IMG/VR virus record: IMGVR_UViG_3300014658_000002
Coordinates: 1-55,236 of that record
Strand: one strand, 5' to 3'
Length of the DNA stretch: 55,236 nucleotides
Origin: a virus
Lineage: Duplodnaviria > Caudoviricetes
In this document: piece by piece, positions 1-55,236 of the stretch
Numbering within the stretch: the first letter of the stretch is position 1
Layout: every line of letters starts with the position of its first letter
The notes under the pieces: generated by a model
The model's input: only the letters and a program-made list of their open reading frames with translations
Told to the model about the DNA's origin: nothing
The model's database searches: none
Program-made: the position numbers and the translations under genes

Positions 1-123
1 AAAAGCATCGGACCAAGCACCGAACCCCAGGCATAATCGGGGTTCATCTTGCGAAGTTCATTCCAGTCCTTGACCCCCTGCCAGTCTTTTTCTGCCTGTG
101 TCACCGGATTCCAAATGATAGGG
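1..123. repeat. Terminal direct repeat copy 1 (identical to 55114-55236); circular-assembly overlap
   Basis: First 123 nt (AAAAGCATCGGACC...ATGATAGGG) match the last 123 nt; a reading frame runs through the junction. Confidence 0.95.
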
Positions 124-419
124 TTCTGATCTGTCCCAGGAAGAGGGCTGGCAACCAGGTTGACGATTCCACTTCCTATACCCTTGAATGCTTCTACGCC
201 TCGCGCAGCATAACCTCGCAGCGTGTTGGGGTCAAATTCCGAAGGATTGGCACTCTCGTTCTTTGCTGCGAATATGCGGGATAACGGCTTTTCCGGGGGC
301 TTCACACCGGGAGACAACTGCCTCGCGTGCTCAGACTCTTCGGTCGTAACATTCTGCCAATCGTTTGGTTCTACTGTCTTCCAGTCATTTACTGGCGTGG
401 GGGTTGGCCGGGTGCCCAT
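1..419 (-). CDS. 5' part of a junction-spanning ~455-aa protein (continues 55113->54165); probable internal virion/ejection protein
   Basis: GGAGG RBS before ATG at 419 (MGTRPTPTPVNDWKTVEPNDWQ...); frame stays open into the 54165..55217 ORF; follows two other ejection-like genes. Confidence 0.75.
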   Translation of the reverse strand, partial: MGTRPTPTPVNDWKTVEPNDWQNVTTEESEHARQLSPGVKPPEKPLSRIFAAKNESANPSEFDPNTLRGYAARGVEAFKGIGSGIVNLVASPLPGTDQNPIIWNPVTQAEKDWQGVKDWNELRKMNPDYAWGSVLGPML

Positions 420-2158
420 GTTTTACCTCCGTCCGTCGAATAGCGATACTGTCCAGTGCTCGGGGAATGCTGGACGATTACCTTCCCCTGAGTCTTCTTG
501 CCCTTCTGCTTCCCTACGTCCTCTTCGCGCTTGTCAAGCCACGCCAAGGCCCGTGAATTGTCGGGCATCGCATTAAGGCCAACACGGACCTGCCGGCCAA
601 TCGTCTGCATCTTCGTCAAGTAGCTTTCCGAGTCTGGGGTTCCTGAAAGGCCGATGAGAGGAAGTTCGTTCTGGATCGACTTGACGCTGAATCTAGCCGG
701 TGACTGCCCTGTTGCGGAACGGGAGCCGATAATATCGGCCATCGACGCAATAGCCGTATCGAAGTATTCGCGTTCCTGTTGAGTCATCTGCGTTCCGGTC
801 GACTGTTGCGCTCCCGCTTCGGCTTGTGCCCTGAAGTTTGCCCATCCCGCCGCAGTGCCAAGAGTCTGAATAATGCCAGGATTAGAGATTTCTCCCATGC
901 TTTGATCAAGCAGTTTAAATGCCTCGCCAAGAACCTGTTGCGCGTGTTGGTCATTTGCCAGCGAAGCGAATTGAACCATCGAAGGAGCTTGCGGATTTTG
1001 CGGATCACCATACAGACCAAGCAAAGCGGATACAGCGGGTTGAGACTTTCGAGCCGCTGCCGCGTTCTGGGGGGTCATATTCTGAATGTTGGGAAGTATA
1101 CTCTTGCCGCGACCAACATCCACCTTTCCCTGTAGGCTTTGCGTCACTTTTCCTTGCGGTCGAGTATGAAGTGTCGGCTCACCTTTCGGGACAGGCCCCT
1201 GTGGCGCTGTAGACGGTATTCTGCTGTTCTGCGGGACAACCGTGCTTGTCCCCGTCACAACCTGACCTCCCCCGGGGGCCGTCTGCGTGCGCGTTGTCGA
1301 AGTAGGTACCCGCACTGGACCAAGCGATGGCGCTTCTGGGTTAGGGCCGCCTACGGAAGGCTCTAGCATCCTTTGATTCCCCGCTGTTTCATAGCGCCCC
1401 TTATCCGTTCCGACCGTCCAATATGACTTTCCACCCCCAAGGTATACGGGGATTAGAACTGATCCTTCTGGAAGCTTCGAGAGATCAATAGGATTTCCAT
1501 CTTCCCCGCTAAATTGCACGCCCTGATCCGCCATCGACGATGCAGTCTTGAGGTTCATTGCACCGGCATAATACGGTACGGGGCGAGAAGAACTTCCCTT
1601 CGCCGCCGCTCCCTCATTTCTCAATATCTGCAAGCGGTAGTCTTCTGCCTCTTTCCTTCCCTCTGGAGTCAATGCATATGGCAAAGCGCCAATCGCATAT
1701 TCCCCAGCCATCGCATTCGTCTGGCCGGCGTACTTCTTGGCGTTTTCAGCGCGAAATTGTGCGACGTGGTTCTTCAGGTGGTTGGTGATATGAAGACTAT
1801 CGAGCAGGTTCCCTATTCCAGCCTCTACCGGATTCGCGCCTTGAGGTTTCTGTCCGTAGAGTTGACGCATCTGGCCGATGGTTTGCGTCATGCGGTCGAG
1901 GGTCTGTCTGTACTCGTTTTCCTTGCCAGCTAAAGGCTTGGACGGATCATCGGGGTTGGCGTAGAGAGCGAGGCGTGTTTGGTCGGCACGCAATGCTTGC
2001 TGGAGAGGCGCCAGAGCCATCGATCTGGCGCGCTCATGCTCCTGCGCTTGCGTACCCGACCATCCAGCCGCAAACCTGTTTCCCGCGCTGCGAGTATCCT
2101 TCCACGGCACAGGAGCTTCATTAACGGTATTTCCAGAGCTTCCCATTATTGATCCCAC
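389..2158 (-). CDS. Probable DNA ejection/internal virion protein (589 aa)
   Basis: Long Gln/Ala/Gly-rich ORF downstream of the tail genes; position typical of podovirus ejection proteins; function from synteny only. Confidence 0.6.
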   Translation of the reverse strand: MGSIMGSSGNTVNEAPVPWKDTRSAGNRFAAGWSGTQAQEHERARSMALAPLQQALRADQTRLALYANPDDPSKPLAGKENEYRQTLDRMTQTIGQMRQLYGQKPQGANPVEAGIGNLLDSLHITNHLKNHVAQFRAENAKKYAGQTNAMAGEYAIGALPYALTPEGRKEAEDYRLQILRNEGAAAKGSSSRPVPYYAGAMNLKTASSMADQGVQFSGEDGNPIDLSKLPEGSVLIPVYLGGGKSYWTVGTDKGRYETAGNQRMLEPSVGGPNPEAPSLGPVRVPTSTTRTQTAPGGGQVVTGTSTVVPQNSRIPSTAPQGPVPKGEPTLHTRPQGKVTQSLQGKVDVGRGKSILPNIQNMTPQNAAAARKSQPAVSALLGLYGDPQNPQAPSMVQFASLANDQHAQQVLGEAFKLLDQSMGEISNPGIIQTLGTAAGWANFRAQAEAGAQQSTGTQMTQQEREYFDTAIASMADIIGSRSATGQSPARFSVKSIQNELPLIGLSGTPDSESYLTKMQTIGRQVRVGLNAMPDNSRALAWLDKREEDVGKQKGKKTQGKVIVQHSPSTGQYRYSTDGGKTWAPGQPPRQ

Positions 2159-2814
2159 CCAGCGCTAAAGTCTCCACTGCCGCCGCTAAACATGTCAGAA
2201 GAGACGCCGGCTGAAGTTCCCACACCGCGCAACCCTCCTCCTAACGCACCAGCAATACCGCCGCCGGCCATTGCCCCAGACGCCGCTCCAGCAGCCGTAG
2301 ACCCAATTCCACTGATAAGATCATTGAATTGCGCTAATCTCTGCTGCTGTTCAGTATTGTTCTGATTGAACACGTCGTTGTAGCCGCTCATGCTCTGCCC
2401 GAGAAGGTTGCTGCCGAGAGATGCACCCTGCCCGATAGCCCCCGAAGTCAGCGAGGAAATCATGTCGTTCACGCTCGACCGCGCCGTATCCATAGTGTTC
2501 TGATTTGAGGCGTTCGTGCCGCCAGACCGGGCTCCGAAGGTTGCATTTGTCTGCGTCTTCTCGTTGGCCTGCTTGGAAATCGCACCAATCTGCGGAGCGA
2601 GCAGTTTGGCAATATCTGACTGATTCCCGCTCAGTAGTCCGTTGATGAGCGCGGAAGAGTTCGAGAGCAGACCTTCACCCACCGAGCCAGAGAAGCCAGA
2701 CTCTCCCGTCAGCGCGTTGGTTGCTCCTGTCTCGCCGCCCGATGGACCCATATCTACGCCGAAGAATCCGTCTTCGTTGCGCCAAAGCTCGATAAGGAAT
2801 GCTTTCAGGTTCAT
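2146..2814 (-). CDS. Probable pilot/ejection protein, Gly/Ser/Ala-rich
   Basis: AGAAAGGGAA RBS; low-complexity G/S/A sequence with C-terminal glycine-zipper-like hydrophobic segment. Confidence 0.6.
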   Translation of the reverse strand: MNLKAFLIELWRNEDGFFGVDMGPSGGETGATNALTGESGFSGSVGEGLLSNSSALINGLLSGNQSDIAKLLAPQIGAISKQANEKTQTNATFGARSGGTNASNQNTMDTARSSVNDMISSLTSGAIGQGASLGSNLLGQSMSGYNDVFNQNNTEQQQRLAQFNDLISGIGSTAAGAASGAMAGGGIAGALGGGLRGVGTSAGVSSDMFSGGSGDFSAGWDQ

Positions 2815-2824
2815 GGTTCCCTTT

Positions 2825-3664
2825 CTAGGTCGCTGGCGTCTGAGCGATTAAGATGCCGTTCTGGAATTGCATCGACCCCTGCGTCCCCAAGGCTGTCAAG
2901 GCTGCCGTAGTTATTGTGACACTTAATCCGGTCGGTGTCGCCTGAGAAAAGTTTCCTGTTGTGGCGTCATACCCGGTCAGGAACTCTCCCGCCACAGGAG
3001 CAATGGTATTGGCAAGTTGCGGAGTTCCCGTCAGATCGCTGTAGTCGGGTTGAGCGGCAGAGAATACTCCGGTAGCCGCGTCATAGGCCGTCAGAAATTG
3101 ATGCAAGATTGCACTAAAAGTGACCGGGACAATCGGCATCGTGAATGCAAACCAGTTCGTCCCGTCAAACGCGACAAGGGTTCCATAGGCGGGCAGGAGT
3201 GGCATGGAGGACGCTGCCGGATGTCCCGCGTAAGAGATGGTCCCTGTCACCGGGGTAAGGGTCGCCGTACCCCCACCAAGCGCAGACTGGTTTGCGATAA
3301 AGCATGACCATGGAGGCGATTGTGATGTGAGGGACACAGCAATAGGCGAAGCGTCCGAGAGCACAATCAATGCTCCGTCATCCGTGCTTGCCGTCGCATA
3401 GGAGGTCGAACTTGACTGATTGTTGATCGGAACTCCACCGGGGGAAGCGGGGGTAATAGTTCCACCGCCACCAGACCCTCCACCCTCAACAATCGTTGTC
3501 GATGCCCCTGCCTTGAGGGAATTGATTTTCTCCTGCTGAAGTCCAAAAGCTACCGCGTGATTGTTGAGCTTCTGGAAAGCGAGTGTAAGGAGGCGATGAA
3601 CCTCTTCAGGCTTCGGCTCTGCCGAGACTTTGGGAATCCAACCGGTAATGGGAGGTGTACTCAT
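2825..3664 (-). CDS. Short tail fibre/needle-like structural protein
   Basis: N-terminal helical segment, poly-Gly linker, beta-rich domain, duplicated FLT(A/G)YDA(A/T)TGxFSxA motif. Confidence 0.6.
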   Translation of the reverse strand: MSTPPITGWIPKVSAEPKPEEVHRLLTLAFQKLNNHAVAFGLQQEKINSLKAGASTTIVEGGGSGGGGTITPASPGGVPINNQSSSTSYATASTDDGALIVLSDASPIAVSLTSQSPPWSCFIANQSALGGGTATLTPVTGTISYAGHPAASSMPLLPAYGTLVAFDGTNWFAFTMPIVPVTFSAILHQFLTAYDAATGVFSAAQPDYSDLTGTPQLANTIAPVAGEFLTGYDATTGNFSQATPTGLSVTITTAALTALGTQGSMQFQNGILIAQTPAT

Positions 3665-6600
3665 AATTTAGCGCCTCCAGAGGAATCGCCGCCGAATGGA
3701 TTGATTTTCCTCGTAGACCTTCCCCAACCCATGATCCATGCCTCCATCCCTTCCGCAAAGGAATAGAACGGGCTTGCCGATGTTGCGGAAAATCCTATCA
3801 GTTTCCATTTATTCGGCGTTACGGAGAAAAATGCTTTAGTCTGCACTCCTCCGGTTGATGGAAGAGTGATCGCCGTGGGAGGTATACTGTCATTCCCTCC
3901 GTCCACGGTGAACGTCAGGGTTATAGCCTCCGCCGCATAGTATTCGATATTCAAATAAAGAAGCGCCTGCCATCCCGCGCCTCCCCACGAAGTCACTTCC
4001 GTGGTCCATATCGCGGCTTTTTCCGGGTACGGCTCGAACACCCACTCACTTTGTCCCTGCCCAACTCCCCCGTACCATATGCGAGCTGCGGATTGAGGAA
4101 CAAGTTGAATATCATGCGCCTCAAATGGAGTCCACGAAAATACCAGCGTTTGCTTGCCGTTAAATGTACCAGTGAACGTTGGTCCCGTTTGTCCGCCATC
4201 GAACAAGACCTGAAAGGTAACTGGTTCGTTCCCGGTATCGGCAATCAGCTTTACTCCCTGCATGAATTTGTTGTCCGGGCCACCCATCTCCATGATCGGA
4301 GTGTATGCTTTGGTGATTTCAGGATAAGGGTCGCTAATCCACTGAACAGACCAGTTTTCGTCTGGAGCCCGCCGCCATGCTACCCCATCGTTGCTGATTA
4401 TTCTTCCGATATGCGATACAAATGGAGGATTGAAGCTCAAGCCTACCTTTTGCTGCCCATTAAGGGTGATAGGAGACTCTTGCGGAACGTGAAGATTGCC
4501 GAACTCATCCTCCACGGCAAAACTCTTGGCAGCATTGAATGTATCCGCTTCCAAGACGAGGCCGCGCACATAGTTGCTCCCTGCTGATCCGAGGTCCATC
4601 CACGCTGTCGGCCTGTCATTGATCGAATCCGGCAGAAGCTGGGACCAATACGGTTGCCACCATTCGACGATGTTTCCGCTTCCGACTGGCCAGCTTAACT
4701 GAGCGGCAACATCGAGCAAGTCCGATCCGTCGCCGGGAGTGAAGTCCACCACGTAAGGAGTTGACGTTCCAGTTCCGGTTAGAGATGTTGGCGAGAAACC
4801 GCTCAATAGCGATGAGTAGAGATCCTTATAAAGAGCGAGCGCCACCGGATTAGATGTTGCCACTGTCGCCTTGACAAGCACATCTCCAAGTCTTTTTTGC
4901 GCTCGTAATTCTCCCGCGTTGATACATGGCGTGCTGACTACGGCTGTGGCTGTTTCTGTGCCAGCTGTATCGAATGCCCTAATCGTCCCATCTGTGCAAC
5001 CGACAAGGATCTGATTGATCCCCACGGGGAGAGCATGGCAATTCACCTGAGGCGTGTAGGCGTCAACAATCCATCCCTTTGCTTCCATGTCAAAAACAAG
5101 GGAGCGAGGCGTGCCTGTTGTGTCCTGATAGTCGTAGAAGATGTATCCGGGCACGCAAGTGACGGTCTGCGCTTTCGTTTTTGTGTCGTCCGGCGGGTAA
5201 ATCGTCTTGTCTCCAATGACGACTGGCGACGGTCCTTCCGGCTCGCCGTGCGGAAACAGGTTATAGATGTTCGCAGAAATATCCTGTTCCGGTCCTCCAC
5301 CTTGTGAAATGAAAATGCCATCTTTCGCCCTCCATGCCAGCAACGCTCCTAGTCCGCCCAAAGCATACCGCATGAACAGCCCACGAGTCGCCGCTGCCTG
5401 TACGGGGGTCCACAAAGGTCCCGTGGTGCCTGTGACGGTCGCTACAGCATCGGAGAAGTTCGGATAGAGCAGCCAGAATCGTTCCGGCGAGAATACGACG
5501 TGCAACTCTGAGGTGACAATGCCGTTCTGCAATCCCTCCGAAGGCGAGCAGATGTAAAGCCTTTGCGAAGATGGAGCAGAATCGAAGTTATTTCCGAGAG
5601 ACGTAAGCAGGTCGCCAGGATTCAGCGGGTCAAGGCCCATCATGAACGAACCGCCGCCCGAATCAGGAGTAGGACCCCAAATGACAGGTGAAGGCTCCGC
5701 AGCCAGGTCAGGCGCGATGATCTGCCAGGTCAATCCTGTGCCGGCGGGCGGAAAGCCGAAGGTGATGAATCCCGTATCCGTCACCGTCGTGTTGTAGACC
5801 AGCATGTGTGTAGTGTCGGTGGGCCGGTTGTAGAGCAAGTACCCAATCTGCGCTCCCGTTGAGTCGGCAATCAGAATGGCCGTTCCCGGTAGCCAGCGCA
5901 CATTGAAAATGTCTCCACTCACCCACTGCACATTTGGCACAAGAGGCAAAATTGGGCTGATGGTTGCTGAAAGTGTTCCCGGAGTCCCACCCTCCGCCAC
6001 AGTGAAGGTAGGAATAGAGGTATAGCCGCTCCCCATGCTTGTTACGGTAGCAGTCGTAATGACTCCACCCGCAATGACAATCTGGACTACTGCCCCTGTT
6101 CCTCCTCCCCCACTTGATGGAATGTTGTATGTTCCGTTTGTCTGTCCCGAGCCGGGAGATGTAATTCCGACCGCCGTCACTTCCTGACTCACCCCTAAGA
6201 CATTGCATGTCCCCGAGCGAGGAAGATCGATGGAGGGGAATGGCTCGTAATTGTTGTAATTCAGGATTGGGTTATTGGCGATGGTCAGGTCGCTCAAGGT
6301 ATCAGTAAATGATCCAGACCCGGAATTGGCAACCGACAGCGTGTAGGTAAAGTTGTCGAGTCCGGGCGTTTGGCGGTACACATCGATGGTATCGACTTGA
6401 GGATCAAGAGAAAGCGTGCAGGTTCCGGTTGCGGAGAAATTCGCATAGTAGACCGTGACCGTCCACGTGTAGAAAAATGACCGATTTGTGCCGCCCGATT
6501 CTTCCGTCAATACCTGAATGCCGAATCCGAATGTTGAATCGTTGACGACATCAGGAGTGAGAATAGCACCCCACACATCGGAAGCGCCTCCCTGAACAGT

Positions 6601-7554
6601 GGTCTGGATTGTTTGCGTATTGATTGTTCCCGGAGACTTAATCTGACCTATCACCGCGCCTTGATAGAACAAGGCCACGTTTGAGAGAACTCCAGTTCCA
6701 TTTTGCTGGCCATTCCATGTCACCGATACGCTGACACCGGTAATCTGCGATCCGGTCGGGACCGTTCCTACGAGTCCCGGCAAATCTTTTGCAATGATGT
6801 AGTCGGTAAGCGTCCCAGAAGCGATGCCCTGAGTGCGGAGTTGCGTGTCTGAAACTGCTGTTTGGTATTGAGACGTATTAAAACTGATGTATGTCGCATA
6901 GCTCGGGTCCATGGTGTAGGAGCCAGCCTGCGAAGCCAGTTGCACCTGGATAGGAACAGACTCAGGCGAAGGATTGGAAAGAGCGCCTGTGATCTTCGAG
7001 CGATAGAGGTAACGATACGTTACCCAGTAGGGACTCGCAGCGCTCGACACATTGACGACAGGAGCGTTCTGGGGCTCCTTGATGCCTATCTTGTAGCACG
7101 TTCCATCCGACCGCACCTTGAGCATTCCACATACAGGACCATAGCCAGACGCCGTGTAGGACGGAATGGTGACCGCTAGAGACGGATCGGCAATGTAGTC
7201 CCATGGCTGAGGACTGTCTGGCGGACGATATGGGAGAAAGGAAAGCGGATTCGTACTCAGGCCGGATGCGACTTGCGTCGTGCCAACGTAGAGGCTTCCA
7301 TTGGACCCCGAGAGATACGCATAGCCTGGTGAGAGGTTGTAGGGGTCATTCAAGCGGGCAACAGAGGTAATCCCGTTGGCGAGAGGAGAAGCAAGGAGGT
7401 TGGAGCCCAGAGGATACCGGGCCACGGTCATCGACTTGCGGTTGCGCCGGACATTCTGGAGATAGGCCCACCCGCCACCATTCGCCTCAATTTGGTCAGG
7501 CGAACTGACGGTATTGATACCTCCCGCAATGTCCAGACGAATTCCGTTTTCCAT
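3661..7554 (-). CDS. Large tail/stabilisation (nozzle-like) structural protein, 1297 aa
   Basis: Size, beta-rich composition, N-terminal GGINT...YLQNVR pattern reminiscent of podovirus tail tubular/stabilisation proteins, position. Confidence 0.65.
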   Translation of the reverse strand: MENGIRLDIAGGINTVSSPDQIEANGGGWAYLQNVRRNRKSMTVARYPLGSNLLASPLANGITSVARLNDPYNLSPGYAYLSGSNGSLYVGTTQVASGLSTNPLSFLPYRPPDSPQPWDYIADPSLAVTIPSYTASGYGPVCGMLKVRSDGTCYKIGIKEPQNAPVVNVSSAASPYWVTYRYLYRSKITGALSNPSPESVPIQVQLASQAGSYTMDPSYATYISFNTSQYQTAVSDTQLRTQGIASGTLTDYIIAKDLPGLVGTVPTGSQITGVSVSVTWNGQQNGTGVLSNVALFYQGAVIGQIKSPGTINTQTIQTTVQGGASDVWGAILTPDVVNDSTFGFGIQVLTEESGGTNRSFFYTWTVTVYYANFSATGTCTLSLDPQVDTIDVYRQTPGLDNFTYTLSVANSGSGSFTDTLSDLTIANNPILNYNNYEPFPSIDLPRSGTCNVLGVSQEVTAVGITSPGSGQTNGTYNIPSSGGGGTGAVVQIVIAGGVITTATVTSMGSGYTSIPTFTVAEGGTPGTLSATISPILPLVPNVQWVSGDIFNVRWLPGTAILIADSTGAQIGYLLYNRPTDTTHMLVYNTTVTDTGFITFGFPPAGTGLTWQIIAPDLAAEPSPVIWGPTPDSGGGSFMMGLDPLNPGDLLTSLGNNFDSAPSSQRLYICSPSEGLQNGIVTSELHVVFSPERFWLLYPNFSDAVATVTGTTGPLWTPVQAAATRGLFMRYALGGLGALLAWRAKDGIFISQGGGPEQDISANIYNLFPHGEPEGPSPVVIGDKTIYPPDDTKTKAQTVTCVPGYIFYDYQDTTGTPRSLVFDMEAKGWIVDAYTPQVNCHALPVGINQILVGCTDGTIRAFDTAGTETATAVVSTPCINAGELRAQKRLGDVLVKATVATSNPVALALYKDLYSSLLSGFSPTSLTGTGTSTPYVVDFTPGDGSDLLDVAAQLSWPVGSGNIVEWWQPYWSQLLPDSINDRPTAWMDLGSAGSNYVRGLVLEADTFNAAKSFAVEDEFGNLHVPQESPITLNGQQKVGLSFNPPFVSHIGRIISNDGVAWRRAPDENWSVQWISDPYPEITKAYTPIMEMGGPDNKFMQGVKLIADTGNEPVTFQVLFDGGQTGPTFTGTFNGKQTLVFSWTPFEAHDIQLVPQSAARIWYGGVGQGQSEWVFEPYPEKAAIWTTEVTSWGGAGWQALLYLNIEYYAAEAITLTFTVDGGNDSIPPTAITLPSTGGVQTKAFFSVTPNKWKLIGFSATSASPFYSFAEGMEAWIMGWGRSTRKINPFGGDSSGGAKL

Positions 7555-7811
7555 TACTTCCCTTTGCCAGCCTTGCGTTTTGCCGGTTTACGCGCTGCCT
7601 TTGTTGCGCCAGATGTAGGAGAACTCTTCATTGTCGTTCCACGCTTGCGTTCGGCATCTTTACGAAAAGCCTCATTGGCTTCTTTCACCATGCCGGGATC
7701 AGCTTCAGTTTTAGAGCTTGGGGACTTGTATCCCGGCGTTGGAATTTTGTTTGCCGCGCTCTCGAACTTCTGCTCAATCCCCTTCGCCCAATCAATCAAT
7801 GGACTGCTCAT
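7554..7811 (-). CDS. Small protein with Lys/Arg-rich C-terminus
   Basis: Overlaps both neighbours at start/stop; basic tail KAARKPAKRKAGKGK. Confidence 0.7.
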   Translation of the reverse strand: MSSPLIDWAKGIEQKFESAANKIPTPGYKSPSSKTEADPGMVKEANEAFRKDAERKRGTTMKSSPTSGATKAARKPAKRKAGKGK

Positions 7812-8098
7812 CGCTTTCCCCTATCCGCTTTGCCCTTTGCCCGCTTGCCGTGAGTGTACTTCCCGGTACGGCCAGATGATCCCGTACTCTTCATGGATGT
7901 GCCACGATGCTTACGCTTGGCGGCAATCTTGCGCATATTCTCGGCGAAGACAGCCCGTTTCTCTTCGACGCCACCCTTCTTCTTTGCCGCGGCGATTTTC
8001 TTCGGCGTGGCTTTGCCGAACTTCCCCTTAGTCCCCTTCTCTTCCATCTCCGCGTTGGCTTTCTGAATCCATTTCTTCGGCTTGCGTTTCGTCGCCAT
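7808..8098 (-). CDS. Highly basic small protein (possible DNA-condensing core protein)
   Basis: GGGAGGG RBS before ATG 8098 (MATKRKPKKWIQKA...); very Lys/Arg-rich. Confidence 0.7.
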   Translation of the reverse strand: MATKRKPKKWIQKANAEMEEKGTKGKFGKATPKKIAAAKKKGGVEEKRAVFAENMRKIAAKRKHRGTSMKSTGSSGRTGKYTHGKRAKGKADRGKR

Positions 8099-8112
8099 AA
8101 CACCCTCCCGGT

Positions 8113-9612
8113 TCACTGCGTCTCTTGTGTTGACCACCTTGGTTCCTTTATTTCTTGCTTTCGCCCTTCAGAGCGAAGATATTTCACAAAGAGTCCCGAC
8201 TGCGCCCATCTCTTGTTGCGATCCGCGCAGTATTGGTAGAAAGACTTCAGCATGGGCATCGTGGCCTCAAACGCATCATTTCCCAGCTTAAAGCAGGCCA
8301 AATGCTGAGAGTAATCCAGGATGCTCTGCCAGTCGTCCCGAGCCACCTGAACGTAGGTTCCTGTCGGGTCAAGTAGGGGCGCATTTCCGACCACCGTAAC
8401 TGCCAGACTTGTCCCGTTCCCCGGCACTGGGGCAATGAAGTCCATTCCCGCTTCAATCACCGCAGGAAGGTTGTTTTGGGATTGCTGCCAGTTCACCGCC
8501 AGAGCGTCCATATCGGCCAGTGCCGTGACGCTCGATACCTGACCGTTGATGAGTGTCTGGAGGAGCCAGTTCGACTGCTTCATCATTTCCAGACCTTCGG
8601 TGTAACGCTCTAGACAATAGGCCCCTCTTGCGCGGTCCGTCGATTCGGCTTCCTGTCCCAGCACATCCGCCAAAGCCCCATACATCGCCACCATGCTCCA
8701 ATCATCGGGAAGGCCAAGCAAGGAGGCCGTTGGAGGCGCGAACGTCGGCCCGGCATTCAATGCCAAGACCTCAAAGTATCCCGGCGTATTGGGTGCTAGG
8801 TCCACATCGAAAGACAACGGGGGCTCACTTGAAACCGTCCATGACTTCGGAGGGTCAACCGTCTGCAAATAGCCAGGCTCGAAGGATTGGAACGAGATCA
8901 CATCTTCGCGTGTCATCAAGTAGGGCTGAAAGAACTGAACTGTGCCCGATACTGTTCCGCTCGTAGGCAAACTCAGACTCACCGTTGTGCCTGAGACACC
9001 AGTCACGAACGTTCCTGACTGAATCCCTGTTCCTTGGATGACTTGACCCCTCATAATGCCTGCTGCTGAGCCTACAGTGACCGTGGACGAACCGGAGGAC
9101 GCCGCGCCACTGGTAGACGCCACCAGAGACAGGACACGGTTCCTGCGCGGCTCCAGAACCGTGTCAGGGAGGATGTAGCCCGTCCTCACGTTGGGAGTGG
9201 CGTTGATCGGAGAAAGTAGTGCAAGATTGCACGAGGTTGCCTGAATGACTTCCTGCACGCGCTTTTGGAGGGACCATTGAAGATTCTGGAGAGTGAACTG
9301 GCTAGAACCCACCCATGTTCCGGCTGTGGGCGGCGGCTCCAGCAGCATATAGGCCATCTGGTTGTAGAGGTACTGGTCAGTGACCGAGCGCAGACGAGGC
9401 GAACTGGAAAGTGTTCCTGTGTTGATCCATTGGCCATCGGCATTGGTAATGGCAACCGTCTGATTCCACTGCTCACAAAGTCCGTTGAAGTGGCGCAAAC
9501 TCTCGGACAAGTAAATCCACAATTCCGCCGATGGCCACAAGGACCATTGGTTTAGTCGCCCTTGAAGAGCAGCGATAGCGGCCGTTTTTGTGAGCCAGGA
9601 GTACGTTGCCAT
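8113..9612 (-). CDS. Head-tail adaptor-like structural protein with inserted beta domain
   Basis: 499-aa ORF in the virion block; helical N/C regions around an S/T/G-rich insert (SSTVTVGSAAGIMRGQVIQGTGI...). Confidence 0.55.
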   Translation of the reverse strand: MATYSWLTKTAAIAALQGRLNQWSLWPSAELWIYLSESLRHFNGLCEQWNQTVAITNADGQWINTGTLSSSPRLRSVTDQYLYNQMAYMLLEPPPTAGTWVGSSQFTLQNLQWSLQKRVQEVIQATSCNLALLSPINATPNVRTGYILPDTVLEPRRNRVLSLVASTSGAASSGSSTVTVGSAAGIMRGQVIQGTGIQSGTFVTGVSGTTVSLSLPTSGTVSGTVQFFQPYLMTREDVISFQSFEPGYLQTVDPPKSWTVSSEPPLSFDVDLAPNTPGYFEVLALNAGPTFAPPTASLLGLPDDWSMVAMYGALADVLGQEAESTDRARGAYCLERYTEGLEMMKQSNWLLQTLINGQVSSVTALADMDALAVNWQQSQNNLPAVIEAGMDFIAPVPGNGTSLAVTVVGNAPLLDPTGTYVQVARDDWQSILDYSQHLACFKLGNDAFEATMPMLKSFYQYCADRNKRWAQSGLFVKYLRSEGRKQEIKEPRWSTQETQ

Positions 9613-9646
9613 GTTAGTTGATTGTTCCTTATCCCCCTATTGCACT

Positions 9647-11095
9647 TCAGTTCTTCCCTACACAGATATAGCTCACTGAATCGGTAGCTCCGGTTGTGGT
9701 CACAGTTAATGTTGTGGTGCTTACCGTTTTAGTCAGCAAACTCGCAAGTGTTGTATCGTCCTGCACGATGCAGACGGGAGCCGTTGCATGTGTTCCCGTA
9801 AACGAATAAGACGCAGTTCCTCCACTTGCTGTGAGAATTCCGGCTAAATCTGTATTCGAGGAGTTTCCTGTGTTTACGCCAGCACTGAATGTTGTTGGAG
9901 CAGCAAAAAGGTTCGGTGCGGAGCCTTCTTGCAGGATGCTGTATAAATTAGGGCCACTTTCGTTTATATGCAAGCACGCAGCTCTTGTTATTGAAGTCCC
10001 GCTTATACCACCAGAACATTCAAATCCGTAAGCATTATCTATATTTCCTCCACCGTAATTTGAAATTCCGTTAACGCGAAAAGCATCCGCTTCGGTGAGA
10101 GTACCACTGCCATTATTATAAACAAATGATTGAATGCCTTGCGCAGTAGGGGAAGTTTCTCCAGAGCTAGGCTCGACTTGTCCACTAGACACTATTCCCC
10201 ATGCGCCTGCTGCGTGTCGTCCGAAAGCGAGAAATTGGCCAGCTTCCGTAATTCCTGAGTCGCTTTGGGATAAAGCATAAAAAGAGTTTATACTGTTTAA
10301 TTCTGCAACTGTATTCGGAGGCTGACCAGAATTGTAAAATCCTTGAGCATTTGGATCAAATAAATATTCAGCAGGACCAAACCAGAAATTATTACCTCCG
10401 AGTTCTCCAGTTTGATTGGTGAAAGCTGAATACCCCCCATCCCCCGCCGCGCCTACATCCGTGTATCCCGTGCCGCATCCCGGCGTAGAAATAGTGGCGA
10501 TGACTCCGGTGGTATTGGTCGTGCTGCCGCCTGCTGCCGTGCGATAGAGCAAACACGAAGTTGCCCCAGTCTGCGTCGGCCATACGACCACATTTCCTTG
10601 ACTGGCTACGGAAAGATCATTCTCTCCGTCCGTGGTTGTTACTGCCGTCGAACCCTGCGTGCTGAGATTGTTAAACAGGGCTTGCAGCACGTAGGTATAA
10701 GTGACCCCTCCACCTGCCGTCTGCGGTGTCACACTTGTAATCGTAGGTTGCGCCAACGGCGTAGAGGAAGGATCAATGTACACGCCTCCCAAGCCTCCTA
10801 CCGTGCCCGTAGACTTGGTGTAAGTCAGTGATGCCGCGCCGTTGAAAGCGGTTGAGTCATTGAACTGCACCTGAGTGTTCGAGCCTCCTGGATTGCCCCC
10901 TCCACCACCGCCAATCGCCCCCCACGTTCCGCTCTGACAAGAATACTGCATCCCCGTGGAGATAACTTGCCTATTTGGCAAACCAGCCGTACAGGCCCCA
11001 GACGGAGTGGCGCTGACCGACACAATGCTTGGGCTCGATACCTGCGCCCAGAGATGGGGCGCAGCCAACATAATCAACCACAGCCACTTACGCAT
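9647..11095 (-). CDS. Signal-peptide-bearing tail-fibre/adhesin-like protein (482 aa)
   Basis: AGGAG RBS before ATG 11095; MRKWLWLIMLAAPHLWA-Q signal-like start; T/S/G-rich beta repeats; several Cys. Confidence 0.65.
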   Translation of the reverse strand: MRKWLWLIMLAAPHLWAQVSSPSIVSVSATPSGACTAGLPNRQVISTGMQYSCQSGTWGAIGGGGGGNPGGSNTQVQFNDSTAFNGAASLTYTKSTGTVGGLGGVYIDPSSTPLAQPTITSVTPQTAGGGVTYTYVLQALFNNLSTQGSTAVTTTDGENDLSVASQGNVVVWPTQTGATSCLLYRTAAGGSTTNTTGVIATISTPGCGTGYTDVGAAGDGGYSAFTNQTGELGGNNFWFGPAEYLFDPNAQGFYNSGQPPNTVAELNSINSFYALSQSDSGITEAGQFLAFGRHAAGAWGIVSSGQVEPSSGETSPTAQGIQSFVYNNGSGTLTEADAFRVNGISNYGGGNIDNAYGFECSGGISGTSITRAACLHINESGPNLYSILQEGSAPNLFAAPTTFSAGVNTGNSSNTDLAGILTASGGTASYSFTGTHATAPVCIVQDDTTLASLLTKTVSTTTLTVTTTGATDSVSYICVGKN

Positions 11096-11097
11096 GA

Positions 11098-11382
11098 TCA
11101 CTCCTGATACATAATGTCGCACTTGTCTCCCGACACAATGTATACAAACCATTCATTCAGGTTTTGCCCTTCATGCTGCGCGGGGCCAAACGTGAGCGAT
11201 CCACCCGCTGCAAGATTGATGCCCTTCGTAGAGCTTGCCGTCGAGTCCCCTACGCGCATTGGGTTGCTTCCATTATTCTGGAAAGTCACCCACTGAAAGG
11301 GGACTGTAGGAATAATGACTGTTGTTCTGGCGACTGCCGGAATCGTTCCCGTTGAAGATGGAGCAAGTTGTATCAGTTGCAT
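11098..11382 (-). CDS. Small beta-rich virion protein (94 aa)
   Basis: Start MQLIQLAP follows the upstream stop; FQNNGSNPMRVGD...GINLAAGGSLTF pattern typical of small phage structural proteins. Confidence 0.6.
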   Translation of the reverse strand: MQLIQLAPSSTGTIPAVARTTVIIPTVPFQWVTFQNNGSNPMRVGDSTASSTKGINLAAGGSLTFGPAQHEGQNLNEWFVYIVSGDKCDIMYQE

Positions 11383-11383
11383 A

Positions 11384-12418
11384 TCAGACCCCGCTTCCTG
11401 AAGGATACCCGCCCAAGTTGACTCGTCCATTCGGCCCCATCGTGGCGTAACTCTCTCCATTTTGCCACTTCCCGGCCTGGTGGACGTGTGTGAAGTTTTC
11501 GCCGTCGAGATTAAGATCAATCGACAACACCTGCCCGAAGTATTCGTAATACTGTTTTTGCGCGAGAGCGGAAAGCAGCGTCATCCCCTTGCCAGAGCCC
11601 GGCACCTTGCTTTCCATCTCCGCAGATTTGTCGAGTAGCAGGATTTCCTTCGCCTTGAACTCCACCATGTTCTCAGTAATTGGAGCTTCGGGATACATGC
11701 TCATCCAGTCGCTCTGCGATTCAGGCAAACATCCGCGGCGGCGATAGGAAAGCGTGTAAGGGCATAGATTTCCCTGCCATGGATACAACTCGAATCGCTG
11801 CCAGCCATACGTCGAACTTCCCTGTCTCTGGTCAATTCCAGCCGGCACAACGTTGGTGGGAATTGACTGGTCCTGTCTCTCGGGATCTAGATTCGCAAGG
11901 TCTGCCCGTGTCAGGCTCCAGAAGTCCAACGTCTGATTGTTGGTGAAGTCCTGAATGGCAATCCACTTGCGCCAGTCCTTTACCGGAGCCACAAAGTAGT
12001 GTTGGTAGATGTAATAGGGCTGCCCCGATCCGCTACCAGGCTCCATCCATGGACGGTCCAGCGTCAACGTCACGAAGCCGGGGTTGATGGTGTTGTAGTC
12101 ATACCCAACAATGTCATAGACAGCAAATGCTGGATTGCGATACTGAAGTTGCGTAATGAATGGCTGGCCGGTGTAGGCAACTAATGCCGCTGTAGCTGTC
12201 GCGTCCGCAATGATCTGATTCGAGTAGGGAGTGGTCGTGAATGTTCCTACCCCGTCAAAGACCATGCCCGGAGCCAGCCATCCCGCAAAGCCCTTTTGGA
12301 AGCTCCAATCTACTTGGTCGTAAATCGCTTCCAAGGCCCGTCTCACGGCTGTCTGGCAACGCGCGAGAGCCATTCCGGGTACGAGTCGGGTTAGGGCAAA
12401 GCTGACATCGTAAAGCAA
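11384..12418 (-). CDS. Head-tail connector/adaptor-like protein
   Basis: N-terminal VRRALEAIYDQVDWSF resembles adaptor family starts; position after capsid accessory genes. Confidence 0.55.
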   Translation of the reverse strand: MLYDVSFALTRLVPGMALARCQTAVRRALEAIYDQVDWSFQKGFAGWLAPGMVFDGVGTFTTTPYSNQIIADATATAALVAYTGQPFITQLQYRNPAFAVYDIVGYDYNTINPGFVTLTLDRPWMEPGSGSGQPYYIYQHYFVAPVKDWRKWIAIQDFTNNQTLDFWSLTRADLANLDPERQDQSIPTNVVPAGIDQRQGSSTYGWQRFELYPWQGNLCPYTLSYRRRGCLPESQSDWMSMYPEAPITENMVEFKAKEILLLDKSAEMESKVPGSGKGMTLLSALAQKQYYEYFGQVLSIDLNLDGENFTHVHQAGKWQNGESYATMGPNGRVNLGGYPSGSGV

Positions 12419-12433
12419 GATTCACGCTCCCAA

Positions 12434-12470
12434 TAAAAAAGCGGGAAGGCGGTTTTCATCCGCCCGCCCG
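12434..12470 (-). terminator. Rho-independent terminator after the capsid operon
   Basis: Minus strand GC-rich hairpin GCGGGCGGGCGG-atgaaaa-CCGCCTTCCCGC followed by T6. Confidence 0.75.
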
Positions 12471-12495
12471 CAAGAGGCCACCCGCGACGACGGCC

Positions 12496-13089
12496 TTACA
12501 AACTCGAAATCACTGCCCCGAACTGCAAAGTCTCTGCGCTCAGATTCACGCCTGTCGGTACTTCCTGTGCGGCAGTAGACATAGTGACAGTCAATGTCGC
12601 TGGCGTACCACCCGGACTGCCGCCAATCGTTGCTGTAGGAGCAGTTGTATAATTCCCGGGATTCGTGATTGTGACCGCTGTCACAGTCGTAGCCGTTACA
12701 GTCACCGTACCTGCTGCGGAACCGCTCGAAAAGGTGATTGGGTAAGTCCCTGCGGTCATCCCCGTTCCTGCGGCGTTCTGCGCAACCTTGACCACACCCG
12801 AAGACCCGCCAATGTTGTTGAAGAACCATCGCGCCGTCCAGCCCGACTGCGAAGGAGCAGGAGCGCCGGCCCGCACAACGTTGTATCCCGCCGCAGTAGG
12901 CTGGAAAGTCACGTCGTAGTTCCCGCTCACAGTCGTAGCCGAAGACGGGAAATTGATGTACTCGTTCGCGCCAGGATTGTAAACAGGATCGCCCGTTGAC
13001 TGCGAATAGGAGGAAGGCCCGGCAGCATAGAGCAATGCCTGCCGGAACTCCCCAACCTGTGCACTCGGATAGACGTAATTCGTATTCAC
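12496..13089 (-). CDS. Capsid decoration/accessory protein
   Basis: Second gene after the capsid gene; T/G-rich module TAVTITNPGNYTTAPTATIGG. Confidence 0.55.
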   Translation of the reverse strand: MNTNYVYPSAQVGEFRQALLYAAGPSSYSQSTGDPVYNPGANEYINFPSSATTVSGNYDVTFQPTAAGYNVVRAGAPAPSQSGWTARWFFNNIGGSSGVVKVAQNAAGTGMTAGTYPITFSSGSAAGTVTVTATTVTAVTITNPGNYTTAPTATIGGSPGGTPATLTVTMSTAAQEVPTGVNLSAETLQFGAVISSL

Positions 13090-13098
13090 GCTTGCTCC

Positions 13099-13959
13099 TT
13101 ATCCCTGCTCAACCGGCAAACGCAGGCGAACACGAGTGAGTGAAGTGGCGGCGGCGATGTCGATGGTGTAGCCGATGAAGCCAGCCACCGGAGCCGTTGC
13201 GCTGGTCGTGGTCGTAACTGCCGCCGCTGTCGCCGATGTTGCCACCGAACCTGAAGCTGTGGCGGTTGCCGTGGTCACATAGAGAGGCGCATCGCCAAGC
13301 TCCTGAATCAGAATCCAAGCCCCTGCGGTGATCTGAGCGGCGGTCAGAGTGGTGAGAGCGATACCGCGCACATCCACAAGGTTCGCCGAGGACGAATCAA
13401 AGGAACTGATGAAGTTCGGGCTGGAATGCTGTTGCGCCACCAGTGACCCACCGGAGCCAGTAGACAACACGCTCGACAGCGTGAAGGTCGGGACGGAGGT
13501 CATATTCGCGCCGGGGAACGTCACCTGAGCCGCGGTGATGACGCCTGCGGATAGAGTGATGTTCACGGTTGCGGCAGTGCCGCCGGCAGCCGATGAATTG
13601 ATGGAGACGGTGCCACTGGTCGCCCCAGTTGCGGTGATGACATAACCAGTGCCTCCCGCGGCGACAATGGCGTTGTCAATGTAGGTCCCCAGACCGTAAC
13701 CAACCGGGTACCCAAAGCCAAAGTTTGAGTAGGTGGCGTTCGAAGAGACGCGGACGAAGCGATAGCGGCCCGGATAGAGCTTCGCGCCAAACTGAATGTT
13801 CCACTCAGCCGCTTCCTCGGCCCTCAGATCGACGTAATCGCCTTCATGTAGAGCGCCGCCAAGATACGTCTGATTGGTGATAGGGCTCTGCATCCCTGTG
13901 GGAGAGGTATAGACCGCGAACGGCCCAAGATAGAGTGAGGTATACGGAACCTGTGCCAT
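13099..13959 (-). CDS. Capsid decoration/cement-like protein
   Basis: Immediately follows the capsid gene; YRFVR motif and C-terminal GAWILIQELG/IGYTI segments; T/A/G-rich insert. Confidence 0.55.
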   Translation of the reverse strand: MAQVPYTSLYLGPFAVYTSPTGMQSPITNQTYLGGALHEGDYVDLRAEEAAEWNIQFGAKLYPGRYRFVRVSSNATYSNFGFGYPVGYGLGTYIDNAIVAAGGTGYVITATGATSGTVSINSSAAGGTAATVNITLSAGVITAAQVTFPGANMTSVPTFTLSSVLSTGSGGSLVAQQHSSPNFISSFDSSSANLVDVRGIALTTLTAAQITAGAWILIQELGDAPLYVTTATATASGSVATSATAAAVTTTTSATAPVAGFIGYTIDIAAATSLTRVRLRLPVEQG

Positions 13960-13960
13960 A

Positions 13961-15241
13961 TTACTGACCTACCCCCTTGAATCCGAAGAGCGGCAGACCA
14001 TGTGTCGGCTGATCTCCGAAGATGTTGGTTGCATACCGCAGATACCGAATCGCCGAAGTAATGTTGTTCGGAATCCGGTTTTCGTCAAAGTCCATTGCCC
14101 AGCCCGAGCCCGGCTTCGGCTTCAAAGCCACCAGCGAGTACGGATCGATGAACCAGAGGCATTCACCCGGGTTGATGGTTGTTGCCGAAGGAATGTTTGA
14201 ACCGGTCGGTGAAAGCGTTCCGGCGCTGACGGCCACGCCATTCAGCTTGTACGTAGGAGTCAGGAACGGGGTGAGCTGAGTGGTTCCGCCTACGCCGTCG
14301 TAGAACTTGGCCGTGCTGGTGGTCCCGAAAGCTCCGGGGTTACCGCCAGGTAATGTCTGCCAAGCCGCGCTCGACGGTGCCAAAGGATCGGCGTGAATCT
14401 TGCAGCCGTTGAAGTCCACCGAGGGCCAGCCGAAGTCCGTGCCTTCCTTCACTTCCAACTGAAGAACCACGGCCTGCTGACGGAATGCCAGAGCGATGGC
14501 GCCCCACCCGTAGAAACTGGTGAATCCCACGCGAGCCTTTGCGCCCAAGGTGCCGAGACGGGCATTGGCGAGCAGGAAGTGAGAATAGTTGATTGATCCA
14601 GCCGCGCCGGTGGGTGTGCCGCAGAAGTACGGCGTCGAGTTGTATGCCTGACCCACCACGCCATTGCGCGTAATGCCGCCTGTCAACTGGAAGTAGTTGC
14701 CGAAGGGGGAGGGATCGATGCCATTGTTGAAGATTTCCTCAAACCCGTTCATCGCCAAGTGTCGGTCGGTCGAAACTCCGGCAGTCGATGAACCCGGAGC
14801 GCCGCCAGAGTTCCACTGGCCATGCTGATACGCCTGCATCTCGACCATTGACTCCAAACGCTGCGTCATGCAGTAGTTGTCAATCAATTCCTGATCGGCA
14901 ACCTGCGTCTCTCCCGGAGCGTTGTAGAGCTTGTACTCGGTCGGCTCCACGGTCAGACCCGAAGCCATGAAACGGATGTCGTACAGAGTGTCCGTCACAC
15001 GCTGCTTGTTGGTCGGGTTGATGATCGCGCCAGGCTCGGTGGCGTAGCCGTCCGTGTAGTCGTAGATGCCCGGAGTCCGAACGCCCGTTCCCTGGAAGTC
15101 GAGGTCGATAATGCCTGCCTCGCGCAAAAGGGTCATCAGTGGATAGTTCGTGCCGAACCAGTCAATCACGGTGCCCTTGCGGATCATTTCCCGCGAGACT
15201 GCATCGCGAACATTGTAGGATGGGTCATTCGGGTAAGGCAT
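13961..15241 (-). CDS. Major capsid protein
   Basis: 426 aa, follows the scaffold-like gene, GC3-biased codons, pattern (NYPLMTLL...MNGFEEI...FNGCKIHADP) compatible with HK97-fold capsids. Confidence 0.75.
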   Translation of the reverse strand: MPYPNDPSYNVRDAVSREMIRKGTVIDWFGTNYPLMTLLREAGIIDLDFQGTGVRTPGIYDYTDGYATEPGAIINPTNKQRVTDTLYDIRFMASGLTVEPTEYKLYNAPGETQVADQELIDNYCMTQRLESMVEMQAYQHGQWNSGGAPGSSTAGVSTDRHLAMNGFEEIFNNGIDPSPFGNYFQLTGGITRNGVVGQAYNSTPYFCGTPTGAAGSINYSHFLLANARLGTLGAKARVGFTSFYGWGAIALAFRQQAVVLQLEVKEGTDFGWPSVDFNGCKIHADPLAPSSAAWQTLPGGNPGAFGTTSTAKFYDGVGGTTQLTPFLTPTYKLNGVAVSAGTLSPTGSNIPSATTINPGECLWFIDPYSLVALKPKPGSGWAMDFDENRIPNNITSAIRYLRYATNIFGDQPTHGLPLFGFKGVGQ

Positions 15242-15260
15242 AGTTGAAATTCACCCTTTC

Positions 15261-16076
15261 TTAGGCGGCGTTCATCCGCGTTTTGACTTCACTCTGTACG
15301 CGATCTCGTGCCATGCGAATCTTTTCCATCGGCGACTTGCCAGCCATTTCACGTACACCGGCAGCGTCGGAAGGCTTGGGAATGTTGGGATAGTTCGACG
15401 GAACTCCAGGTCCAAGCTCGGGATGGCCGTTCGTCACCGGATGCGCGGCCTTCCATTCTTCGAGTTTGGTGGCCGCATAATTGTCCAGCCTTTTCTGCTC
15501 GGTGGCGGCGGTCAATTCCTTTTCCTTGGCGCTGACATGGTAGGTCTGCTCCATGTAGTCGCGCACAGTGAGACGGGCCTTCATGGCGCGGTCGGCAATG
15601 GTTGCGGGATCTTCAGGAACTGCCGACTGGAACACGCGCTGATAGCGGTTCATCTCGTTCATGGTCTGGCCCATCATGCCAATACCGTTCATGATGGTTT
15701 CCTCAAGCTGCTTCACCGGGTCTTTGGGTGTTGGCCCCTGATTCACCTTGGGCAGTTCGGGAATGTTCAAGCCGGTGAACCCCGCCTTCTTGATTTCATC
15801 GATTGCGGCATCCCTTGCGGCAAGAGCGGCGGTCAACGCAGCGTTATTTGCTTGCAACTGCGTGATGTTCGCTTCGGTGAGGCCGGATGCCTGAATGTTC
15901 TGATCGATTACCCGCTGAAGCCCCTGCGCATCCTGCAACTGCTTCTGCGCATCGGCGAGCTTCGTCTGCGCGTCGGTTTCAAGCGCGGAAAGTTTGTCAT
16001 TCCAAGTCTTGAGTACGGCGGTTTTCGCGGGATCAACTGTGACGCCAAGTTCTGCAAGGATTTCGTCTACTCTCAT
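15261..16076 (-). CDS. Capsid scaffolding protein
   Basis: Coiled-coil-rich 271 aa directly upstream of the capsid gene; AGGAG RBS. Confidence 0.65.
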   Translation of the reverse strand: MRVDEILAELGVTVDPAKTAVLKTWNDKLSALETDAQTKLADAQKQLQDAQGLQRVIDQNIQASGLTEANITQLQANNAALTAALAARDAAIDEIKKAGFTGLNIPELPKVNQGPTPKDPVKQLEETIMNGIGMMGQTMNEMNRYQRVFQSAVPEDPATIADRAMKARLTVRDYMEQTYHVSAKEKELTAATEQKRLDNYAATKLEEWKAAHPVTNGHPELGPGVPSNYPNIPKPSDAAGVREMAGKSPMEKIRMARDRVQSEVKTRMNAA

Positions 16077-16085
16077 GTTATTCTC

Positions 16086-16334
16086 CTATTGCTGCGGAGG
16101 CGCGGATGGTTGCTGCGGCTGCATAGTCGCCTGCGAACTCATCTGAATCGCCTGCACGATGGATTGAACTGCCTGATTGAGAGGTTCCTGAACGGAAGTG
16201 TTATCAGCTGCTAGCTTTTTGATGAGCATCGCAATCTTGCCCAGCGTTGTCTGAAGCGGATTCGCTTGAGACGCACCAGCATCGGCCCCTGGTTGAGGAG
16301 CCGATGCCTGCGGATTTGCCATTGAAGTAGCCAT
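16086..16334 (-). CDS. Small Gln/Pro-rich head-assembly protein
   Basis: Between portal and scaffold; amphipathic core with Q/P termini. Confidence 0.6.
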   Translation of the reverse strand: MATSMANPQASAPQPGADAGASQANPLQTTLGKIAMLIKKLAADNTSVQEPLNQAVQSIVQAIQMSSQATMQPQQPSAPPQQ

Positions 16335-16340
16335 GTTTGA

Positions 16341-16454
16341 CTACTTATTACCCCGGTGCTTGCCACGACCGCCCTTTTTCGCGGCCTTGCGGCGCTTGGC
16401 CTTGCCTTCGTGACTGACGCCCTTGATTTCCATTCCGTGCTTGCGCTTTGCCAT
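16341..16454 (-). CDS. 37-aa very basic peptide (MAKRKHGMEIKGVSHEGKAKRRKAAKKGGRGKHRGNK), not in ORF track
   Basis: AAAGGAG RBS, ATG at 16454, stop at 16341; first ORF behind the 16578-16606 promoter. Confidence 0.75.
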   Translation of the reverse strand: MAKRKHGMEIKGVSHEGKAKRRKAAKKGGRGKHRGNK

Positions 16455-16577
16455 GATGATCTCCTTTGGTTGGATTTCGCCCTAAACGAGAAACAGCCTC
16501 AAAGCTGTTTCGCCTTGAGGCCGTTCCGATCTCCAAAGGAGTGGATTGGAATCTCGAATTCAGTAATCTAAAAACAG

Positions 16578-16606
16578 ACGTTACGCCGCATCCGGTTTCA
16601 TGTCAA
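16578..16606 (-). promoter_or_regulatory. Sigma70-like promoter for the head operon
   Basis: TTGACA-N17-TAACGT on the minus strand. Confidence 0.65.
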
Positions 16607-16892
16607 GCGAATTCGTCAAACAAAAAACGGAATCCGTCAATTCGTCCATTTCCGAACCTATTCTGACGCGCCCATTCTGTTCAGTCAGGACCTGGGTCAC
16701 ACCGCCCTGATTCATGTTGACGTTGACTTTGCCCGTCACCTTTCCCCGATGAACCTGCGACTGGATATAGGCGATGGCTTCAGGTATGCGGTCCTTGTTT
16801 CTGAGGGCGATGGTTTCACGATAGGAGACAAATTTCTCCCGTTTTATGACTTCAATCCCCAACTCTTTTTCGATCTCTGTACGGGTGTCCAT
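16581..16892 (-). CDS. Hypothetical protein
   Basis: AAGGAG RBS before MDTRTEIEK. Confidence 0.6.
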   Translation of the reverse strand: MDTRTEIEKELGIEVIKREKFVSYRETIALRNKDRIPEAIAYIQSQVHRGKVTGKVNVNMNQGGVTQVLTEQNGRVRIGSEMDELTDSVFCLTNSLDMKPDAA

Positions 16893-16909
16893 TCTTGTCT
16901 CCTTGTACG

Positions 16910-17167
16910 CTATTGCATTCCGTTCCAAAATTGAATGGCCTGTTCTTTAGACCATCCCGGCTCAGGAATCTTCAATGTCATTTTTGATGATCTGGCAACC
17001 GGACAAACTGGACAGGTAGAACCGCTGTCACTTGGCAAATATGCATTTCTGCACGTAACCCAATGATTCCCGAGTCCATCGGAGCAAAGCAATGGATTTT
17101 CTTTGCACCAAGGGCACGGTTTTAATTCGTTGCATTCTTCTTCTCTGTGCATTTTATTCACACTCAC
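16910..17167 (-). CDS. Lar-like zinc-finger protein
   Basis: ELKPCPWC...C...CPVC...AIQFWN matches the Lar (restriction alleviation) family pattern. Confidence 0.6.
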   Translation of the reverse strand: MSVNKMHREEECNELKPCPWCKENPLLCSDGLGNHWVTCRNAYLPSDSGSTCPVCPVARSSKMTLKIPEPGWSKEQAIQFWNGMQ

Positions 17168-19209
17168 GAACTCTTGTTTGTCACCCTTACTTGTCCCGAT
17201 TGCGAACCCTTCATGCTGGGCTGATTTCCTTTTTGGTGCGTCTGTTTTCGTCCTCCACCCTTACCCTGTCCAGGTCCACCTTGAGGCTGCTCGGGGGGAT
17301 GCAAACCTAATGCCTGTTGTTTCCGTGCAAGCGTTGCAGCAACGTCAAGTTTCCATTCTTCATCTGCCAACTGCTCTTCCTTCCACTTGTCATGTCGCAC
17401 TTGATAGTCCGGCACGCCAATCTTTTCCATCGTGGTTTCAATATCGATGGGAACTTTTTGTTGCAACAACAGCATCTGGGTCATGCGTTCCTGGATGTGG
17501 GTAACGTTGAGCAACTGCGCTGGCGTGTTGATTACTTTGAGTCTCTCGCAGAACCAACGTGCTCTATCCAGCCGGTCGTGAGCGCTGATATGGCTCTGAT
17601 CTTCGCCGGGAAGATGCGAAGGAACAAGGGAGTTCGGGTCGTTATCGAACGTCTCCACTCCTACGCTTTCCGGCCCGATCATGTCCATAAGCATCTGAGG
17701 AGTGAAGTACTGAGCAATGTTGAACTTCAGCATGTTGGCGTCTTTGGAGTTCGCCACCCACTGATTCAACGCAATGCCCTTTGCCACCGGACCAAGATTC
17801 TCAACCATCTTGTCGAAAGCCTGGTCGGACATATTGCCCTTGACTTCACGCATGGACGAAATATCCGTCAAGCCTAGAGCGCCCTTGATTGCCGCTCCGA
17901 GCATGTCCACACCCTTGAAGTCCTTCTCGTCTACATCGACTTCTGGGGGAAGCAGAGATTTAGTCCACTTCGAAGGATCTCCCTTGCCTCCTACTCTGAC
18001 ACCCTGAGCATGGAGCAAGTCGAGCTTGTCCATCTGCGTTCGAGACACGCCGGTGGATACGTCTGTGCCAAGCGGAGGGTCTTTCCTCACAGACAGAACG
18101 GTATTGATGTCCGAGAGCCTGTCACGCCGCGCCACTTCCAAGCCCTTGACGCCAGCCACGATGGAGTATCCCATCGGTGACCATACCCAATCATTCACGT
18201 CATGCTGCGTCACCGGAATCATGCCGTGCATGTCCCAAGCTGTATCGTCATAGAGCGGAACCGGGCAGGACGGGGAAGTGATGACAAGCCGCAATCGGGG
18301 ATACATCTTGCAATCGTCCACCTCCGCTTTGCGTGAGCGGGGAAGACCGGTATCGGGATCGACGGTAACAATCAGATCTCCGACCGTGGGAACCTTGTAT
18401 CCCCACGTCGAGCCGTCAATGCCCATCTGCTGCGTGTAACCGGTGTCATTGACTCGCAGATCGTGGATGAAGTGATACCGGATTTCACAGTACTTCTCGA
18501 CCCAGTCCGAGTTGTTTGACCCACCAAAGCGCCAGCGGTCGTAGAACTCATACCGTCTGAGCATGTTCTGTGTGACATTGACCCCGGAGCGGGAATACTG
18601 AGAAATTGGAGTAAGCCACTGCTGGAATTTATCGAACCTTGCGTGAGCCTCGGCCAAACCCATTGGAAAGACGATTGTGCCGGCGTACCCATCATCGAGG
18701 TCGGCATTGTGGGGAAGTTGGTCAGGAAGGAACTCTCTCGGACCTAGAGCCTCAAACTTGATCTTTGCTGGCCCACTGCCATGCCACGGACGGGAGAACT
18801 TCTGCCACTTGTACCCTCTGCCAAGCATGGCCCACTGCAAAGCCTTGCGGGTGCTGGGAACGTAGAGCGAGTCCCAGAACACGAACTTGAAAACATCGTT
18901 GTAGAGAGCGACCGTCTTCTTGGACTGCTCGGCCTTGGACCCCATCGTAGCAATCTGGCGAAGGTCGGTAATCGTCTCGACGAATGAGCGGATGTCTGGC
19001 TGGAGAAGATTGGAGGGCATGTCCCGGTCCTGGCCGGTGCCCATCAAAAGTTGAATGTCGTTGGTCAGGTTTGCAATGCCGGGCTGGTTCTGGACCCAGT
19101 TATCTCCCTGAGATGTCAAATCTGAGAACCAGCCAGCTATTAAAGAGCCTGAAGCCTCTCGCGGAGGAGCCTGCCAACTTATTACTCGATCACTTTCGCC
19201 GTAAAGCAT
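17164..19209 (-). CDS. Portal protein
   Basis: 681 aa, between terminase and scaffold/capsid; G/Q/K-rich flexible C-terminus as in P22-like portals. Confidence 0.75.
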   Translation of the reverse strand: MLYGESDRVISWQAPPREASGSLIAGWFSDLTSQGDNWVQNQPGIANLTNDIQLLMGTGQDRDMPSNLLQPDIRSFVETITDLRQIATMGSKAEQSKKTVALYNDVFKFVFWDSLYVPSTRKALQWAMLGRGYKWQKFSRPWHGSGPAKIKFEALGPREFLPDQLPHNADLDDGYAGTIVFPMGLAEAHARFDKFQQWLTPISQYSRSGVNVTQNMLRRYEFYDRWRFGGSNNSDWVEKYCEIRYHFIHDLRVNDTGYTQQMGIDGSTWGYKVPTVGDLIVTVDPDTGLPRSRKAEVDDCKMYPRLRLVITSPSCPVPLYDDTAWDMHGMIPVTQHDVNDWVWSPMGYSIVAGVKGLEVARRDRLSDINTVLSVRKDPPLGTDVSTGVSRTQMDKLDLLHAQGVRVGGKGDPSKWTKSLLPPEVDVDEKDFKGVDMLGAAIKGALGLTDISSMREVKGNMSDQAFDKMVENLGPVAKGIALNQWVANSKDANMLKFNIAQYFTPQMLMDMIGPESVGVETFDNDPNSLVPSHLPGEDQSHISAHDRLDRARWFCERLKVINTPAQLLNVTHIQERMTQMLLLQQKVPIDIETTMEKIGVPDYQVRHDKWKEEQLADEEWKLDVAATLARKQQALGLHPPEQPQGGPGQGKGGGRKQTHQKGNQPSMKGSQSGQVRVTNKSS

Positions 19210-19232
19210 CGACTCTCCAGAGACGCATGGGT

Positions 19233-19267
19233 TATAATGGAGTTGTCGGATGTTCGTCGCATCCGGC
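19233..19267 (+). promoter_or_regulatory. -10 box and leader hairpin of the endonuclease gene
   Basis: TATAAT at 19233-19238; hairpin GTCGGATG-TTCGTCG-CATCCGGC at 19245-19267. Confidence 0.5.
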
Positions 19268-19296
19268 CAAGACCCTACACGGAGGAAAGTCCGCGC

Positions 19297-19920
19297 ATGA
19301 CAACCCCATCAAATCCAAATTCTACACCTGATACTCTCAAAGAACAGAAAAGATTAGCTGAAAATGAGCGGATGCGTCTGTGGAGACTTGCCCATAAGAA
19401 TGATGACAACTACCGTTTGCGCCGGAACGAACGTGAGAAACTGCGCCGCCGAAAATTAGTAAAAGAGAGCGAGGAATTCCGCCTACTCGAAAGTGAGCGC
19501 AGTACTGCTTATAGGGTTAAGCACCCCGAAAAGAAAAAGCAAACCTGCCAGCGGTATAGAGACACCCACAAGGAACAAATCAAAAAATACGGTAAAGAGT
19601 ATCAAGCAAAATATCACCAAATTAATAGAAAACGGATACGCGACAGAGACCTTCAAAGAATCTATGGAATAACGTTGGAACAGTGGGATAAGCAATTCGA
19701 GTCTCAGGGGAACAGGTGCGCGATATGCGGCACAGACAAACCGGGGAAACGGAATAATTGGTCCACTGACCACAATCACGCCGATGGGGAGGTAAGAGGG
19801 ATTCTGTGCCATACCTGCAATATGATCCTGGGACTATCCGAAGACAGCATTGACCGTCTCGAAAAGGCCATCGCTTATTTGCAGAATCCCCCGTATCGCT
19901 CTATCCGAGAACCGATCTAA
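19297..19920 (+). CDS. Endonuclease VII-family (HNH-like) homing-type endonuclease, antisense to the packaging operon
   Basis: YGITLEQW...QGNRCAIC...DHNH...VRGILCHTCN.ILG...LEKAIAYL; basic N-terminus; GGAGG RBS before ATG 19297. Confidence 0.9.
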   Translation: MTTPSNPNSTPDTLKEQKRLAENERMRLWRLAHKNDDNYRLRRNEREKLRRRKLVKESEEFRLLESERSTAYRVKHPEKKKQTCQRYRDTHKEQIKKYGKEYQAKYHQINRKRIRDRDLQRIYGITLEQWDKQFESQGNRCAICGTDKPGKRNNWSTDHNHADGEVRGILCHTCNMILGLSEDSIDRLEKAIAYLQNPPYRSIREPI

Positions 19921-20248
19921 CCACTGTGCCGAACATCTCGTCCTTGAGCCGCTGATTTTCTGGCAACTCATTGTAAGGCACGAAGCAAGGATGCTCTTTG
20001 GTTTCAGGATTCTTGACGGGGCCATACTTCCACCCTGTTGCCGCCTTCTCTGCCAGCCATCCTTCATGTGATTGTTCTGGCGATGTTGAGGGGTTGTCGA
20101 GGATCATCTGAACGCCTTTGATAGCGCTCGATTTTTGCCACTCAGGAGCGTCTTCCCATTTTGGTTGAGACGTATCCCCCATAGCCAAGCAGAGAATCCT
20201 GTTGGCCTCATGTACTGCGCGGGCAGCATTTTGCACTCGTTCGCTCAT
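19901..20248 (-). CDS. RyR-domain protein
   Basis: HEGWLAEKAATGWKYGPVKNPETKEHPCFVPYNELPENQRLKD is the RyR repeat signature. Confidence 0.85.
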   Translation of the reverse strand: MSERVQNAARAVHEANRILCLAMGDTSQPKWEDAPEWQKSSAIKGVQMILDNPSTSPEQSHEGWLAEKAATGWKYGPVKNPETKEHPCFVPYNELPENQRLKDEMFGTVVRSVLG

Positions 20249-20709
20249 TACAGTTTTCCTTTCAGTCCATCTTTCACGATCCGGGTATCGTCGCCGCCCT
20301 GCTCGTACATCTCAGCCGCCAGCTTCGGCACTGCCCGGATACGCTGACTCAGGATGCGTTCGTAGAGCTTGTCTTGGGCATCCAGCATCCGAATATTCAC
20401 GTCCCGGTTGAATGGGTCCAGATGGGCGTTTCTGGCGATTACAGAATCCCGTACCGACTTGCGGAAGTCCCGCTCCTTTTCCAGCTTCTTGACCGCCGCC
20501 CGTTCCTCGTCATCGATGTGCTGTTGACGATACTGGTCCATGAAGCGGTCTAGATCGCAAGCGTGGAGGCAGATGATTGTTTCGTAGCGGATTCCTTCGG
20601 GAACATTGAGTGGAGGAGCGCCCTCGATTCCAAAACTGAGGATTCTGGAGGTTCCAATTTCCCGGTAAACCACGGTTCTTTCGGTGCCGCACAATTGTAC
20701 GTTGCCCAT
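20248..20709 (-). CDS. Hypothetical protein, probably leaderless
   Basis: ATG 20709 lies 7 nt downstream of a -10 box; coupled to the RyR gene. Confidence 0.65.
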   Translation of the reverse strand: MGNVQLCGTERTVVYREIGTSRILSFGIEGAPPLNVPEGIRYETIICLHACDLDRFMDQYRQQHIDDEERAAVKKLEKERDFRKSVRDSVIARNAHLDPFNRDVNIRMLDAQDKLYERILSQRIRAVPKLAAEMYEQGGDDTRIVKDGLKGKL

Positions 20710-20716
20710 GAGACAC

Positions 20717-20745
20717 AATTTACACCGCTTGGACGCTAAGAGCAA
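20717..20745 (-). promoter_or_regulatory. Sigma70-like promoter
   Basis: TTGCTC-N17-TAAATT; a 14-bp palindrome copy lies just upstream (20762-20775). Confidence 0.5.
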
Positions 20746-20775
20746 TTGAGAATTTCTGGCAGTGCAAGATTGCAC

Positions 20776-20865
20776 CAAAACAAAAATGCCTCAACCGGGA
20801 GGAAGAGGCATTTTTGACCATCGACGAAAGGAACCACGTCTCAAGCTGCCAAGCCATGAGCGCAC
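20776..20865 (-). ncRNA. Putative small RNA 1 (~90 nt): 5' hairpin, CU-rich linker, terminator
   Basis: Own promoter upstream; 12-bp terminator stem 20781-20816 with T-tail; same architecture as sRNA 2. Confidence 0.6.
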
Positions 20866-20869
20866 TTGT

Positions 20870-20899
20870 AGTATACAAAACTTTGTGATAGGGTTGCAA
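20870..20899 (-). promoter_or_regulatory. Promoter of sRNA 1
   Basis: TTGCAA-N18-TATACT-ACAAGTGCG; same elements at the same spacing at 31720-31749. Confidence 0.7.
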
Positions 20900-20928
20900 T
20901 TGCCAAGTCACATGAGAGCAAAAATCAC

Positions 20929-21275
20929 GACAATTCGATTTTCGTTAAGGTTTGAGCCTTCATGCGCCTTGGCGTCCTGCACGAAAGGCAGGCGGGGCGG
21001 GAAGAGTGGTGCGCTCAGGGGAGCCTCGATAGCAGTCTGGACCAATCGCCTAAATCCTTAGGGATAAGCTGAGTGCGGCGGGTTCAGTCTGTTGGATGCC
21101 CGCTGTGGTGGTTAAGGCGTCAAACCAATCCCCGGCAAACACCCGCCCGCAGTGGAGACACTGCCCCTCGCCTGGCTCCGGTCACGCATGGGAAAAGGTG
21201 AACGGCGATAGCCCAAGCCTTGTGGCTCACCTGTACAACCGGGTTAACCACACCCTTCCCCCCACCTTCACCAGT
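20929..21275 (+). ncRNA. Putative structured non-coding region A
   Basis: No convincing ORF; GNRA-capped hairpins (GCAGTG-GAGA-CACTGC; CCTGC-AC-GAAA-G-GCAGG); first 44 nt are 35/44 identical to 31780-31823. Confidence 0.45.
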
Positions 21276-21301
21276 ACCGCATAGGATTAAGAACAAAGCA
21301 T

Positions 21302-23467
21302 TTAGTAGCTTGGAACAATCATTCCCTGAGTGCACCACGCATCGCCTAAAGCTTCTTTCACCTTCTTCGTTAATGGCCAACGAGACTGTATTCTAGCTGC
21401 GGAATTTTCTAGTTCGTGAAAAGTGGTCCAGCCCATGGCCGATGCAAAGATATTGTCGTCGTGTTGTCCTTGCATGTGGATCATCTCGGTTTTGCCTTCT
21501 CCTCCGATGTACTTTCGCACGAAGGTAGAAAGCTGCCGAATGACAATAGGATCATTCAGTACCAGCCAGCCGGTATTCACCGCATCCACCCAGCGGTCGA
21601 GAAGGTAAGGTCTGGTATAGGCTCTGGTCCACCATCCTTCCTGATGGCCTGAATCCTGCAAAACGTTTCCTTTCTTGTCGATGCGGATCATAATGTGATG
21701 ATCTAGAAAGCCCATGATCTTCAATTGGCTCTGACATTCATCTCCCGGTTTCCGCGTCTGTTCGATGATGAACTTCACAACCAAAGGATTCGCAGAGGTG
21801 ATGTTCCCGCTTCCGTCCGTTCCGTAGAGAACTGCTACTGCCGCCGCAATACGGCTCATCTGGGGTGAATTCACCCGGAGCGATGTGAGTGAGGCCACCT
21901 GAATATCGGGTCCAGTCCCGTGGCCGTGCTTATGAACCGAAAGAGTGGCCCTGTCCTCATTGGGCTTATTCAAACCTCCAGCCGTATCAATCGCAATGGC
22001 GTATTCCGCTCCGGGTTGAGGCTCCTCGAAAATGAGCAGTTTGTCGAAACACGCTTCATCGGTCGAATCGTCAAATGGCCGCAAAGGAACCAGATTCCAT
22101 CGGTACTCGTTGTCGTCCAGCCCCTTCCATTCGAGAATAATGTCTGGCTCGTTGGGGTTGACTGCCTCGCGGTTGGGCTCATAGGGAACGTTGTCGCTTC
22201 CCATCAGGATCGTTCTTCCGGTGACCGCATAGGCTGCATAGCTCTTTTCCCGCGCCTCGGTCACAAGGGTAATCGCCTCTTGCGTGAAAACTGGATCGTC
22301 TTTGGATTGGAAAGCATCGTTCGGCGTCACGGCATTGGCGGCAAGAAACTCGCGCTCCGCATGTTTTGCCACCGCCTCCTCATAACCGCACTGCCAGAAC
22401 CACTGAAACTCTTTCGGCATCTCCCAGCGCTGGCCCAGGACTTTCCAAAGATAATCCGTGGAACGAACAAACAACTCGCCACGGCGCCTCATCTTCCGCG
22501 TCGTGTCCGTGACGTGCTGTTCCCAAGGTTCAGGAAGGGGATGCTGGCGTAACCACGCCTCGGGCGGATAAAGGTCAGTCGCACAGGCCGGGGGAATGAA
22601 AAAGGCTTTGAACCTTCCCTTTCCGGAGGAGTAGAGTTCCCAGCTTTCCTTCTGCCAAGTCGTCGCCATCGACCCGGTACCCTCAAGAACCATGAACAAA
22701 GACGGTAACTGGTGGCAGGCAGGAAATAGACCTTCATCAAGGGTGTGTTTGGGGTTCGTATAGTCGCCAAGCTCGCTGATATGGAGGCAGGATGGAGAGT
22801 CGCCCTGTCCAATGCCGACTTCCTGCGCACCGGCCTGCACGGAGAGTCGAGAGCCATTCGTCCACTTCGGCTCGTTGATCTTGGTGGAGATTTGCGGGAC
22901 GCGCAGCCAGAACGGAAGCTTATCCTGGCAGGTGTCTATCATGTTTTTCAGTTTCTTCGATTGCTCAACCTGCACGGACGCCACAATTGCATAGGTGTTG
23001 GCGACGTAGAGAATGCGTTGGACGAAGAACAATGCTGTGACGGTGGACACACCTAATTGTCGGGCCTTGAGGATGAAAAGCTGGATAGCAATCTGGAGAT
23101 CGTCGCACTCGGCAAGAAAGGCGAGAAAGATTCTCTGCGCAAGACGGAAGTCGAAATGAACGATTTGCGTGTTGGCTGCGCGGATGTAGGCGTAACGGGT
23201 AACAAAATATTCTGCCGAGGCAAAGCAAAGGAATCGTTCGTTGGCTACCCAGCGCTTGATTTTCTTGACAGTTGCCGGGGATGGAGATTTGCCGTCTTTC
23301 CAGAAGAAGTAGGACCGTGCGCCAGTTTTCGACTTGGACACGTCGGCGTACTTGTTGATTTCCTCCACCATGAAGTCGCACTCGGCAACCGTATGGAAGC
23401 GCGGATCCCAGCCGTTTTTGCGGGCGAATCCGTCTATGGTTTCCTGGATAATCCGTTCGCTATACAT
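21302..23467 (-). CDS. terL: Terminase large subunit
   Basis: Walker A LKARQLGVST, Walker B LHISE, VLEGT coupling motif, nuclease IAIDTAGG and HDD motifs. Confidence 0.92.
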   Translation of the reverse strand: MYSERIIQETIDGFARKNGWDPRFHTVAECDFMVEEINKYADVSKSKTGARSYFFWKDGKSPSPATVKKIKRWVANERFLCFASAEYFVTRYAYIRAANTQIVHFDFRLAQRIFLAFLAECDDLQIAIQLFILKARQLGVSTVTALFFVQRILYVANTYAIVASVQVEQSKKLKNMIDTCQDKLPFWLRVPQISTKINEPKWTNGSRLSVQAGAQEVGIGQGDSPSCLHISELGDYTNPKHTLDEGLFPACHQLPSLFMVLEGTGSMATTWQKESWELYSSGKGRFKAFFIPPACATDLYPPEAWLRQHPLPEPWEQHVTDTTRKMRRRGELFVRSTDYLWKVLGQRWEMPKEFQWFWQCGYEEAVAKHAEREFLAANAVTPNDAFQSKDDPVFTQEAITLVTEAREKSYAAYAVTGRTILMGSDNVPYEPNREAVNPNEPDIILEWKGLDDNEYRWNLVPLRPFDDSTDEACFDKLLIFEEPQPGAEYAIAIDTAGGLNKPNEDRATLSVHKHGHGTGPDIQVASLTSLRVNSPQMSRIAAAVAVLYGTDGSGNITSANPLVVKFIIEQTRKPGDECQSQLKIMGFLDHHIMIRIDKKGNVLQDSGHQEGWWTRAYTRPYLLDRWVDAVNTGWLVLNDPIVIRQLSTFVRKYIGGEGKTEMIHMQGQHDDNIFASAMGWTTFHELENSAARIQSRWPLTKKVKEALGDAWCTQGMIVPSY

Positions 23468-24277
23468 CTAGTCTTTCTTGCCTTCGAGAAGCTTATGTTT
23501 GTCAGCGCTGAACTCTTGTATCTGCTCACCTAGCGCGGGGAAAGCGTCATCCCAGTCGTCATCGGCGTCACTGTCTGAATCGCGTTCCTCTGCTGGCCGG
23601 CCAAAGCCCAGATTGATCTCTATGCCTCCACCCTTCTTTGTGGGCAAGAACCCTACCGCCTCGTGCATGATGCGCTGTGCTGCCACATCCCCTCGATAGC
23701 GAACCAATTTTCCATCATCGTCTCGCAAGGGGACCCCGCCAACCATTATGGGCTCTCCAGCCTTCGCAGCCTCTACGGTTGCCTCTACGACCTCGGGATG
23801 AGCCAGAGCGGCCTTTAGCCTGCTCTCTACGCCCTTCATCTGGATTGCTGACGACATGATCGCCCCCAGAATCTCCATGGGGTTCACTCGGGCATGGACG
23901 CACATCGCCTCAAACGAAAGTTTCTTCAGGTCTGAGGCTTTGACCTGGCGAATGGAATTCATAAACGCCAAAGCGCACGGTTGATTGGACACTGCCGCGA
24001 AGCCAATGATTTCCTTGCGAGGCAGACTTTTCCCTGACCCGAAGCATCGCGTGAGGATTTCCGAGGGCTCGTGCGGCATCAAAGCTACTGCGGCGGGGTC
24101 GATGTCCAGGCGCTTCATCACGGCAAGCGGGGATTGAGAATAGCCGTTACGCCTGATTGATACGCTTGGAGAACCGTGCGAGCGCGTCTTCTTCGGACTC
24201 GAAGGATCTGTACTCTTCGGGGCTTTGGGGCGTCCGACGATCTCCAACCCGGCTGATGGTGGCTTCTGTTGTTTCAT
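23468..24277 (-). CDS. Putative terminase small subunit
   Basis: Directly upstream of terL; position only. Confidence 0.4.
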   Translation of the reverse strand: MKQQKPPSAGLEIVGRPKAPKSTDPSSPKKTRSHGSPSVSIRRNGYSQSPLAVMKRLDIDPAAVALMPHEPSEILTRCFGSGKSLPRKEIIGFAAVSNQPCALAFMNSIRQVKASDLKKLSFEAMCVHARVNPMEILGAIMSSAIQMKGVESRLKAALAHPEVVEATVEAAKAGEPIMVGGVPLRDDDGKLVRYRGDVAAQRIMHEAVGFLPTKKGGGIEINLGFGRPAEERDSDSDADDDWDDAFPALGEQIQEFSADKHKLLEGKKD

Positions 24278-24367
24278 CGATTTGAGGATACTCCCGGTCT
24301 GCCCATCGTTCAGCTACTTTCACTGCACGGTCGAGGATGGAGATGATTCGGTCAAGCTGTTTCGAGG

Positions 24368-24727
24368 TCATACTTCGGCCTCAGCTTGCAACGCCGGGTC
24401 CATCGGCTCATCATCTTCCCACTTGAATTGATTGAGGGGGAAGTGAGCGTGGCAGTTCACGCACATCGTTCCCGAATAGAAGTGGGGGTCGCGTGCGTAG
24501 GTTTCAGACAGCGCCAGCCCCATCGTCGTTACCGATCCGCACGTCAGGTGCCTGTAAGAGCGTCGAACAGGTTTTACGAATCCCTTGGCTCGTTCCTGAG
24601 GGCAGAGAACCACATAATCCTTCTGCATTCCTGTGGCTGGATCAATCTCGCGATGTTCGGGAGTTTCAGGGTTTCCGCTCAACATGCATCGCTTGGAGCG
24701 GTCAACTTCAGGGACTTCTGGCATCAC
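24368..24727 (-). CDS. Phage Zn-binding hypothetical protein
   Basis: HLTC...CVNC metal ligands; GFVKPVRRSYRH...ETYARDP segments. Confidence 0.7.
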   Translation of the reverse strand: MMPEVPEVDRSKRCMLSGNPETPEHREIDPATGMQKDYVVLCPQERAKGFVKPVRRSYRHLTCGSVTTMGLALSETYARDPHFYSGTMCVNCHAHFPLNQFKWEDDEPMDPALQAEAEV

Positions 24728-25236
24728 GCCTCCTTAACTCGGGTGAGAGTTAGAACCTTGTCATCGTCAGAGAGCGCCATCGCCAGTGTTCCCTTCTGAG
24801 CGAGCCGGAGCATATCCGACACTGCGATAGTCAGCAACCCACCGGCATCGTCGATCAGTTTGGCGACAGCAGCATTTACAAAAATCCTGCACTCTTCTTC
24901 GGACCACAACCGACGTGAATGGTTCACGAAGTTGGTTTTCAGGTCTCCGCGCTCTACGGCAGCATCCGCAGCTCTAGACATGAGCAGGTTTGCTAGATTT
25001 CTAGCCTGCTCGACAGAGAAGACGATATGTCCGACACCGTTCTCGTCGGGCTCCAAGTCGGGGTGATTCACAACGACTTTACCTTTTCCGTTCGTCCCTA
25101 TTTCTAGAGTATTCATGGCAATTTCGGTCATACATCCCTCCGTTTCCCCGATGATCTTCTTTCTCAACTCTGTTATTTTCTGCTCATAATCTTCCATTGA
25201 ACCAGGAAGATAAGTTGGTTTTTGCTTTCCTGTCAC
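24724..25236 (-). CDS. Hypothetical protein
   Basis: ORF overlapping neighbours at start/stop. Confidence 0.6.
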   Translation of the reverse strand: MTGKQKPTYLPGSMEDYEQKITELRKKIIGETEGCMTEIAMNTLEIGTNGKGKVVVNHPDLEPDENGVGHIVFSVEQARNLANLLMSRAADAAVERGDLKTNFVNHSRRLWSEEECRIFVNAAVAKLIDDAGGLLTIAVSDMLRLAQKGTLAMALSDDDKVLTLTRVKEA

Positions 25237-25724
25237 ACATCCCTCCGTTTCCCTGACCCGCGCAGAGACTTCGAGAAAGAAGACTTCTCCGGTTCGGGCG
25301 GCTTCAGTTCTGTTGGCTTGGGGATCGGCTGAGACGTTTCGCGGCGGAAGCGGTTGGGAGGAACCTCGTCAATCGTTCCTTTAGCCCAAACAGTTCCGCC
25401 GGGAGCTATCTGATGCTTTCCGATACCTCCGCTTGTCACCCTTCCGAAGTTGTCAAGATTGTAGGTGACCCACCAATCAGCACGAACACTTTCATCTTCT
25501 CGCCACCACGCCAAGTTCCACATCGCCTTGAACTTGGCGTAGGCAGTGTGCGCAAGCAGGGAGCACGTCTTGCCCAAACCTGCCTCGATCTGTTCTCGCA
25601 ACGGTTCTACCACATCGGCCGGCAAGTCCTGCGTCATGCGGACTGCAATTCCATGCTTGATTTCAGTTCCCGTCAATGGCTGAGGAATGGATACGGTATT
25701 TGCGCTCATCATTTCCCCTTGCAT
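25233..25724 (-). CDS. Hypothetical protein (start probably 25712/25709)
   Basis: AGGGG RBS, coupled to neighbours. Confidence 0.6.
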   Translation of the reverse strand: MQGEMMSANTVSIPQPLTGTEIKHGIAVRMTQDLPADVVEPLREQIEAGLGKTCSLLAHTAYAKFKAMWNLAWWREDESVRADWWVTYNLDNFGRVTSGGIGKHQIAPGGTVWAKGTIDEVPPNRFRRETSQPIPKPTELKPPEPEKSSFSKSLRGSGKRRDV

Positions 25725-25921
25725 GCTACGGACGCATTGGCCGTCATCACAGCCTCACGCACTTTGCGAATCGCCGCTGTCTTATCGGCGGATTCTGGAC
25801 ATAGTTCGTTGATTGCCGTTGCGAATGCCCTCGCTGAGTTGCGCAACTTCTCGTAAGTCACGAGGTCATCGCTAGATGGCGCGTGATAGATGAACCAATT
25901 CTCAATCTGCTCGATTGTCAT
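25709..25921 (-). CDS. Acb2/Tad1-like helical-hairpin protein (candidate signalling-nucleotide sponge)
   Basis: AAGGA RBS; IENWFIYHAP...YEKLRNSARAFATAINELCPESADKTAAIRKVREAVMTANASVA resembles the family pattern as recalled. Confidence 0.65.
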   Translation of the reverse strand: MTIEQIENWFIYHAPSSDDLVTYEKLRNSARAFATAINELCPESADKTAAIRKVREAVMTANASVACKGK

Positions 25922-26138
25922 GATATTCCTTTTCTGCCTCTCTGTACCTCTGTTGCAATGCCGCCATTTTCTCACGGGAACCTAACTTTGGCGGATGTTT
26001 CCCTTTTTCAATGTCGCGGATGGTCTTGCGAGTGATGCCGAGCGCCTGTGCTTCCTGTTCCTGGGTCAAACCGTGTTCCTTGCGCCAGCGGAGCCACTCT
26101 CCGGCATAGTCGCGGTTTGGGTCGCCGTGCTGCCTCAA
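25902..26138 (-). CDS. XRE-family HTH regulator
   Basis: LRWRKEHGLTQEQEAQALGITRKTIRDIEKGKHPP. Confidence 0.85.
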   Translation of the reverse strand: MRQHGDPNRDYAGEWLRWRKEHGLTQEQEAQALGITRKTIRDIEKGKHPPKLGSREKMAALQQRYREAEKEYHDNRAD

Positions 26139-26270
26139 CTTAGCGCCCCCAGCATTCCAAATCGATACGAAATATTTTTCCGCATCGTCTGCACACGTGA
26201 ATATTTGCTCCGTTCTCCGGAGTCATATTCAGTGCGTCTATGTGGCCGAATACCCAACAGAGAATGGCCC

Positions 26271-26507
26271 TCATGACGGCCTCACAATCATCGGCTGCTG
26301 TGGCTGGTCCATGCCGACAAACTGTGCGCTCAGAGTGTATCCACAGTGACCGCACCAGATGATCGACACCAGATGCCCGACTGGAGTCTTGACCACATTG
26401 CACATGAACTCCAGCGGCTCATGCTTGCATTTTGGGCAGTTTGGCTGATGAAGTCGGGCAGCATCTTTCTGGGCAAACTGAATGATTTTTTCGTCGCGGT
26501 CGTTCAT
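26271..26507 (-). CDS. Small zinc-ribbon protein
   Basis: GAGGG RBS; CPKC...CGHC. Confidence 0.65.
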   Translation of the reverse strand: MNDRDEKIIQFAQKDAARLHQPNCPKCKHEPLEFMCNVVKTPVGHLVSIIWCGHCGYTLSAQFVGMDQPQQPMIVRPS

Positions 26508-26626
26508 TTTCCCTCGTTTGGTGCGATATTGCACTGAATTCCGCGTCTTGGGTTTACCGGATGCGCGGCCCACGGAATGCCCAGCCATATTGAACTGGTA
26601 CCCATTTCCCCCGTGCGGGGGAACTT

Positions 26627-27064
26627 TCAGGCCGTCTGGCTCACGAGAATCGTATACGTATGAGTCACGCCGGGTGTGATGGGAACGGTGACCGAACCGT
26701 AGACAGTCGATCCGTTAGGCGCCGTGGTGCCGGCGGTGACGGTGACCGATGTGGCGGTATCGGTTGCGGGAACGGTCACGACGACCGAGGTTGAGTCCGC
26801 GGAAGGGGCCAAGGTTGCGTTGGTGTCGTCCGAAGTCCATGCGAAGGTTGAGCCAGAAGGAAGCGAGATCGGATTCCCGTTGTCTTCCAGTTGGGCGGTG
26901 AATGTTCCGGTAGTGCCTACTGAGATTGCCATTTTGCTCTCCAGTGTGACGTGAATTGAGAAAACATGGTGCTTGAGATGTTCAAGGATGCGGCGAAGAA
27001 GATAACGGTTCTCCCGCTCCAAATACAGAATCTCACGAAGATCGTGAAATGGGTTATCCATCAC
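26627..27064 (-). CDS. Ig-like domain protein (alternative start 26932)
   Basis: Beta-sandwich pattern FTAQLED...FAWTSDD...VTVTA, similar to Big_2-type domains. Confidence 0.65.
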   Translation of the reverse strand: MMDNPFHDLREILYLERENRYLLRRILEHLKHHVFSIHVTLESKMAISVGTTGTFTAQLEDNGNPISLPSGSTFAWTSDDTNATLAPSADSTSVVVTVPATDTATSVTVTAGTTAPNGSTVYGSVTVPITPGVTHTYTILVSQTA

Positions 27065-27516
27065 TGGCCATCCTGCCGCGATTCCTTTCCTCTACGGTAG
27101 GCTTCGATGATGAACTTGAATATTTTATCTCTCATCTCCACCTGATCTCCCGTAGAGGAAGGGGCTCCTGGTTCGCTCATTCCATCAATCTCGCACACAA
27201 GTTTGAAAACATCTCCATATGGTTCAAGCAAGTTCTTGATCCCGTTCAAGTCTTCTTGTTCTGGCGCGAGGAACATGCGACGTTGCCACTCTACAGCAAA
27301 TGGGACTAAACGAGAATCGCATTCTGGGAGTTTGTCGTCAACAAAATCAAAGCACTTTATCTCTTGCTCTTCGGTGGGCGCCATTGGATTCTCGCTCAGC
27401 CAGCGTATTCCAGCCATCAAACCTTCAGCGGCCAATTGTGAATCTTCCCCATTAGAACCTACGCTATATGCCGCCTTAAGCATTCCCTCCGGTACCAAAA
27501 TCTTTTTCTCGCTCAC
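27061..27516 (-). CDS. Hypothetical protein
   Basis: Coupled ORF. Confidence 0.6.
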   Translation of the reverse strand: MSEKKILVPEGMLKAAYSVGSNGEDSQLAAEGLMAGIRWLSENPMAPTEEQEIKCFDFVDDKLPECDSRLVPFAVEWQRRMFLAPEQEDLNGIKNLLEPYGDVFKLVCEIDGMSEPGAPSSTGDQVEMRDKIFKFIIEAYRRGKESRQDGQ

Positions 27517-27917
27517 ACCTTCCTCCAGTTCCCGTGCTTCACCTTTGCGCTATGCTCAGGCTTTCCGCAAGCCATCGTCTCTCCACTCTCGCCATCATAT
27601 TCAGTGTAGGAGCACATCACGGTTTCCTCTTCAACAAATTCATCAAAGGCGACGGCTGCATGAACCGGTCTATCCACAATCGCCCGAACTCCCTCTGAAG
27701 CGATTCGTAGCTTTGCCGCAATTTCAGGCGATTGAACTCTCGAAAAATCCCCGGCCTGAGCCTGCGCATTCAGAATATCTCCAGCAGGAACATACAATTT
27801 TCGGTTTCTGTTCTTCTTACACGTTAAGCACTCCCGCTTTCCATCAGGCCTGTGATAAAGATTCTCCTCCACCATCCGATGCCCACGAGAACACTTTTCA
27901 CTCTTCAACGCGCCCAT
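27513..27917 (-). CDS. Protein with N-terminal Cys/His finger
   Basis: CSRGH...ENLY.RPDGKRECLTC, a finger usually appended to phage HNH nucleases; first gene after an AT-rich promoter-like stretch (27920-27955). Confidence 0.65.
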   Translation of the reverse strand: MGALKSEKCSRGHRMVEENLYHRPDGKRECLTCKKNRNRKLYVPAGDILNAQAQAGDFSRVQSPEIAAKLRIASEGVRAIVDRPVHAAVAFDEFVEEETVMCSYTEYDGESGETMACGKPEHSAKVKHGNWRKV

Positions 27918-28286
27918 AAGTGAATAATACTCTTATTTGCCCAATAATCAAGTGGAAAATTCGCTTTTCGGGTGAATAATTCTCTTTCTGACCAAAATCC
28001 ATGAATCCATGTTTGGGCTCAGGAACGTTCCATGCCATCACGCCGCCCTGTCCTGGACAACCTCTCGCCACATCCTTCATGCGCCACATGGACAAATTCA
28101 CGACAACCCACGGCAGGCAAAGCACTTAGGCGCGCCAGTGAGGGCTGCCGCAGGCATGGAACGCGGCGAGGCATCGGGGAACGGAGCAAGAAGCAAAAAA
28201 TGGAAGATGAGAGGGAAAACGTTTCTGATTACACCCCATTGCTCCCTATTGCGGAAAGATGCGGTAATATTGGCGCAGGAGGATCA

Positions 28287-28466
28287 ATGAACCAGCTTAT
28301 GGAGGAGTGGGTAACCCCGAAAGACGCTGCCGCATACTTGGGGATCAGTGTGAAGACTGTGAGGGGTTGGTGTGTGTCTGGAAGGCTTATATCACGCAAG
28401 CTTGGATACAGGACGATACGGATTGCTACGGTGAGTATCGAGAAGATGTTAGAGAGAAAAGACTGA
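28287..28466 (+). CDS. Excisionase/MerR-like HTH_17 DNA-binding protein
   Basis: AGGAGG RBS; WVTPKDAAAYLGISVKTVRGWCVSGRL...TIRI. Confidence 0.85.
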   Translation: MNQLMEEWVTPKDAAAYLGISVKTVRGWCVSGRLISRKLGYRTIRIATVSIEKMLERKD

Positions 28467-28478
28467 ATTACCCACCGC

Positions 28479-28505
28479 TTAGCACTCAATGAGCATGATT
28501 GCTAA
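28479..28505. promoter_or_regulatory. CIRCE-like element (HrcA operator)
   Basis: TTAGCACTC-N9-GATTGCTAA versus consensus TTAGCACTC-N9-GAGTGCTAA (1 mismatch). Confidence 0.65.
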
Positions 28506-28558
28506 TAATTGCAATTCGTTGCAATTTATTGCTTGATATTGCAATACATTGTGATAAT
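28498..28558 (+). repeat. Six direct repeats at exact 10-bp period overlapping the early promoter
   Basis: ATTGCTA, ATTGCAA, GTTGCAA, ATTGCTT, ATTGCAA, ATTGTGA at 28498, 28508, 28518, 28528, 28538, 28548; extended -10 TGtGATAAT at 28550-28558. Confidence 0.8.
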
Positions 28559-28779
28559 CTGGTCACGTTGATGAGTTGAGGGCACGCCCCAGGTTGCCAT
28601 CCATGAGATGGGTACGCAAGGCCAATACGGATCAATGATCAGCACATATCGGATGCGTTTTCGCTGTAGTTCACCGCGAGAACACATCAGAGGCAATCAG
28701 CCATGACAATCATCTACAACTGCAAAGCCTGCAAGCGTGGACACCGCGTAGAGATACATCAGATGAGGAGGAAAAGAAC

Positions 28780-28974
28780 ATGACCATGAATCAAGTGAGC
28801 AAGTTGGCTTTGAATATCGCCCGCAAATACAAAGACGCTGAGTCGGTTCGCCGTGGGGACATTATCCGCGATGTGGTGCGCACCAACAAGCTGAACATGG
28901 AAGAGTCGCTCATTCTTGCCGACTGCATTGTCAAGGGCATGTACGCGGCTGGAAAGACAGTGGTGATCGCATGA
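28780..28974 (+). CDS. Early hypothetical protein
   Basis: GAGGAGG RBS. Confidence 0.7.
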   Translation: MTMNQVSKLALNIARKYKDAESVRRGDIIRDVVRTNKLNMEESLILADCIVKGMYAAGKTVVIA

Positions 28975-29345
28975 ACGGACTGGAAACGATCAATTGGATT
29001 GATACCGACTATGAAGACCCGCCAGTGGGTGAAACTGTTCTTGTGTTCGGTGGCCTTGCGTTCATCAACGCACAAGGCGTTTGGTATACAGAAATGGAGC
29101 ATCCTCCTCGCCCTATTATGTGGCGCGTTACTCACTGGGCAGTTCGTCCAGACCCGCCGCAATACCTGATAGATCAGACAGAAGAACAGCGCAAGTTGCG
29201 AGATATGGTCAAGTCTATCCATCAACCATTTAACGGGTTCACGCGCCCTACTGGGTGCCGTTGCCATGCCGATGGAACCATGAACATTGAGTGCCCTGTT
29301 CACCGCAATGGAATTGTTGCATCAATTGGAATTATGGGGTTATAG
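28971..29345 (+). CDS. DUF551-like early protein
   Basis: WID...PPVGETVLV...VTHW pattern. Confidence 0.6.
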   Translation: MNGLETINWIDTDYEDPPVGETVLVFGGLAFINAQGVWYTEMEHPPRPIMWRVTHWAVRPDPPQYLIDQTEEQRKLRDMVKSIHQPFNGFTRPTGCRCHADGTMNIECPVHRNGIVASIGIMGL

Positions 29346-29354
29346 GAGAACGCA

Positions 29355-29663
29355 ATGACTATTTGTCCTGATTGTGGTACGCGACAGCATTACGTATGTA
29401 ACCCAAAGCGGAAAAATCCAGACTTTAGCTATCGCATTGACGGCATGTTCGCGCTCATCCTGCCCGAGTCGCCCGCTGGCGAGAAAGCAATGCCTGAGTT
29501 GATGGCAATGACGGATGGGACCGCGAAAGTGTTCGCCACGCAGCTACAGGCGCTCAAGGCCGATCTACACCGCGCTGGATACACCATTCGCAAGCGGTCG
29601 ACACGTAAGACGTGCAGCAAGGCTGATATTGAGCATCTTTTTGGGCAACTTCAGGCCAATTAA
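29355..29663 (+). CDS. Early hypothetical protein
   Basis: AGGAG RBS; CPDC at the N-terminus. Confidence 0.65.
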   Translation: MTICPDCGTRQHYVCNPKRKNPDFSYRIDGMFALILPESPAGEKAMPELMAMTDGTAKVFATQLQALKADLHRAGYTIRKRSTRKTCSKADIEHLFGQLQAN

Positions 29664-29699
29664 CCGGTTTAGTGCAATATCGCACATTTTGGAGGATTT

Positions 29700-29825
29700 A
29701 TGTCCATTTCAACCGCGAAAGCGAAGCTCTACAAGACAGCTTGGATCATCGCCTCACACCGCGCAGCTTGCGTCTGGGCAGTCCTACGCTCCAAACAGAT
29801 GAACGGAAAGCAGGTAGCAGCATGA
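29700..29825 (+). CDS. 41-aa peptide not in ORF track (MSISTAKAKLYKTAWIIASH...)
   Basis: GGAGG RBS right after a palindrome copy; ATGA overlap with next gene. Confidence 0.55.
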   Translation: MSISTAKAKLYKTAWIIASHRAACVWAVLRSKQMNGKQVAA

Positions 29826-30175
29826 CCAACGAATACATCGACATGATGAAGGCGCAAGGCTGGAAGGTGTACTATCGCCCCGCTAAAGGCACGTTCAAGG
29901 GCGAATACTGCTACGTGACCGATGGAACCAACATTGCCTACGCGCAATGGAGCGATGGCCGGCCATCCGTCAGCACCGTCCACATGCCAAACAGACAGAC
30001 CGGCACCGGCTTTCAATTCGCCGACCGCATCACCGCTGAAACGGTCAGCAAGGCTATGTCCACCCTGGCTCCGTCATGGGCGCGTCAGGCGGATGTGTCC
30101 AGCGTCCACAAGTACAAGAATTGGGAAGCCTTCCACAAAGCCAACAGCTTCAACTCGGAACTGGTCGAAGCTTAG
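29822..30175 (+). CDS. Early hypothetical protein
   Basis: Start MTNEY coupled to the upstream peptide. Confidence 0.7.
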   Translation: MTNEYIDMMKAQGWKVYYRPAKGTFKGEYCYVTDGTNIAYAQWSDGRPSVSTVHMPNRQTGTGFQFADRITAETVSKAMSTLAPSWARQADVSSVHKYKNWEAFHKANSFNSELVEA

Positions 30176-30248
30176 TGCAATATCGCACCTGTCTAACCAG
30201 GAAACCTCGGTAGCAGCTTAACCGCAGTACCCACCCAGAAAGGGAATC

Positions 30249-30725
30249 ATGGAACTCACCACCACATTAAATCTGCTACACAAAGCCCATGCCTGTGCGC
30301 CACGATACAAAGTTCTGCTCACAGCGCTGGGAACTAACTATCCACCAGACAGACCCATCAATCTGCTTACTATTCTCAACCTCAATGGCTTGGATGATGC
30401 GCTGTGGGCTCTATGCGCAACTGCCGAGAATTGCGATAAAGTAGCGCGCCTAATGGCCGCAGATTTTGCCGGCCAAGTTTTGCCCATTTGGCAGCAATAC
30501 TCAGACGATAAACGCCCCGCATCGGCAATCAAAGCCGCACGAGACTTTGCCAATGGGCTTATCACGGCTGCTGCGAGGGATGCTGCGGGGGCTGCTGCGG
30601 GGGCTGCTGCGAGGGATGCTGCGGGGGCTGCTGCGAGGGCTGCTGCGGGGGCTGCTGCGGGGGGTGCTGCGAGGGACAAACAGAAAGAAATCTTTATAGC
30701 ATATCTCCAGCCCGAGGTAATCTAA
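30249..30725 (+). CDS. Phage protein with Ala-rich tetrapeptide repeats (Imm5-like helical region)
   Basis: AGAAAGGGAA RBS; NGLDDALWAL...AADFA.QVLPIW...DKRP..AI.AARDFA.G followed by AARD/AAGA repeats. Confidence 0.75.
   Translation: MELTTTLNLLHKAHACAPRYKVLLTALGTNYPPDRPINLLTILNLNGLDDALWALCATAENCDKVARLMAADFAGQVLPIWQQYSDDKRPASAIKAARDFANGLITAAARDAAGAAAGAAARDAAGAAARAAAGAAAGGAARDKQKEIFIAYLQPEVI
30566..30673 (+). repeat. Nine 12-bp tandem repeats GG(C/A/G)TGCTGCG(A/G)G
   Basis: Read directly; encodes the Ala-rich repeats. Confidence 0.9.
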
Positions 30726-30925
30726 TGGCACAAAAACAACAGCTTGATGCCGACCACGAGTACTTTACCGTAAAGCAAACGGCAGCGTACTTGCAAGTGT
30801 CCGAACGCACCATCCATACTTACATCAAAACCGGCCGGCTGGAATACTCGCAGCCTGTACGTCGGGGTGCAATCCGCATCAGCAAGACGGCAATCGACAA
30901 TCTCATGGAAGGCAAGAAGCCGTGA
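30725..30925 (+). CDS. Second excisionase-like HTH_17 protein
   Basis: YFTVKQTAAYLQVSERTIHTYIKTGRL...AIRISKTAI. Confidence 0.85.
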   Translation: MAQKQQLDADHEYFTVKQTAAYLQVSERTIHTYIKTGRLEYSQPVRRGAIRISKTAIDNLMEGKKP

Positions 30926-30964
30926 TTTGGTGCAATCTTGCACCGAAGAAAAGGGGAAAACCAG

Positions 30965-31297
30965 ATGCCCACGTTGTATAGTCGTATTCCCATCGAAATC
31001 ATCGACCGCCTGGCGCAGGAAGCGCAAGACAAGGCCGATGCAGAGCGCGCCACCTATGGCCGACTGGATTGCGTGGCCGACCACCTGGCGCATGAGGCCA
31101 GCGAGTACCGCCGGGCCGTGGATATGCAAATCGCAGATGACCTGGACATGCAGATGGGCGGAATGGCTTTGGTGGATGAAACCGCACCGGCTACTCCGTC
31201 TGACCCGCCACGTTGCTTCCGCGGACTAGCACTTACGGCTCTTTTCTCGCTGCCGGTATGTGCAATCGTTGCATGGCTCATTTGGAGGGCGCTATGA
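30965..31297 (+). CDS. Hypothetical protein with C-terminal membrane anchor
   Basis: AGGGG RBS; hydrophobic C-terminus. Confidence 0.65.
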   Translation: MPTLYSRIPIEIIDRLAQEAQDKADAERATYGRLDCVADHLAHEASEYRRAVDMQIADDLDMQMGGMALVDETAPATPSDPPRCFRGLALTALFSLPVCAIVAWLIWRAL

Positions 31298-31497
31298 CCC
31301 GCCAGCAAGCGGCGTGGCACCACCGCCCGTACGATGTGGATGCGGAAGACTCCTTTTATGACCATGAGAGCGTGAAAGAGTACCCGTTTACCAACATTCT
31401 CGGCAATACTCAAAACGTGAGTCACCGTCGGATAGATAACACAACCATTTTTTGTGCCATCACGCTCATTCTTTGGGTGTTGGCAATGATCTTCTGA
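31294..31497 (+). CDS. Small protein with C-terminal membrane anchor
   Basis: ATGA overlap (MTRQQAAW...); hydrophobic C-terminus. Confidence 0.5.
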   Translation: MTRQQAAWHHRPYDVDAEDSFYDHESVKEYPFTNILGNTQNVSHRRIDNTTIFCAITLILWVLAMIF

Positions 31498-31590
31498 TCT
31501 CTCCACAACCCACCCAAGCTGACGGCATGGAAAACCATGCTGAGCTATCGGGTGCTCGTCCACTAATCCACGCAGTCGATGTTCCCTCCC

Positions 31591-31715
31591 AAAAACCAAG
31601 AGGCCCAACCGTAAGGAAGGGCCTCTAAGCCGGAAGAGAAAGGGAAACGGTGCGGGGCTCCATCAAGTGTTGTTCAGGCAAAAGATGGACGAGGTTTGGG
31701 ACCAGAACCCCGCAC
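31591..31715 (-). ncRNA. Putative small RNA 2 (~120 nt): 5' hairpin, anti-RBS linker, terminator
   Basis: 5' stem GTGCGGGG/CCCCGCAC; linker CGTTTCCCTTTCT; terminator stem 31599-31626 with T-rich tail. Confidence 0.65.
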
Positions 31716-31719
31716 TTGA

Positions 31720-31749
31720 AGTATAACCGTTCTTCATGCTAGGATGCAA
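31720..31749 (-). promoter_or_regulatory. Promoter of sRNA 2
   Basis: TTGCAT-N18-TATACT-TCAAGTGCG, homologous to 20870-20899. Confidence 0.7.
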
Positions 31750-31779
31750 TTGTTCAGGTAAAAGATTGCGACAATCTCT

Positions 31780-32170
31780 GACAATTCGGTTCTCGTCAAG
31801 GTTCCCGCTTTCGTGCGCCTGGGCCACGTCTCTGCATGGCATTGCATCCCGGAGAGGGCACAACGTGTACAGGATGAGAGCGGCTGTCCAGTGTCTAATA
31901 AACAATCACCAGAGTTTGAGCCGAGCAAATGCAGCCCCGGTGTCGATGATGGCCTTGTCGCCGCGCCGCCAGGGTCACGGGGATCGGCAAATCAGCAGGT
32001 AAGGGTTCCCCTACTGAGAGGCGGGGCTTTCCGGGTTCAGGTGACCACTTCCTTCCCGGTCCGTTATGAGACGTACCAAGAACCCATAGAACTGCGCTGG
32101 TTGGCTCCGATGATTAACTCCACCAGATGCAGGGACTACAGGTCTCTACGGGGAAAGTGGGAAGTGTATC
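31780..32170 (+). ncRNA. Putative non-coding region B / long leader of gene 32184
   Basis: No convincing ORF; starts with the 44-nt block shared with 20929-20972. Confidence 0.4.
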
Positions 32171-32183
32171 TGAAAGGGAAACG

Positions 32184-32441
32184 ATGAGCGACTTACTTGA
32201 CATGGATTACATCAACAGTCTTCCTCAGCCGATCTACGGGCGCATGTTGGGTGATAAAAACAATTGGTGGCCCGTGATTGATTTCGAGGTCGGAACCGGC
32301 TTGATGCATATCGACGTGTGCGGTAAATCACAGCTAACACATGTGCGCGAGTTTGCCTCGTTTATGGATATCTGCGAACGGAAATATCAATCAGATGCTT
32401 TATATTCGGACGCCACACAAGAGGATCGTGTTTGTATCTAA
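32184..32441 (+). CDS. Hypothetical protein
   Basis: GAAAGGGAAACG RBS before MSDLLDMDYINSLPQP. Confidence 0.7.
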   Translation: MSDLLDMDYINSLPQPIYGRMLGDKNNWWPVIDFEVGTGLMHIDVCGKSQLTHVREFASFMDICERKYQSDALYSDATQEDRVCI

Positions 32442-32465
32442 GAAGCAAAGACAGAGAGGAGAAAA

Positions 32466-32939
32466 ATGAAGATTTACGTTGCAAGTAGCTGGCGGAATGA
32501 TTACCAACCGGGGGCGGTGAGACGGTTGCGCGAGTTGGGGCATGAGGTATATGACTTTCGCGGCTGTGATACCGGATGGGGAAGCGCAACAGATAGAGTT
32601 GGAATCCCCGGAGGATTCTCTTGGTCGAACGTAGATCCCGATTGGAAGAGTTGGTCCAATGACGTTCCGCGCTATCTTCGCGGACTTGAACATCCACGTG
32701 CCATTGAAGGCTACAACCGAGACATGAACGCTCTCAAAAGGGCTGACGCCTGTATCCTCGTGAATCCCTGCGGTCAATCGGCACACGCCGAGCTTGGGTG
32801 GGCTGCTGGAGCCGGTAAGCTCACCGCTGCTTGGTGTCCAGAGATTCGAGAACCCGATTTAATGCTCAAGATGGCAGGACACATAACCGACCGCTGGGAA
32901 TCCATCGAGCTATGGTTAAGGGTTCCACTCGATTTGTAA
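32466..32939 (+). CDS. Nucleoside 2-deoxyribosyltransferase-like protein
   Basis: KIYVASS...D..AL..ADACILV.PCG.SAH.ELGWA.G.GK matches the NDT-superfamily pattern. Confidence 0.75.
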   Translation: MKIYVASSWRNDYQPGAVRRLRELGHEVYDFRGCDTGWGSATDRVGIPGGFSWSNVDPDWKSWSNDVPRYLRGLEHPRAIEGYNRDMNALKRADACILVNPCGQSAHAELGWAAGAGKLTAAWCPEIREPDLMLKMAGHITDRWESIELWLRVPLDL

Positions 32940-33021
32940 ATCGGTGCAATCTTTCACTAAATAACCACACATGCAGGGAATGTCAACGTTGGCACTAAGG
33001 TGTATGAAGAGAAAGGGTGAA

Positions 33022-33318
33022 ATGCCTGACGTAATAATCATCGACCGATGGAAGATCGTTTACGACTGCGTGAAGGAGCGTGGCTCATACAGCACTGGAA
33101 AAGGGTTGTACAACGACAATCACGTTAAGAAGCTGATCGAGGAAGTTAGCCGACTAGAAGCGGGTTTGATAGCTGCGGCAATGTCGCTCGAAACAATCCA
33201 CGAGCAGGCGGGGCGGGATGAATTCCTGATCCATATGCTTCAGGTGCGCGGCTATGCCAACAGCCGGGCGACAGTAGCTCGTGCGGCTTTGACAGACACC
33301 AGAAAGGAAGAACGATGA
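33022..33318 (+). CDS. Hypothetical protein
   Basis: AAAGGG RBS before MPDVIII. Confidence 0.55.
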   Translation: MPDVIIIDRWKIVYDCVKERGSYSTGKGLYNDNHVKKLIEEVSRLEAGLIAAAMSLETIHEQAGRDEFLIHMLQVRGYANSRATVARAALTDTRKEER

Positions 33319-33531
33319 AGCCTGAGTTGATTTTCCGGAGGGCAAATGAGGACAGTTTCAAGTATTGCTTCGGAATTAACCTCGCCTTTGGCAAGGCTGG
33401 TCTAATCTTCGAGGTAATGTTTTTGTTTTGGGGTTTCCAAGTCAACTGGCTGAAAGCGAACTTCTATTGCGAGTAGGCTTCCGGTGTGTGTTGGAGGATG
33501 AAATAAAAAGTGGAATAATTTGTGCTCGATT

Positions 33532-33858
33532 TTACAATTTATTCAACAGAATCTCCAGAATGTCGTTGATGGCTTCCCCGGAGGTCGCCATCTCAGTCGT
33601 GTACGCTAGCGGTCTGTATCCCGCTTTAACCGCAGAGTTCTGCTTGGCGCAGTCTCTAGCCTGCCCAACCCCCCGTGAATGTCCTCCGCGAGTCCAGGTG
33701 CCTCCCTGTATCTCTATGGCGAGGTCCTTTACGACAAAATCCCATCGCCATTTCCGGCCGGAGACTAAATAAACTTCACGCTCGAATGGAATGCCGTGGG
33801 CTCGGAGATGCAAAGCGAGTGTTTCCTCGCCGACGCTGCCAGCTTTAGGAATTAGCAT
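33532..33858 (-). CDS. PD-(D/E)xK endonuclease (DUF559/Vsr-like; possible resolvase)
   Basis: FERE...RKWRWDF....LAIEIQGG.W..G.H.R..G...D..K.N.A...GY. Confidence 0.8.
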   Translation of the reverse strand: MLIPKAGSVGEETLALHLRAHGIPFEREVYLVSGRKWRWDFVVKDLAIEIQGGTWTRGGHSRGVGQARDCAKQNSAVKAGYRPLAYTTEMATSGEAINDILEILLNKL

Positions 33859-34012
33859 CTTTCCTCTTTCGGATCGCATTGCGGCTGGTGACCGCTCTAA
33901 AGCCGTCCTCGAATTCAATCAGACACGAGTTCATGGTTCCACGAAAAATGACCCGGAAGAACTGACCTTTCCGCCCCATCCGGTTCCATGCGTAGAAATA
34001 TGGGTATTCCAT
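33845..34012 (-). CDS. Small hypothetical protein
   Basis: MEYPYFYAWNRMGRKGQ...; AGGGG RBS. Confidence 0.55.
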   Translation of the reverse strand: MEYPYFYAWNRMGRKGQFFRVIFRGTMNSCLIEFEDGFRAVTSRNAIRKRKDANS

Positions 34013-34371
34013 CAGAACCCCTTCACAACCAAAATCGGCCGGTCTGGTCGCAGCATCTTGATTCCCTGCCCGTGATCGCTGATAAGATGACAGCGCCAGC
34101 ACTGCCAGGTCAGCCATTGGCCGTCAGGTCCGTCTTCCGTCTCTCTCCAGCCGAATCTAGCCTTAGCTCTCCCATGCGCCAGATGGCCTCTGTGCCACAG
34201 ATCGCCGTCAAGTGGTAGGATAGCCTGTCCTGAGCACTCGGAGTGTATCTGGGATTCGCAGATGCCGTGAGCGCGATCTCTGGCAGCGATGCGAGTCTGT
34301 TCTTTCTCGGCTTTGCTGGGCTCACCTTTGCGCAGGGTCTTGCGGATGGGATTCAGTCTAGTTCTCTTCAT
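34012..34371 (-). CDS. HNH-like/Zn-binding protein
   Basis: MKRTRL start; RD..GICE...C...HLAH...CWRCH. Confidence 0.6.
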   Translation of the reverse strand: MKRTRLNPIRKTLRKGEPSKAEKEQTRIAARDRAHGICESQIHSECSGQAILPLDGDLWHRGHLAHGRAKARFGWRETEDGPDGQWLTWQCWRCHLISDHGQGIKMLRPDRPILVVKGF

Positions 34372-35008
34372 CGTGCTCCTGATTGAAATCTATAGCATAG
34401 GCCAGCAACTGGCCGGCTCGGTCTTCAATATCCAACTTTTTCCCAATCCACGAAAGAAACTGATCTACTTCTGCGTATTCACTCGCAGAATAGGTCAACC
34501 TGAGCGTCCTTCGTCCCTCCAAGGCTTGTCCATGCTCCTTGGTGAGCTTGGCTGCAAACTGCTCTTCAGAAAGCGTCTGTGCAGCCTCCAGCACGTCTGG
34601 AAGGGATCTGACGGAACTGCTGACCTTGGTTAACGTGAGGATATTGCATCTCGGCACATCTACCAGCTTCTCCATCGGCACATCGGGGAGTTTGTTCACG
34701 GTCGCCAGCGCCTCTTGGTTGTAGCGCCAGGACTTCGGAAACATGACCTTGTTAAATCGGTCCAGCGACCGGAAGGGCTTGCCGACTTCCTCATCCTCAA
34801 AGAACTGGTATATTTTCTTCTCCTCGGCGATCTTCATGGCAGCACCGCGGAGCGCGTAGACCTGCCGCGTCATGGACTCAATACGCTCGTCTGCTGCCTC
34901 TACGGTACGAAGAATGTCCAAGACTGGTTTAGCGGCCTGCTCTGAGGTCATGGCGCGGATGGCATCGAAGTTTGGCGCGGGGAGTTGATGCAAGATTGCA
35001 CTAGCCAT
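34358..35008 (-). CDS. Hypothetical helical protein
   Basis: GGAG RBS; coupled ORF; palindrome copy in its first codons. Confidence 0.7.
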   Translation of the reverse strand: MASAILHQLPAPNFDAIRAMTSEQAAKPVLDILRTVEAADERIESMTRQVYALRGAAMKIAEEKKIYQFFEDEEVGKPFRSLDRFNKVMFPKSWRYNQEALATVNKLPDVPMEKLVDVPRCNILTLTKVSSSVRSLPDVLEAAQTLSEEQFAAKLTKEHGQALEGRRTLRLTYSASEYAEVDQFLSWIGKKLDIEDRAGQLLAYAIDFNQEHDEEN

Positions 35009-35300
35009 TGCGTAGCTCCATGGCTAATTGGCCAAACTCGTATTCCTCTAACTGTGCACAGCGGTCGCACGTTTCGAGAATTCCATTAGAGCAAACCTCG
35101 CATGATTCGGGTTCGGCTAGATCGTCACATGGGTGTCCGGCTCCACAATATTCATCGAGTAACCAATATACCGTCCCGCTCCCACGGCAGTCTGGACACG
35201 GCACACATTCACATGGGCTAGCTTCTAGATCCTTAACCCACTGAGGTTTTTCGCTCATAGATTCCTTTCGGTAAACACTCCCACAACTCATCAAGCCCAT
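35001..35300 (-). CDS. Cys-rich DnaJ-type zinc-finger protein (start probably 35258)
   Basis: CPDCRGSG...CEVCSNG...CDRC. Confidence 0.6.
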   Translation of the reverse strand: MGLMSCGSVYRKESMSEKPQWVKDLEASPCECVPCPDCRGSGTVYWLLDEYCGAGHPCDDLAEPESCEVCSNGILETCDRCAQLEEYEFGQLAMELRNG

Positions 35301-35766
35301 ATTCCTTGATAATCCGCTTAACTTCTCGCTGCCCGGCTCGTCTCTGTGCTGCTTCAGGCTCCAGTTTATCGCGCAATGCTCTGCCTCGCACAGCTATATT
35401 ACGCTCCACTACACGCCAATAGTTTAGCTCCCCAGGGATGACTGCCTGAGCCATGATCGCAAGTCCATGTTGGCGCTCTAACAGTTTCAACCGTTCCTCA
35501 TCCTTGCGCCGTTGCTCCCACTCCGGGTTGGGATTGAATTCGTTCAGAGCCAGGTCGCGTATCTTGATGCCCATCGCTGCGACGATCTCATCTCTCGTGC
35601 AGCCGGTGAAACAGTGGAGGCGAATCCAACCGTCCTCACTTTGCCACACGCTCAAGCTACGGTTACGGTCACCATTGTGGTGCATTGTGGTGCAGGGACA
35701 ACGGCACATCCAGCGGTTACCGGACTTCTTGCCATGGAGTTGATGGGCTATCTGCGATGCAGTCAT
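35233..35766 (-). CDS. Primase-type Zn-binding-domain protein without a TOPRIM domain
   Basis: WMCRCP...H..GD.N.SLSV......IRLHCFTGC...EIVAAMGI..RDL. Confidence 0.75.
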   Translation of the reverse strand: MTASQIAHQLHGKKSGNRWMCRCPCTTMHHNGDRNRSLSVWQSEDGWIRLHCFTGCTRDEIVAAMGIKIRDLALNEFNPNPEWEQRRKDEERLKLLERQHGLAIMAQAVIPGELNYWRVVERNIAVRGRALRDKLEPEAAQRRAGQREVKRIIKEYGLDELWECLPKGIYERKTSVG

Positions 35767-37283
35767 GCGGTTTCTTCAGTCGGTTGTTCTGCTTTCTGTT
35801 GTTGCCGCCACTTCTTAGCTGATTCAGCGATAAACTCCCTGACGGCCTTGCGTGGAGTCATCGGTACCGCGTCCAACTTCCTCGGCCATACACCGAATCG
35901 CTCCTTGAACTTGTTTGCCGCCCATCCAGGCTTGAACCCCCGGCGCTGCCCGAAGTCTATCAGGCCGGAATAGAACGCCTGCTCCTCGCTTCGTTCAAGG
36001 CGCTTCTTTTTCTCTCCACCGATCCTCACCAGCTCTGCATTGATCTCCCGAGGTGACTTGCCTTTGTGGAGCTTCGTAAAGCAAAATGGGCACACATCAG
36101 CGCTAGGGGAAACGAGCAGATTACAGTGCGGGCACTTGTGGGGTTTTGGTGGGTTGCCAGAAAGTGGCTGGCCCTTTTCTTTTGGATCGTGCATATCCAG
36201 GGTGTTGTGGTGAATGTCAGTGAACATGCCTAACTCTTCGGCGGTCCCGGCATGATCCAGCAAGAGGCATGAATCTTTGTCGTCTGCCAGCCGAATTCCC
36301 CGGCCTCCGTCCTGTACCCATTTCATTTCCGATTTGGTTAGCCTCAGATAAATGATGCAGCGCACATCCTCATCTACCCCGATTCCCATTGTGTCGATCG
36401 ATGCAATAATCTCATGTTCTCCGCTCCGATACTTCCGCAAAACGGCTTCCCGCTCTTCGGCGTCCATGGTCCCGTCGATGTAACCGCAGGATACGCCAGC
36501 ATCTTCGAACTCCTGCTGCATCTTCTTCGCGTGGTTTCGATTCACGCAGAACATGAACGTCTTATCTTTGCCCCATTTCTCCTGCCATGTCTTGACCACG
36601 TTGCCCACGATCTTTTGTGTGGTCATGGCCTTCTCAGCTTCGCCCTCGACGTACTCTCCATCGAAGTTTGTATGGACCTCGGAAACATCGGGCATGAAGT
36701 CATCAGGAACCCCATAACCGATAACCGGAGTAAGCCATCCCTCGTTAATCATCTCGTTCGTCGTTGCCAGAACAATCAGTTTGGTCCAGCGAAGTCCCAT
36801 TCCTTTCGTCCAAGGAGTGGCCGACATGCCGATGACGATCTTGTCTTTCCAGCCGTCGCTATCGAGGATCTTGTTGAGAGACTTAAGCTGGAGATGCACT
36901 TCGTCAATGATGGCAAAATCCACTTCAGGCAGGGGGCGCCTCACAAGTGTATGGATACTTGCGACCTGCACCGTTGCCCAAAAGTCAGTGCGCTCATGAT
37001 TTCCTTGAATCACGCCAATGTCGCAAATGCCCTGTGCCTCGAATCGCTTGATAGTCTGGCCGATCAAAGACAAGCGAGGAACGCAGAACATCGGACGATT
37101 CCCTTTGTCGAGGGCTCCCGCGATGATGTGACTGGCAATGATGGTCTTGCCGCTGCCCGTAGGAGCTTGCAGGACAATGCGCTTGTGCCCTTCCCGGATA
37201 GCCTCGCGAACGGCTGCGATGGCTGTTTCCTGCCGTGGGCGAAGTGGTTTCAAGTTTAGTTTCTCAGCAAACAGTGAGGACAT
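35763..37283 (-). CDS. SF2 DExH helicase with C-terminal zinc finger (RadD/UvsW-like)
   Basis: LRPRQ, APTGSGKT, DEVH, SAT, Q.GGRGIR, CPHC...CPFC. Confidence 0.93.
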   Translation of the reverse strand: MSSLFAEKLNLKPLRPRQETAIAAVREAIREGHKRIVLQAPTGSGKTIIASHIIAGALDKGNRPMFCVPRLSLIGQTIKRFEAQGICDIGVIQGNHERTDFWATVQVASIHTLVRRPLPEVDFAIIDEVHLQLKSLNKILDSDGWKDKIVIGMSATPWTKGMGLRWTKLIVLATTNEMINEGWLTPVIGYGVPDDFMPDVSEVHTNFDGEYVEGEAEKAMTTQKIVGNVVKTWQEKWGKDKTFMFCVNRNHAKKMQQEFEDAGVSCGYIDGTMDAEEREAVLRKYRSGEHEIIASIDTMGIGVDEDVRCIIYLRLTKSEMKWVQDGGRGIRLADDKDSCLLLDHAGTAEELGMFTDIHHNTLDMHDPKEKGQPLSGNPPKPHKCPHCNLLVSPSADVCPFCFTKLHKGKSPREINAELVRIGGEKKKRLERSEEQAFYSGLIDFGQRRGFKPGWAANKFKERFGVWPRKLDAVPMTPRKAVREFIAESAKKWRQQQKAEQPTEETA

Positions 37284-38104
37284 TATCCAACCTTGGTAAA
37301 GGGATAGAGTTCAGGGTGATTCTTCACCACCTTGGTGAAGTAGTTGTTGGGCCACGGAACTTTCCGTAGCGTCACAAAAATGTTCTCCGGTACGTTGGCG
37401 TAGTGATACAGACCGTACTTGAAGCGGATGGCCAGAGTTCCGTCCGACCATCCGCAAGCAATCATGTTCTGGTCCGTCACTCCGTAGAGCTTGATTCCTG
37501 AGACATTTCCGATTTCGTTTCGTCGAACTGCTTCCTGTTGAACAGGATCAAGCACGCGTTCAGTTCTCCGAACATCAGTGCCGCCAACACGTTTCCCGCT
37601 ATCCCCATCGTGATCTGGCTTCCCGCCTTGACTGCCTTCATGTTGAGAAGGTCTGTTCCCATCCGAATGTCCATGCCTTGCTTCGACATTTGCTTCAGAA
37701 CGTCGAAATTGTTGATCTCCACCCTTCTCCTCCTGATTTAGTGCAATCTTGCACCGATGTATGACGGTGGGCCAATCATTTCCCATCATCGGGTTAAGTG
37801 TTATCCATGCTCCTGAAGGCGTCTCGTAGCGCTCTACGGCCCTTTGGCAGCGTGGGCATGTGATCCGGTCAAGGAAAGTGTACCCGGTCTTCAAGAGACC
37901 ATCCTTGCTGGCTGGGAGCGGCTTGCAGACGGAGAAGTGTCTCACCGCAGGGCGCAGAGCATCGCACATGGGCTGCATGATGATCTCTCGCTTGCCGGGC
38001 GTTGAAAATACCTCGACACCTTCCCCGCAATCCGGGCAGACTTCCGAACGCAGGAAGGCGTACCCGGAGGCGAGAAGACTTTCGAGATTGGAAGGGAATG
38101 GCAT
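37283..38104 (-). CDS. Tandem Zn-ribbon plus C-terminal KTSC-like domain protein
   Basis: Two GY.FL....CP.C...VE...TP repeats; C-terminal MIACGW..GTLAIRFK.GLYHYANVP...YF. Confidence 0.7.
   Translation of the reverse strand: MPFPSNLESLLASGYAFLRSEVCPDCGEGVEVFSTPGKREIIMQPMCDALRPAVRHFSVCKPLPASKDGLLKTGYTFLDRITCPRCQRAVERYETPSGAWITLNPMMGNDWPTVIHRCKIALNQEEKGGDQQFRRSEANVEARHGHSDGNRPSQHEGSQGGKPDHDGDSGKRVGGTDVRRTERVLDPVQQEAVRRNEIGNVSGIKLYGVTDQNMIACGWSDGTLAIRFKYGLYHYANVPENIFVTLRKVPWPNNYFTKVVKNHPELYPFTKVG
37477..37722 (-). CDS. Nested alternative-frame protein (81 aa)
   Basis: AGGAGGAG RBS before GTG; globular-looking sequence where the host frame looks shadow-like. Confidence 0.55.
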   Translation of the reverse strand: MEINNFDVLKQMSKQGMDIRMGTDLLNMKAVKAGSQITMGIAGNVLAALMFGELNACLILFNRKQFDETKSEMSQESSSTE

Positions 38105-38106
38105 AC

Positions 38107-38568
38107 CTACCTCTTGATCGGACGCTTAACCTTTCCCTCGGAAAATTCAATGACTTCCACAGGTACGGGACGGTTTGTTTGACCGCTGATCTGGAGCTGA
38201 ACCTTCACTGTGCGGAGAATCTCACGAGCCTGTGATGCTACAGCATCAGCATGACCCGGAAGCATTCTCTTTCCCTTCACTTGGTTTAAAGTCGTCCACA
38301 GTGCATCTTTCAGGTTAGAAGCTGTCAAAATTGAATTCGATGTTGCCACGCCTGCTCCTCCTTCGTTGCTGGTTGATTGGATTCCACCCATGTCTGCCTG
38401 ATTGAGCATATCTCTCAAATCGATCAGGCATCTGTTTGCGAATCTCTCGCTGGAGAGCGATGAGAGCTTGATGGGCCTCAGCGAAGGGTCCAAACTTAGA
38501 AGACCGTCTTTGCTTGTCGTATTCTCGCTTCCACGCCTTGTACCAAGGCTGCCGACAATACTGGACAT
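38107..38568 (-). CDS. Hypothetical protein (true start probably near 38350)
   Basis: C-terminal helical segment LKDALW...AVASQAREILRTVKVQL. Confidence 0.55.
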   Translation of the reverse strand: MSSIVGSLGTRRGSENTTSKDGLLSLDPSLRPIKLSSLSSERFANRCLIDLRDMLNQADMGGIQSTSNEGGAGVATSNSILTASNLKDALWTTLNQVKGKRMLPGHADAVASQAREILRTVKVQLQISGQTNRPVPVEVIEFSEGKVKRPIKR

Positions 38569-38716
38569 GCTGAGGCATTTTCTTCTTGCGCTCTTTCGCT
38601 GCTTTTATCGGATCATAGGTTTTTTGGAAATAGGCTGCCTTCTTGGCCTTAAGTAACGCACGGTTCTTCTTGCGATACTCGCGGTCATAGGCTACCTTCT
38701 TTTCCTTTTTTGTCAT
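38315..38716 (-). CDS. Basic hypothetical protein
   Basis: GGAGGAG RBS; K/R/Y-rich. Confidence 0.65.
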   Translation of the reverse strand: MTKKEKKVAYDREYRKKNRALLKAKKAAYFQKTYDPIKAAKERKKKMPQHVQYCRQPWYKAWKREYDKQRRSSKFGPFAEAHQALIALQREIRKQMPDRFERYAQSGRHGWNPINQQRRRSRRGNIEFNFDSF

Positions 38717-38718
38717 AT

Positions 38719-38919
38719 CTACTCCTCCGGTGGCCAGCCGAGCGCCTTTAGTGCTGCGTCCAGTTCGTCAATTTCCTTGCCTGTTTTGGAGTGAGCCTCA
38801 ACCGCTTTTTCACGTTGTGCGATCAAATGCCTTTGTGCAATGGCTACATGCCGGGGTTGTTTGGCGGGTTTGCCGGGTTGTTCATCAAGCGCTTCGGTAG
38901 GTGCTGCGGAATTTCTCAT
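38719..38919 (-). CDS. Small hypothetical protein
   Basis: AAGGAG RBS, coupled. Confidence 0.6.
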   Translation of the reverse strand: MRNSAAPTEALDEQPGKPAKQPRHVAIAQRHLIAQREKAVEAHSKTGKEIDELDAALKALGWPPEE

Positions 38920-39221
38920 TCTTCTCCTTCGTTCGGTATCTGATGCAGATGGAAACAGAAATTATGGATGTTCACGTATTCAGTGGTCGGTGGAAGGATC
39001 ATTGCCATCGTCACATCGTGCGGACAGAAGTCGTACCGAGCCTGCTTGATTTCTTCCCACGTTGGATTGCGGTTTGGGTGGCTGATACTCAGGTGCCACC
39101 CGGCAGGTTCGAGCCCCACAAACACCCGGCAATCACCCCATTGGTACCAGTTGCATAGCGGATTACCGGGCATCGGTCCTTGAAGTTTCCAGTTCGCTTT
39201 CGGTTGGAAGATGTGAGTCAT
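38916..39221 (-). CDS. Conserved phage protein
   Basis: GWHLSISHP.R.PTWEE.K..R..F......MILPP..EYVN.H..CFHL motif. Confidence 0.75.
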   Translation of the reverse strand: MTHIFQPKANWKLQGPMPGNPLCNWYQWGDCRVFVGLEPAGWHLSISHPNRNPTWEEIKQARYDFCPHDVTMAMILPPTTEYVNIHNFCFHLHQIPNEGEE

Positions 39222-39222
39222 G

Positions 39223-40569
39223 TCAATACTCGATTCGAATGTGGGGGATAAGCCCCTTGGAGATAGCCTCGACTACCTTACGCGACTGGATAACAGTAAG
39301 CTCGCAGTTGTCAAACAGGCCAACTTGGGCCTCTTGCATCGCGCGCTCTCGATTGTCCGGTGCGAGTATGGTTTGGGTTGGTTCGCCCGTCATCTCTGCA
39401 ATACTGGCTGCGCTTGGGAAGTTGAAACCAGAAATAACTTCCTCCCGAATGGCAGCTTTGACATCTTCAACCTTCTTCGCAGCAAGTGCTTCAGCGGCAG
39501 CAGCGATTCGTGCATCCTCTTGGCGCTTCGCTTCGGCCTTCCGGTCGGCTTCGTCCCGTTCCGCTTTCTCGGCCCGTAACTTCTCCAACTCTGCCTGTGC
39601 GGACTCGTATTCTTCCCGCGCGGAGATAGCCCCTTTGATTTGCTTGATGGATTCCTCGCGATACTTCGCTGGCAGTTCTCCGAGTTCCGGCCATTCCCGC
39701 GTATCAAGCTCGATCTCCTTCAGTCGGTCGCGCATTGCGTCAAGGGAGAGGGTCATCCAGTTTGCTTGAGTATAGGTGCCAAAGTCTTGGATTTCCTTCA
39801 GCGCCTCATTCCTTGCTTCAATCCGCGCATTTTCTGCCGCATCATATGCCTTCAAAGGTGCAAGAACTTCATCTTCGATTCCACCCACCAGCATCACCAA
39901 GCGACGCTTCTCCGCGTCGATGGCTGCAATCTTCCGCTTGGTTGCTCCTGTCAGCTCCTTAGCCCGTGCTTCAATGCCGGTGCGGAGCTTCTGGAGTGGC
40001 CGCGCGAACCGTTTCAGTTCGGTACGGCTCTTTTCTGTGGTGATGTCGTACTTCTTTGCTTCGGTGAGGTACCAATCCCGTCCTGCCGCAATCTGTTCGT
40101 CGGTAACCGCGCCAGGAGTGAAGAGTAGATCGTCGGCCATCGTATCGATGACGGAAAGAGAGGTGCTTGAGCTATTCGTTCCATTCACTGCATCCCCATC
40201 CAAGTCCAAAGATGGCTGCTGCTTCTCCTTCTTCGTCGGCATCCCGCTCGTCTCTCTCGTCACGCTTGCGACGGCGGGATCGGTAGGGCGTCCCTTCATG
40301 TCATCTGCATACGCCGTCAGATCAACGTCATCCGGAATTATGCGCGTGTACGGGTATAGGTCCGCTCTGCTCTTGATGTTCTTCCCAAAATACGATCCGA
40401 TAGACTCTGCGGTTATCAGAGCCCGATGAACACGAGCCGGTACATTGGCATAGTGATATTCCGATGCCGCGCTACGCTTGCCTGCGGGAAACTTGATGCC
40501 TAGGGTTTCCGTCTCGGCATCATACCCAACCTCTGCAATTTGCGATGATTCAACCTTCGTGTAGTTCAC
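39223..40569 (-). CDS. KTSC domain fused to a long coiled-coil (DUF1351-like)
   Basis: VESSQIAEVGYD...LGIKF...YHYANVP......L..AESIGSYF...IK is KTSC; C-terminus ...I.KGLIPHIRIEY. Confidence 0.85.
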   Translation of the reverse strand: MNYTKVESSQIAEVGYDAETETLGIKFPAGKRSAASEYHYANVPARVHRALITAESIGSYFGKNIKSRADLYPYTRIIPDDVDLTAYADDMKGRPTDPAVASVTRETSGMPTKKEKQQPSLDLDGDAVNGTNSSSTSLSVIDTMADDLLFTPGAVTDEQIAAGRDWYLTEAKKYDITTEKSRTELKRFARPLQKLRTGIEARAKELTGATKRKIAAIDAEKRRLVMLVGGIEDEVLAPLKAYDAAENARIEARNEALKEIQDFGTYTQANWMTLSLDAMRDRLKEIELDTREWPELGELPAKYREESIKQIKGAISAREEYESAQAELEKLRAEKAERDEADRKAEAKRQEDARIAAAAEALAAKKVEDVKAAIREEVISGFNFPSAASIAEMTGEPTQTILAPDNRERAMQEAQVGLFDNCELTVIQSRKVVEAISKGLIPHIRIEY

Positions 40570-40841
40570 GCTTCAACTCCTGTCGGGTACGGTGAAGGGT
40601 GCTCTTCTTCGGAAGACGGCTTGGGAAGGTATTCATCCGCCAGCGCAGCCTCCAGCGTCTTGCCGGAGATCACGGCAATGGCCACCTTACGGCATTTTTC
40701 CTCGCGCTCGTAGGAAGGGTGAAAAGCATTCCTACACATAGAAGCGTGCAGCACTTGCGTCAAGCTCTCCAAATGTCTGACCTCTGTTTCGGAAAGTGCA
40801 ACGCCTTCTTCGATTGTTCCGTCTTTCTTGAGAAATTTCAC
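40566..40841 (-). CDS. Hypothetical protein
   Basis: Coupled ORF. Confidence 0.6.
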   Translation of the reverse strand: MKFLKKDGTIEEGVALSETEVRHLESLTQVLHASMCRNAFHPSYEREEKCRKVAIAVISGKTLEAALADEYLPKPSSEEEHPSPYPTGVEA

Positions 40842-41875
40842 TGTCCATCCCTTTCTGCGATTACTTCGCCTGTGGCTGTATCGACACTCGGTTTGCCGTC
40901 AACGTAGGGGACTCCATCCACATAGAGGCAATCTTCGATGTTGATGTAGTGTTTGCCATTAGAGTCCTTCTCTGCGATCTGGAAGTGGCACTCCAAACCT
41001 ACCGCATCCCTAATGGCATCGAATAGGCCGGTATCAAAGCAACTTGCCTCATCCACGCCGTTGTGCTGGCCGAGGAAGGTAACAATCAGCCGAGGTCGTA
41101 CCGCCTTCATCGCGGGAACATCCCCGTTAGCCGGTTTGGCGGGAAGACCTTGAATTTCCCTCACGCGCTTGACGACTGCCGTCAAACCGTTTGGAGGGAC
41201 GAATTTCAATACCCCTGCTTGGGGCTGTGCGCCCTCCTGCGGGCTCGCTGCACGTTGGGTGGCCTGTTGGGCTGACTGCTGCGTACTGGTCGCCCTAGGG
41301 GCGTTTTCGGGATGCGATATTGCACTAGCTCTCTGCTGAGCCGATGCCCTCGCGTCTGCTTGGCGCTTCTGGCGCGACGGCAAGTCGCCTTTTTCCTCGG
41401 TCGAGTCGATCATCTCTTCCGAATCGGGAATGCCAACAATAGCTTTGTAGGCGTACTTCTGCGCGTAAGTCTGCGATCCGCCAATGGTCTGCTGATTGAA
41501 TACCGGTGTACCACCTTTACCGAGCGCCAACTCCGCAGGAAGCTCAAGCGCGTTCTGCATCCACTCGCCCGAATCCCAGTGAACCAATCGGGAATGGATG
41601 GTGATCGTCTTGGTAGCTAGATCAGTGACCGGGAATTGTGAAACGGTTAGATGAAACTTGTGGAGCGACGGCCTCACTGCGTCAATGATGACAACCAGCG
41701 GGGTGTACTTGTATCCGCCGTAGTTGTTCACTTCGCCTTTTACAGCGGGAATGAACTCAATCTGTGCGTCGCCGAGAGATTTGTTGAGGTTCTTGAGCGC
41801 ATAGTCAGAAGCGATTGTTCCTTCTGCTAGCGTAACAAAACCGGGAGATTTTGCGACTTCTACTTCGTCTGCCAT
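40838..41875 (-). CDS. erf: ERF-family single-strand annealing protein
   Basis: N.YGGYKY..L..II.AVRP.L....L...Q...H.SGEWM...Q..GGS.TYA.KY. Confidence 0.85.
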   Translation of the reverse strand: MADEVEVAKSPGFVTLAEGTIASDYALKNLNKSLGDAQIEFIPAVKGEVNNYGGYKYTPLVVIIDAVRPSLHKFHLTVSQFPVTDLATKTITIHSRLVHWDSGEWMQNALELPAELALGKGGTPVFNQQTIGGSQTYAQKYAYKAIVGIPDSEEMIDSTEEKGDLPSRQKRQADARASAQQRASAISHPENAPRATSTQQSAQQATQRAASPQEGAQPQAGVLKFVPPNGLTAVVKRVREIQGLPAKPANGDVPAMKAVRPRLIVTFLGQHNGVDEASCFDTGLFDAIRDAVGLECHFQIAEKDSNGKHYINIEDCLYVDGVPYVDGKPSVDTATGEVIAERDGQ

Positions 41876-41975
41876 GCTTCTCCTTCACTTCGATGCTGAA
41901 TTCCCGCCGTTGCCTCTTCGGTAGTGCGCACATTCCAGGGTGCCTCGTTACGGGGTGTGGACGGCGGGAAACTTG

Positions 41976-42323
41976 CTAGAACTCGCCGAGCGCCGCTTCT
42001 TCTTCCAAAGAAAGAATTGGCGTGCATTCGTAACGCGCCGGTCGCGCCGGTTCTACCAGCGTGCAAATCTTCGACTTCTTGATAGCCGCATAGACTCCAA
42101 GCGCTTCACTTTCATGGGTGAGCGTGTACTCATCGTGCTCGTAACCGTCGCCCTTTTTGATCGGGCGCGGGAACACCTTGGCGAGAGACAGGAAACTCTC
42201 TTTTGTTCCTTGGTACGAGTGAAAAAAAGAAAGATTCGGCTTGACGATTTTGACGTCTGGGGTTTTGTCGAGCAAATCGGCGATCCTGCGAAGTTCTGCT
42301 GCTACTGCTGCGGTGGTGGTCAT
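41976..42323 (-). CDS. Hypothetical protein, first gene of the recombination/replication operon
   Basis: AGAGAGGGAAACG RBS before MTTTAAVAAELRRIADLL. Confidence 0.7.
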   Translation of the reverse strand: MTTTAAVAAELRRIADLLDKTPDVKIVKPNLSFFHSYQGTKESFLSLAKVFPRPIKKGDGYEHDEYTLTHESEALGVYAAIKKSKICTLVEPARPARYECTPILSLEEEAALGEF

Positions 42324-42398
42324 ATCGTTTCCCTCTCTTTTATGGAAGGTACGCCAATCTTCGTATAATTGCAACAACTATTTTAAAATATTTTCTGC

Positions 42399-42427
42399 TT
42401 GCCTTTTACCACATATCCGCATATATT
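42399..42427 (+). promoter_or_regulatory. Promoter giving a leaderless mRNA for the HTH gene
   Basis: TTGCCT-N17-TATATT, ATG 6 nt downstream; AT-rich divergent region. Confidence 0.6.
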
Positions 42428-42433
42428 CGTTGC

Positions 42434-42676
42434 ATGAAGAGGCGTAGGAGTTTAACCAAACGTGAGCAAGTCGAAACGCTGACACACTACATGCAGCGCA
42501 AACATCTGTCGCAGGTTGAATTTGCGGCATGGCTGGAGTCTCGCGGCATTCTTGTCAGCACACAGTATCTTAACGACGTAATCAACAGTCGCCGGGCGGC
42601 AGGCCCGAAATTCAAGGAAGTATTCAAGGAGATCACTGGCATCATTTTGGTGGATGGGCTGGTGGAGGAAAAGTAA
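42434..42676 (+). CDS. Cro/CI-type HTH regulator
   Basis: LSQVEFA.WL...VSTQYLNDVINSRRAAG; divergent from the recombination operon. Confidence 0.75.
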   Translation: MKRRRSLTKREQVETLTHYMQRKHLSQVEFAAWLESRGILVSTQYLNDVINSRRAAGPKFKEVFKEITGIILVDGLVEEK

Positions 42677-42699
42677 GGGCCACCGGGTTAAGGTGGCCC
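42677..42699. terminator. Hairpin between convergent HTH and lysozyme genes
   Basis: GGGCCACC-N7-GGTGGCCC. Confidence 0.65.
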
Positions 42700-42722
42700 G
42701 CTCTGGCGTTCCGTCTCCTTTC

Positions 42723-43136
42723 CTATGAAGTAAATAACGTAACCTCTGCGGCACGCCGAGATACCATTCCCGGCAAGACCTGACCGCCAGCATGAACCCA
42801 CCGGGGCAATTGAGCCGGAATCTGGTTAACCCCGTGCGCCAGCAGTTGAATCAGGGCTCCCACACCACACTCGAAGGTGAAGTCTGCTACGGCATCCCAC
42901 TGGTTTTGATTAAGGTCCAGAGCCAGGCTCTGCTTGTTCATTGCGGCGTCCACCTTGGCAAGGTCCGATACGAGAATATCCCGAGCCTGGTCTTCCGTAA
43001 TTCCGTTGGGAAAGCTCTCGCCCGGTAGCAGGTCGTGCCCATAGCCAATCATTTCATGCCCCTCGTCGTTCTTAACGGTCAGGGTCAGTCCCTCGTTCCC
43101 TGCGATAAAGTCGATTCCCGTGGGTGAAGTTTGCAT
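42723..43136 (-). CDS. Endolysin, GH24 phage lysozyme
   Basis: GIDFI..NEG......D......IGYGH...LNQNQWDA..DF.F..G...W...G..LPG...RR.AE..LF. Confidence 0.92.
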   Translation of the reverse strand: MQTSPTGIDFIAGNEGLTLTVKNDEGHEMIGYGHDLLPGESFPNGITEDQARDILVSDLAKVDAAMNKQSLALDLNQNQWDAVADFTFECGVGALIQLLAHGVNQIPAQLPRWVHAGGQVLPGMVSRRAAEVTLFTS

Positions 43137-43144
43137 CTGTCCTC

Positions 43145-43327
43145 CTAAATCAGTTGTAATTCCGCCATACGCTCATTCATCCGCTCGGATTCTACCAGTT
43201 TCTTCGCGCGATCTACATCCTCATGCAATGGCTCCAACATCTCTGCGGTCATTCCCATACTGAGCGCTTCAACCAAATCATAGAACGCTGCGCCCAGCCT
43301 CTGCTCTGCTTCTTGAAGGGGGTTCAT
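43145..43327 (-). CDS. Small hypothetical protein
   Basis: GAGGAG RBS. Confidence 0.6.
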   Translation of the reverse strand: MNPLQEAEQRLGAAFYDLVEALSMGMTAEMLEPLHEDVDRAKKLVESERMNERMAELQLI

Positions 43328-43336
43328 GTGGTCTCC

Positions 43337-44020
43337 TCATGGAGTATGGCGTGCAATGGCCGCGCCGATGTCGATCAGGTCAGCGCCCTTTTTGATGGGT
43401 TGCTGCCACCATGGAACAGGGCGCAAGTAGTCGGCCCGCGCCTTGTCTGTAATTTGCTGAAAGTCTCCGAAGATTGCGTTTCCATGTCCAGTGATGCCGG
43501 TCAGATTGTCCAGCAGGTCAGTTACAGCCTTTCGTTTGAGAAGGGCGTCCAGATCATCCCCAGACCGCGTATAAGAAGCGAAGAGCGGTTGCGCCGCTGC
43601 GATGGTCCGGTTGGCCGTCTGCGCGTCTGCTGTGAGCGCCACGGTCAGCCCTGTGGCCGCATCTGTGGTTCTATGCAGGGCATCTACTTCCCCGTTGACG
43701 TGGAGGGCGACTGAGTTGAGATTCGCGGTCGTGGAGTCTACCAGTTGGCCGGAGTGGAGAGCTTGCACCTGGAGCACCGTGGCTACGTCACCTATCCGCG
43801 TGGTCAGCTTGCTCAGATTCTCGATGGGACCGCATGGGCCTGGTGCGCAGGGATGATTGATGAGGGTGAGCGTGTCATTCATACGCTGTGTCGTTGCGGC
43901 CAAATTCACTACGTCTGTGTTGGCGTTCTGGAGGAGCTTGTGCGCATCCCATAACACCAGCGCCATCCCCACGCTCAGGACGAGCAGGAAGATGGCGAGA
44001 GTGATGTGAACGAATCGCAT
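43337..44020 (-). CDS. Membrane-anchored coiled-coil protein (spanin-like candidate)
   Basis: N-terminal TM followed by a long helical region, in the lysis block. Confidence 0.5.
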   Translation of the reverse strand: MRFVHITLAIFLLVLSVGMALVLWDAHKLLQNANTDVVNLAATTQRMNDTLTLINHPCAPGPCGPIENLSKLTTRIGDVATVLQVQALHSGQLVDSTTANLNSVALHVNGEVDALHRTTDAATGLTVALTADAQTANRTIAAAQPLFASYTRSGDDLDALLKRKAVTDLLDNLTGITGHGNAIFGDFQQITDKARADYLRPVPWWQQPIKKGADLIDIGAAIARHTP

Positions 44021-44023
44021 AGG

Positions 44024-44061
44024 AAAAAGTGGGGGCCTCCGTTTCCCGCGCAGACCCCCAT
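44024..44061 (-). terminator. Rho-independent terminator
   Basis: Minus strand TGGGGGTC...GGCCCCCA followed by CT5. Confidence 0.65.
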
Positions 44062-44071
44062 GCGGAAAAGG

Positions 44072-44515
44072 TTAGGCTTGCGGAGCGGCCGGCGTAGGAA
44101 CGCTGGCGACGGGCTTCGGCAACGAGTTCAGCAATGCCGTCAGTTCGTTCAGCACCAGTTTCACGTTTGTCACGCTCGAAGCATCCTTGATGCCACCGGC
44201 AGACAGCAGGTCGGTCAAGTCGCTTTGCACGCCAGAAATAACGTTGGTCAAGGTCGGGGTAACGCCGATGGCGGTAATCAGGCCTTGTGCGGCAACAAGC
44301 TTCTGCTCCACGGTGTTCAAGACGACGGTAGCGGCGGCTCCAGCAGCGGCACCGGCTTCAATGGTGATAGCTGTCTCAACCAGAGGCGCAGCGAACTGGA
44401 GAACAGTAGAGGCGGTTGCAGCGATGGTGGGAGCCTTGCCCCAGAGTTTTGCGAGTTCCTGCTCAAACTTGCTGGCGAAAGACTCAATATCGGTGATGAA
44501 TCCAGCGAACGACAT
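44072..44515 (-). CDS. Ala-rich amphipathic protein in the lysis block
   Basis: AAGGAG RBS before MSFAGFITD. Confidence 0.7.
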   Translation of the reverse strand: MSFAGFITDIESFASKFEQELAKLWGKAPTIAATASTVLQFAAPLVETAITIEAGAAAGAAATVVLNTVEQKLVAAQGLITAIGVTPTLTNVISGVQSDLTDLLSAGGIKDASSVTNVKLVLNELTALLNSLPKPVASVPTPAAPQA

Positions 44516-44528
44516 GGAAATCTCCTTC

Positions 44529-44741
44529 TTATTTGGTTGAGTCACCTGGAAAGGTGGCATTGTGGCTTGTGGCGCTGGCGTGGCCGGCAAAGGCTCCGAG
44601 GGCACCGCTGACAAGATTGCTTGCGATTGCGAGGACCGCGGTGCCAACAGACACTGGATCAGGGTGGAAAAGAACGGCCAATGCAACGATCACCCCCATG
44701 AATGCCAGTAGAATTGCCCAGAATGGCTCAGGTAACTTCAT
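44529..44741 (-). CDS. Holin-like two-TM protein
   Basis: 70 aa with two hydrophobic segments, near the endolysin. Confidence 0.55.
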   Translation of the reverse strand: MKLPEPFWAILLAFMGVIVALAVLFHPDPVSVGTAVLAIASNLVSGALGAFAGHASATSHNATFPGDSTK

Positions 44742-44916
44742 TGCGCCTCTTTTGCCGTCAGTTTACGCCACTTTCTGACAGTTTGCAGTTAATCTTTCGT
44801 AATCAGGTCATCGCGCTGCGGACCTTTGGGCGCGGCCTTGTCGCAGGGAATCTGCGGCGGCGGCGGTGGTTGTCCAGGCTTGGGCAGTGGATTGGTGGGG
44901 TTGGGATTCGTTGCGC

Positions 44917-45264
44917 TCATGGCATCCTGCTTTCATTTCCTGCGGATTGAGTGTGGGTGATAGTCGCCGATTCAAGCGGCGCGGAGATGCTGAGAATTGG
45001 GAAATGGATTTTGCCCGTGTGTATGGCGTCGGCGATTCGGGGGATCGCCATCAAAGCCACTGCGATGGTTAAGGCCGCGAGGAGTATTTGTGTGTACTTG
45101 AACCGGGCATCAGCGGCACCGCGCATGGCGGCAAGTTCCTCACGGACTTTCTGGATTTCCTGCCTGAGTCCGGGTTGGCCGTTGCCATTAACTTCCTTCT
45201 CCAATCTCCGGGCTGTGTCACATACGGTTTCGCAACTTGCTTGTGTCTTAAGTCTGCGGTCCAC
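44917..45264 (-). CDS. Single-TM protein (holin/antiholin-like)
   Basis: GNGQPGL motif, coiled coil and TM; AAGGAG RBS. Confidence 0.55.
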   Translation of the reverse strand: MDRRLKTQASCETVCDTARRLEKEVNGNGQPGLRQEIQKVREELAAMRGAADARFKYTQILLAALTIAVALMAIPRIADAIHTGKIHFPILSISAPLESATITHTQSAGNESRMP

Positions 45265-45370
45265 GTCTTTCTCCTTGGCCCTACGTACTCTGAAACACCG
45301 GCTTCCCTATTACTGGAGCCTTGCCGGTTAAAAAATGCCCTCCAACCAGTTCCAAATCACTTCAATTATC

Positions 45371-45727
45371 TTACTGAACCACGACGGTGACGCCGGTGGG
45401 GGGAAATGGGTTGGCAGAGCCGCCACCTGTCAAAGACGGGCTGCTGGTAGCTCCGCTGATGGTTGCCGTCAGGTAGTAGCAGTACGTTCCCGGTCCCGGT
45501 AGCGTGTCTGTGTATGGTCCCCCGGATGGCGCGGTTGTCGTCACTGCGGTGAATGTCAAAGACCCCAGCCCCGAGGCAGGACATGCCCCTGTCGCGCGAT
45601 ATACGGTCACCGTGCCGGGGTTGCCCGTTGTCGAGTCCGAAGACGCGGTGTAGGTCAGCGTAGCCGTGTGGCTGGCAGCAAATGCCGGGATTGCCACGGC
45701 CAGGATTGCGAGAATCAGTCTTTTCAT
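45371..45727 (-). CDS. Signal-peptide-bearing FnIII-like small protein
   Basis: MKRLILAILAVAIPAFA-A; LT.TAS...VYR....C...YTD....GTYCYY.TA. Confidence 0.75.
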   Translation of the reverse strand: MKRLILAILAVAIPAFAASHTATLTYTASSDSTTGNPGTVTVYRATGACPASGLGSLTFTAVTTTAPSGGPYTDTLPGPGTYCYYLTATISGATSSPSLTGGGSANPFPPTGVTVVVQ

Positions 45728-47817
45728 CGTTTCGCCATAAGAATCAAAAGGTTGCCCGGCGCGGTCACGCTGGATGTGTAGCACGCCGAAGGGTTAAAGG
45801 TCAGAGCGGAGCCGGAGCCGTCCGGGGGCCCACCCATCGAATTGAGGTAGCAAGCCATGGCTGGGATAGCGTTGGCATGGCCGGACCACTGCGATGCTGT
45901 CAGAGAAGTTCCAGTACATTGGGCTGACGTAAGAGCGGGAACACCCGAATAGTGCCCGGAGGTATTGAGAGTACCTGAACATATTCCCAGGTTGCCACTT
46001 GATACGTCTGGTCCGATGGCAGGGAAGGGTATTGTTGAACTCCACCAAGAAGGTCTTGTGGAGTAGTAGAAGCTGGCAGGGAAACTCCCTGAGCACCCTG
46101 TTCCTGGCGTCGAGTTCGGATAGACCGAGATTCCACTTGGCACCTCTCCTGGGTTGCATTGGTTGGACCCGTTGGCCGTATCGTAATTCGCCCAGCGGAG
46201 GATTGTCGCCAGACCTGTCGTGTCCGAGGGGATTGGAACCGACCCGCCCGAGTTTCCGCAATCCAGCACCCATGCCGTCGCGTTGAACTCGTATTGGGTC
46301 GCACATGTCCCACTAGCGGCTTGATAGGTTATGGTGTAGCCGGGGGTTCCCAAAACGTTGGCAACGAAGTTGTCGTAGCGGTTGAAACTCTGCGTCGAAA
46401 CTGCCGAAACGCTCGAATCCTTGGCCGTGTAGCTTCCGCATTGCCCGTTCGCGCAGGACTCAAACCCCAGCGCCAGATTCCGGTAGTAGGTCTGCATCAA
46501 GTGGCCACCGTGAATCGCGTCCTGCGTCAACTGGTCAACTACGTTCGATTCGATCAGGTCGTAATCAGCGCCGTCCGAGTGCCCATCCCAATCCGCGCCA
46601 AACATGAAGTCGGTTGCAGTATAGTTGTTCACTGTAAAGTTGGCTGCTACCACGTTCCCCGCGCACGGTCCCTCGCACATCAAAGCCGGTCTGACCGCCT
46701 GCACGATATTGTTGGCAATCAGGTTGTTTGACCAGTTGTATTTGATGCCTGTCGGGTCATTGTAATTGAGCGCTTGTCCGGCGTTATAAACGTAGTTGCT
46801 CTGGATGATGCCGTGAATGCTTTGCTCCACCCAGATGCCGATGTTGTAGGCGTTGAGGACCGCTACGCCCTGGCACCAGAAGTTTGCCACGTTGTAGAAG
46901 CTGACTGCCCCGCCGTTGCATCCTGACGTAGTGCAGCCTGAGAGGTTTACGGAAAGATTCTGCACGCCCACATTCATTGCGGGCTGAATCAGCCATACTT
47001 GCGGCGTCTGACCACTGGCCCAATAAGCGTGTTGCAGGGGAGTGTCAAGAGTGATAACCGTCGAGCCGGATGACCCGCAGGAGGGAGAACATGCTGTCAC
47101 CAGAGCCGCTTCCATCTGGAACCGGTGAGGTCGTGCCAAACCCGTATCTGGCCCGTTCACTGAGCATCCTGTCGGCCCCGCAGTCGCGTAGGCGTCTCCA
47201 CAGACAAACACATTCCCATTGTCTGTCGCCGTTCCCGTGCAGGGCGATCCCGAATATCCCGTCTCGCACTGGTCCAGCATGATCATGGTCTGGTTGGCCA
47301 CGATATTCACGCCGCTGGAGATGGTGATCGAAGTCGCTCCCTTGGAGTATCCTGCCGTCCAGTTGTAGATGTTGGCTGGAGGCTGAGAGGGATAGGTGCC
47401 GTCTGAGGACTCAAACCCTATCGCGCAAGTCCCGTTCCCTCCCTGACAAGTGCTGGTTGCGCTGAATACCAGATAAGTTTGATTCGCTCCCATGCCCCGG
47501 AGTTCCGAATTGCTTACCCCGACCGACCGAATAGCTGCGTTCAGGTTGAACGTTCCTGTACCAAGCTGGACGTAGGTGTTCGACCCACAGCCCGTATAGC
47601 CCGTACCAGTATGATTGAGCGCATTGATGATCAGCGTGGGAGAACCACTGTAAGCCGAAATCGTCGCGCCACACTGCGTCCAGGCTCCTGAAGGTACGCC
47701 TCCAGATATGCCTGCGTGGGTCCAGTCTACGGCACGGTTCGTGGAGATAATGCCAGACCAGGCTTGGCTCCAGAGCGCCGTAGCAACTAAGAACGGAATG
47801 ATCGCTAGTTTCTTCAT
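45724..47817 (-). CDS. Signal-peptide-bearing, Cys-rich right-handed beta-helix (pectin-lyase-like) protein; candidate depolymerase
   Basis: MKKLAIIPFLVATALWSQA; beta-helix-like repeats (VGVQNLSV, IIQSNYV, NLIANNIV, NVVAANF); many Cys. Confidence 0.7.
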   Translation of the reverse strand: MKKLAIIPFLVATALWSQAWSGIISTNRAVDWTHAGISGGVPSGAWTQCGATISAYSGSPTLIINALNHTGTGYTGCGSNTYVQLGTGTFNLNAAIRSVGVSNSELRGMGANQTYLVFSATSTCQGGNGTCAIGFESSDGTYPSQPPANIYNWTAGYSKGATSITISSGVNIVANQTMIMLDQCETGYSGSPCTGTATDNGNVFVCGDAYATAGPTGCSVNGPDTGLARPHRFQMEAALVTACSPSCGSSGSTVITLDTPLQHAYWASGQTPQVWLIQPAMNVGVQNLSVNLSGCTTSGCNGGAVSFYNVANFWCQGVAVLNAYNIGIWVEQSIHGIIQSNYVYNAGQALNYNDPTGIKYNWSNNLIANNIVQAVRPALMCEGPCAGNVVAANFTVNNYTATDFMFGADWDGHSDGADYDLIESNVVDQLTQDAIHGGHLMQTYYRNLALGFESCANGQCGSYTAKDSSVSAVSTQSFNRYDNFVANVLGTPGYTITYQAASGTCATQYEFNATAWVLDCGNSGGSVPIPSDTTGLATILRWANYDTANGSNQCNPGEVPSGISVYPNSTPGTGCSGSFPASFYYSTRPSWWSSTIPFPAIGPDVSSGNLGICSGTLNTSGHYSGVPALTSAQCTGTSLTASQWSGHANAIPAMACYLNSMGGPPDGSGSALTFNPSACYTSSVTAPGNLLILMAKR

Positions 47818-47818
47818 G

Positions 47819-50800
47819 TTAGTAAATGGTTACCTGCATTTCGTTGCATGTCGTCGTATCCGTACTGACCGTCTGAATGGCTGACGTGTCTATGTAGATC
47901 GCCGAGCCGACTGCCAAAGAATACGACGTAGATCCGGTAACTGTTAAGTTCGTCGTACTTGAGATCGAACCATCGCAGATCTCCGAAGACGATCCTCGGA
48001 CGTTGCAGTAGAGATCGAGAATATAGTTGCGTCCTGCCGTCTCTGCCGTAGAACTGTTCAGCGTATGCCCAGGAAGTCCTCCACTCGAAGCCGTAAGGCC
48101 CCCTGTAACCGTAAAGTTGCCTGTGCCGCTTGTGTTGATATTCGCGTGGAAATGGAAGTGCGATCCCACGCTATCCTGCGTCGATGAAAGCGTACTCGCG
48201 GGTATCGTCAAGCCGCACAGGAACGTTTCTGATGTGAATCCGGTAACGGGAGTCGAAGTACTATTGCTAATCGTCTTAGGAAACGCAGGACCGTTAATCT
48301 GCACTCCTGTAGATGAAGGAGTCGTAGTAAGCCCATTAGTAGCCGTAATGATACCCGAATTGCAGCTCATGGCTAAGTTCGATCCGGTCGAATCAATATA
48401 GATCGAGCAGGATTGGCCTTGCGCTGTCTGAGCCGTAGCCCCGCCATTGATATTGCCTGAAGCCGGAGTAATCGTCAGAACGCCTGCGCCTTGCTGCTGT
48501 ACGACGGTAAAGAATCCGGTACCGAGTGATGCTGGAGCGTCGATAGCTACGGCTACGGCAGAAGACGAAGTATAATTCGTAATGAAATTCGAGTACGCTG
48601 CGGTAATATGATCCGTAGTTCCCGAGATCGACCGAGCCGTGACTCCGGAACCTACACCAGGCGTAGCGCAGATAGCGTTTCCGTTAGCTCCTACGCCTTC
48701 AGCAAACTGAGGAGCCGTGCAAGTCGAAGGAGCCGAGGCAAGAGCTAAGGCTGTGCCTGATTGCCCCGTCGTATTTTGATTCAACGTCGGAACGTCAGCG
48801 GACACCAAAGTCCTGAACGAAGGAGCACCACTTGATCCATTCGGTGCCGCCAGAAATGTATTACCAGACTGACTTGGCGTTGCTACGGCCAGCGTCGGAG
48901 TCGAAGTTGACAGAGTTACCGTAGGAACAAGCCACGAAGGCCACGAGGCACTATTGGCTATGAAATTCGTTACTGAACCGGAACCGCCTCCAGAACCCGT
49001 GAAAGTACACGTGGTTCCCGAGCAACTTCCCGCGCCACTCGAGAAACTGAACGTGAAGGCCCCGGGCGTTCCATTAATCGACGAAACACTCGAAGACGAA
49101 GCGCAGCCTGAGTTCGTAAAGGCTCCGTTCGGACCGTTCGGGCAAATGGCGCTGTTGCCTGGAGTCAGAGCCGTATCGATTACGTTCTGCGCTAGCACGC
49201 CCGACGTAGGACTGAAAGCCGAAGCTAGCGTTTGGATCGGATAGCCCGCGGTGCTCGCTTGCTCGAGCTGCATGCGGAAAAAGTTAATATTCTGACTCGA
49301 GACACGACCGCCAATGCCCGCGTGAATATACGTGGTGCCACTCGGCATAACGAACGTGCACTGATAACGTGTCCATTTCGTCGTCAGAGCACTCGAATTC
49401 GTACAGACTTGACTGATCGATCCTAAGTCGCTATAGACTCCTAAGACAGCGTTCTCACCGCCCGCCGTACCTTCAATGAAAGCGCTGATCGTATAAACGT
49501 TTCCTGGCGTGAGCGAAGAGCTATTGAGTGACTGGTACAGACTCGAATACTGTCCAGGACAGCCTGAAGGATTCGGAATACCCAGGGTTATAGCATTATT
49601 ACCTCCTACAGGATCTGCTACGCCGTAAGTAATCGTTACGGGTTCTCCAGAGCACTGTTGATTCCAAACGGTACCGATACTGCCTGAAGTAACGTCGGAA
49701 TATTCGAGACTATTGCTGTACTGTCCCAAGACTCCTGAGAAAATGTTATAGATCTGCCCGATCTGCGTATTGCCGTTCACGAGTGGGATGTTGACTCCGC
49801 CCGTCGTCGGAATATTTATGGCTCCTGGAAGATCGATGCTAGGAGCTCCTAAGTTCATGCCTTCGGTAGTACTTGCCACGTTTGGATCGAACCAGATCGG
49901 CTCTTCTTGAGCTCCATCGGAGCGTGCATAGCGGTAAAGAATCCATGGCGTCGTCGTAGCTGGAGAAACGTCTTGGATGATGGCGTTTGTGCCACGTGCG
50001 TCGATCTGCACGGCAGAGGCAGGAATGCCACTGGACGTTGAACCAACTTCCAGCCCAGCCAAAAACCCCCCCCCGACGTTTACGCCAGAACCTAAATACG
50101 GCGCTCCGGAAGCTTCCGTGTTCTCGATATTGACGCCATGGCTTCGCCCATATGGCATTCCTAGATCACGGTGAAGGATAATTGAGACGCCTTCCATGTT
50201 TTGGTTGTAGGCAAGCACTTGATCGATGCTATGCCCGTTGCCTATGCCAGAAACATCTCCGGCTGTAAAAGTATTGGCTATCGTGTCCGTCGCCGTGGGC
50301 CATGCCGAATGATAAATAGAGTAGGTTCCCGTTGTTGGACCCCACCAATTAGTGTTTTGCGAAGAACCTACGTCGTACAGGTTTACGGTCAGCGTCGTGT
50401 CGGTTAGGCCCTGCGTAATAGGTACACACCAATCGTGACCATTAAAGGCGTTCGGTGTGAAGCACAGGGTTAAGTTATTCGTCAGAATCGGACCGCCAGT
50501 CGACAGACCGTTCCACGTCGTATGCGTTCCCACGAATCCTGTGATCGAAGTCCAGAGAGTGCCGCTTCCCGTAACGGTACACGTCGTGGGGCCGGCTCCC
50601 GTGCACGAAACGCTGGCAATCGATCCTGTAGAATAAGGCGTCGTAAGATCGCGGATGATGCGCGTTGCCCCGATGCTGCACGCTGCCTTGTTCGTGTTGG
50701 CAGTCGTGCAGTTTCCAGTTAACGGCATATAACTCACAACATTGCCCGTTATTTCGGTGACTGTCATGGCCGCTACGCCACCGTTAGTATCGTTCTCTGG

Positions 50801-52600
50801 GCCGGAAGAATACTCTGCGCGAAATCCGTTTGAGGCTTCCTGACCGTTGCCAAGATATCCTCCATAAAGGTTGGCTCCTGTGGCAAATCCATTGAATTCG
50901 CCTCCCGTATAGTCGCTGGCGACTTGATAGATTCCCCACTTTTGCGATGGAGTGCGGAAAGACAAATCCTCCATAATTCCGAAGCGATTTGACTTTGTGC
51001 CGCTGCTGCCATTGAAACTGTATACTCCTCCATTGTTCGAGGCGTAGCCAAACTGGACGTTGGCCTTGTCTGTTGTGGCCGAGATGTTGTCCTGCGAGCT
51101 TTCAACTGAGTAGTAGCAAGGGGAATCAAGAGAGAAGCTGTAGGTTCCCCAATAATCCATGCACCCTGTTGCGCGGTAATCGATGATATGGCAACCGCTC
51201 GGCAAGCCTAAAACCGAGTCTCCTGCGCCCATGTCGGGAGGTAAGATAGTTTCCCCGTTGGTTCCTGAAAAAGCAGCGCAAGCCGCGTCGATTTTATTTC
51301 CAGGAAGTGCTCCAGGATATAAAGCAGCATCTGTTGGTTCCGCACCCGCAAAAGAAGAAGAATTGCTATATTGAGTAGAAGCAAAAGGAGAAGAAGGAGA
51401 ACCCCCAGAGCACCCAGTCGCCGTGGTGCAAATTTGGGATCCGTTTGCCAGAAGGTCAGCAGGAGCTAAAGTGTCAAGGTGAATGGTATTTCCCGCTATG
51501 GTGATTGACCCTGTACTGCCCTCGTTAATGGCTATTCCTGTCGCGCTGTCATCATTTAACGATATCCCATTGTTGGAATCTAGAGAGATGCCACCCGACG
51601 CACTGATTTCTGCTATTCCCGAAGAGGTGTTTCCTCCGCTCAGTTCAATATCAAAATTGGAAGCATTTGTCACAGCAGACGAGGAGTTTGTGTCAAACGC
51701 AAAATTGCAACTATATTGCCCACCGTTTCCACAACTTGAATCAAAGTTGAAGTTGGCATTATACTGTCCGCCATAATCATTAGATAGATTAGCGTTCATG
51801 TTATCCGAGTAACTGCCTGTTCCTCCACCATAAATTGAATTAGGGGAAGTATCCAGTTCCCAATTTGCCGAATGCGCAGCGCCTCCGGTCAATACCGTCT
51901 CAAAACCCGCTCCGTAGGTTCCTCCTGAGTCCTGTTCAAAGTTGACCTGCGCACCGTAATTGTTTGCGCCGTTATCAGATAAAACCGCATAAATCCCTGC
52001 GCTATACCCTGAAGTCCCACCTTCGGTCAGGTTGATATTGAAATCTGCCGCTGCATTTCCCCCGCTGGTGTCGGTTCCCGTAAACGTGAAGGATGCTGGG
52101 TAAGTATACCCATAATCGGCTGGTATTGCCTCGCATCCCCCTGAACCATTCGACACATTGAAAGTCCCCGCAGCGCCGGTTGACACACATCCGCTGCCTG
52201 ACCCTCCACCGCCGGCCGGAAAGCAGCCAATGCACAAAGGAACTGGCGCAGGGTAGGTGTTGGGGGTTATCCCTCCACTCGCTATCACGTCTACTCCGGC
52301 ATTGGTTGCAGCCCAGAATATCCATCCGCCAGGGTTTAGAGAACTGGACGCATTTGAGGTGAATGGGTTGGCGAGAGGAGTTCCACTTCCATTGGCGTAG
52401 ATTGTCGCTAAGGTAGTGGTTCCAGTGAGATAAACCGTGATGGTTGCGTTTGGAATGATGCCGTCAAGGTAGTTCGTGGACTTGAGCCCGGAAGTGCTCG
52501 CCTGGGTGCCACCCAAAAACGAGTGTCCCTGAATCGACCCCATCTGGGCAAATGACGTCGTGACTCCAATCAGCAAGAATAGGAAGACATTTTTGAACAT
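47819..52600 (-). CDS. Signal-peptide-bearing mosaic tail fibre/spike (~1593 aa) with CBM-like domain
   Basis: GAGG RBS before MFKNVFLFLLIGVTTSFA-Q; ATITVYLTGTTTLATIY...PLANPFT resembles tailspike virion-anchoring domains; CBM-like YTISAFI...WTRY..TF...QLEQ. The extension to 53104 is the shadow of the plus-strand gene. Confidence 0.75.
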   Translation of the reverse strand: MFKNVFLFLLIGVTTSFAQMGSIQGHSFLGGTQASTSGLKSTNYLDGIIPNATITVYLTGTTTLATIYANGSGTPLANPFTSNASSSLNPGGWIFWAATNAGVDVIASGGITPNTYPAPVPLCIGCFPAGGGGSGSGCVSTGAAGTFNVSNGSGGCEAIPADYGYTYPASFTFTGTDTSGGNAAADFNINLTEGGTSGYSAGIYAVLSDNGANNYGAQVNFEQDSGGTYGAGFETVLTGGAAHSANWELDTSPNSIYGGGTGSYSDNMNANLSNDYGGQYNANFNFDSSCGNGGQYSCNFAFDTNSSSAVTNASNFDIELSGGNTSSGIAEISASGGISLDSNNGISLNDDSATGIAINEGSTGSITIAGNTIHLDTLAPADLLANGSQICTTATGCSGGSPSSPFASTQYSNSSSFAGAEPTDAALYPGALPGNKIDAACAAFSGTNGETILPPDMGAGDSVLGLPSGCHIIDYRATGCMDYWGTYSFSLDSPCYYSVESSQDNISATTDKANVQFGYASNNGGVYSFNGSSGTKSNRFGIMEDLSFRTPSQKWGIYQVASDYTGGEFNGFATGANLYGGYLGNGQEASNGFRAEYSSGPENDTNGGVAAMTVTEITGNVVSYMPLTGNCTTANTNKAACSIGATRIIRDLTTPYSTGSIASVSCTGAGPTTCTVTGSGTLWTSITGFVGTHTTWNGLSTGGPILTNNLTLCFTPNAFNGHDWCVPITQGLTDTTLTVNLYDVGSSQNTNWWGPTTGTYSIYHSAWPTATDTIANTFTAGDVSGIGNGHSIDQVLAYNQNMEGVSIILHRDLGMPYGRSHGVNIENTEASGAPYLGSGVNVGGGFLAGLEVGSTSSGIPASAVQIDARGTNAIIQDVSPATTTPWILYRYARSDGAQEEPIWFDPNVASTTEGMNLGAPSIDLPGAINIPTTGGVNIPLVNGNTQIGQIYNIFSGVLGQYSNSLEYSDVTSGSIGTVWNQQCSGEPVTITYGVADPVGGNNAITLGIPNPSGCPGQYSSLYQSLNSSSLTPGNVYTISAFIEGTAGGENAVLGVYSDLGSISQVCTNSSALTTKWTRYQCTFVMPSGTTYIHAGIGGRVSSQNINFFRMQLEQASTAGYPIQTLASAFSPTSGVLAQNVIDTALTPGNSAICPNGPNGAFTNSGCASSSSVSSINGTPGAFTFSFSSGAGSCSGTTCTFTGSGGGSGSVTNFIANSASWPSWLVPTVTLSTSTPTLAVATPSQSGNTFLAAPNGSSGAPSFRTLVSADVPTLNQNTTGQSGTALALASAPSTCTAPQFAEGVGANGNAICATPGVGSGVTARSISGTTDHITAAYSNFITNYTSSSAVAVAIDAPASLGTGFFTVVQQQGAGVLTITPASGNINGGATAQTAQGQSCSIYIDSTGSNLAMSCNSGIITATNGLTTTPSSTGVQINGPAFPKTISNSTSTPVTGFTSETFLCGLTIPASTLSSTQDSVGSHFHFHANINTSGTGNFTVTGGLTASSGGLPGHTLNSSTAETAGRNYILDLYCNVRGSSSEICDGSISSTTNLTVTGSTSYSLAVGSAIYIDTSAIQTVSTDTTTCNEMQVTIY

Positions 52601-52729
52601 CAATCGCCTCGTTTTTCGAGGCCGTCCGTCGCGGGTGAAAAGAAGTCCTACAGGGAATACGAATCCATCATACCTTGCCCTGTCAATTATTTCTATCCTA
52701 TTCCCTATGGTTGGGGGTATGCTTTTGAC

Positions 52730-53305
52730 ATGGAAAACACGATCATTACCTCCGAACCGCCCGCGACCACCACCAAAACCAAGAAACGCAAGATGAGCGC
52801 TGTTGATCGGAAAGCCCTTTCCGAGAAACTGAAAGCACGCTGGGCAGAGAGAAAATCTGCTCCCCAGCAGGTTGCTCCCGTCATTGCCCCACCCGTTCCT
52901 CCAGCCCCTCTGCCACCTTCCCCATCGGTCCTTGCCCTTCAGGAACAAGTCGTCCAGAGGGTTGCTCAACGGGATGAAGTGCGCCAGAGGCTTACCGAGG
53001 CCCATACTGCCTACCTGCTTGCCCAAAGCAAGTTCCAGGCCGCGGAAGCTGAGTTGAAGGGGATCGAAACTGAAGTGCAATATCGCATCGGCCTTATCGC
53101 GCAACTGGAAAACCGGCCGGCACAGGTCAATGTAGGATATTCCGCTCCTTCCCCAATTCTCCAGATGCCCGCAATGCCGTCAGGAGGTTTCGGGGGTATC
53201 ACTTCGGAACCAGCTCAAGCTCCACAACAGGCACAGCGCTCGAAAGAAGCGTTTGCGGTAGCCTCAGCAGATGATCTACGCCGTGATGTCCGAGGGATGA
53301 TGTAG
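52730..53305 (+). CDS. Basic-motif plus coiled-coil protein, probably leaderless
   Basis: TATGCT -10 box 6 nt before ATG; KKRKMSAVDRKALSEKLKARWAERK, Pro linker, coiled coil. Confidence 0.75.
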   Translation: MENTIITSEPPATTTKTKKRKMSAVDRKALSEKLKARWAERKSAPQQVAPVIAPPVPPAPLPPSPSVLALQEQVVQRVAQRDEVRQRLTEAHTAYLLAQSKFQAAEAELKGIETEVQYRIGLIAQLENRPAQVNVGYSAPSPILQMPAMPSGGFGGITSEPAQAPQQAQRSKEAFAVASADDLRRDVRGMM

Positions 53306-54190
53306 ACGAACAAACCCTAAAGATTCTGATGGTTCCTCACCCCGCGGGCAGCATGAACGAAACGGGCACGGATTGATACGGTCGAAGCACATCGACGGGG
53401 ATTCCTCCGGTAGTTCCTTTGCTTCCCTGATCCGTGCCAGCTTTTTCAGTGCAATCTTGCACCAGTCCCGGTTGGATGTCTCGACGGTATGGATTTGAAC
53501 CACGTCGGGGAGTACCCCATCATCGGCGAGGGTGTCCAGCCATGTTTCCTTGCTGAAGTCTGACTTCTCCCGCCAAACCTGCTCCCACGCCCCATCAAAC
53601 CCGCCACCATCGCGCTTGCGGAACCGTAACTGTTTTGATACCGGGTGCGTCCATCCCCTTGACAGCGGACCCTTTCGTCTTCCATCCCGCTCTTGTCCGA
53701 GCACAACCACCATCAAGTTCATCGGTACGCCGTAGATCGATCCTTCCAGCGTTCTCCAGTCGTGCTCTTCTTCAACCATCCGGTAGGCATCCCATCGGGA
53801 ACACAGCACAACCCTTCGTAAATGGCTCTCCGAAGTGCTCAGGAACGCGCTGGGTGTCCAGATGGCGCCATCGGGCAGGGGAAGAGGTTCGGGGCGCTTC
53901 CACGGGCCTTCCGGGCGCAACACGTAGACGATAAACGAGGCTAAAGCAGACAAATGCTCCGCTTCTCCGAGAACATCAGTTTGGTTGGAGTCTAGCCCGC
54001 GCGTGGTTGCCAGGTCGTACAGCGCTTGTTCGGACACTTCCCACGGTGCATTGCTCGGGGATGTCAATCCCGCTTCAACGGCTTCGTAGAGTGCTGCGAT
54101 GGGTCGTATGGCAGGAGTCTGCCACCGCTGCAAGAGGTAGGGAAGACGCTCACAGCGGTCGATGCTATTGAGGAGCGTTGGCGTGTTCAT
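53276..54190 (-). CDS. Divergent PD-(D/E)xK/Cas4-like protein
   Basis: N-terminal DRCER and C-terminal C.....PCPF..CC give the split 4-Cys pattern; catalytic motif not recognisable. Confidence 0.5.
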   Translation of the reverse strand: MNTPTLLNSIDRCERLPYLLQRWQTPAIRPIAALYEAVEAGLTSPSNAPWEVSEQALYDLATTRGLDSNQTDVLGEAEHLSALASFIVYVLRPEGPWKRPEPLPLPDGAIWTPSAFLSTSESHLRRVVLCSRWDAYRMVEEEHDWRTLEGSIYGVPMNLMVVVLGQERDGRRKGPLSRGWTHPVSKQLRFRKRDGGGFDGAWEQVWREKSDFSKETWLDTLADDGVLPDVVQIHTVETSNRDWCKIALKKLARIREAKELPEESPSMCFDRINPCPFRSCCPRGEEPSESLGFVRLHHPSDITA

Positions 54191-55236
54191 CGCGTAGACT
54201 TTGCAAAAGTCGATAAACCGGACCTTCCGGCAGCGCCCCCGTAACAGCCGAAAGGGGAATAGACAAGGCTTCTGGTGGAGGATTGAGCTTTTGTTTTAAT
54301 CCAAACGCAGATTTTACTGCTGCATTTGCCCCTGCCTCCGGGTCTGGAGGGCTGAATATTTTGGGGATATTGCTTATGTATCCATGCACCCCGCCACGCA
54401 TTGAAATTGCGCCACCCGGCTTCAATCTTTCCAACGGGGTCGAACCTCTCTCGATCGCCGATTCCCGATGCATCTTTGCCGCAAACTCTTTAGCCTGACT
54501 CGATGCATTCATCAGGTTTCCAACTCGGCTCTTGAGGTTGCGGAAGTAGCCCTGCGGCTTGCCTGTCAACTGATCCATCTCCGGGTACGCATTATCGCGA
54601 ACCCAATCAGCAACAACCTTATCCACGGCAATCTGCGCGTTGCGACTTTCAGCCGCATATTGAGACACGTCATTCTTGTCGTAGTAGGCAGACAGTCGAT
54701 TGTTCGCCTGCATACGTTTCAGGTCAAGTTCTCCAAGACTGATAGGCTTCTGATATTCCGCTGCTGCCTTGTCGATGAAAGATCGTTCTGTGCGGTCAGT
54801 ATCGGTGATTGCGGGCATCTTGTCTTTAAGCGCCTTGATCGCTTGCGAGATGGGAAAATTCCCGTTCACGTCAGGAAGGTTTGATTTCAGATTCGCGTAT
54901 TTTCCAAGCGATTGGGCAAACTCGTCGTTTAGACTCTTCTGCGCCCGGTTTGCTACCTCTCTGAACTCGCCTATCGTCTTAGGCTTCGCCCCCTTTGCGG
55001 CAGCGCGGAGATCGGAAACTACAGGCTCAATGTACGCTGGGTCAACTCCGGCTCCACGCGCCAGCTTTGCCGTTATTCCGGAGGGCTTCATGAGACTGGA
55101 AACGGTGTGCGTGAAAAGCATCGGACCAAGCACCGAACCCCAGGCATAATCGGGGTTCATCTTGCGAAGTTCATTCCAGTCCTTGACCCCCTGCCAGTCT
55201 TTTTCTGCCTGTGTCACCGGATTCCAAATGATAGGG
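54165..55236 (-). CDS. 3' part of the junction-spanning ~455-aa probable internal virion protein
   Basis: Continuous frame from 419 through the terminal repeat. Confidence 0.75.
   Translation of the reverse strand, partial: PIIWNPVTQAEKDWQGVKDWNELRKMNPDYAWGSVLGPMLFTHTVSSLMKPSGITAKLARGAGVDPAYIEPVVSDLRAAAKGAKPKTIGEFREVANRAQKSLNDEFAQSLGKYANLKSNLPDVNGNFPISQAIKALKDKMPAITDTDRTERSFIDKAAAEYQKPISLGELDLKRMQANNRLSAYYDKNDVSQYAAESRNAQIAVDKVVADWVRDNAYPEMDQLTGKPQGYFRNLKSRVGNLMNASSQAKEFAAKMHRESAIERGSTPLERLKPGGAISMRGGVHGYISNIPKIFSPPDPEAGANAAVKSAFGLKQKLNPPPEALSIPLSAVTGALPEGPVYRLLQSLRDEHANAPQ
55114..55236. repeat. Terminal direct repeat copy 2
   Basis: Identical to 1-123. Confidence 0.95.

Follow-up and report, generated by a model that had tools for sequence, protein, structure and literature searches.

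A Dispersed Dyad Word in an Uncultured Wetland Phage and Its Relatives: Putative Operator-Like Sites for a Phage Regulator

Results

The stretch of DNA analyzed here (the window; 55,236 nucleotides) is the complete 55-kb genome of an uncultured wetland phage, designated G000; related genomes carry labels of the same form (G001 and so on, and G413). Thirteen copies of a short dyad word are dispersed over the window, in two alleles and one variant (Table 1).

Table 1. Copies of the word in the window and the gene of its candidate reader
Feature	Positions	Strand	Context
Site, allele CTT (GTGCAATCTTGCAT)	3101..3114	-	Inside 279-aa gene 2825-3664; read as SAILH; also in G001
Site, allele CTT	9219..9232	-	Inside 499-aa virion gene 8113-9612; read as SCNLAL; orthologous position in all 6 close relatives, degraded in G004 only
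Site, allele CTT	20762..20775	-	Intergenic; 52 nt before ATG at 20709 of a gene without RBS; immediately after an intrinsic-terminator-like hairpin and T-run; G001 ortholog is allele ATC
Site, allele ATC	26521..26534	-	Intergenic; 13 nt before ATG of zinc-ribbon gene 26271-26507; also in G001 and G008
Site, allele ATC	29672..29685	+	Intergenic; starts 8 nt past TAA of 29355-29663, ends 14 nt before ATG 29700
Site, allele ATC	30175..30188	+	First G is last base of upstream ORF's TAG; next ATG (30249) 60 nt downstream
Site, allele CTT	30930..30943	+	Intergenic; starts 4 nt past TGA of HTH_17 gene 30725-30925, ends 21 nt before ATG 30965
Site, variant GTGCAATCTTTCAC	32944..32957	+	Intergenic; starts 4 nt past TAA of nucleoside deoxyribosyltransferase-like gene 32466-32939, ends 13 nt before ATG 32971
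Site, allele CTT	34988..35001	-	Gene junction; upstream ORF's TAG overlaps first G of site; downstream gene 34358-35008 starts 6 nt ahead of site, N-terminus MASAILH; junction also has a site in G003, G006, and G007
Site, allele CTT	37741..37754	+	Antisense to 273-aa ORF 37283-38104, between its DUF6083 and KTSC Pfam matches; G006 ortholog has opposite central dinucleotide
Site, allele ATC	41312..41325	-	Inside Erf gene 40838-41875; read as SAISH; just past ERF domain (residues 37-179); conserved in G006
Site, allele ATC	53075..53088	+	Inside + strand gene 52730-53305; read as VQYR; kept in G001 and G002, lost in G003 and G004
Site, allele CTT	53449..53462	+	Antisense inside gene 53276-54190; kept in G001, G002, and G003, flanks barely alignable
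Candidate reader	25902..26138	-	78-aa Cro/Xre-type HTH_3 protein, TTG start; putative reader of the word

Exact search of the window finds GTGCAATCTTGCAY (allele CTT) at seven positions and GTGCAATATCGCAY (allele ATC) at five, each with the position and strand given in a preliminary description made by eye, and the variant copy of that description is present at 32944(+) as GTGCAATCTTTCAC. Neither allele matches once in 100 dinucleotide shuffles, which places the copies beyond chance, as had been estimated by hand. With up to one mismatch, GTGCAATNTNGCAY returns the same 13 places only (21 strand-matches), whereas one-mismatch matches in shuffled sequence average 0.56 with a maximum of 2. Two mismatches add three weak places (1506, 17712, and 48753), which lie within the chance level of 3.6 places on average in 30 shuffles, indicating that the scan by eye missed no full copies.

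Seven of the 13 sites lie in non-coding DNA or at gene junctions and six are intragenic, two of the latter being antisense. Across eight genomes, mostly non-coding sites number 25 of 48 compared to 5.1 expected, gene calls in the relatives being those of a crude script. Several sites overlap the TAG stop of the upstream gene, and the word usually lies 13–21 nt from a start codon. Seven copies had been described as sitting just after a stop or just before a ribosome binding site or promoter. This holds, for a stop, ribosome binding site, or start, at 20762, 26521, 29672, 30175, 30930, and 32944, but not at 37741, where the position inside an ORF is not clearly a gene boundary; the site at 34988, absent from that list, is also at a stop/start junction. 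Gene 29700–30175 is bracketed by identical direct repeats, the left one at 29672 and the right one at 30175. The peptides reported for embedded copies (SAILH, SAISH, VQYR, and CKIAL) are correct, and three copies in coding DNA share one reading frame, which gives SAI(L/S)H. Eleven of the 13 sites point along transcription, in agreement with the preliminary description, with 37741 and 53449 as the exceptions; the count depends on the + strand gene 52730–53305 being real, for which substitutions relative to related phages, periodic at the third codon position, provide support. Most sites are not close to any recognizable promoter.

The full word is larger than the 14 bp first reported and takes the form of a dyad of about 20 bp, TTR-GTGCAAT|ATTGCAC-YAA, from which each of the two alleles departs by one substitution off the perfect palindrome. 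Among 48 sites in eight genomes, T at position -1 (29/48) is mirrored by A at +16 (30/48), and R at position 0 mirrors Y at position 15. A de novo inverted-repeat scan of G000 ranked this word at the top, with arm TGCAAT at 12 places and arm GTGCAA around a 2-bp spacer at 11. An A5·C10 mismatch is found in 23 of the 48 sites; C4 stands opposite A, C, or T in 10, and C14 is present in five of the six sites with A1. These deviations break pairing without compensation, which speaks for a site read in double-stranded DNA and not for an RNA hairpin. Real sites combine one near-perfect half with another carrying one or two changes. In 34 of the 48 the better half lies on the upstream side, in 6 on the downstream side, and in 8 the halves are equal; the count includes orthologous and hence non-independent sites. 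In G005-type phages the half-sites are the same but are separated by one additional base at the center.

The word is shared by three related lineages of phages, the large terminases of which are just 26–37% identical, and it occurs in non-homologous early regions as well. All five whole records of close relatives contain matches (a reversed-pattern control gave 0). The distant lineage represented by G006 and G007 has 11 sites in each genome, with terminase 26% and portal 29% identical, and the third lineage, G413 (terminase 37% identical), has about six, a perfect palindrome among them. Orthologous sites form nine groups. The copies are thus conserved across lineages, and the same applies to intragenic copies: in gene 8113–9612 identity is 0.83 at the site compared to 0.66 in its flanks over all six relatives, and the site at 53449 is retained in four of five genomes amid poorly alignable flanks. 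At the orthologous positions of 53449, 37741, and gene 8113–9612, sites flip orientation without being lost. Conservation inside coding DNA amid diverging flanks supports selection on the word at the DNA level. Among 38 loci (160,712 bases) with relatives of gene 30249–30725, a true site is present only in the locus from G008's contig; the word belongs to the phage lineage and not to any one gene.

Homology between G000 and G006 ends within 3 nt of the sites at 20762 and 34988, and nucleotide homology between G000 and G001 stops 9 nt before the site at 53449. At a place where two additional genes lie in G000, G006 carries two adjacent sites. IMG/VR yields 13 distinct copies of a longer cassette, the word followed by TAAACCGC and a hairpin, in front of unrelated genes; the hairpin lacks a U-run and shows one compensatory pair among 11 sequences. 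The homology breaks at 20762, 34988, and 53449 are three of roughly 50 HSP ends and were seen by eye.

The gene at 25902–26138 is the last of a small-gene cluster whose first gene is the zinc-ribbon gene 26271–26507, and in each of the three lineages that carry the word a member of its family lies upstream of the terminase genes. Its profile identifies homologues in G001–G005, G008, and G009 (E values of about 1e-37 to 1e-41), in G413 (E 7e-11), and in G006/G007, where the homologue (E 1.3e-6) follows directly after a site. In G000, G001, G003, G006, and G008, the HTH gene cluster begins with a site. Among 26 loci with HTH relatives, those of G001, G008, G004, G009, and G003 are the only ones with sites. 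Of four HTH proteins suggested earlier as possible readers, only this one has a family whose map position is shared by the three lineages; those at 28287, 30725, and 42434 do not, and a search for another DNA-binding protein common to the three lineages found none. The nearest solved relatives are CylR2, HipB, and C.BclI, small Xre regulators that bind inverted repeats. All three bind DNA as dimers.

Discussion

A simple model, to which we assign slightly less than an even chance, would be that the 13 copies are putative operator-like sites for a dimeric phage regulator. A phage-made, sequence-specific, twofold-symmetric dimer would bind them as operators, and the most likely candidate for this reader, judged from its map position and its relatives, is the Cro/Xre-like protein encoded at 25902–26138. 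The site at the head of its own gene cluster suggests that the protein may autoregulate through it. Host RNA polymerase would meet the occupied junction sites as polar blocks, or checkpoints, by which operons could be throttled gene by gene in the fashion of stoperators. Because identical stretches of 14–20 bp recur at many junctions, the junction copies would double as micro-homology patches at which related phages gain, lose, and trade genes and protein domains. The sites also appear to be places where crossovers exchange genes.

Several observations sit uneasily with this model. The recognition helices of the HTH proteins differ (TRKTIRD in G000, SETTICY in G006, and SRRTVQY in G413) while the word is nearly unchanged, which counts against the HTH protein as reader. 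G002-type phages, which keep the HTH gene, have only three sites, all intragenic and none less than 10 kb from that gene. The predominance of upstream-facing better halves (34 versus 6) is not explained by a symmetric dimer alone, and the sharp division into two alleles suggests site-to-site copying more than independent selection for affinity.

The first alternative, which we consider rather unlikely, is that the word is mainly a junction sequence for swaps of genes or domains by the phage Erf annealing protein or host recombination, with protein binding secondary or absent. Homology that stops no more than 9 nt from three sites, the direct copies that bracket the gene ending at 30175, the adjacent G006 sites at the place of two extra G000 genes, and the longer cassettes ahead of unrelated genes are all in line with it. 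Discrete alleles and polarity would fit the copying of oriented cassettes, and intragenic sites mark a domain border in Erf and a similarity break in gene 53276–54190. Deletions between dyad repeats are also seen in Cluster O mycobacteriophages (PMC4351075). However, a bare homology patch would have no need for dyad symmetry, symmetrically conserved flanks, or a perfect half-site, and 14 bp is short for homologous recombination. Moreover, the sites in virion genes are fixed across all relatives with no exchange visible, and the breakpoint coincidences are few.

The operator and exchange functions might also be combined in one word, a possibility that we regard as unlikely: the word would be a family “address label,” both the operator of a Cro-like regulator and the designated crossover for genes and domains, such as the Erf C-terminus and genes of the tail-fibre region, between lineages. 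If so, junctions, whether fossil or still active, would account for the intragenic copies, three of them read as SAI(L/S)H; copying of oriented cassettes, and not independent selection, would underlie the two alleles and the polarity, and exchange would span lineages that otherwise share only core proteins 26–37% identical.

It is quite unlikely that the word is instead a host-factor site, serving as operator for a host regulator, or for a nucleoid protein, recruited or titrated by the phages. A constant word read by differing helices would be easier to explain by one host protein, and the phage-holding runs are all wetland or salt-marsh metagenomes, for which a common host group is possible. 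On the other hand, all 12 matches in a 1.2-Mb bin that holds a phage contig lie on the phage contig itself, and a 3.1-Mb Acidobacteriaceae bin has two matches compared to about 0.7 expected, both without the TTTA flank and with no phage genes nearby. In 401 genomes of the phylum to which that bin belongs, a candidate host phylum, 71 have a match, with a maximum of three each. Neither the two phage-contig bins nor the 401 genomes of this one phylum show an excess of the word. The extra central base of G005-type sites in turn points to lineage-specific readers. Of the three options first put forward (a site for a phage HTH protein, a host-factor site, or a gene-exchange site), the host factor is thus weakened, while comparison of genomes supports a DNA-level word specific to the phage lineage and gives several homology breaks at its sites.

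A signal at the RNA level, in which the word in mRNA would be read by a processing nuclease or by a translational regulator upstream of the ribosome binding site, is distinctly improbable. It would account for the polarity with transcription, both in the window and over eight genomes, for the typical distance to the start codon, and for the downstream hairpin of the extended cassette with its compensatory pair. Yet symmetric flanks and a conserved GCAC end imply a twofold reading of both strands; no hairpin is maintained, mismatches go uncompensated, and orthologous sites at 53449, 37741, and gene 8113–9612 are retained when their orientation flips. The common allele, furthermore, places A·C on the transcribed strand, whereas G·U would result from the reverse orientation. 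At gathering score, Rfam gave 0 matches for the window, and for four cassette loci its sole match had an E value of 0.82, so that no family was assigned. Readings of the word as an RNA hairpin (broken pairing, no compensation), as a member of an Rfam family (no match at gathering score in the window), and as an intrinsic terminator (a stem of 5 bp at most and no U-run in the core) were rejected.

A one-block promoter for host RNA polymerase with a special sigma factor, giving one start per cassette, is very improbable: the word does lie at the 5′ edge of conserved cassettes, polarized with transcription, and at 20762 it stands between a terminator and a gene that lacks a ribosome binding site, but no -35/-10 pair keeps a constant spacing from it, the alignments show no conserved hexamers so placed, the two alleles would differ at the supposedly invariant last T of a -10 box, Pfam and PHROGs reveal no sigma factor or phage RNA polymerase, and 6 of 13 sites are intragenic, two of them antisense. 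A consensus promoter scan of 19500–35500 gave 8 promoter-like matches versus 10.3 expected, none at any site, and a sigma-70 promoter was discarded.

The operator model can be compared to known systems, of which the 17-bp dyad repeats of Cluster O mycobacteriophages and the stoperators are the closest relatives. The Cluster O repeat TGTTCGGNNNCCGAACA occurs in more than 30 copies in five closely related phages, and its authors suggested a dimeric regulator and left the function open (PMC4351075). By the same account, both systems consist of dispersed dyad words limited to one phage group, mix intergenic, near-start, and intragenic sites, keep similar site positions in related genomes, and include indels bounded by two copies; no copy of the Cluster O word occurs in the host genomes examined for it. 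The word described here shows no excess in the candidate bins or in the 401 genomes of one candidate phylum. The sequences differ (TGTTCGGNNNCCGAACA versus GTGCAATNTNGCAY), as do the copy numbers (more than 30 versus 13) and the range, since the present word spans terminases 26–37% identical. One half is systematically degenerate here with the better half upstream, whereas Cluster O repeats show a slight orientation preference at most (PMC4351075). Several sites here overlap a TAG stop.

Stoperators of Cluster A mycobacteriophages (L5 gp71 type) are, according to PMC9283540, asymmetric 13-mers of temperate phages, each recognized by a monomeric protein that has two DNA-binding domains. They share with the present sites many genome-wide copies, placement in short intergenic spaces (stoperators also lie at promoters), and an orientation that follows transcription, and they offer a plausible working model of polar elongation blocks (PMC9283540). 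In contrast to the asymmetric, monomer-read stoperator, the site here is a dyad with symmetric flanks (PMC9283540). The stoperator repressor combines an HTH with a stoperator domain; none of this kind was recognized here among the HTH proteins found by Pfam and PHROGs scans, all of which are small and single-domain. Integrase (PF00589) and resolvase (PF00239) were found only in G413, which has both, and in none of G000, G002, G003, and G007; a stoperator-like silencing of a prophage is therefore not obviously needed in G000. The analogy, drawn in the preliminary description, accordingly extends to placement and polarity but not to site symmetry or to lysogeny genes.

PeSL cassettes of T4-type phages consist of a strong sigma-70 promoter and a terminator stem-loop, as summarized in PMC2839356, whereas no promoter was recognized here and the hairpin has no U-run. 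Unlike PeSL as described there, the 14-bp core is also found inside conserved virion genes (PMC2839356). Both are short conserved intergenic cassettes; PeSL flank small, variable early genes, which are shuffled by recombination between copies (PMC2839356). In its extended form, with the hairpin, the word resembles PeSL in lying ahead of unrelated genes; its 13 distinct copies there and the three homology breaks at sites are suggestive of a similar shuffling.

Complement and symmetry of the word

The preliminary description had listed 13 copies of a dispersed 14-bp quasi-palindrome (the word; each copy is a site, named by its start in the window) and had allowed that the eye might have missed others. 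Exact searches recovered all 13 with position and strand: seven of the CTT form GTGCAATCTTGCAY, five of the ATC form GTGCAATATCGCAY, and the variant GTGCAATCTTTCAC at 32944. Neither allele was matched in 100 dinucleotide-preserving shuffles, and a degenerate pattern with one mismatch found the same 13 places and no others (shuffle mean 0.56). Two mismatches added three weak places (1506, 17712 and 48753); 30 shuffles lead one to expect 3.6, so these lie within chance and the by-eye list is complete.

Each allele is one substitution away from the perfect palindrome GTGCAAT-ATTGCAC, the central ATT being changed to CTT in one and to ATC in the other, and relatives hold the perfect or a near-perfect palindrome. 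Restriction avoidance was rejected as the cause of the missing perfect form, since AATATT is not avoided in the window (13 occurrences versus 17.8 expected). In an alignment of 48 sites from eight non-redundant genomes, oriented by local transcription, T at position -1 (29/48) mirrors A at +16 (30/48), and position 0 (R) mirrors position 15 (Y). Because the flanks are symmetric as well, the full element is best described as a dyad of about 20 bp.

The two halves differ in constancy. Across the 48 sites the upstream half is almost invariant and changes fall in the downstream half, with base counts of A 34 and C 14 at position 8, T 25 and C 23 at position 10, G 38 at position 11, and C 34 and T 14 at position 14. 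The better half lies upstream in 34 sites and downstream in six, with eight ties; the nominal binomial value of 8e-6 for this polarity is overstated, orthologous sites being non-independent.

Occurrence across phage lineages

Relatives identified through the terminase (19 loci, 79-94% identity) led to the whole records G001-G005, G008 and G009. The word was present in five of the five whole records searched and a reversed-pattern control gave no match. A motif scan of IMG/VR added G006 and G007, with 11 sites per record. They form a distant lineage, with identities to the window of 26% for both the terminase and the capsid protein and 29% for the portal; identity in the replication genes is much higher (Erf, 77%). 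G413, whose terminase is 37% identical, represents a third lineage and has about six sites, the perfect palindrome among them. In de novo scans for repeats and inverted repeats the word came first in the window genome and in G006, and ranked highly in G001, G003 and G004. In G002 and G005 the scans failed to single it out, and in G002 they found no other repeated palindrome above chance. G005-type phages carry the same half-sites with one extra central base, three times in G005 against about 0.1 expected by our own estimate, and once in each of three related contigs.

Orthologues are known for nine sites. The site in the virion gene 8113-9612 is kept in all six close relatives, with an identity of 0.83 against 0.66 in the 45-bp flanks; site presence was not a selection criterion for this group. 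In the other orthologue groups, members were picked for having the site, so their higher site identity is partly circular. Site 53449 is retained in G001, G002 and G003 amid barely alignable surroundings. Alleles switch at orthologous positions (20762 has the CTT form in the window and the ATC form in G001), and orientation flips among orthologues of 37741, of 53449 and of the site within virion gene 8113-9612. Between genomes, early and replication regions cannot be aligned at the DNA level, yet bear the word. Among 38 IMG/VR loci (160,712 bases) with relatives of the early gene 30249-30725, a true site was found only at the locus on the G008 contig. These comparisons indicate that the word is a property of the lineage rather than of particular genes, and a family trait under selection.

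Placement of the sites

With genes called by a crude script, 25 of the 48 sites are mostly non-coding, against 5.1 expected. The preliminary description had 11 of the 13 copies in the window pointing along local transcription. This holds because gene 52730-53305 (+), which sits within the leftward block, appears real from its third-codon-position substitution pattern against relatives. Leftward genes run from ~27.9 kb round the ends to ~34 kb, and a rightward block of small early genes occupies 28 to 34 kb. The overlap with a TAG stop listed in the table is seen again in G004, G006, G007 and G008; six of the 13 sites in the window are intragenic.

Placement of sites in the window, and annotated genes
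Feature	Location	Description or source
Site	26521	13-21 nt before start codon
Sites	29672, 30930, 32944	13-21 nt before start codon, 4-8 nt after stop
Site	30175	First G shared with TAG stop of upstream ORF
Site	34988	First G shared with upstream TAG stop; next gene starts 6 nt upstream of site
Site	20762	Directly after terminator-like hairpin
SAI(L/S)H	Sites 3101, 34988, 41312	Peptide, one frame
C(N/K)(L/I)AL	Sites 9219, 37741, 53449	Peptide
VQYR	One site	Peptide
Large terminase	21302-23467	PHROGs/Pfam
Tail and virion proteins, endolysin	Window	PHROGs/Pfam
Erf annealing protein, helicase, primase-like protein	Window	PHROGs/Pfam
Nucleoside deoxyribosyltransferase-like protein, HNH-type nucleases	Window	PHROGs/Pfam
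Several small HTH proteins	Window	PHROGs/Pfam

A candidate reader and a proposed operator-like role

What the three word-bearing lineages share is confined to virion and packaging genes and a single regulator family. That family is represented in the window by the Cro/Xre-type HTH protein at 25902-26138. Its profile scores E about 1e-37 to 1e-41 in G001-G005, G008 and G009, 1.3e-6 in G006/G007 and 7e-11 in G413, and the homologous gene lies upstream of the terminase genes in every case. A site opens the HTH-containing gene cluster in the window and in G001, G003, G006 and G008, and in G006 it directly precedes the HTH gene. The nearest solved relatives of the protein are CylR2, HipB and the controller protein C.BclI, all small dimers that bind inverted repeats.

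Among 26 loci with HTH relatives, sites occur only in G001, G008, G004 and G009, which have the helix TRKTIRD, and in G003, where both the recognition helix and the word are variant. No standard-form site is present in the seven loci of G002 or G005 type, and the 14 more distant loci have one weak match at most. Observations that speak against this protein are that recognition helices differ among lineages that share the word, and that G002 retains the gene, yet has few sites.

The earlier suggestion that a phage HTH protein may read the word keeps a candidate in the family at 25902-26138, present in all three lineages, and fails for the other HTH proteins it had named as common reader. The protein at 42434-42676 shares its recognition helix (QYLND) only with one G006 protein, the HTH_17 proteins are only weakly alike, and none of these other proteins is common to the lineages.

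Our preferred, still tentative reading is that the sites are operator-like and serve a dimeric phage regulator acting at gene junctions, with the HTH protein at 25902-26138 as candidate reader. Recombination between sites would be a by-product of this operator-like role.

Possible gene exchange at the sites

Several loci may point to exchange. Two identical copies bracket the gene that ends at 30175. The interval between homologues of 28971-29345 and 30249-30725 contains two adjoining sites in G006, and two extra genes plus two sites in the window. Nucleotide homology between the window and G006 stops within 3 nt of sites 20762 and 34988, and that with G001 stops 9 nt from site 53449. A longer cassette consists of the word, TAAACCGC and then a hairpin, sometimes followed by a second one; its 13 distinct copies in IMG/VR have unrelated genes on both sides, and conservation starts at the word. 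The hairpin shows one compensatory pair among 11 sequences. The cases are few and were found by inspection, so they are no more than suggestive. That the word serves mainly as an exchange junction is unlikely; we give it some weight because the polarity and the discrete alleles fit the copying of oriented cassettes better than binding alone.

Host, RNA and promoter readings

A host factor that reads the word is distinctly improbable. A terminase search of 185,579 species genomes returned only two contigs from metagenome-assembled genomes (MAGs): the phage itself, binned with a Saccharibacteria MAG, and a contig in an Acidobacteriaceae MAG. Both assignments may be binning artefacts that name no host. 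In the Saccharibacteria bin all 12 matches to the word lie on the phage contig. The Acidobacteriaceae bin (3.1 Mb) has two matches against about 0.7 expected, neither with the TTTA flank, and a prophage around them was rejected for want of phage protein matches within 80 kb. Matches occur in 71 of 401 genomes from the phylum of that bin, and no genome exceeds three. As far as can be judged from the two bins and these 401 genomes of one phylum, the word does not appear abundant in candidate hosts.

A signal at the RNA level is highly doubtful. Substitutions break potential base pairs and are uncompensated: A5.C10 is common, C4 stands opposite A, C or T in ten sites, and five of six sites with A1 have C14. 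The common allele places a non-pairing A.C on the transcribed strand, where the reverse orientation would give a G.U wobble. Symmetric flanks, uncompensated changes and this A.C lead us to conclude that the word is a double-stranded, twofold-symmetric site and not an RNA hairpin. No Rfam match was found. Four wetland metatranscriptome libraries contain parts of 19500-39000, as low-depth contigs without strand or ends in which DNA carry-over is possible; neither joints nor loose ends are listed for them. A promoter function of the word itself is very improbable.

Relation to known dispersed elements

Among the matches listed, literature hits to the motif strings were primers or unrelated, and none concerned phages. 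To our knowledge, only a few cultured phage groups have genomes with such dispersed short words (stoperators and Cluster O repeats), and we know of readers and a purpose for stoperators only. Cluster K phages offer a further analogue in their start-associated sequences.

Closest in kind is the dyad repeat of 17 bp in Cluster O mycobacteriophages, which has the same mix of locations and the same positional conservation, undergoes deletions between copies, is absent from host genomes and has an open function (PMC4351075). Stoperators resemble the word in dispersal and polarity, and differ in being asymmetric 13-mers, to which a monomer binds, and in belonging to temperate phages (PMC9283540). 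PeSL cassettes are alike in their shuffling role but are made up as promoter-terminator units (PMC2839356).

The same kind of element is now seen in uncultured wetland phages, in a tractable form: a clear dyad in which degeneracy is polar and confined to one half, copies apparently under selection in coding DNA, and just one conserved candidate for the reader. Should this reader and an effect on transcription be confirmed, genome-wide junction operators would be a general strategy of phage gene control rather than a mycobacteriophage peculiarity. If the exchange role holds true, the old 'linker' idea of modular phage evolution would gain concrete backing.

Other features of the genome

The 55,236-bp window, a whole virus record, has a terminal repeat of 123 bp. 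Megablast of 20 kb of it against 50,697 phage records found no close named relatives. PHROGs and Pfam searches of the window found no RNA polymerase or sigma factor, and no tRNA was found in it. No integrase or resolvase was found in the window, G002, G003 or G007. G413 (locus L198/L199) carries a tyrosine integrase and a resolvase-type recombinase at about 24.8 kb and 40.9 kb, and on this evidence it alone looks temperate. The 501-aa ORF 9647-11152 and an endonuclease VII-like gene with its neighbour (19237-20248) are without counterpart in any of the nine related records and are not bounded by the word; both look like insertions specific to this genome.

The unit 20776-20899 (-) begins with a sigma-70-like promoter (TTGCAA-18-TATACT, 20899-20870), followed ~85 nt on by a strong hairpin and T-run ending at site 20762. 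It is kept in G001 and, with about 73% identity, in G006, where it maps to a quite different place; it has no Rfam match and could be a small RNA or attenuator upstream of portal-side genes. Just downstream of the HTH_17 gene 28200-28466, a tandem array (28498-28558) holds ~5.4 copies of a 10-bp unit, consensus ATTGCAATAC, with the TGCAAT half-site of the word and two perfect palindromes of 10 bp. A sigma-70-like promoter pointing at the early genes (TTGCTT at 28529-28534, an 18-nt spacer and TGT-GATAAT ending at 28558) overlaps the array. The array is the sole TGCAAT cluster among ten genomes compared and may be a phased operator or iteron set.

The 273-aa ORF 37283-38104 joins DUF6083 and KTSC matches; in G006 these belong to separate genes, and their order is reversed. 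Between the two matches lies site 37741, which is followed on the - strand by TAA, then by a strong AGGAGG and, in another frame, a GTG; the gene model is provisional. The stretch 26140-26507 includes the gene of a conserved zinc-ribbon protein of 78 aa (CPKC...CGHC). In G002, G005 and G008 this gene shows translational coupling to the HTH gene, and in the window, G001 and G003 one more small gene lies between them.

Several GC-rich 6-bp palindromes are strongly avoided in the window (CGATCG, 2 versus 16.5 expected; GCATGC, 2 versus 15.6; CTGCAG, 0 versus 10.5), and the avoided set varies among relatives, as expected if the restriction systems faced differ. Strong avoidance of several 6-bp palindromes by these phages makes the excess of a longer palindromic word more striking.

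The first early gene, 28780-28974, encodes a 64-aa protein without Pfam or PHROG match that was found in G006/G007 and in no other records, a distribution on which it was rejected as the common reader. The protein is 95% identical in G006/G007 where the DNA is only about 80% identical, and the other proteins common to these genomes are 26-77% identical, which points to unusually strong constraint on this product.

Follow-up and report, generated by a model that had tools for sequence, protein, structure and literature searches.

Two copies of a proposed regulatory cassette in the phage genome

The window analysed was a stretch of 55,236 nucleotides (55 kb), which is the entire phage genome. 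Two of its intergenic regions, here copies A and B, carry a predicted small RNA (sRNA) on the minus strand and, divergent from it, a predicted plus-strand leader that opens with a short open reading frame (ORF) over a conserved block (Table 1). A search with a covariance model built on the block and its surroundings returned exactly two copies in the window. The first-pass annotation had taken the two regions for homologues, and their likeness was indeed far above chance: the blocks formed a repeat pair of family D11, with 80% identity over 45 nt at a spacing of 10851. The promoter and the block aligned between A and B, the alignment being weak elsewhere.

From public viral and metagenome contigs we obtained 11 further distinct variants, in which the block, the promoter pair and the layout recurred. 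Altogether, 27 block copies collapsed to 13 distinct variants, 12 of them with the upstream part. The search pattern fixed most block bases, so the conservation of the block is partly by construction. Apart from the kept elements, the 12 variants had diverged past alignment. The cassettes measured about 0.55–0.75 kb, with several copies per genome. No integrase or repressor was identified among the genes scanned.

Table 1 Features of the two cassette copies and their surroundings.
Feature	Position	Strand	Description
Copy A cassette	20757–21300		
Palindrome GTGCAAGATTGCAC	20762–20775	.	Left edge of copy A insertion; 1 of 8 strict genome copies
Copy A small RNA	20779–20863	-	Predicted 85 nt, start set 7 nt past the -10; 5' stem-loop, unpaired C/U-rich linker, terminator hairpin and U run (fold)
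Copy A plus-strand promoter	20866–20894	+	TTGTAG (20866–20871), N17, TAGGGT (20889–20894); predicted start about 20901; overlaps sRNA promoter
Copy A sRNA promoter	20870–20899	-	-35 TTGCAA (20899–20894), 18-nt spacer, -10 TATACT (20875–20870) (consensus scan)
Copy A 5' hairpin	20902–20973	+	5' arm (5'UTR, SD region, start codon) paired to 3' half of block
Copy A leader ORF	20912–21061	+	ATG, 49 aa; codons 6–21 are the block; no Pfam match
Copy A conserved block	20929–20973	+	Repeat family D11
Copy A right module	20974–21300	+	GC-rich; no coding signal; no significant fold; faces terL 3' end
terL	21302–23467	-	
Copy B cassette	about 31585–32183		
Copy B small RNA	31594–31713	-	Predicted 120 nt; long 5' stem-loop, C/U-rich linker, terminator (fold)
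Copy B plus-strand promoter	31716–31745	+	TTGAAG (31716–31721), N18, TAGGAT (31740–31745); predicted start about 31752
Copy B sRNA promoter	31720–31749	-	-35 TTGCAT (31749–31744), N18, -10 TATACT (31725–31720) (sequence reading)
Copy B 5' hairpin	31752–31824	+	z -2.26
Copy B leader ORF	31766–32002	+	TTG start, 78 aa
Copy B conserved block	31780–31824	+	Repeat family D11
Copy B right module	31825–32183	+	Reaches next plus-strand gene (ATG 32184)

Promoters and predicted small RNAs

Two sigma-70-type promoters, overlapping back to back, were predicted per cassette. The minus-strand promoter had the sequence originally read in both copies; a consensus scan detected TTGCAA-N18-TATACT in copy A, and TTGCAT-N18-TATACT in copy B fell below the scan threshold. 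In 10 of 12 variants it occupied the homologous offset. The automated top match for the plus-strand promoter did so in 8 of 12. This promoter was weak in A (where the automated scan scored another site higher), L041 and L043, and unclear in C and L033.

The predicted sRNAs ranged from 85 to 139 nt across variants, and a rule-based search predicted a 5' stem-loop, a linker and a terminator in 11 of the 12. Both window RNAs folded with the architecture described earlier, including an unpaired C/U-rich linker and a U run after the terminator hairpin, and a similar terminator loop was closed by different stems in A and B, again as noticed at first. In the predicted fold of the copy B sRNA, the stretch antisense to the leader was displayed in the apical loop of the long 5' stem-loop. 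Contigs from RNA libraries covered 20918–21185 and 31859–32061, a weak support for expression, as such contigs may include DNA.

The leader ORF and its 5' hairpin

The leader was predicted to begin about 40 nt 5' of the block. The block, annotated before as 44 nt, was recovered as the 45-nt repeat and corresponded to codons 6–21 of the short plus-strand ORF, which read TIRFSSRFPLSCAWA in most variants. The block frame had a start codon and was open through the block in 12/12 variants, against 1/12 for each of the other two frames, and the ORF stayed open for at least 28 codons past the block in all complete variants. Indels within the ORF were frame-preserving (two of 3 nt in the block, 12 nt between C and L037, 2 + 1 nt between B and L027), whereas those past the stop codon were of 1–2 or 4 nt. 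The ORF of copy B ended where those of its relatives P0001 and P0003 did.

The block doubled as the 3' arm of a hairpin at the 5' end of the leader, in which the Shine-Dalgarno (SD)-like AGG is buried. The minimum free energy (MFE) topology was the same in 12/12 variants, with z-scores all negative, from -3.78 to -0.22. For copy A the MFE was -25.0 kcal/mol (z -3.78), and none of 200 shuffles was as stable. Outer-stem pairs 1–3, 5 and 6 formed in all 12 variants; at pair 4 both sides were changed in copy A (A-U) and L043 (G-C). Many U-G pairs of the hairpin would become C-A mismatches on the other strand, which assigns the hairpin to the plus-strand RNA.

Such covarying pairing between block and 5' end would also be expected of a pure non-coding RNA pair, in which an untranslated, functional plus-strand RNA of ~400 nt carries the block as an RNA element only (hairpin arm plus a loop that binds protein or RNA) and is controlled in its folding or stability by the sRNA. 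Some four-fold sites of the block outside the search pattern were invariant, yet P0001 and P0003, protein-level relatives found without the pattern, had non-synonymous changes at loop-encoded residues; the block may thus be better accounted for by constraint on the RNA than by the peptide. The in-frame start codon, the frame-keeping indels and the open tail argue against an untranslated RNA.

Complementarity between small RNA and leader

Within each sRNA, 15–25 nt were antisense to the leader of the same cassette over its 5'UTR, SD and start codon, the paired stretch starting at the predicted plus-strand start. The sRNA/5'UTR duplex energy averaged -28.8 kcal/mol for cognate and -20.1 kcal/mol (sd 3.3) for non-cognate combinations, and the cognate duplex ranked best in 11/12 rows and 11/12 columns. 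With predicted sRNA ends the means were -28.7 and -17.8 kcal/mol (sd 3.6), the cognate being best in 10/11 rows and 10/11 columns, and the observed cognate mean was not attained in any of 100,000 permutations. The ungapped repeat score was 9.83 for cognate and 6.61 for non-cognate pairs (non-cognate maximum 9).

In copy B, positions 31752–31768 matched a plus-sense stretch inside the sRNA gene at 16 of 17 bases, which makes the sRNA antisense to them; the cognate duplex (-29.3 kcal/mol) was first in both row and column. The pairing in copy A was discontinuous, its best ungapped repeat being only 7/7 and located elsewhere. When long sRNA queries were slid along the whole genome in a duplex scan, the cognate 5'UTR windows stayed outside the top ten, and the sole standouts were the antisense of the sRNA genes themselves; specificity thus rests on the comparison of cognate with non-cognate pairs. 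An antisense switch, one of the options of the first-pass annotation, gained support here: every sRNA complements the 5' end of its own divergent transcript, with the two partners changing together from cassette to cassette. A and B are predicted to have differing specificities, without cross-pairing.

The complementarity appears in the DNA as two direct-repeat copies about 80 bp apart, flanking the overlapping promoters. They could be operators or iterons for a phage protein, and the genome-wide palindrome family indicates that this phage does use DNA operators. We consider this very improbable: the cassettes encode no protein able to co-vary with the repeats, of which there are 12 different sequences. 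One copy of the repeat is part of a terminated transcript and its partner forms the 5' end of the divergent transcript, the arrangement needed for pairing between RNAs. The hairpin shows a strand-specific G-U pattern, and neither cassette contains tandem repeats. The same low probability applies to the RNA-primed replication origin suggested earlier. Among 19 related terL loci only one had the copy A insertion, and an essential origin would not be missing from the other 18; further, sRNA and long RNA have no overlap, and iterons were absent.

The region downstream of the block

The downstream region was GC-rich, as annotated (GC 0.61 for 20950–21249, 0.57 for 31750–32049). The label "apparently non-coding" overlooked the short ORF that starts just 5' of the block. 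Codon-level selection was absent past the block: differences were evenly distributed among codon positions, and pN/pS (1.26, 0.65, 0.70) gave no sign of purifying selection on the peptide and was no better than in other frames. The description of the 300–350 nt as structured found no support in A or B. The fold energy of the copy A right module was ordinary (z -0.40 and +0.59 for the two strands), and the B/L027 pair lacked a conserved-structure signal (z -0.57 and -1.04).

With respect to the non-coding RNA pair, the missing codon signal is in its favour, as are the C/L037 pair (alifold z -3.1, a value reached by 0/30 shuffles) and the right module of copy A, which over 20975–21160 was ~97% identical to L001 while the flanking genes were ~80% identical. 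Against it stand the ordinary fold energy of the copy A right module, the missing structure signal in B/L027, right modules that are unrelated between subfamilies, and an Rfam scan without a family match even at E up to 10. We regard this alternative as quite unlikely.

Most variants were located directly upstream of plus-strand genes; copies A and C had no plus-strand gene downstream and faced a convergent gene at its 3' end. Only in C and L037 was the ORF stop directly followed by a clear terminator-like hairpin and U run. The orientation of A and C and the lack of codon constraint would agree with a relic, that is, a promoter region followed by what decay has left of a gene's 5' end, with ordinary terminators as sRNA-like hairpins. 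The block does lie in the conserved TIRFS frame, which the first-pass annotation had named as a possible fragment of a decayed gene; it is instead where a short leader ORF, still live, begins, and at the same time a hairpin arm. Searches for a longer protein family sharing the block gave two matches near query length and one longer, all from the same short-ORF family. Promoters, sRNA layout, cognate complementarity, start codon and 5' hairpin were kept in 12 variants otherwise diverged past alignment, and a relic is the least probable of the explanations considered.

Proposed mode of action and comparison with known systems

The best reading, to which we assign as a whole a probability of roughly 0.55, is that each locus is an autonomous regulatory cassette of promoters, sRNA and leader: an antisense-RNA-gated leader ORF fronting accessory genes, similar to divergent type I toxin-antitoxin loci minus the hydrophobic toxin. 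The minus-strand promoter would give a terminated sRNA of about 85–140 nt, and the plus-strand promoter a leader RNA whose first ~25 nt (5'UTR, SD-like AGG, start codon) complement this sRNA; the overlapping promoters would probably admit one RNA polymerase at a time. The leader would open with a short ORF (49–78 codons in the window copies), and the 3' half of the block would fold onto the 5'UTR, bury the SD and keep translation low. By offering Watson-Crick A-U pairs where the block gives G-U wobbles, the sRNA could invade the 5' arm, block initiation and probably trigger decay. A leader ORF translated at least 28 codons past the block may change the downstream outcome, through read-through into the accessory genes or leader stability.

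The loci zorO-orzO, shoB-ohsC and tisB-istR-1 are described as having an sRNA gene divergent from a small ORF, a limited complementarity of ~15–20 nt with the 5' region of the mRNA, discrimination between duplicated loci and a 5'UTR that itself limits translation (PMC3919570; PMC5397157). The predicted cassettes share all four traits. The pairing site differs, being the extreme 5' end including SD and start codon in the cassettes and an upstream standby or processing site in the type I loci. The cassettes also differ in their fully overlapping, back-to-back promoters and in being phage-borne, usually as a leader before other genes. They might nevertheless be toxin-antitoxin loci proper, with a toxic ORF product, the sRNA as antitoxin and the copies as orthogonal paralogues for phage stabilisation or for abortive infection/exclusion. 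Besides the common architecture, the cognate pairing, the SD-burying hairpin and the block-frame start codon of the window cassettes would suit this, as would their small size, autonomy and mobility among genomic sites. We find it unlikely: the ORF products were not hydrophobic (best 15-residue Kyte-Doolittle mean 0.6–1.5, no membrane helix) and had no Pfam family match, conservation was limited to the first ~21 residues with a neutrally evolving tail, no other small hydrophobic ORF was common to the variants, and the usual position before plus-strand genes is leader-like.

The gated leader ORF that we prefer has further parallels. In R1 CopA/tap, the IncB/IncI leader peptide and pT181/pIP501 attenuation, a small antisense RNA controls whether a leader ORF is translated or how a leader folds, which sets downstream expression, and specificity diversifies among relatives. 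The cassettes would resemble these plasmid replicons in such gating; their sRNA gene, however, is separate and adjoining, whereas the plasmid antisense RNA comes from the opposite strand of its target in full overlap. In addition, no replication gene follows the cassettes, and a terminator follows the leader ORF in one subfamily only. Systems of the hok/sok type are small autonomous cassettes in which structure occludes the mRNA start and an antisense RNA acts at the leader ORF start. The cassettes agree with them in these points and in being multi-copy, but have no overlapping toxin ORF, no cis-overlapping sRNA and no family match. In P1/P7 c4-ant, P4 CI RNA and P22 sar, a small RNA encoded by the phage base-pairs with a phage transcript at its ribosome-binding region, and a short complementary stretch, different among related phages, sets the specificity of RNA-based immunity. 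The cassettes have the same kind of pairing and variable stretch, but those RNAs are processed from or overlap the target operon, unlike the cassette sRNA.

The block may serve as the joint at which a left module (sRNA, promoters, 5'UTR) and a right module are shuffled between phages. Judging from sequence comparison, the modules on its two sides recombine independently; the best partners of the left and right modules were in conflict for L037, L022, L033 and L042.

Two copies of a recurrent, predicted antisense-RNA/leader-ORF cassette

The two intergenic loci, copy A (20757-21300) and copy B (~31585-32183), are two orthogonal copies of a real, recurrent and autonomous unit, which consists of an antisense RNA and a leader ORF. 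Both had been described in the first-pass annotation as homologous loci sharing a 44-nt block. The block was recovered as a repeat family pairing 20929-20973 with 31780-31824 (45 nt, 80% identical, spacing 10851), and a covariance model of the block region found exactly two copies in the window. The homology of the two loci holds for the promoter and the block, but elsewhere the pairwise alignment of A and B is poor.

By scanning with a block pattern we obtained four loci from IMG/VR, 19 from metagenome contigs and two from genome contigs; the genome-contig loci (L045 and L046) are the window itself, and L026 and L029 overlap each other. The 27 block copies in total clustered into 13 distinct variants; 12 of these include the upstream part, and ten reach 400 nt or more downstream. 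Across all variants only the block could be aligned, with 85-98% identity. The flanks group into subfamilies: A with L001/L044, L042 and L043; B with L027; L028 with L032; and C (L022-24, 26, 34, 36) with L037. Two back-translated degenerate patterns were run against IMG/VR as a low-power test of synonymous variation, one giving nothing and the other the four known loci. Protein searches returned just three further members, all from the same short-ORF family, and Pfam gave no family match for any ORF of the cassette region.

Predicted sRNA and overlapping promoters

In both copies, direct reading gave the minus-strand promoter sequence as the first-pass annotation had it. A consensus scan reports the promoter of copy A and not that of B, which has a weaker -35. 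The best minus-strand sigma-70-type match lies at the same offset from the block in 10 of the 12 variants, with a -35 near TTGCAA and a TATNCT-like -10, often preceded by TG. With the start set 7 nt past the -10 and the end at the first hairpin followed by a U run, the predicted sRNA is 85-139 nt long in 11/12 variants; for L042 there was no rule-based terminator. The common plan of the predicted sRNAs is a 5′ stem-loop, closed by GCGGGG/CCCCGC in most variants, an unpaired C/U-rich linker and a terminator. A conserved terminator loop on differing stems, noticed earlier in A and B, was confirmed for both. This apical loop, of the UUCCU...CGG(A)UU type, is also found in L001/L044, L028 and L033, again on differing stems, and the terminators of the remaining variants are unrelated to it. 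The loci had been proposed to hold a functional RNA; Rfam 15 had no match for the whole window at the curated gathering thresholds, and only chance-level matches for regions A and B at E up to 10.

A plus-strand promoter overlaps the minus-strand one, its -35 lying over the sRNA start and its -10 abutting the sRNA -35. It is the top plus-strand site at the homologous offset in eight of the 12 variants. Its quality ranges from TTGACA-N17-TACGAT (10/12 matches) down to weak, C and L033 being ambiguous. The predicted sRNAs and the divergent short ORF have a common promoter region, and from this geometry we infer that the two promoters are mutually exclusive.

Coordinates of the predicted cassette parts and of selected features of the window.
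Feature	Position	Strand	Details
Predicted sRNA, copy A	20863 to 20779	minus	
Predicted sRNA, copy B	31713 to 31594	minus	
Plus-strand promoter, copy A	20866-20894	plus	TTGTAG-N17-TAGGGT; predicted start near 20901
Plus-strand promoter, copy B	31716-31745	plus	TTGAAG-N18-TAGGAT; predicted start near 31752
Leader ORF, copy A	20912-21061	plus	49 aa
Leader ORF, copy B	31766-32002	plus	78 aa
Large terminase (terL)	21302-23467	minus	PHROG matches
Palindrome 14-mers	9219, 20762, 26521, 29672, 30175, 30930, 37741, 53449		
Looser palindrome copies	near 3098, 32941, 34985, 41309, 53074		

Predicted cognate pairing of sRNA and leader

Side-by-side inspection of the variants revealed a direct repeat of 15-20 nt in each cassette. 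The sRNA gene contains one repeat copy, and the second is located where the plus-strand RNA is predicted to begin, which makes the sRNA antisense to the 5′ end of this RNA. The pairing spans the 5′UTR, the SD and the start codon.

Duplex energies were computed for every combination of sRNA and target. Over the 12 variants, cognate pairs (sRNA and 5′UTR of the same cassette) had a mean of -28.8 kcal/mol versus -20.1 kcal/mol for non-cognate pairs (sd 3.3), the cognate duplex being the best in 11/12 rows and 11/12 columns. With the predicted sRNA ends, the means were -28.7 and -17.8 kcal/mol (sd 3.6), respectively, and the cognate duplex was the best in 10/11 rows and 10/11 columns; none of 100,000 permutations matched the observed cognate mean. 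The ungapped repeat score was 9.83 for cognate and 6.61 for non-cognate pairs (non-cognate maximum 9), with the cognate pair strictly best in 8/12 rows. The repeat of copy B is identical at 16 of 17 positions. In copy A the best ungapped stretch is just 7/7 and is located elsewhere, because the pairing of A is interrupted. Tested against each other's targets, the A and B sRNAs had no pairing above background.

When long sRNA queries were used in a genome-wide sliding duplex scan, non-specific long duplexes dominated and the cognate 5′UTRs fell outside the top ten, and the scan was uninformative. Another candidate B sRNA target, suggested by 12 matching nt at the RBS of the gene at 32184, was attributed to chance: over ten variants the longest common substring averaged 8.3 for cognate and 8.06 for non-cognate pairs, and the latter also reached a maximum of 12.

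The block as reading frame and hairpin arm

The 300-350 nt that follow the block had been considered apparently non-coding. The part of the right module past the leader ORF is without coding signal, but a short plus-strand ORF begins just ahead of the block and runs through it. Translated in one of the plus-strand frames, the block gives TIRFSSRFPLSCAWA in most variants. An in-frame ATG (nine variants) or TTG (three variants) is found 24-30 nt upstream and the frame is open through the block in 12/12 variants, versus 1/12 for each of the other two frames. In most variants an AGG-type SD precedes the start by 6-10 nt. The block has two length changes, both of 3 nt, and its most variable unfixed columns are third positions of four-fold codons; most of the remaining columns were fixed by the search pattern, and some four-fold sites outside it are invariant. 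P0001 and P0003, two protein-level relatives found without the pattern, have non-synonymous changes mid-block. Another ORF, starting inside the block in frame 2 (31813-32187, plus strand, 124 codons in B, with an ATGA overlap with the next gene), was rejected because it is open only in B and L027, has 9-59 codons elsewhere and shows no codon signal.

At the RNA level, the region from the predicted start to the block end folds in prediction into one long imperfect hairpin in 12/12 variants. In this hairpin the block has its 3′ end paired with the first 6-9 nt, among them the SD, and its middle with the first codons, and its 5′ half makes up the apical loop. All z-scores are negative: -3.78 in A, -2.26 in B, and between -2.72 and -0.22 in the others. 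Five of the first six pairs of the outer stem are standard in 12/12 variants, and at the sole variable block position in this stem both bases of the pair differ in A (A-U) and L043 (G-C); the pair table was scripted from MFE-defined ends and hence leans towards pairing, and the MAFFT alignment had the 5′ arms out of register. The frequent U-G pairs of the hairpin would form mismatches on the opposite strand. We conclude that the block serves both as the leader ORF start and as the SD-sequestering arm, and its conservation probably owes more to constraint at the RNA level. Duplexes of the block with downstream segments, computed without a control, were strong in every variant and inconsistent in position.

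Leader ORF tail and right module

In the complete variants, the leader ORF extends 28-68 codons past the block. The pN/pS of this peptide tail was 1.26 (B/L027), 0.65 (C/L037) and 0.70 (L042/L043), not below that of other frames, and the differences are evenly distributed over codon positions. On these comparisons, no selection acts on the tail. The frame is nevertheless kept within the ORF, by a 12-nt indel between C and L037 and by compensating indels of 2+1 nt between B and L027; past the ORF stop, indels are of 1, 2 or 4 nt. A neutral tail in a kept frame suggests that translating through this region matters, and not the product. A separate ORF at 21096-21284 (62 aa) was rejected, its frame being broken in L001 and without a family match.

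The structured character ascribed earlier to this side of the cassette found no support in the right module of A (single-sequence fold z -0.40 on the plus and +0.59 on the minus strand) or B (B/L027 pairwise alifold z -0.57 and -1.04). For the right module of C/L037, pairwise alifold gave z of -3.1 and -2.4. In C and L037 a GC-rich hairpin followed by a U run is found 10-13 nt after the ORF stop, in B and L027 the post-stop hairpin has only a short U stretch, and in A none was convincing.

Insertion and module exchange

As a comparison set for locus A we used 19 IMG/VR loci encoding a related terminase. Only L001 (94% TerL identity) carries locus A; the block covariance model found no copy in the other 18 of the 19, and there the next gene follows terL within tens of bases to ~140 bases. 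Locus A is therefore an insertion of ~545 nt (20757-21300). A reading of filled versus empty sites of copy A showed neither target-site duplications nor terminal inverted repeats. Unrelated inserts of ~400-600 nt occupy the same terL-downstream site in two other relatives (L017:6172-6566 and L018:2313-2932), which gives this site the appearance of an insertion hot spot.

An RNA-primed origin had been among the functions proposed for the loci. A ColE1-like origin is contradicted by the sRNA not overlapping a long RNA and by the absence of copy A from these 18 terL loci, and is further opposed by right modules that are unrelated between subfamilies. Neither cassette has iterons inside it.

The left module (sRNA, promoters and 5′UTR) and the right module differ in their nearest relatives. 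For L037 these are L027 on the left and C on the right, for L033 they are C and L032, and for L042 they are L028 and L043. This identifies the block as a recombination joint. In the comparison of the window with L001, right-module identity is ~97% over 20975-21160, versus ~80% for the left module and the flanking genes, which is compatible with strong constraint or with recent exchange at the block.

The plus-strand RNA enters plus-strand genes with good RBSs in B, L027, L028, L032, L033, L037 and L042, and the 3′ end of a convergent gene in A (terL) and C. The plus-strand genes downstream of the cassettes are mostly without an assigned function. L033 and B have common flanking synteny farther downstream. 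Two genes downstream of copy B there is a nucleoside 2-deoxyribosyltransferase-like gene (32466-32939).

Relation to known systems

The nearest described architecture is that of divergent type I toxin-antitoxin loci. One account describes a divergently encoded sRNA, 18-19 nt of complementarity and discrimination between duplicated loci (PMC3919570), and another describes a long 5′UTR that by itself limits translation (PMC5397157). The cassette is similar in having a predicted sRNA gene divergent from a small protein gene, and a short stretch of the sRNA that is complementary, specifically, to the 5′ region of its cognate mRNA. It lacks the hydrophobic toxin that defines the class: the conserved-frame ORFs have a best 15-residue hydropathy of 0.6-1.5, and no hydrophobic ORF is shared in any frame. 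For this reason we do not file the cassette as a type I toxin-antitoxin member.

Plasmid antisense control of leader peptides and attenuators works in a similar way, with overlapping antisense genes. In contrast to the cis-antisense attenuation of pT181/pIP501, the sRNA genes of both cassettes lie clear of the leaders, and the complement is a separate direct-repeat copy, not the opposite strand of the leader. As to the switched intrinsic terminator of such leaders, a candidate hairpin plus U run is clear in C/L037, partial in B/L027 and unconvincing in A. With respect to lambdoid nut/put leaders, which would share one protein- or polymerase-binding RNA element after each early promoter of a phage, the block is common to A and B, but the hairpins following it are wholly different within the window, and no antiterminator gene was recognized among the scanned window genes. 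A limited literature search on antisense RNA, leader peptide and bacteriophage returned nothing resembling the cassette.

The pairing logic and the anatomy of the cassette are well supported by comparison of the variants; the transcripts, the ORF translation, the downstream effect and the biological role are inferred. A more far-reaching reading, to which we give a probability of roughly one in five, is that of an “RNA lock”, a new class of orthogonal, freely recombining phage cassettes. Its elements would be the divergent sRNA, a strand-displaceable 5′ hairpin and a near-universal 15-residue nascent leader peptide, which would act as a ribosome-arrest or sensing peptide. The output would be the reading of accessory (moron-like) genes or, in A, antisense transcription into the terminase gene. 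Relatives infecting the same cell would be told apart by sRNA specificity, as a code of immunity or incompatibility made of RNA alone, and the 45-nt block would be a universal adapter for the exchange of regulatory heads and cargo tails.

If the antisense-RNA/leader-ORF model is right, uncultivated wetland phages have a modular RNA-only control device with a dozen mutually non-cross-reacting specificities, two of them in the window. The architecture of a divergent sRNA and small ORF, familiar from type I toxin-antitoxin loci of chromosomes, would then extend to a phage leader without a classical toxin, and the variants would be a natural collection of orthogonal sRNA/5′UTR pairs. A short conserved joint for regulatory and cargo recombination would represent a concrete case of module-boundary exchange in phage mosaicism. 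For annotation, “intergenic” stretches of 0.55-0.75 kb would be genes (sRNA plus leader ORF) and not spacers.

Expression and genome setting

Parts of the phage were found in four metatranscriptome runs. RNA-library contigs cover 20918-21185 (X2; a variant in X1) and 31859-32061 (X3), which is a weak hint of expression, the contigs having no starts, ends, strand or level and possibly including DNA. With contigs of this kind, nothing follows from the parts that they leave uncovered, the sRNA genes among them.

The window, 55,236 bases long, is a virus record made up of a single contig. Its two ends (1-123 and 55114-55236) carry an exact 123-nt direct repeat, which may reflect terminal redundancy or a circular assembly overlap and points to a complete genome. 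The genes are oriented on the minus strand from ~390 to 28,100, on the plus strand from ~28,780 to 33,480, and then again on the minus strand. Locus A is placed between terL and the next minus-strand gene (real start ~20709), and locus B within the island of plus-strand genes, flanked by 31213-31497 and by the gene that starts at 32184. A megablast of 20000-33000 against phage GenBank gave no match, and the search for tRNA and tmRNA genes found none. L045 and L046 are 100% identical to 30597-38596 and 15484-23483 of the window, respectively; their contig is filed in a metagenome-assembled genome labelled Candidatus Saccharibacteria, which may hint at the host or else be an artefact of binning.

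The structural block includes a gene for a small RyR-domain protein (19901-20248). The plus-strand ORF 30249-30725 matches the Imm-5-like immunity protein family, and inside it a 12-nt tandem repeat has ~9 copies (30566-30675; alternatively, a 36-nt unit). The divergent intergenic region between the minus- and plus-strand gene blocks has ~5.4 repeats of the 10-nt unit ATTGCAATAC (28498-28551), candidate regulatory or origin-type iterons. The palindrome GTGCAA-NN-TTGCAC, a candidate operator for a phage DNA-binding protein, occurs in at least eight copies in the window, mostly intergenic and on both strands. One copy, which L001 also has, is located at the left boundary of the inserted copy A.

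Follow-up and report, generated by a model that had tools for sequence, protein, structure and literature searches.

A candidate divergent sRNA/5'-end pairing module in a hypervariable cassette of uncultured wetland tailed phages

The window analysed here, i.e. the whole 55,236-nucleotide stretch of IMG/VR record IMGVR_UViG_3300014658_000002 (Duplodnaviria; Caudoviricetes), carries on its minus strand a putative small RNA, sRNA 2, that looks real and is a member of a family found in related uncultured phages. The reading that we consider best, with a probability of about 0.5, is that sRNA 2 takes part in a divergent sRNA/5'-end pairing switch located in a hypervariable cassette, and that its contacts to ribosome-binding sites (RBSs) are an extra of this particular phage. 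The strongest signal is a lineage-specific repeat of 9-17 nt, one copy of which lies in the apical loop of the first stem-loop (SL1) of the predicted sRNA and the other at the predicted start of the divergent plus-strand RNA. Judged from its sequence, the sRNA 2 unit has one paralogue in the 55-kb phage genome.

The predicted boundaries of sRNA 2 (Table 1) follow from a promoter and terminator geometry shared with the relatives. Read along the minus strand from 31715 to 31591, the 5' part consists of the stem-loop GUGCGGGG...CCCCGCAC followed by CGUUUCCCUUUCU(CUUCCGGCUUA), and the 3' part of the hairpin GAGGCCC-12 nt-GGGCCUC followed by UUGGUUUUU. The minimum free energy of the whole RNA is -54 kcal/mol (z = -3.88), and no fold as good was obtained among 200 shuffled sequences. 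The apical hairpin of SL1, P3 (UCCAUC/GAUGGA), holds the repeat copy in its loop. The linker between SL1 and the terminator has a CU fraction of 0.83 and had been predicted to be unpaired, which agrees with a mean unpaired probability of 0.98 for its 13-nt core and 0.80 for all 24 nt. The U-run of the terminator is found on the minus strand only, and the terminator was missed by the automatic scan (loops of 3-8 nt) because its loop has 12 nt. For 3.6 kb there is no same-strand gene at this module, here called module 2. Promoter, stem-loop and terminator recur in relatives, and it is plausible that the minus strand encodes a discrete sRNA whose CU-rich linker is unpaired.

Table 1. Coordinates of the predicted features of modules 1 and 2 and of the linker-matching RBSs
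Feature	Position	Strand	Description
Predicted sRNA 2, ~123 nt	31592..31714	-	predicted start ~31713-31715, to end of U-run
sRNA 2 promoter (predicted)	31720..31749	-	-35 TTGCAT 31744-31749, 18-nt spacer, -10 TATACT 31720-31725, 5 nt before UGCGGGG
SL1	31650..31715	-	closing stem GUGCGGGG/CCCCGCAC, small left hairpin and apical hairpin
sRNA repeat copy AUCUUUUGCCUGAACAA	31670..31686	-	in SL1 apical loop; mean unpaired probability 0.67
Single-stranded CU-rich linker	31626..31649	-	core CGUUUCCCUUUCU = 31637-31649
Intrinsic terminator	31591..31625	-	hairpin GAGGCCC-12 nt-GGGCCUC 31600-31625, U-run 31591-31599
Plus-sense promoter (predicted)	31716..31745	+	-35 TTGAAG 31716-31721, 18-nt spacer, TG 31737-31738, -10 TAGGAT 31740-31745
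U' UUGUUCAGGUAAAAGAU	31750..31766	+	plus-strand complement of upstream repeat copy; predicted 5' end and predicted target of SL1 loop
Invariant 45-nt block CCCAGGCGCACGnnnGCGGGAAyCTTGACn6CGAATTGTC	31780..31824	-	upstream of sRNA promoter, near plus RNA 5' end
RBS GAAAGGGAAACG + ATG of gene 32184-32441 (85 aa)	32172..32186	+	12-nt perfect linker match
RBS AGAGAGGGAAACG, AU, AUG of gene 41976-42323	42321..42339	-	13-nt linker match, one G-U
RBS AGAAAGGGAA of gene 30249	30239..30251	+	10-nt linker match, generic level, -14.7 kcal/mol
RBS AGAAAGGGAA of gene 2814	2812..2824	-	10-nt sRNA 2 linker match, generic level, -14.2
Module 1	20777..20975	-	block 20929-20975; upstream repeat copy 20901-20916; promoter TTGCAA-18-TATACT 20870-20899
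sRNA 1 (predicted)	~20865->20777	-	two-way terminator

Relatives were collected with the 45-nt block as the signature of the family. Fifteen copies of the module were found on wetland viral and metagenome contigs, namely the two in the window, five at metagenome loci and eight at IMG/VR loci (L050-L055 hold six and L058-L060 three, one of these on the same record type), and they represent 10 sequence variants. Common to the family are the 45-nt block, a minus-sense promoter 4-7 nt before NGCGGGG, a Y-shaped SL1, a back-to-back plus-sense promoter and, usually, a terminator. The closing stem of SL1 is invariant or compensated across the variants (one pair is UA in four, UG in three and CG in two), and the apical stems have a different sequence in each variant with the complementarity kept. 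By a strict rule a terminator (hairpin and U-run) follows SL1 in six of the 10 variants; none is recognisable in V9 and V10 and only weak ones occur in V3 and V7, so that in some phages SL1 may head a longer RNA as a leader. The folding energy of SL1 is slightly better for the plus strand in 8/10 variants (mean -27.2 vs. -25.0), and structure alone therefore cannot fix its strand. Variants V2, V3 and V4 are 97-100% identical over the 440 nt upstream and only 30-68% identical across a cassette of about 200 nt, downstream of which V3 and V4 again share 93-100% identity; compared over 3177 nt, these two are 95.5% identical. At the level of sequence comparison the family, its covariation, the fixed positions of the promoter- and terminator-like elements and the complementarities described below can be taken as established. 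The relatives are highly mosaic.

Promoters were scored against the E. coli sigma70 consensus, which may differ from that of the host. A strict consensus scan detected no promoter in 30500-33000, and the automatic strict scan recovers TTGCAA-18-TATACT of module 1. In all 10 variants a minus-sense -10 hexamer with at least four of six matches precedes NGCGGGG by 4-7 nt, the distance being exactly 5 nt in eight. The plus-sense promoter is predicted to start transcription at about 31750-31753; its extended TG is present in nine of the variants and its -10 ends 4-7 nt before U' in every one of the 10. The -10 hexamers of the two back-to-back promoters are 15 bp apart. In the resulting plus RNA, gene 32184 would be preceded by a leader of about 430 nt (relatives: 330-450 nt), and its RBS would lie about 420 nt downstream of the predicted 5' end. 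The first plausible genes of the plus RNAs encode 47-132 aa and are unrelated between variants; inspection of the 85-aa translation of 32184 showed no long hydrophobic stretch. The original prediction also described sRNA 2 as cis-antisense to the early plus-strand transcript, which could not be established, the plus start being predicted at ~31752, outside the sRNA. Among RNA-library contigs, which are of low depth and possibly include DNA, an X7 contig spans 31427-31589 and another one 32022-32238; none of the contigs covers 31590-31772, an absence that is uninformative. Contigs from X8 and X9 stem from other cassette variants; they match from 31773/31778 to 31824, diverge beyond that and stop about 20 nt away from the predicted plus start, which an assembly break explains equally well because the hypervariable repeat also starts there.

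Complementarity between the SL1 loop and the predicted 5' end of the divergent RNA is specific to each variant. Repeat matches between the upstream region and SL1 average 11.0 within variants and 6.6 for non-cognate combinations; shuffled sequences reached the observed value in 0/500 trials in five variants and in at most 24/500 in four more, the signal being modest in V4 (24/500) and weak in V6 in the comparison without gaps (85/500). In the duplex matrix of the 10 variants, the cognate mean is -28.3 kcal/mol (from -21.8 to -32.6, each duplex beginning at nt 1-3 of the predicted plus RNA) and the non-cognate mean -14.8 (sd 3.1, best -22.1), with the cognate partner on top in 10/10 rows and 10/10 columns. 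Single mismatches between the two repeat copies number eight, and six of them have an A upstream and a G in the sRNA, a direction that would give a G-U wobble in the proposed duplex and an A-C mismatch under the opposite strand assignment. In the present genome U' ranks first among the non-self sites of the loop by a narrow margin only (-24.0 vs. -23.8 for the second), and the case for the loop/U' pair therefore rests on covariation. Long interior loops dominated both the whole-length duplexfold of sRNA and leader and the strand-swap duplex test (6/10), and both were uninformative. A same-strand copy complementary to the repeat, as in a P4- or P1-like seqA/B/C layout, was searched for and not found.

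The second copy of the unit, module 1, is situated between terL and the next minus-strand genes. Modules 1 and 2 are predicted to be orthogonal, the cognate duplexes having -25.4 and -27.6 kcal/mol (the latter, that of module 2, from nt 1 of the predicted 5' region) and the cross duplexes -11.4 and -11.3.

The four matches between the linker and RBSs on which the original prediction was built (32184, 42323, 30249 and 2814) are all present. GAAAGGGAAACG lies directly 5' of ATG 32184, the start of the gene that comes first on the predicted divergent plus RNA, and AGAGAGGGAAACG lies 2 nt 5' of ATG 42323 on the minus strand, in front of the first gene ahead of the Erf/helicase/primase genes. On a control set of 80 crude translation-initiation regions (TIRs) of the phage, the linker duplex reached -20.7 at 42323 and -19.9 at 32184, the next value being -15.6. 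Two TIRs at -19 or below were obtained with 0/300 shuffled linkers and 0/80 control seeds antisense to each gene's own RBS; for the RBS of 32184 alone, 1.3% of shuffled linkers match as well. The seven TIRs at -14 or below are equalled by 1% of shuffles and 2/80 control seeds. Genome-wide, there are 66 linker sites at -13 or below on both strands, and the top three are the linker's own antisense, 42325-42339 and 32171-32184, followed by a fourth-best at -16.5. On these scores the matches at 32184 and 42323 are beyond chance, and those at 30249 and 2814 are generic, at the level of any RBS-antisense seed; of the several targets originally proposed, two thus stand out from the controls. The RBS of gene 2814 is also the best TIR for the linker of sRNA 1 (-27.1; equalled by 3.5% of shuffles).

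These results have to be weighed against the possibility that the linker acts as the functional seed and makes sRNA 2 a multi-target translational repressor occluding all four RBSs. The linker is unpaired and CU-rich, its two best non-self sites are RBSs of operon-heading genes that neither shuffles nor control seeds reach so well, and CU-rich stretches follow SL1 in V6, V7, V8 and partly in V2 and V5. Yet the linker is the least conserved part of the family, with 9-30 nt of unrelated sequence. Tested on the TIRs of its own genome, it did better than all but 5% of shuffles in two of five units (V1, 0.010; sRNA 1, 0.035), with no gain in V5, V9 and V10 (0.675, 0.745 and 0.90; whole genomes G001-G003), and in one of eight variants when only the gene that opens its own divergent transcript was considered, so RBS targeting is not supported as a property of the family. 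Such a repressor would also leave the covarying repeat and the hypervariable cassette unexplained, and we consider it quite improbable. The linker matches RBSs of its own phage in the present phage only and is probably a phage-specific addition. An anti-RBS match seen in a single genome needs relatives, and here the comparison shifts the conserved function elsewhere in the RNA. The covarying loop/5'-end pair, the divergent plus-sense promoter and the paralogy of sRNA 1 and sRNA 2 were absent from the original prediction.

The repeats could instead be operators of a lineage-specific DNA-binding protein, e.g. a small HTH_17- or excisionase-like one, that flanks and controls the pair of promoters, with the short RNA a terminated leader that has no role in pairing, comparable to lambda 6S RNA before tR'. 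They are direct and flank promoters, as do the direct repeats of P2-type operators; HTH_17-like genes are found nearby (28032-28466 and 30725-30925) and, by reading and translation of the V2 sequence, also beside the V2 cassette; the site of module 1 fits as well, a leader of the lambda PR'-6S-tR' type being a short terminated RNA that precedes late genes on its own strand and has a cognate antiterminator, and in V9 and V10, which have no terminator, transcription may enter genes. Operators would not predict that an apical stem with compensatory changes presents the second copy in an RNA loop, that the plus-sense -10 ends 4-7 nt before U', or that the mismatches run from A to G. Moreover, no covarying protein gene is close by, since the V3 and V4 cassettes differ and the surrounding 3.2 kb are nevertheless 95.5% identical. 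We hold operators to be unlikely on balance. A plus-strand small protein gene, with AGAGAAAGGGAAACG (the linker complement) as RBS, a start at GTG 31650 and the 'sRNA' as an artefact of the wrong strand, would account for the identical 12-mer before GTG 31650 and ATG 32184, for the NTG start at the plus-strand base of SL1 in 7/7 checked variants with the closing stem and, by reading of the upstream sequences, for an SD-like stretch before the NTG in about five of these seven. The frames, however, are 8, 8, 19, 23, 30, 44 and 65 aa long and agree in nothing but the first residues, for which the conserved stem codes; the ORFs of the window have no family match, and the terminator U-run and the fixed -10 belong to the minus strand. 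The small ORF at 31650 was rejected for its variable length and stem-encoded residues, and a gene there seems highly improbable. The same low credence is given to the absence of any function, stem-loops and matches being incidental products of recombination joints in mosaic intergenic DNA: mosaicism of the relatives would suit this view, but element positions are conserved across 10 variants, complementarity is cognate-only in 10/10 and stem changes are compensatory.

Database searches returned little that resembles the modules. Rfam gave no match at the gathering score in the whole window, the hits in 31300-32400 and 20600-21450 being at chance level (E 0.45-9.5), and BLAST of 31300-32300 and 20750-21310 against cultured phages gave no match; the helicase of the phage is at most 35% identical to that of any cultured phage. 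An exact 21-mer spanning the linker/stem junction had no match in IMG/VR. Relatives of the flanking proteins occur at 43 loci, which have single genes in common with the window and none of which carries the intergenic sequence. No function was assigned to the products of 32184 and 42323 in the protein atlas, and 32184 has no family; the intergenic ORFs 31813-32187 (+), 31736-32002 (+), 31734-31928 (-) and 31663-31905 (-) likewise belong to no family. The literature searches turned up reviews and known systems only and no described equivalent.

In the proposed pairing switch, sRNA 2 would be one arm of a conserved two-promoter RNA module, present in two paralogous copies in this phage. Back-to-back sigma70-like promoters would give a terminated sRNA of about 120 nt leftward and an RNA with a long leader rightward, and the conserved recognition would be pairing between the SL1 apical loop and the 14-22 nt with which the divergent RNA begins. 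As the ~200-nt cassette is hypervariable among otherwise near-identical phages, the loop/5'-end pair could serve as a lineage-specific address, much like the loops of antisense-RNA immunity or incompatibility systems. In the present phage the CU-rich linker may also pair with the Shine-Dalgarno region of 32184, a second contact on the same mRNA, and with the 5'-proximal RBS of 42323, where ribosome binding would be blocked. We infer that the two RNAs are transcribed and form a duplex, and that this represses the plus RNA by occlusion, duplex cleavage or promoter competition. Somewhat more tentatively, a group of uncultured wetland phages may use an RNA-only switch with specificity set by sequence, in which the loop reads the first ~17 nt, the cassette diversifies like heteroimmunity regions and two orthogonal copies are possible. 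If this is true, phages would possess a recurring hypervariable RNA-RNA recognition cassette, which goes beyond a single sRNA with RBS matches. Diversifying selection on the sRNA loop and the 5' end of the neighbouring transcript would be an RNA analogue of heteroimmunity, and the module an RNA counterpart of repressor-operator immunity. The cassettes would amount to a natural library of at least 10 sRNA/5'-end pairs, mutually orthogonal as judged by predicted duplex energy, and two large 'empty' intergenic regions of the present phage would be accounted for.

Several known systems resemble parts of the proposed arrangement. In IS10, pairing starts between the loop of a stable sRNA hairpin (RNA-OUT) and the 5' end of the target mRNA (RNA-IN), and pairing of an sRNA loop with a target 5' end is predicted here in all 10 variants from predicted 5' ends of both RNAs. 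The IS10 promoters, however, are convergent, their RNAs have ~36 nt of overlap and the RBS is covered by the duplex, whereas the present module has predicted back-to-back promoters, no predicted RNA overlap and an RBS ~420 nt downstream; convergent overlapping promoters with a duplex over the RBS were not found. In ColE1 RNA I/RNA II and in other plasmid copy-control RNAs, a short structured sRNA acts on a long structured RNA, and the loops set the specificity and vary between compatible replicons. ColE1-type pairs differ from the predicted module in being fully overlapping antisense RNAs, and their role is at an origin or primer.

Among phages, P22 sar is a short terminated antisense RNA affecting regulatory genes. 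Lambda OOP and aQ are RNAs of the same kind (PMC12197685). All three are cis-overlapping and are not known to have a covarying second site outside the overlap, such as the one in the present module. The c4 RNA of P1 and P7 is cut out of the transcript that also carries its target, and its site of action is around the ant/icd RBS. According to published work, c4 (immI) is a phage antisense RNA with pairing sequences displayed in loops that occludes an RBS, and small differences in it lead to heteroimmunity (PMC12197685). The linker of sRNA 2 resembles it as an unpaired element complementary to RBSs (12/12 nt at 32184; 13 nt with one G-U at 42323), but such an element is neither kept nor covarying in relatives. 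With the predicted plus start at ~31752, there would be neither a common transcript as in c4 nor an antisense overlap as in sar; the present sRNA and its target would be divergent transcripts, the conserved contact would be with the 5' end, and the RBS contact belongs to the present phage only.

Close parallels are the zorO-orzO, tisB-istR-1 and shoB-ohsC loci, in which the sRNA gene is divergent from its target and does not overlap it (PMC3919570, PMC5397157). In zor-orz, 18-19 nt pair with a long 5' UTR, and duplicated loci are kept separate by a few specificity nucleotides (PMC3919570, PMC5397157). These loci are type I toxin-antitoxin systems, a class that was rejected for the present module as there is no toxin-like ORF: a small hydrophobic protein of ~30 aa was not found, the first genes of the plus RNAs being of 47-132 aa and unrelated, and 32184 being not hydrophobic and without a family match. 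The present module nevertheless shares with them divergent, non-overlapping sRNA genes, a short pairing within a long leader (15-23 nt of complementarity in loci of this type; cognate duplexes of -21.8 to -32.6 kcal/mol here, with back-to-back promoters predicted in 10/10 variants) and orthogonal duplicates, modules 1 and 2 being predicted to stay orthogonal. It is distinguished by the pairing of an sRNA loop with the extreme 5' end of the target, by overlapping back-to-back promoters and by its phage setting.

The phage, a complete record of 55,236 bp in IMG/VR, carries direct terminal repeats. No cultured phage is closely related to it: a DNA search of 50,697 phage records was without match, and the helicase does not exceed 35% identity to any of these. 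The minus strand carries most of the genes, including terL (21302-23467), the tail genes and those for Erf, helicase, primase and endolysin, and sRNA 2, a predicted minus-strand unit, is located in a 686-bp gap between a plus-strand gene ending at 31497 and the next one starting at 32184. Over two 8-kb stretches the phage is 100% identical to a single 55,137-bp contig (L056, L057), binned in a metagenome-assembled genome (MAG) titled Candidatus Saccharibacteria; this title is at most a weak hint on the host, as coverage binning may be the cause. Wetland RNA-library contigs (runs X7-X9) cover parts of the plus-strand island (29500-34500) at a depth of 2-4, and these libraries thus contain either the phage itself or carry-over DNA from it. 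The product of plus-strand gene 30249-30725, which is found at the contig end in many IMG/VR relatives, has an Imm5-like immunity-protein domain (PF21805, E 4e-7).

Location of the plus-strand island and of the minus-strand units (window positions)
Feature	Position	Strand	Description
Plus-strand island	about 28032-34100	+	plus-strand genes
Module 1	about 20975->20777	-	contains sRNA 1, about 20865->20777
sRNA 2	31715->31591	-	long stem-loop GUGCGGGG...CCCCGCAC, then CU-rich single strand CGUUUCCCUUUCUCUUCCGGCUUA, GC hairpin (12-nt loop), UUGGUUUUU

The fold of sRNA 2 (z = -3.88) was equalled by 0/200 shuffles, and the 13-nt core of its CU-rich linker has a predicted unpaired probability of 0.98. 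According to the original prediction, this linker is a multi-target translational repressor occluding the ribosome-binding sites (RBSs) of genes 32184, 42323, 30249 and 2814, and all four complementarities were found in the sequence. The chance test used 80 crude translation-initiation regions (TIRs), with open reading frames tiled by strand block and starts chosen by SD pairing. The best TIRs were 42323 (-20.7 kcal/mol), 32184 (-19.9), 25236 (-15.6), 30249 (-14.7) and 2814 (-14.2). Two TIRs at -19 or below were obtained with 0/300 shuffled linkers and 0/80 control seeds, one designed as antisense to the RBS of each gene; 1% of shuffles and 2/80 control seeds reached seven TIRs at -14 or below. 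When all possible RNA was scanned on both strands, 66 linker sites at -13 or below appeared, the top three being the linker's own antisense and the RBSs of 42323 and 32184, with the next site only at -16.5. Genes 32184 and 42323 are therefore real outliers, whereas 30249 and 2814 stay at the ordinary level: RBSs of this phage are often GAAAGGGAA-like, and such matches are what any anti-RBS sequence gets, as the prediction itself had cautioned. Near-identical 20-nt stretches of RBS plus start occur at 25131 and 25236 (minus strand), at a distance of 105 nt and within or ahead of gene 24724-25236.

Relatives reached through flanking proteins were mosaic only and lacked the intergenic sequence. 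Two RNA-library contigs from other elements match 31773/31778-31824 and diverge beyond, and searching metagenome contigs with the 30-nt loose end of one of them gave five loci. Since these align to both 31650-31824 and 20861-21304, two paralogous minus-strand modules are present in the window. With a pattern based on the shared 45-nt block, eight further IMG/VR loci were retrieved, plus the phage itself in the MAG contig, bringing the family to 15 module copies and 10 sequence variants (V1-V10, sRNA 2 belonging to V1). In V7 (L054) a homolog of gene 42323 lies plus-sense at +937 from the cassette, on the predicted divergent plus RNA (by-eye comparison), and in V10 (L059) the cassette is upstream of helicase/primase genes on the same strand, tying the module to replication and recombination genes in relatives. 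An apparently non-coding block of ~440 nt at 20930-21304 shares 84-90% identity with metagenome loci L045-L049, as against ~70% for the surrounding genes. The predicted plus-sense RNA of module 1, without an ORF and reaching into the terL 3' end, includes this block; the block has no Rfam match and may be a structured leader or non-coding RNA.

Across the variants the linkers are unrelated in sequence, 9-30 nt long and with CU contents of 0.31-0.83. Against the TIRs of its own genome, the best energy of the V1 linker was reached by 0.010 of shuffles and that of the sRNA 1 linker, borderline, by 0.035 (best target gene 2814); for V5, V9 and V10, all with complete genomes, the fractions were 0.675, 0.745 and 0.90. 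Tested on the first plausible gene of the own divergent transcript, V1 alone fell below 5% (0.013), followed by V2 (0.053) and six other variants (0.09-0.96). Judged by these comparisons, RBS pairing is better described as an extra specific to the sRNA 2 phage. The observation behind the original prediction is confirmed in part and its interpretation supported in part, with two outlier RBS matches and no kept linker match among the other variants tested.

What the modules share is the block CCCAGGCGCACGnnnGCGGGAAyCTTGACn6CGAATTGTC and a predicted minus-sense promoter, with a -10 hexamer (at least 4/6 matches) 4-7 nt before NGCGGGG in 10/10 variants, exactly 5 nt in eight. In nine, a -35 agrees at 3-5 of 6 positions with a consensus that may not be that of the host. 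A promoter scan found TTGCAA-18-TATACT of module 1 as the sole promoter-like site in 1 kb and reported nothing for module 2, the -35 being too weak. The closing stem of the 5' stem-loop (SL1) is invariant except for one pair (U-A 4, U-G 3, C-G 2), and the stem of its apical hairpin differs in every variant yet stays complementary. By a strict rule, a GC hairpin with a U-run is present in 6/10 variants, is weaker in V3 and V7 and was not detected in V9 and V10. Some 10-60 nt past the terminators (L046-L049, L053) there is a second conserved, G-rich element, GGGAGTGGAGCGGGGTGGGTGGTGCGGGG-like, seen after the cassette in V2, V3 and V4 and more loosely in V6. A plus-strand small ORF is rejected for want of conservation, since the resemblance between the frames (8-65 aa) is confined to the stem-encoded part.

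In each variant there is a direct repeat of 9-17 nt that is specific to the lineage; the SL1 apical loop carries one copy, and the other is just upstream of the predicted sRNA promoter. Own copies are identical at a mean of 11.0 positions, compared with 6.6 for 90 non-cognate combinations. The observed match was reached by none of 500 shuffles in V1, V2, V3, V7 and V10, by 1 in V9, 7 in V5, 15 in V8, 24 in V4 and 85 in V6, where a 2-nt gap is required; no same-strand complementary copy was found. A plus-strand promoter-like site precedes the complement of the upstream copy (U', 31750-31766) in 10/10 variants, its -10 hexamer ending 4-7 nt away, so that a plus-strand RNA would begin with U'. 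Nine of these sites carry a TG, and V6 has a perfect TTGACA-17-TATTCT instead. In the window the two predicted promoters stand back to back, with -10 hexamers at 31720-31725 and 31740-31745, 15 bp apart. Predicted duplexes of SL1 with the cognate plus-RNA 5' region range from -21.8 to -32.6 (mean -28.3), those with non-cognate regions average -14.8 (sd 3.1, best -22.1), and the cognate duplex is the best in 10/10 rows and 10/10 columns, pairing from nt 1-3. By the same energies, the phage's two modules do not cross-pair. The cassette is hypervariable: identity among V2, V3 and V4 is 97-100% over the 440 nt upstream of it and drops to 30-68% across its ~200 nt, which comprise the repeat, promoters, SL1 interior, linker and terminator; V3 and V4, 95.5% identical overall over 3177 nt, return to 93-100% downstream. 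Covariation of the putative loop with the upstream repeat is, in these alignments, the strongest signal at the locus.

The repeat copies could instead be DNA sites of a binding protein, which we regard as unlikely, because an operator pair would not account for the compensatory changes in the RNA stem, the geometry of the start site or the direction of the mismatches. In six of the eight single mismatches between copies, the upstream copy has A where the sRNA has G (the other two are T/G); the proposed duplex would then contain a G-U wobble, as opposed to an A-C mismatch if the strands are assigned oppositely.

We consider it about an even chance (probability about 0.5) that sRNA 2 has as its conserved function the pairing of its loop with the 5' end of the predicted divergent plus RNA. 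In the sRNA 2 phage the target would comprise a ~430-nt leader, gene 32184 and the genes downstream. The perfect 12-nt linker match is to the RBS of this first gene, making a two-site contact plausible in which the address loop pairs first and the linker then occludes the RBS. The 42323 site would be 5'-proximal on its mRNA if the upstream TTGCAA-17-TACCTT is a promoter. The overlap of the predicted promoters suggests mutually exclusive firing; a direction of regulation and the involvement of a nuclease are conjectural, and the role might lie in timing, in immunity among related phages or elsewhere. Against loop pairing, SL1 folds slightly better on the plus strand in 8/10 variants, U' leads the non-self loop sites of the genome by a narrow margin (-24.0 vs -23.8), two variants miss the terminator, and the invariant block and long leaders are left unexplained. 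The predicted leader contains a 124-aa open frame (31813-32187, plus strand) with an ATGA overlap at ATG 32184; it has no family match and by eye does not look protein-like in composition.

A more fitting description of the sRNA 2 unit would be half of a novel version of antisense-RNA control. The module belongs to no Rfam family, and no description of such a cassette was found in the literature searched. Its proposed loop-displayed, lineage-specific pairing is like that of plasmid copy-control RNAs, and the proposed nucleation from loop to 5' end resembles IS10 RNA-OUT/RNA-IN. The nearest layout is that of the divergent type I loci zorO-orzO and tisB-istR-1, although no toxin-like ORF was found at the phage module. 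Such loci have a divergent sRNA pairing over 18-19 nt in a long 5' UTR, and a short variable region keeps duplicated loci apart (PMC3919570, PMC5397157). The proposed loop-displayed, lineage-specific pairing likewise resembles P1/P7 c4 heteroimmunity (PMC12197685).
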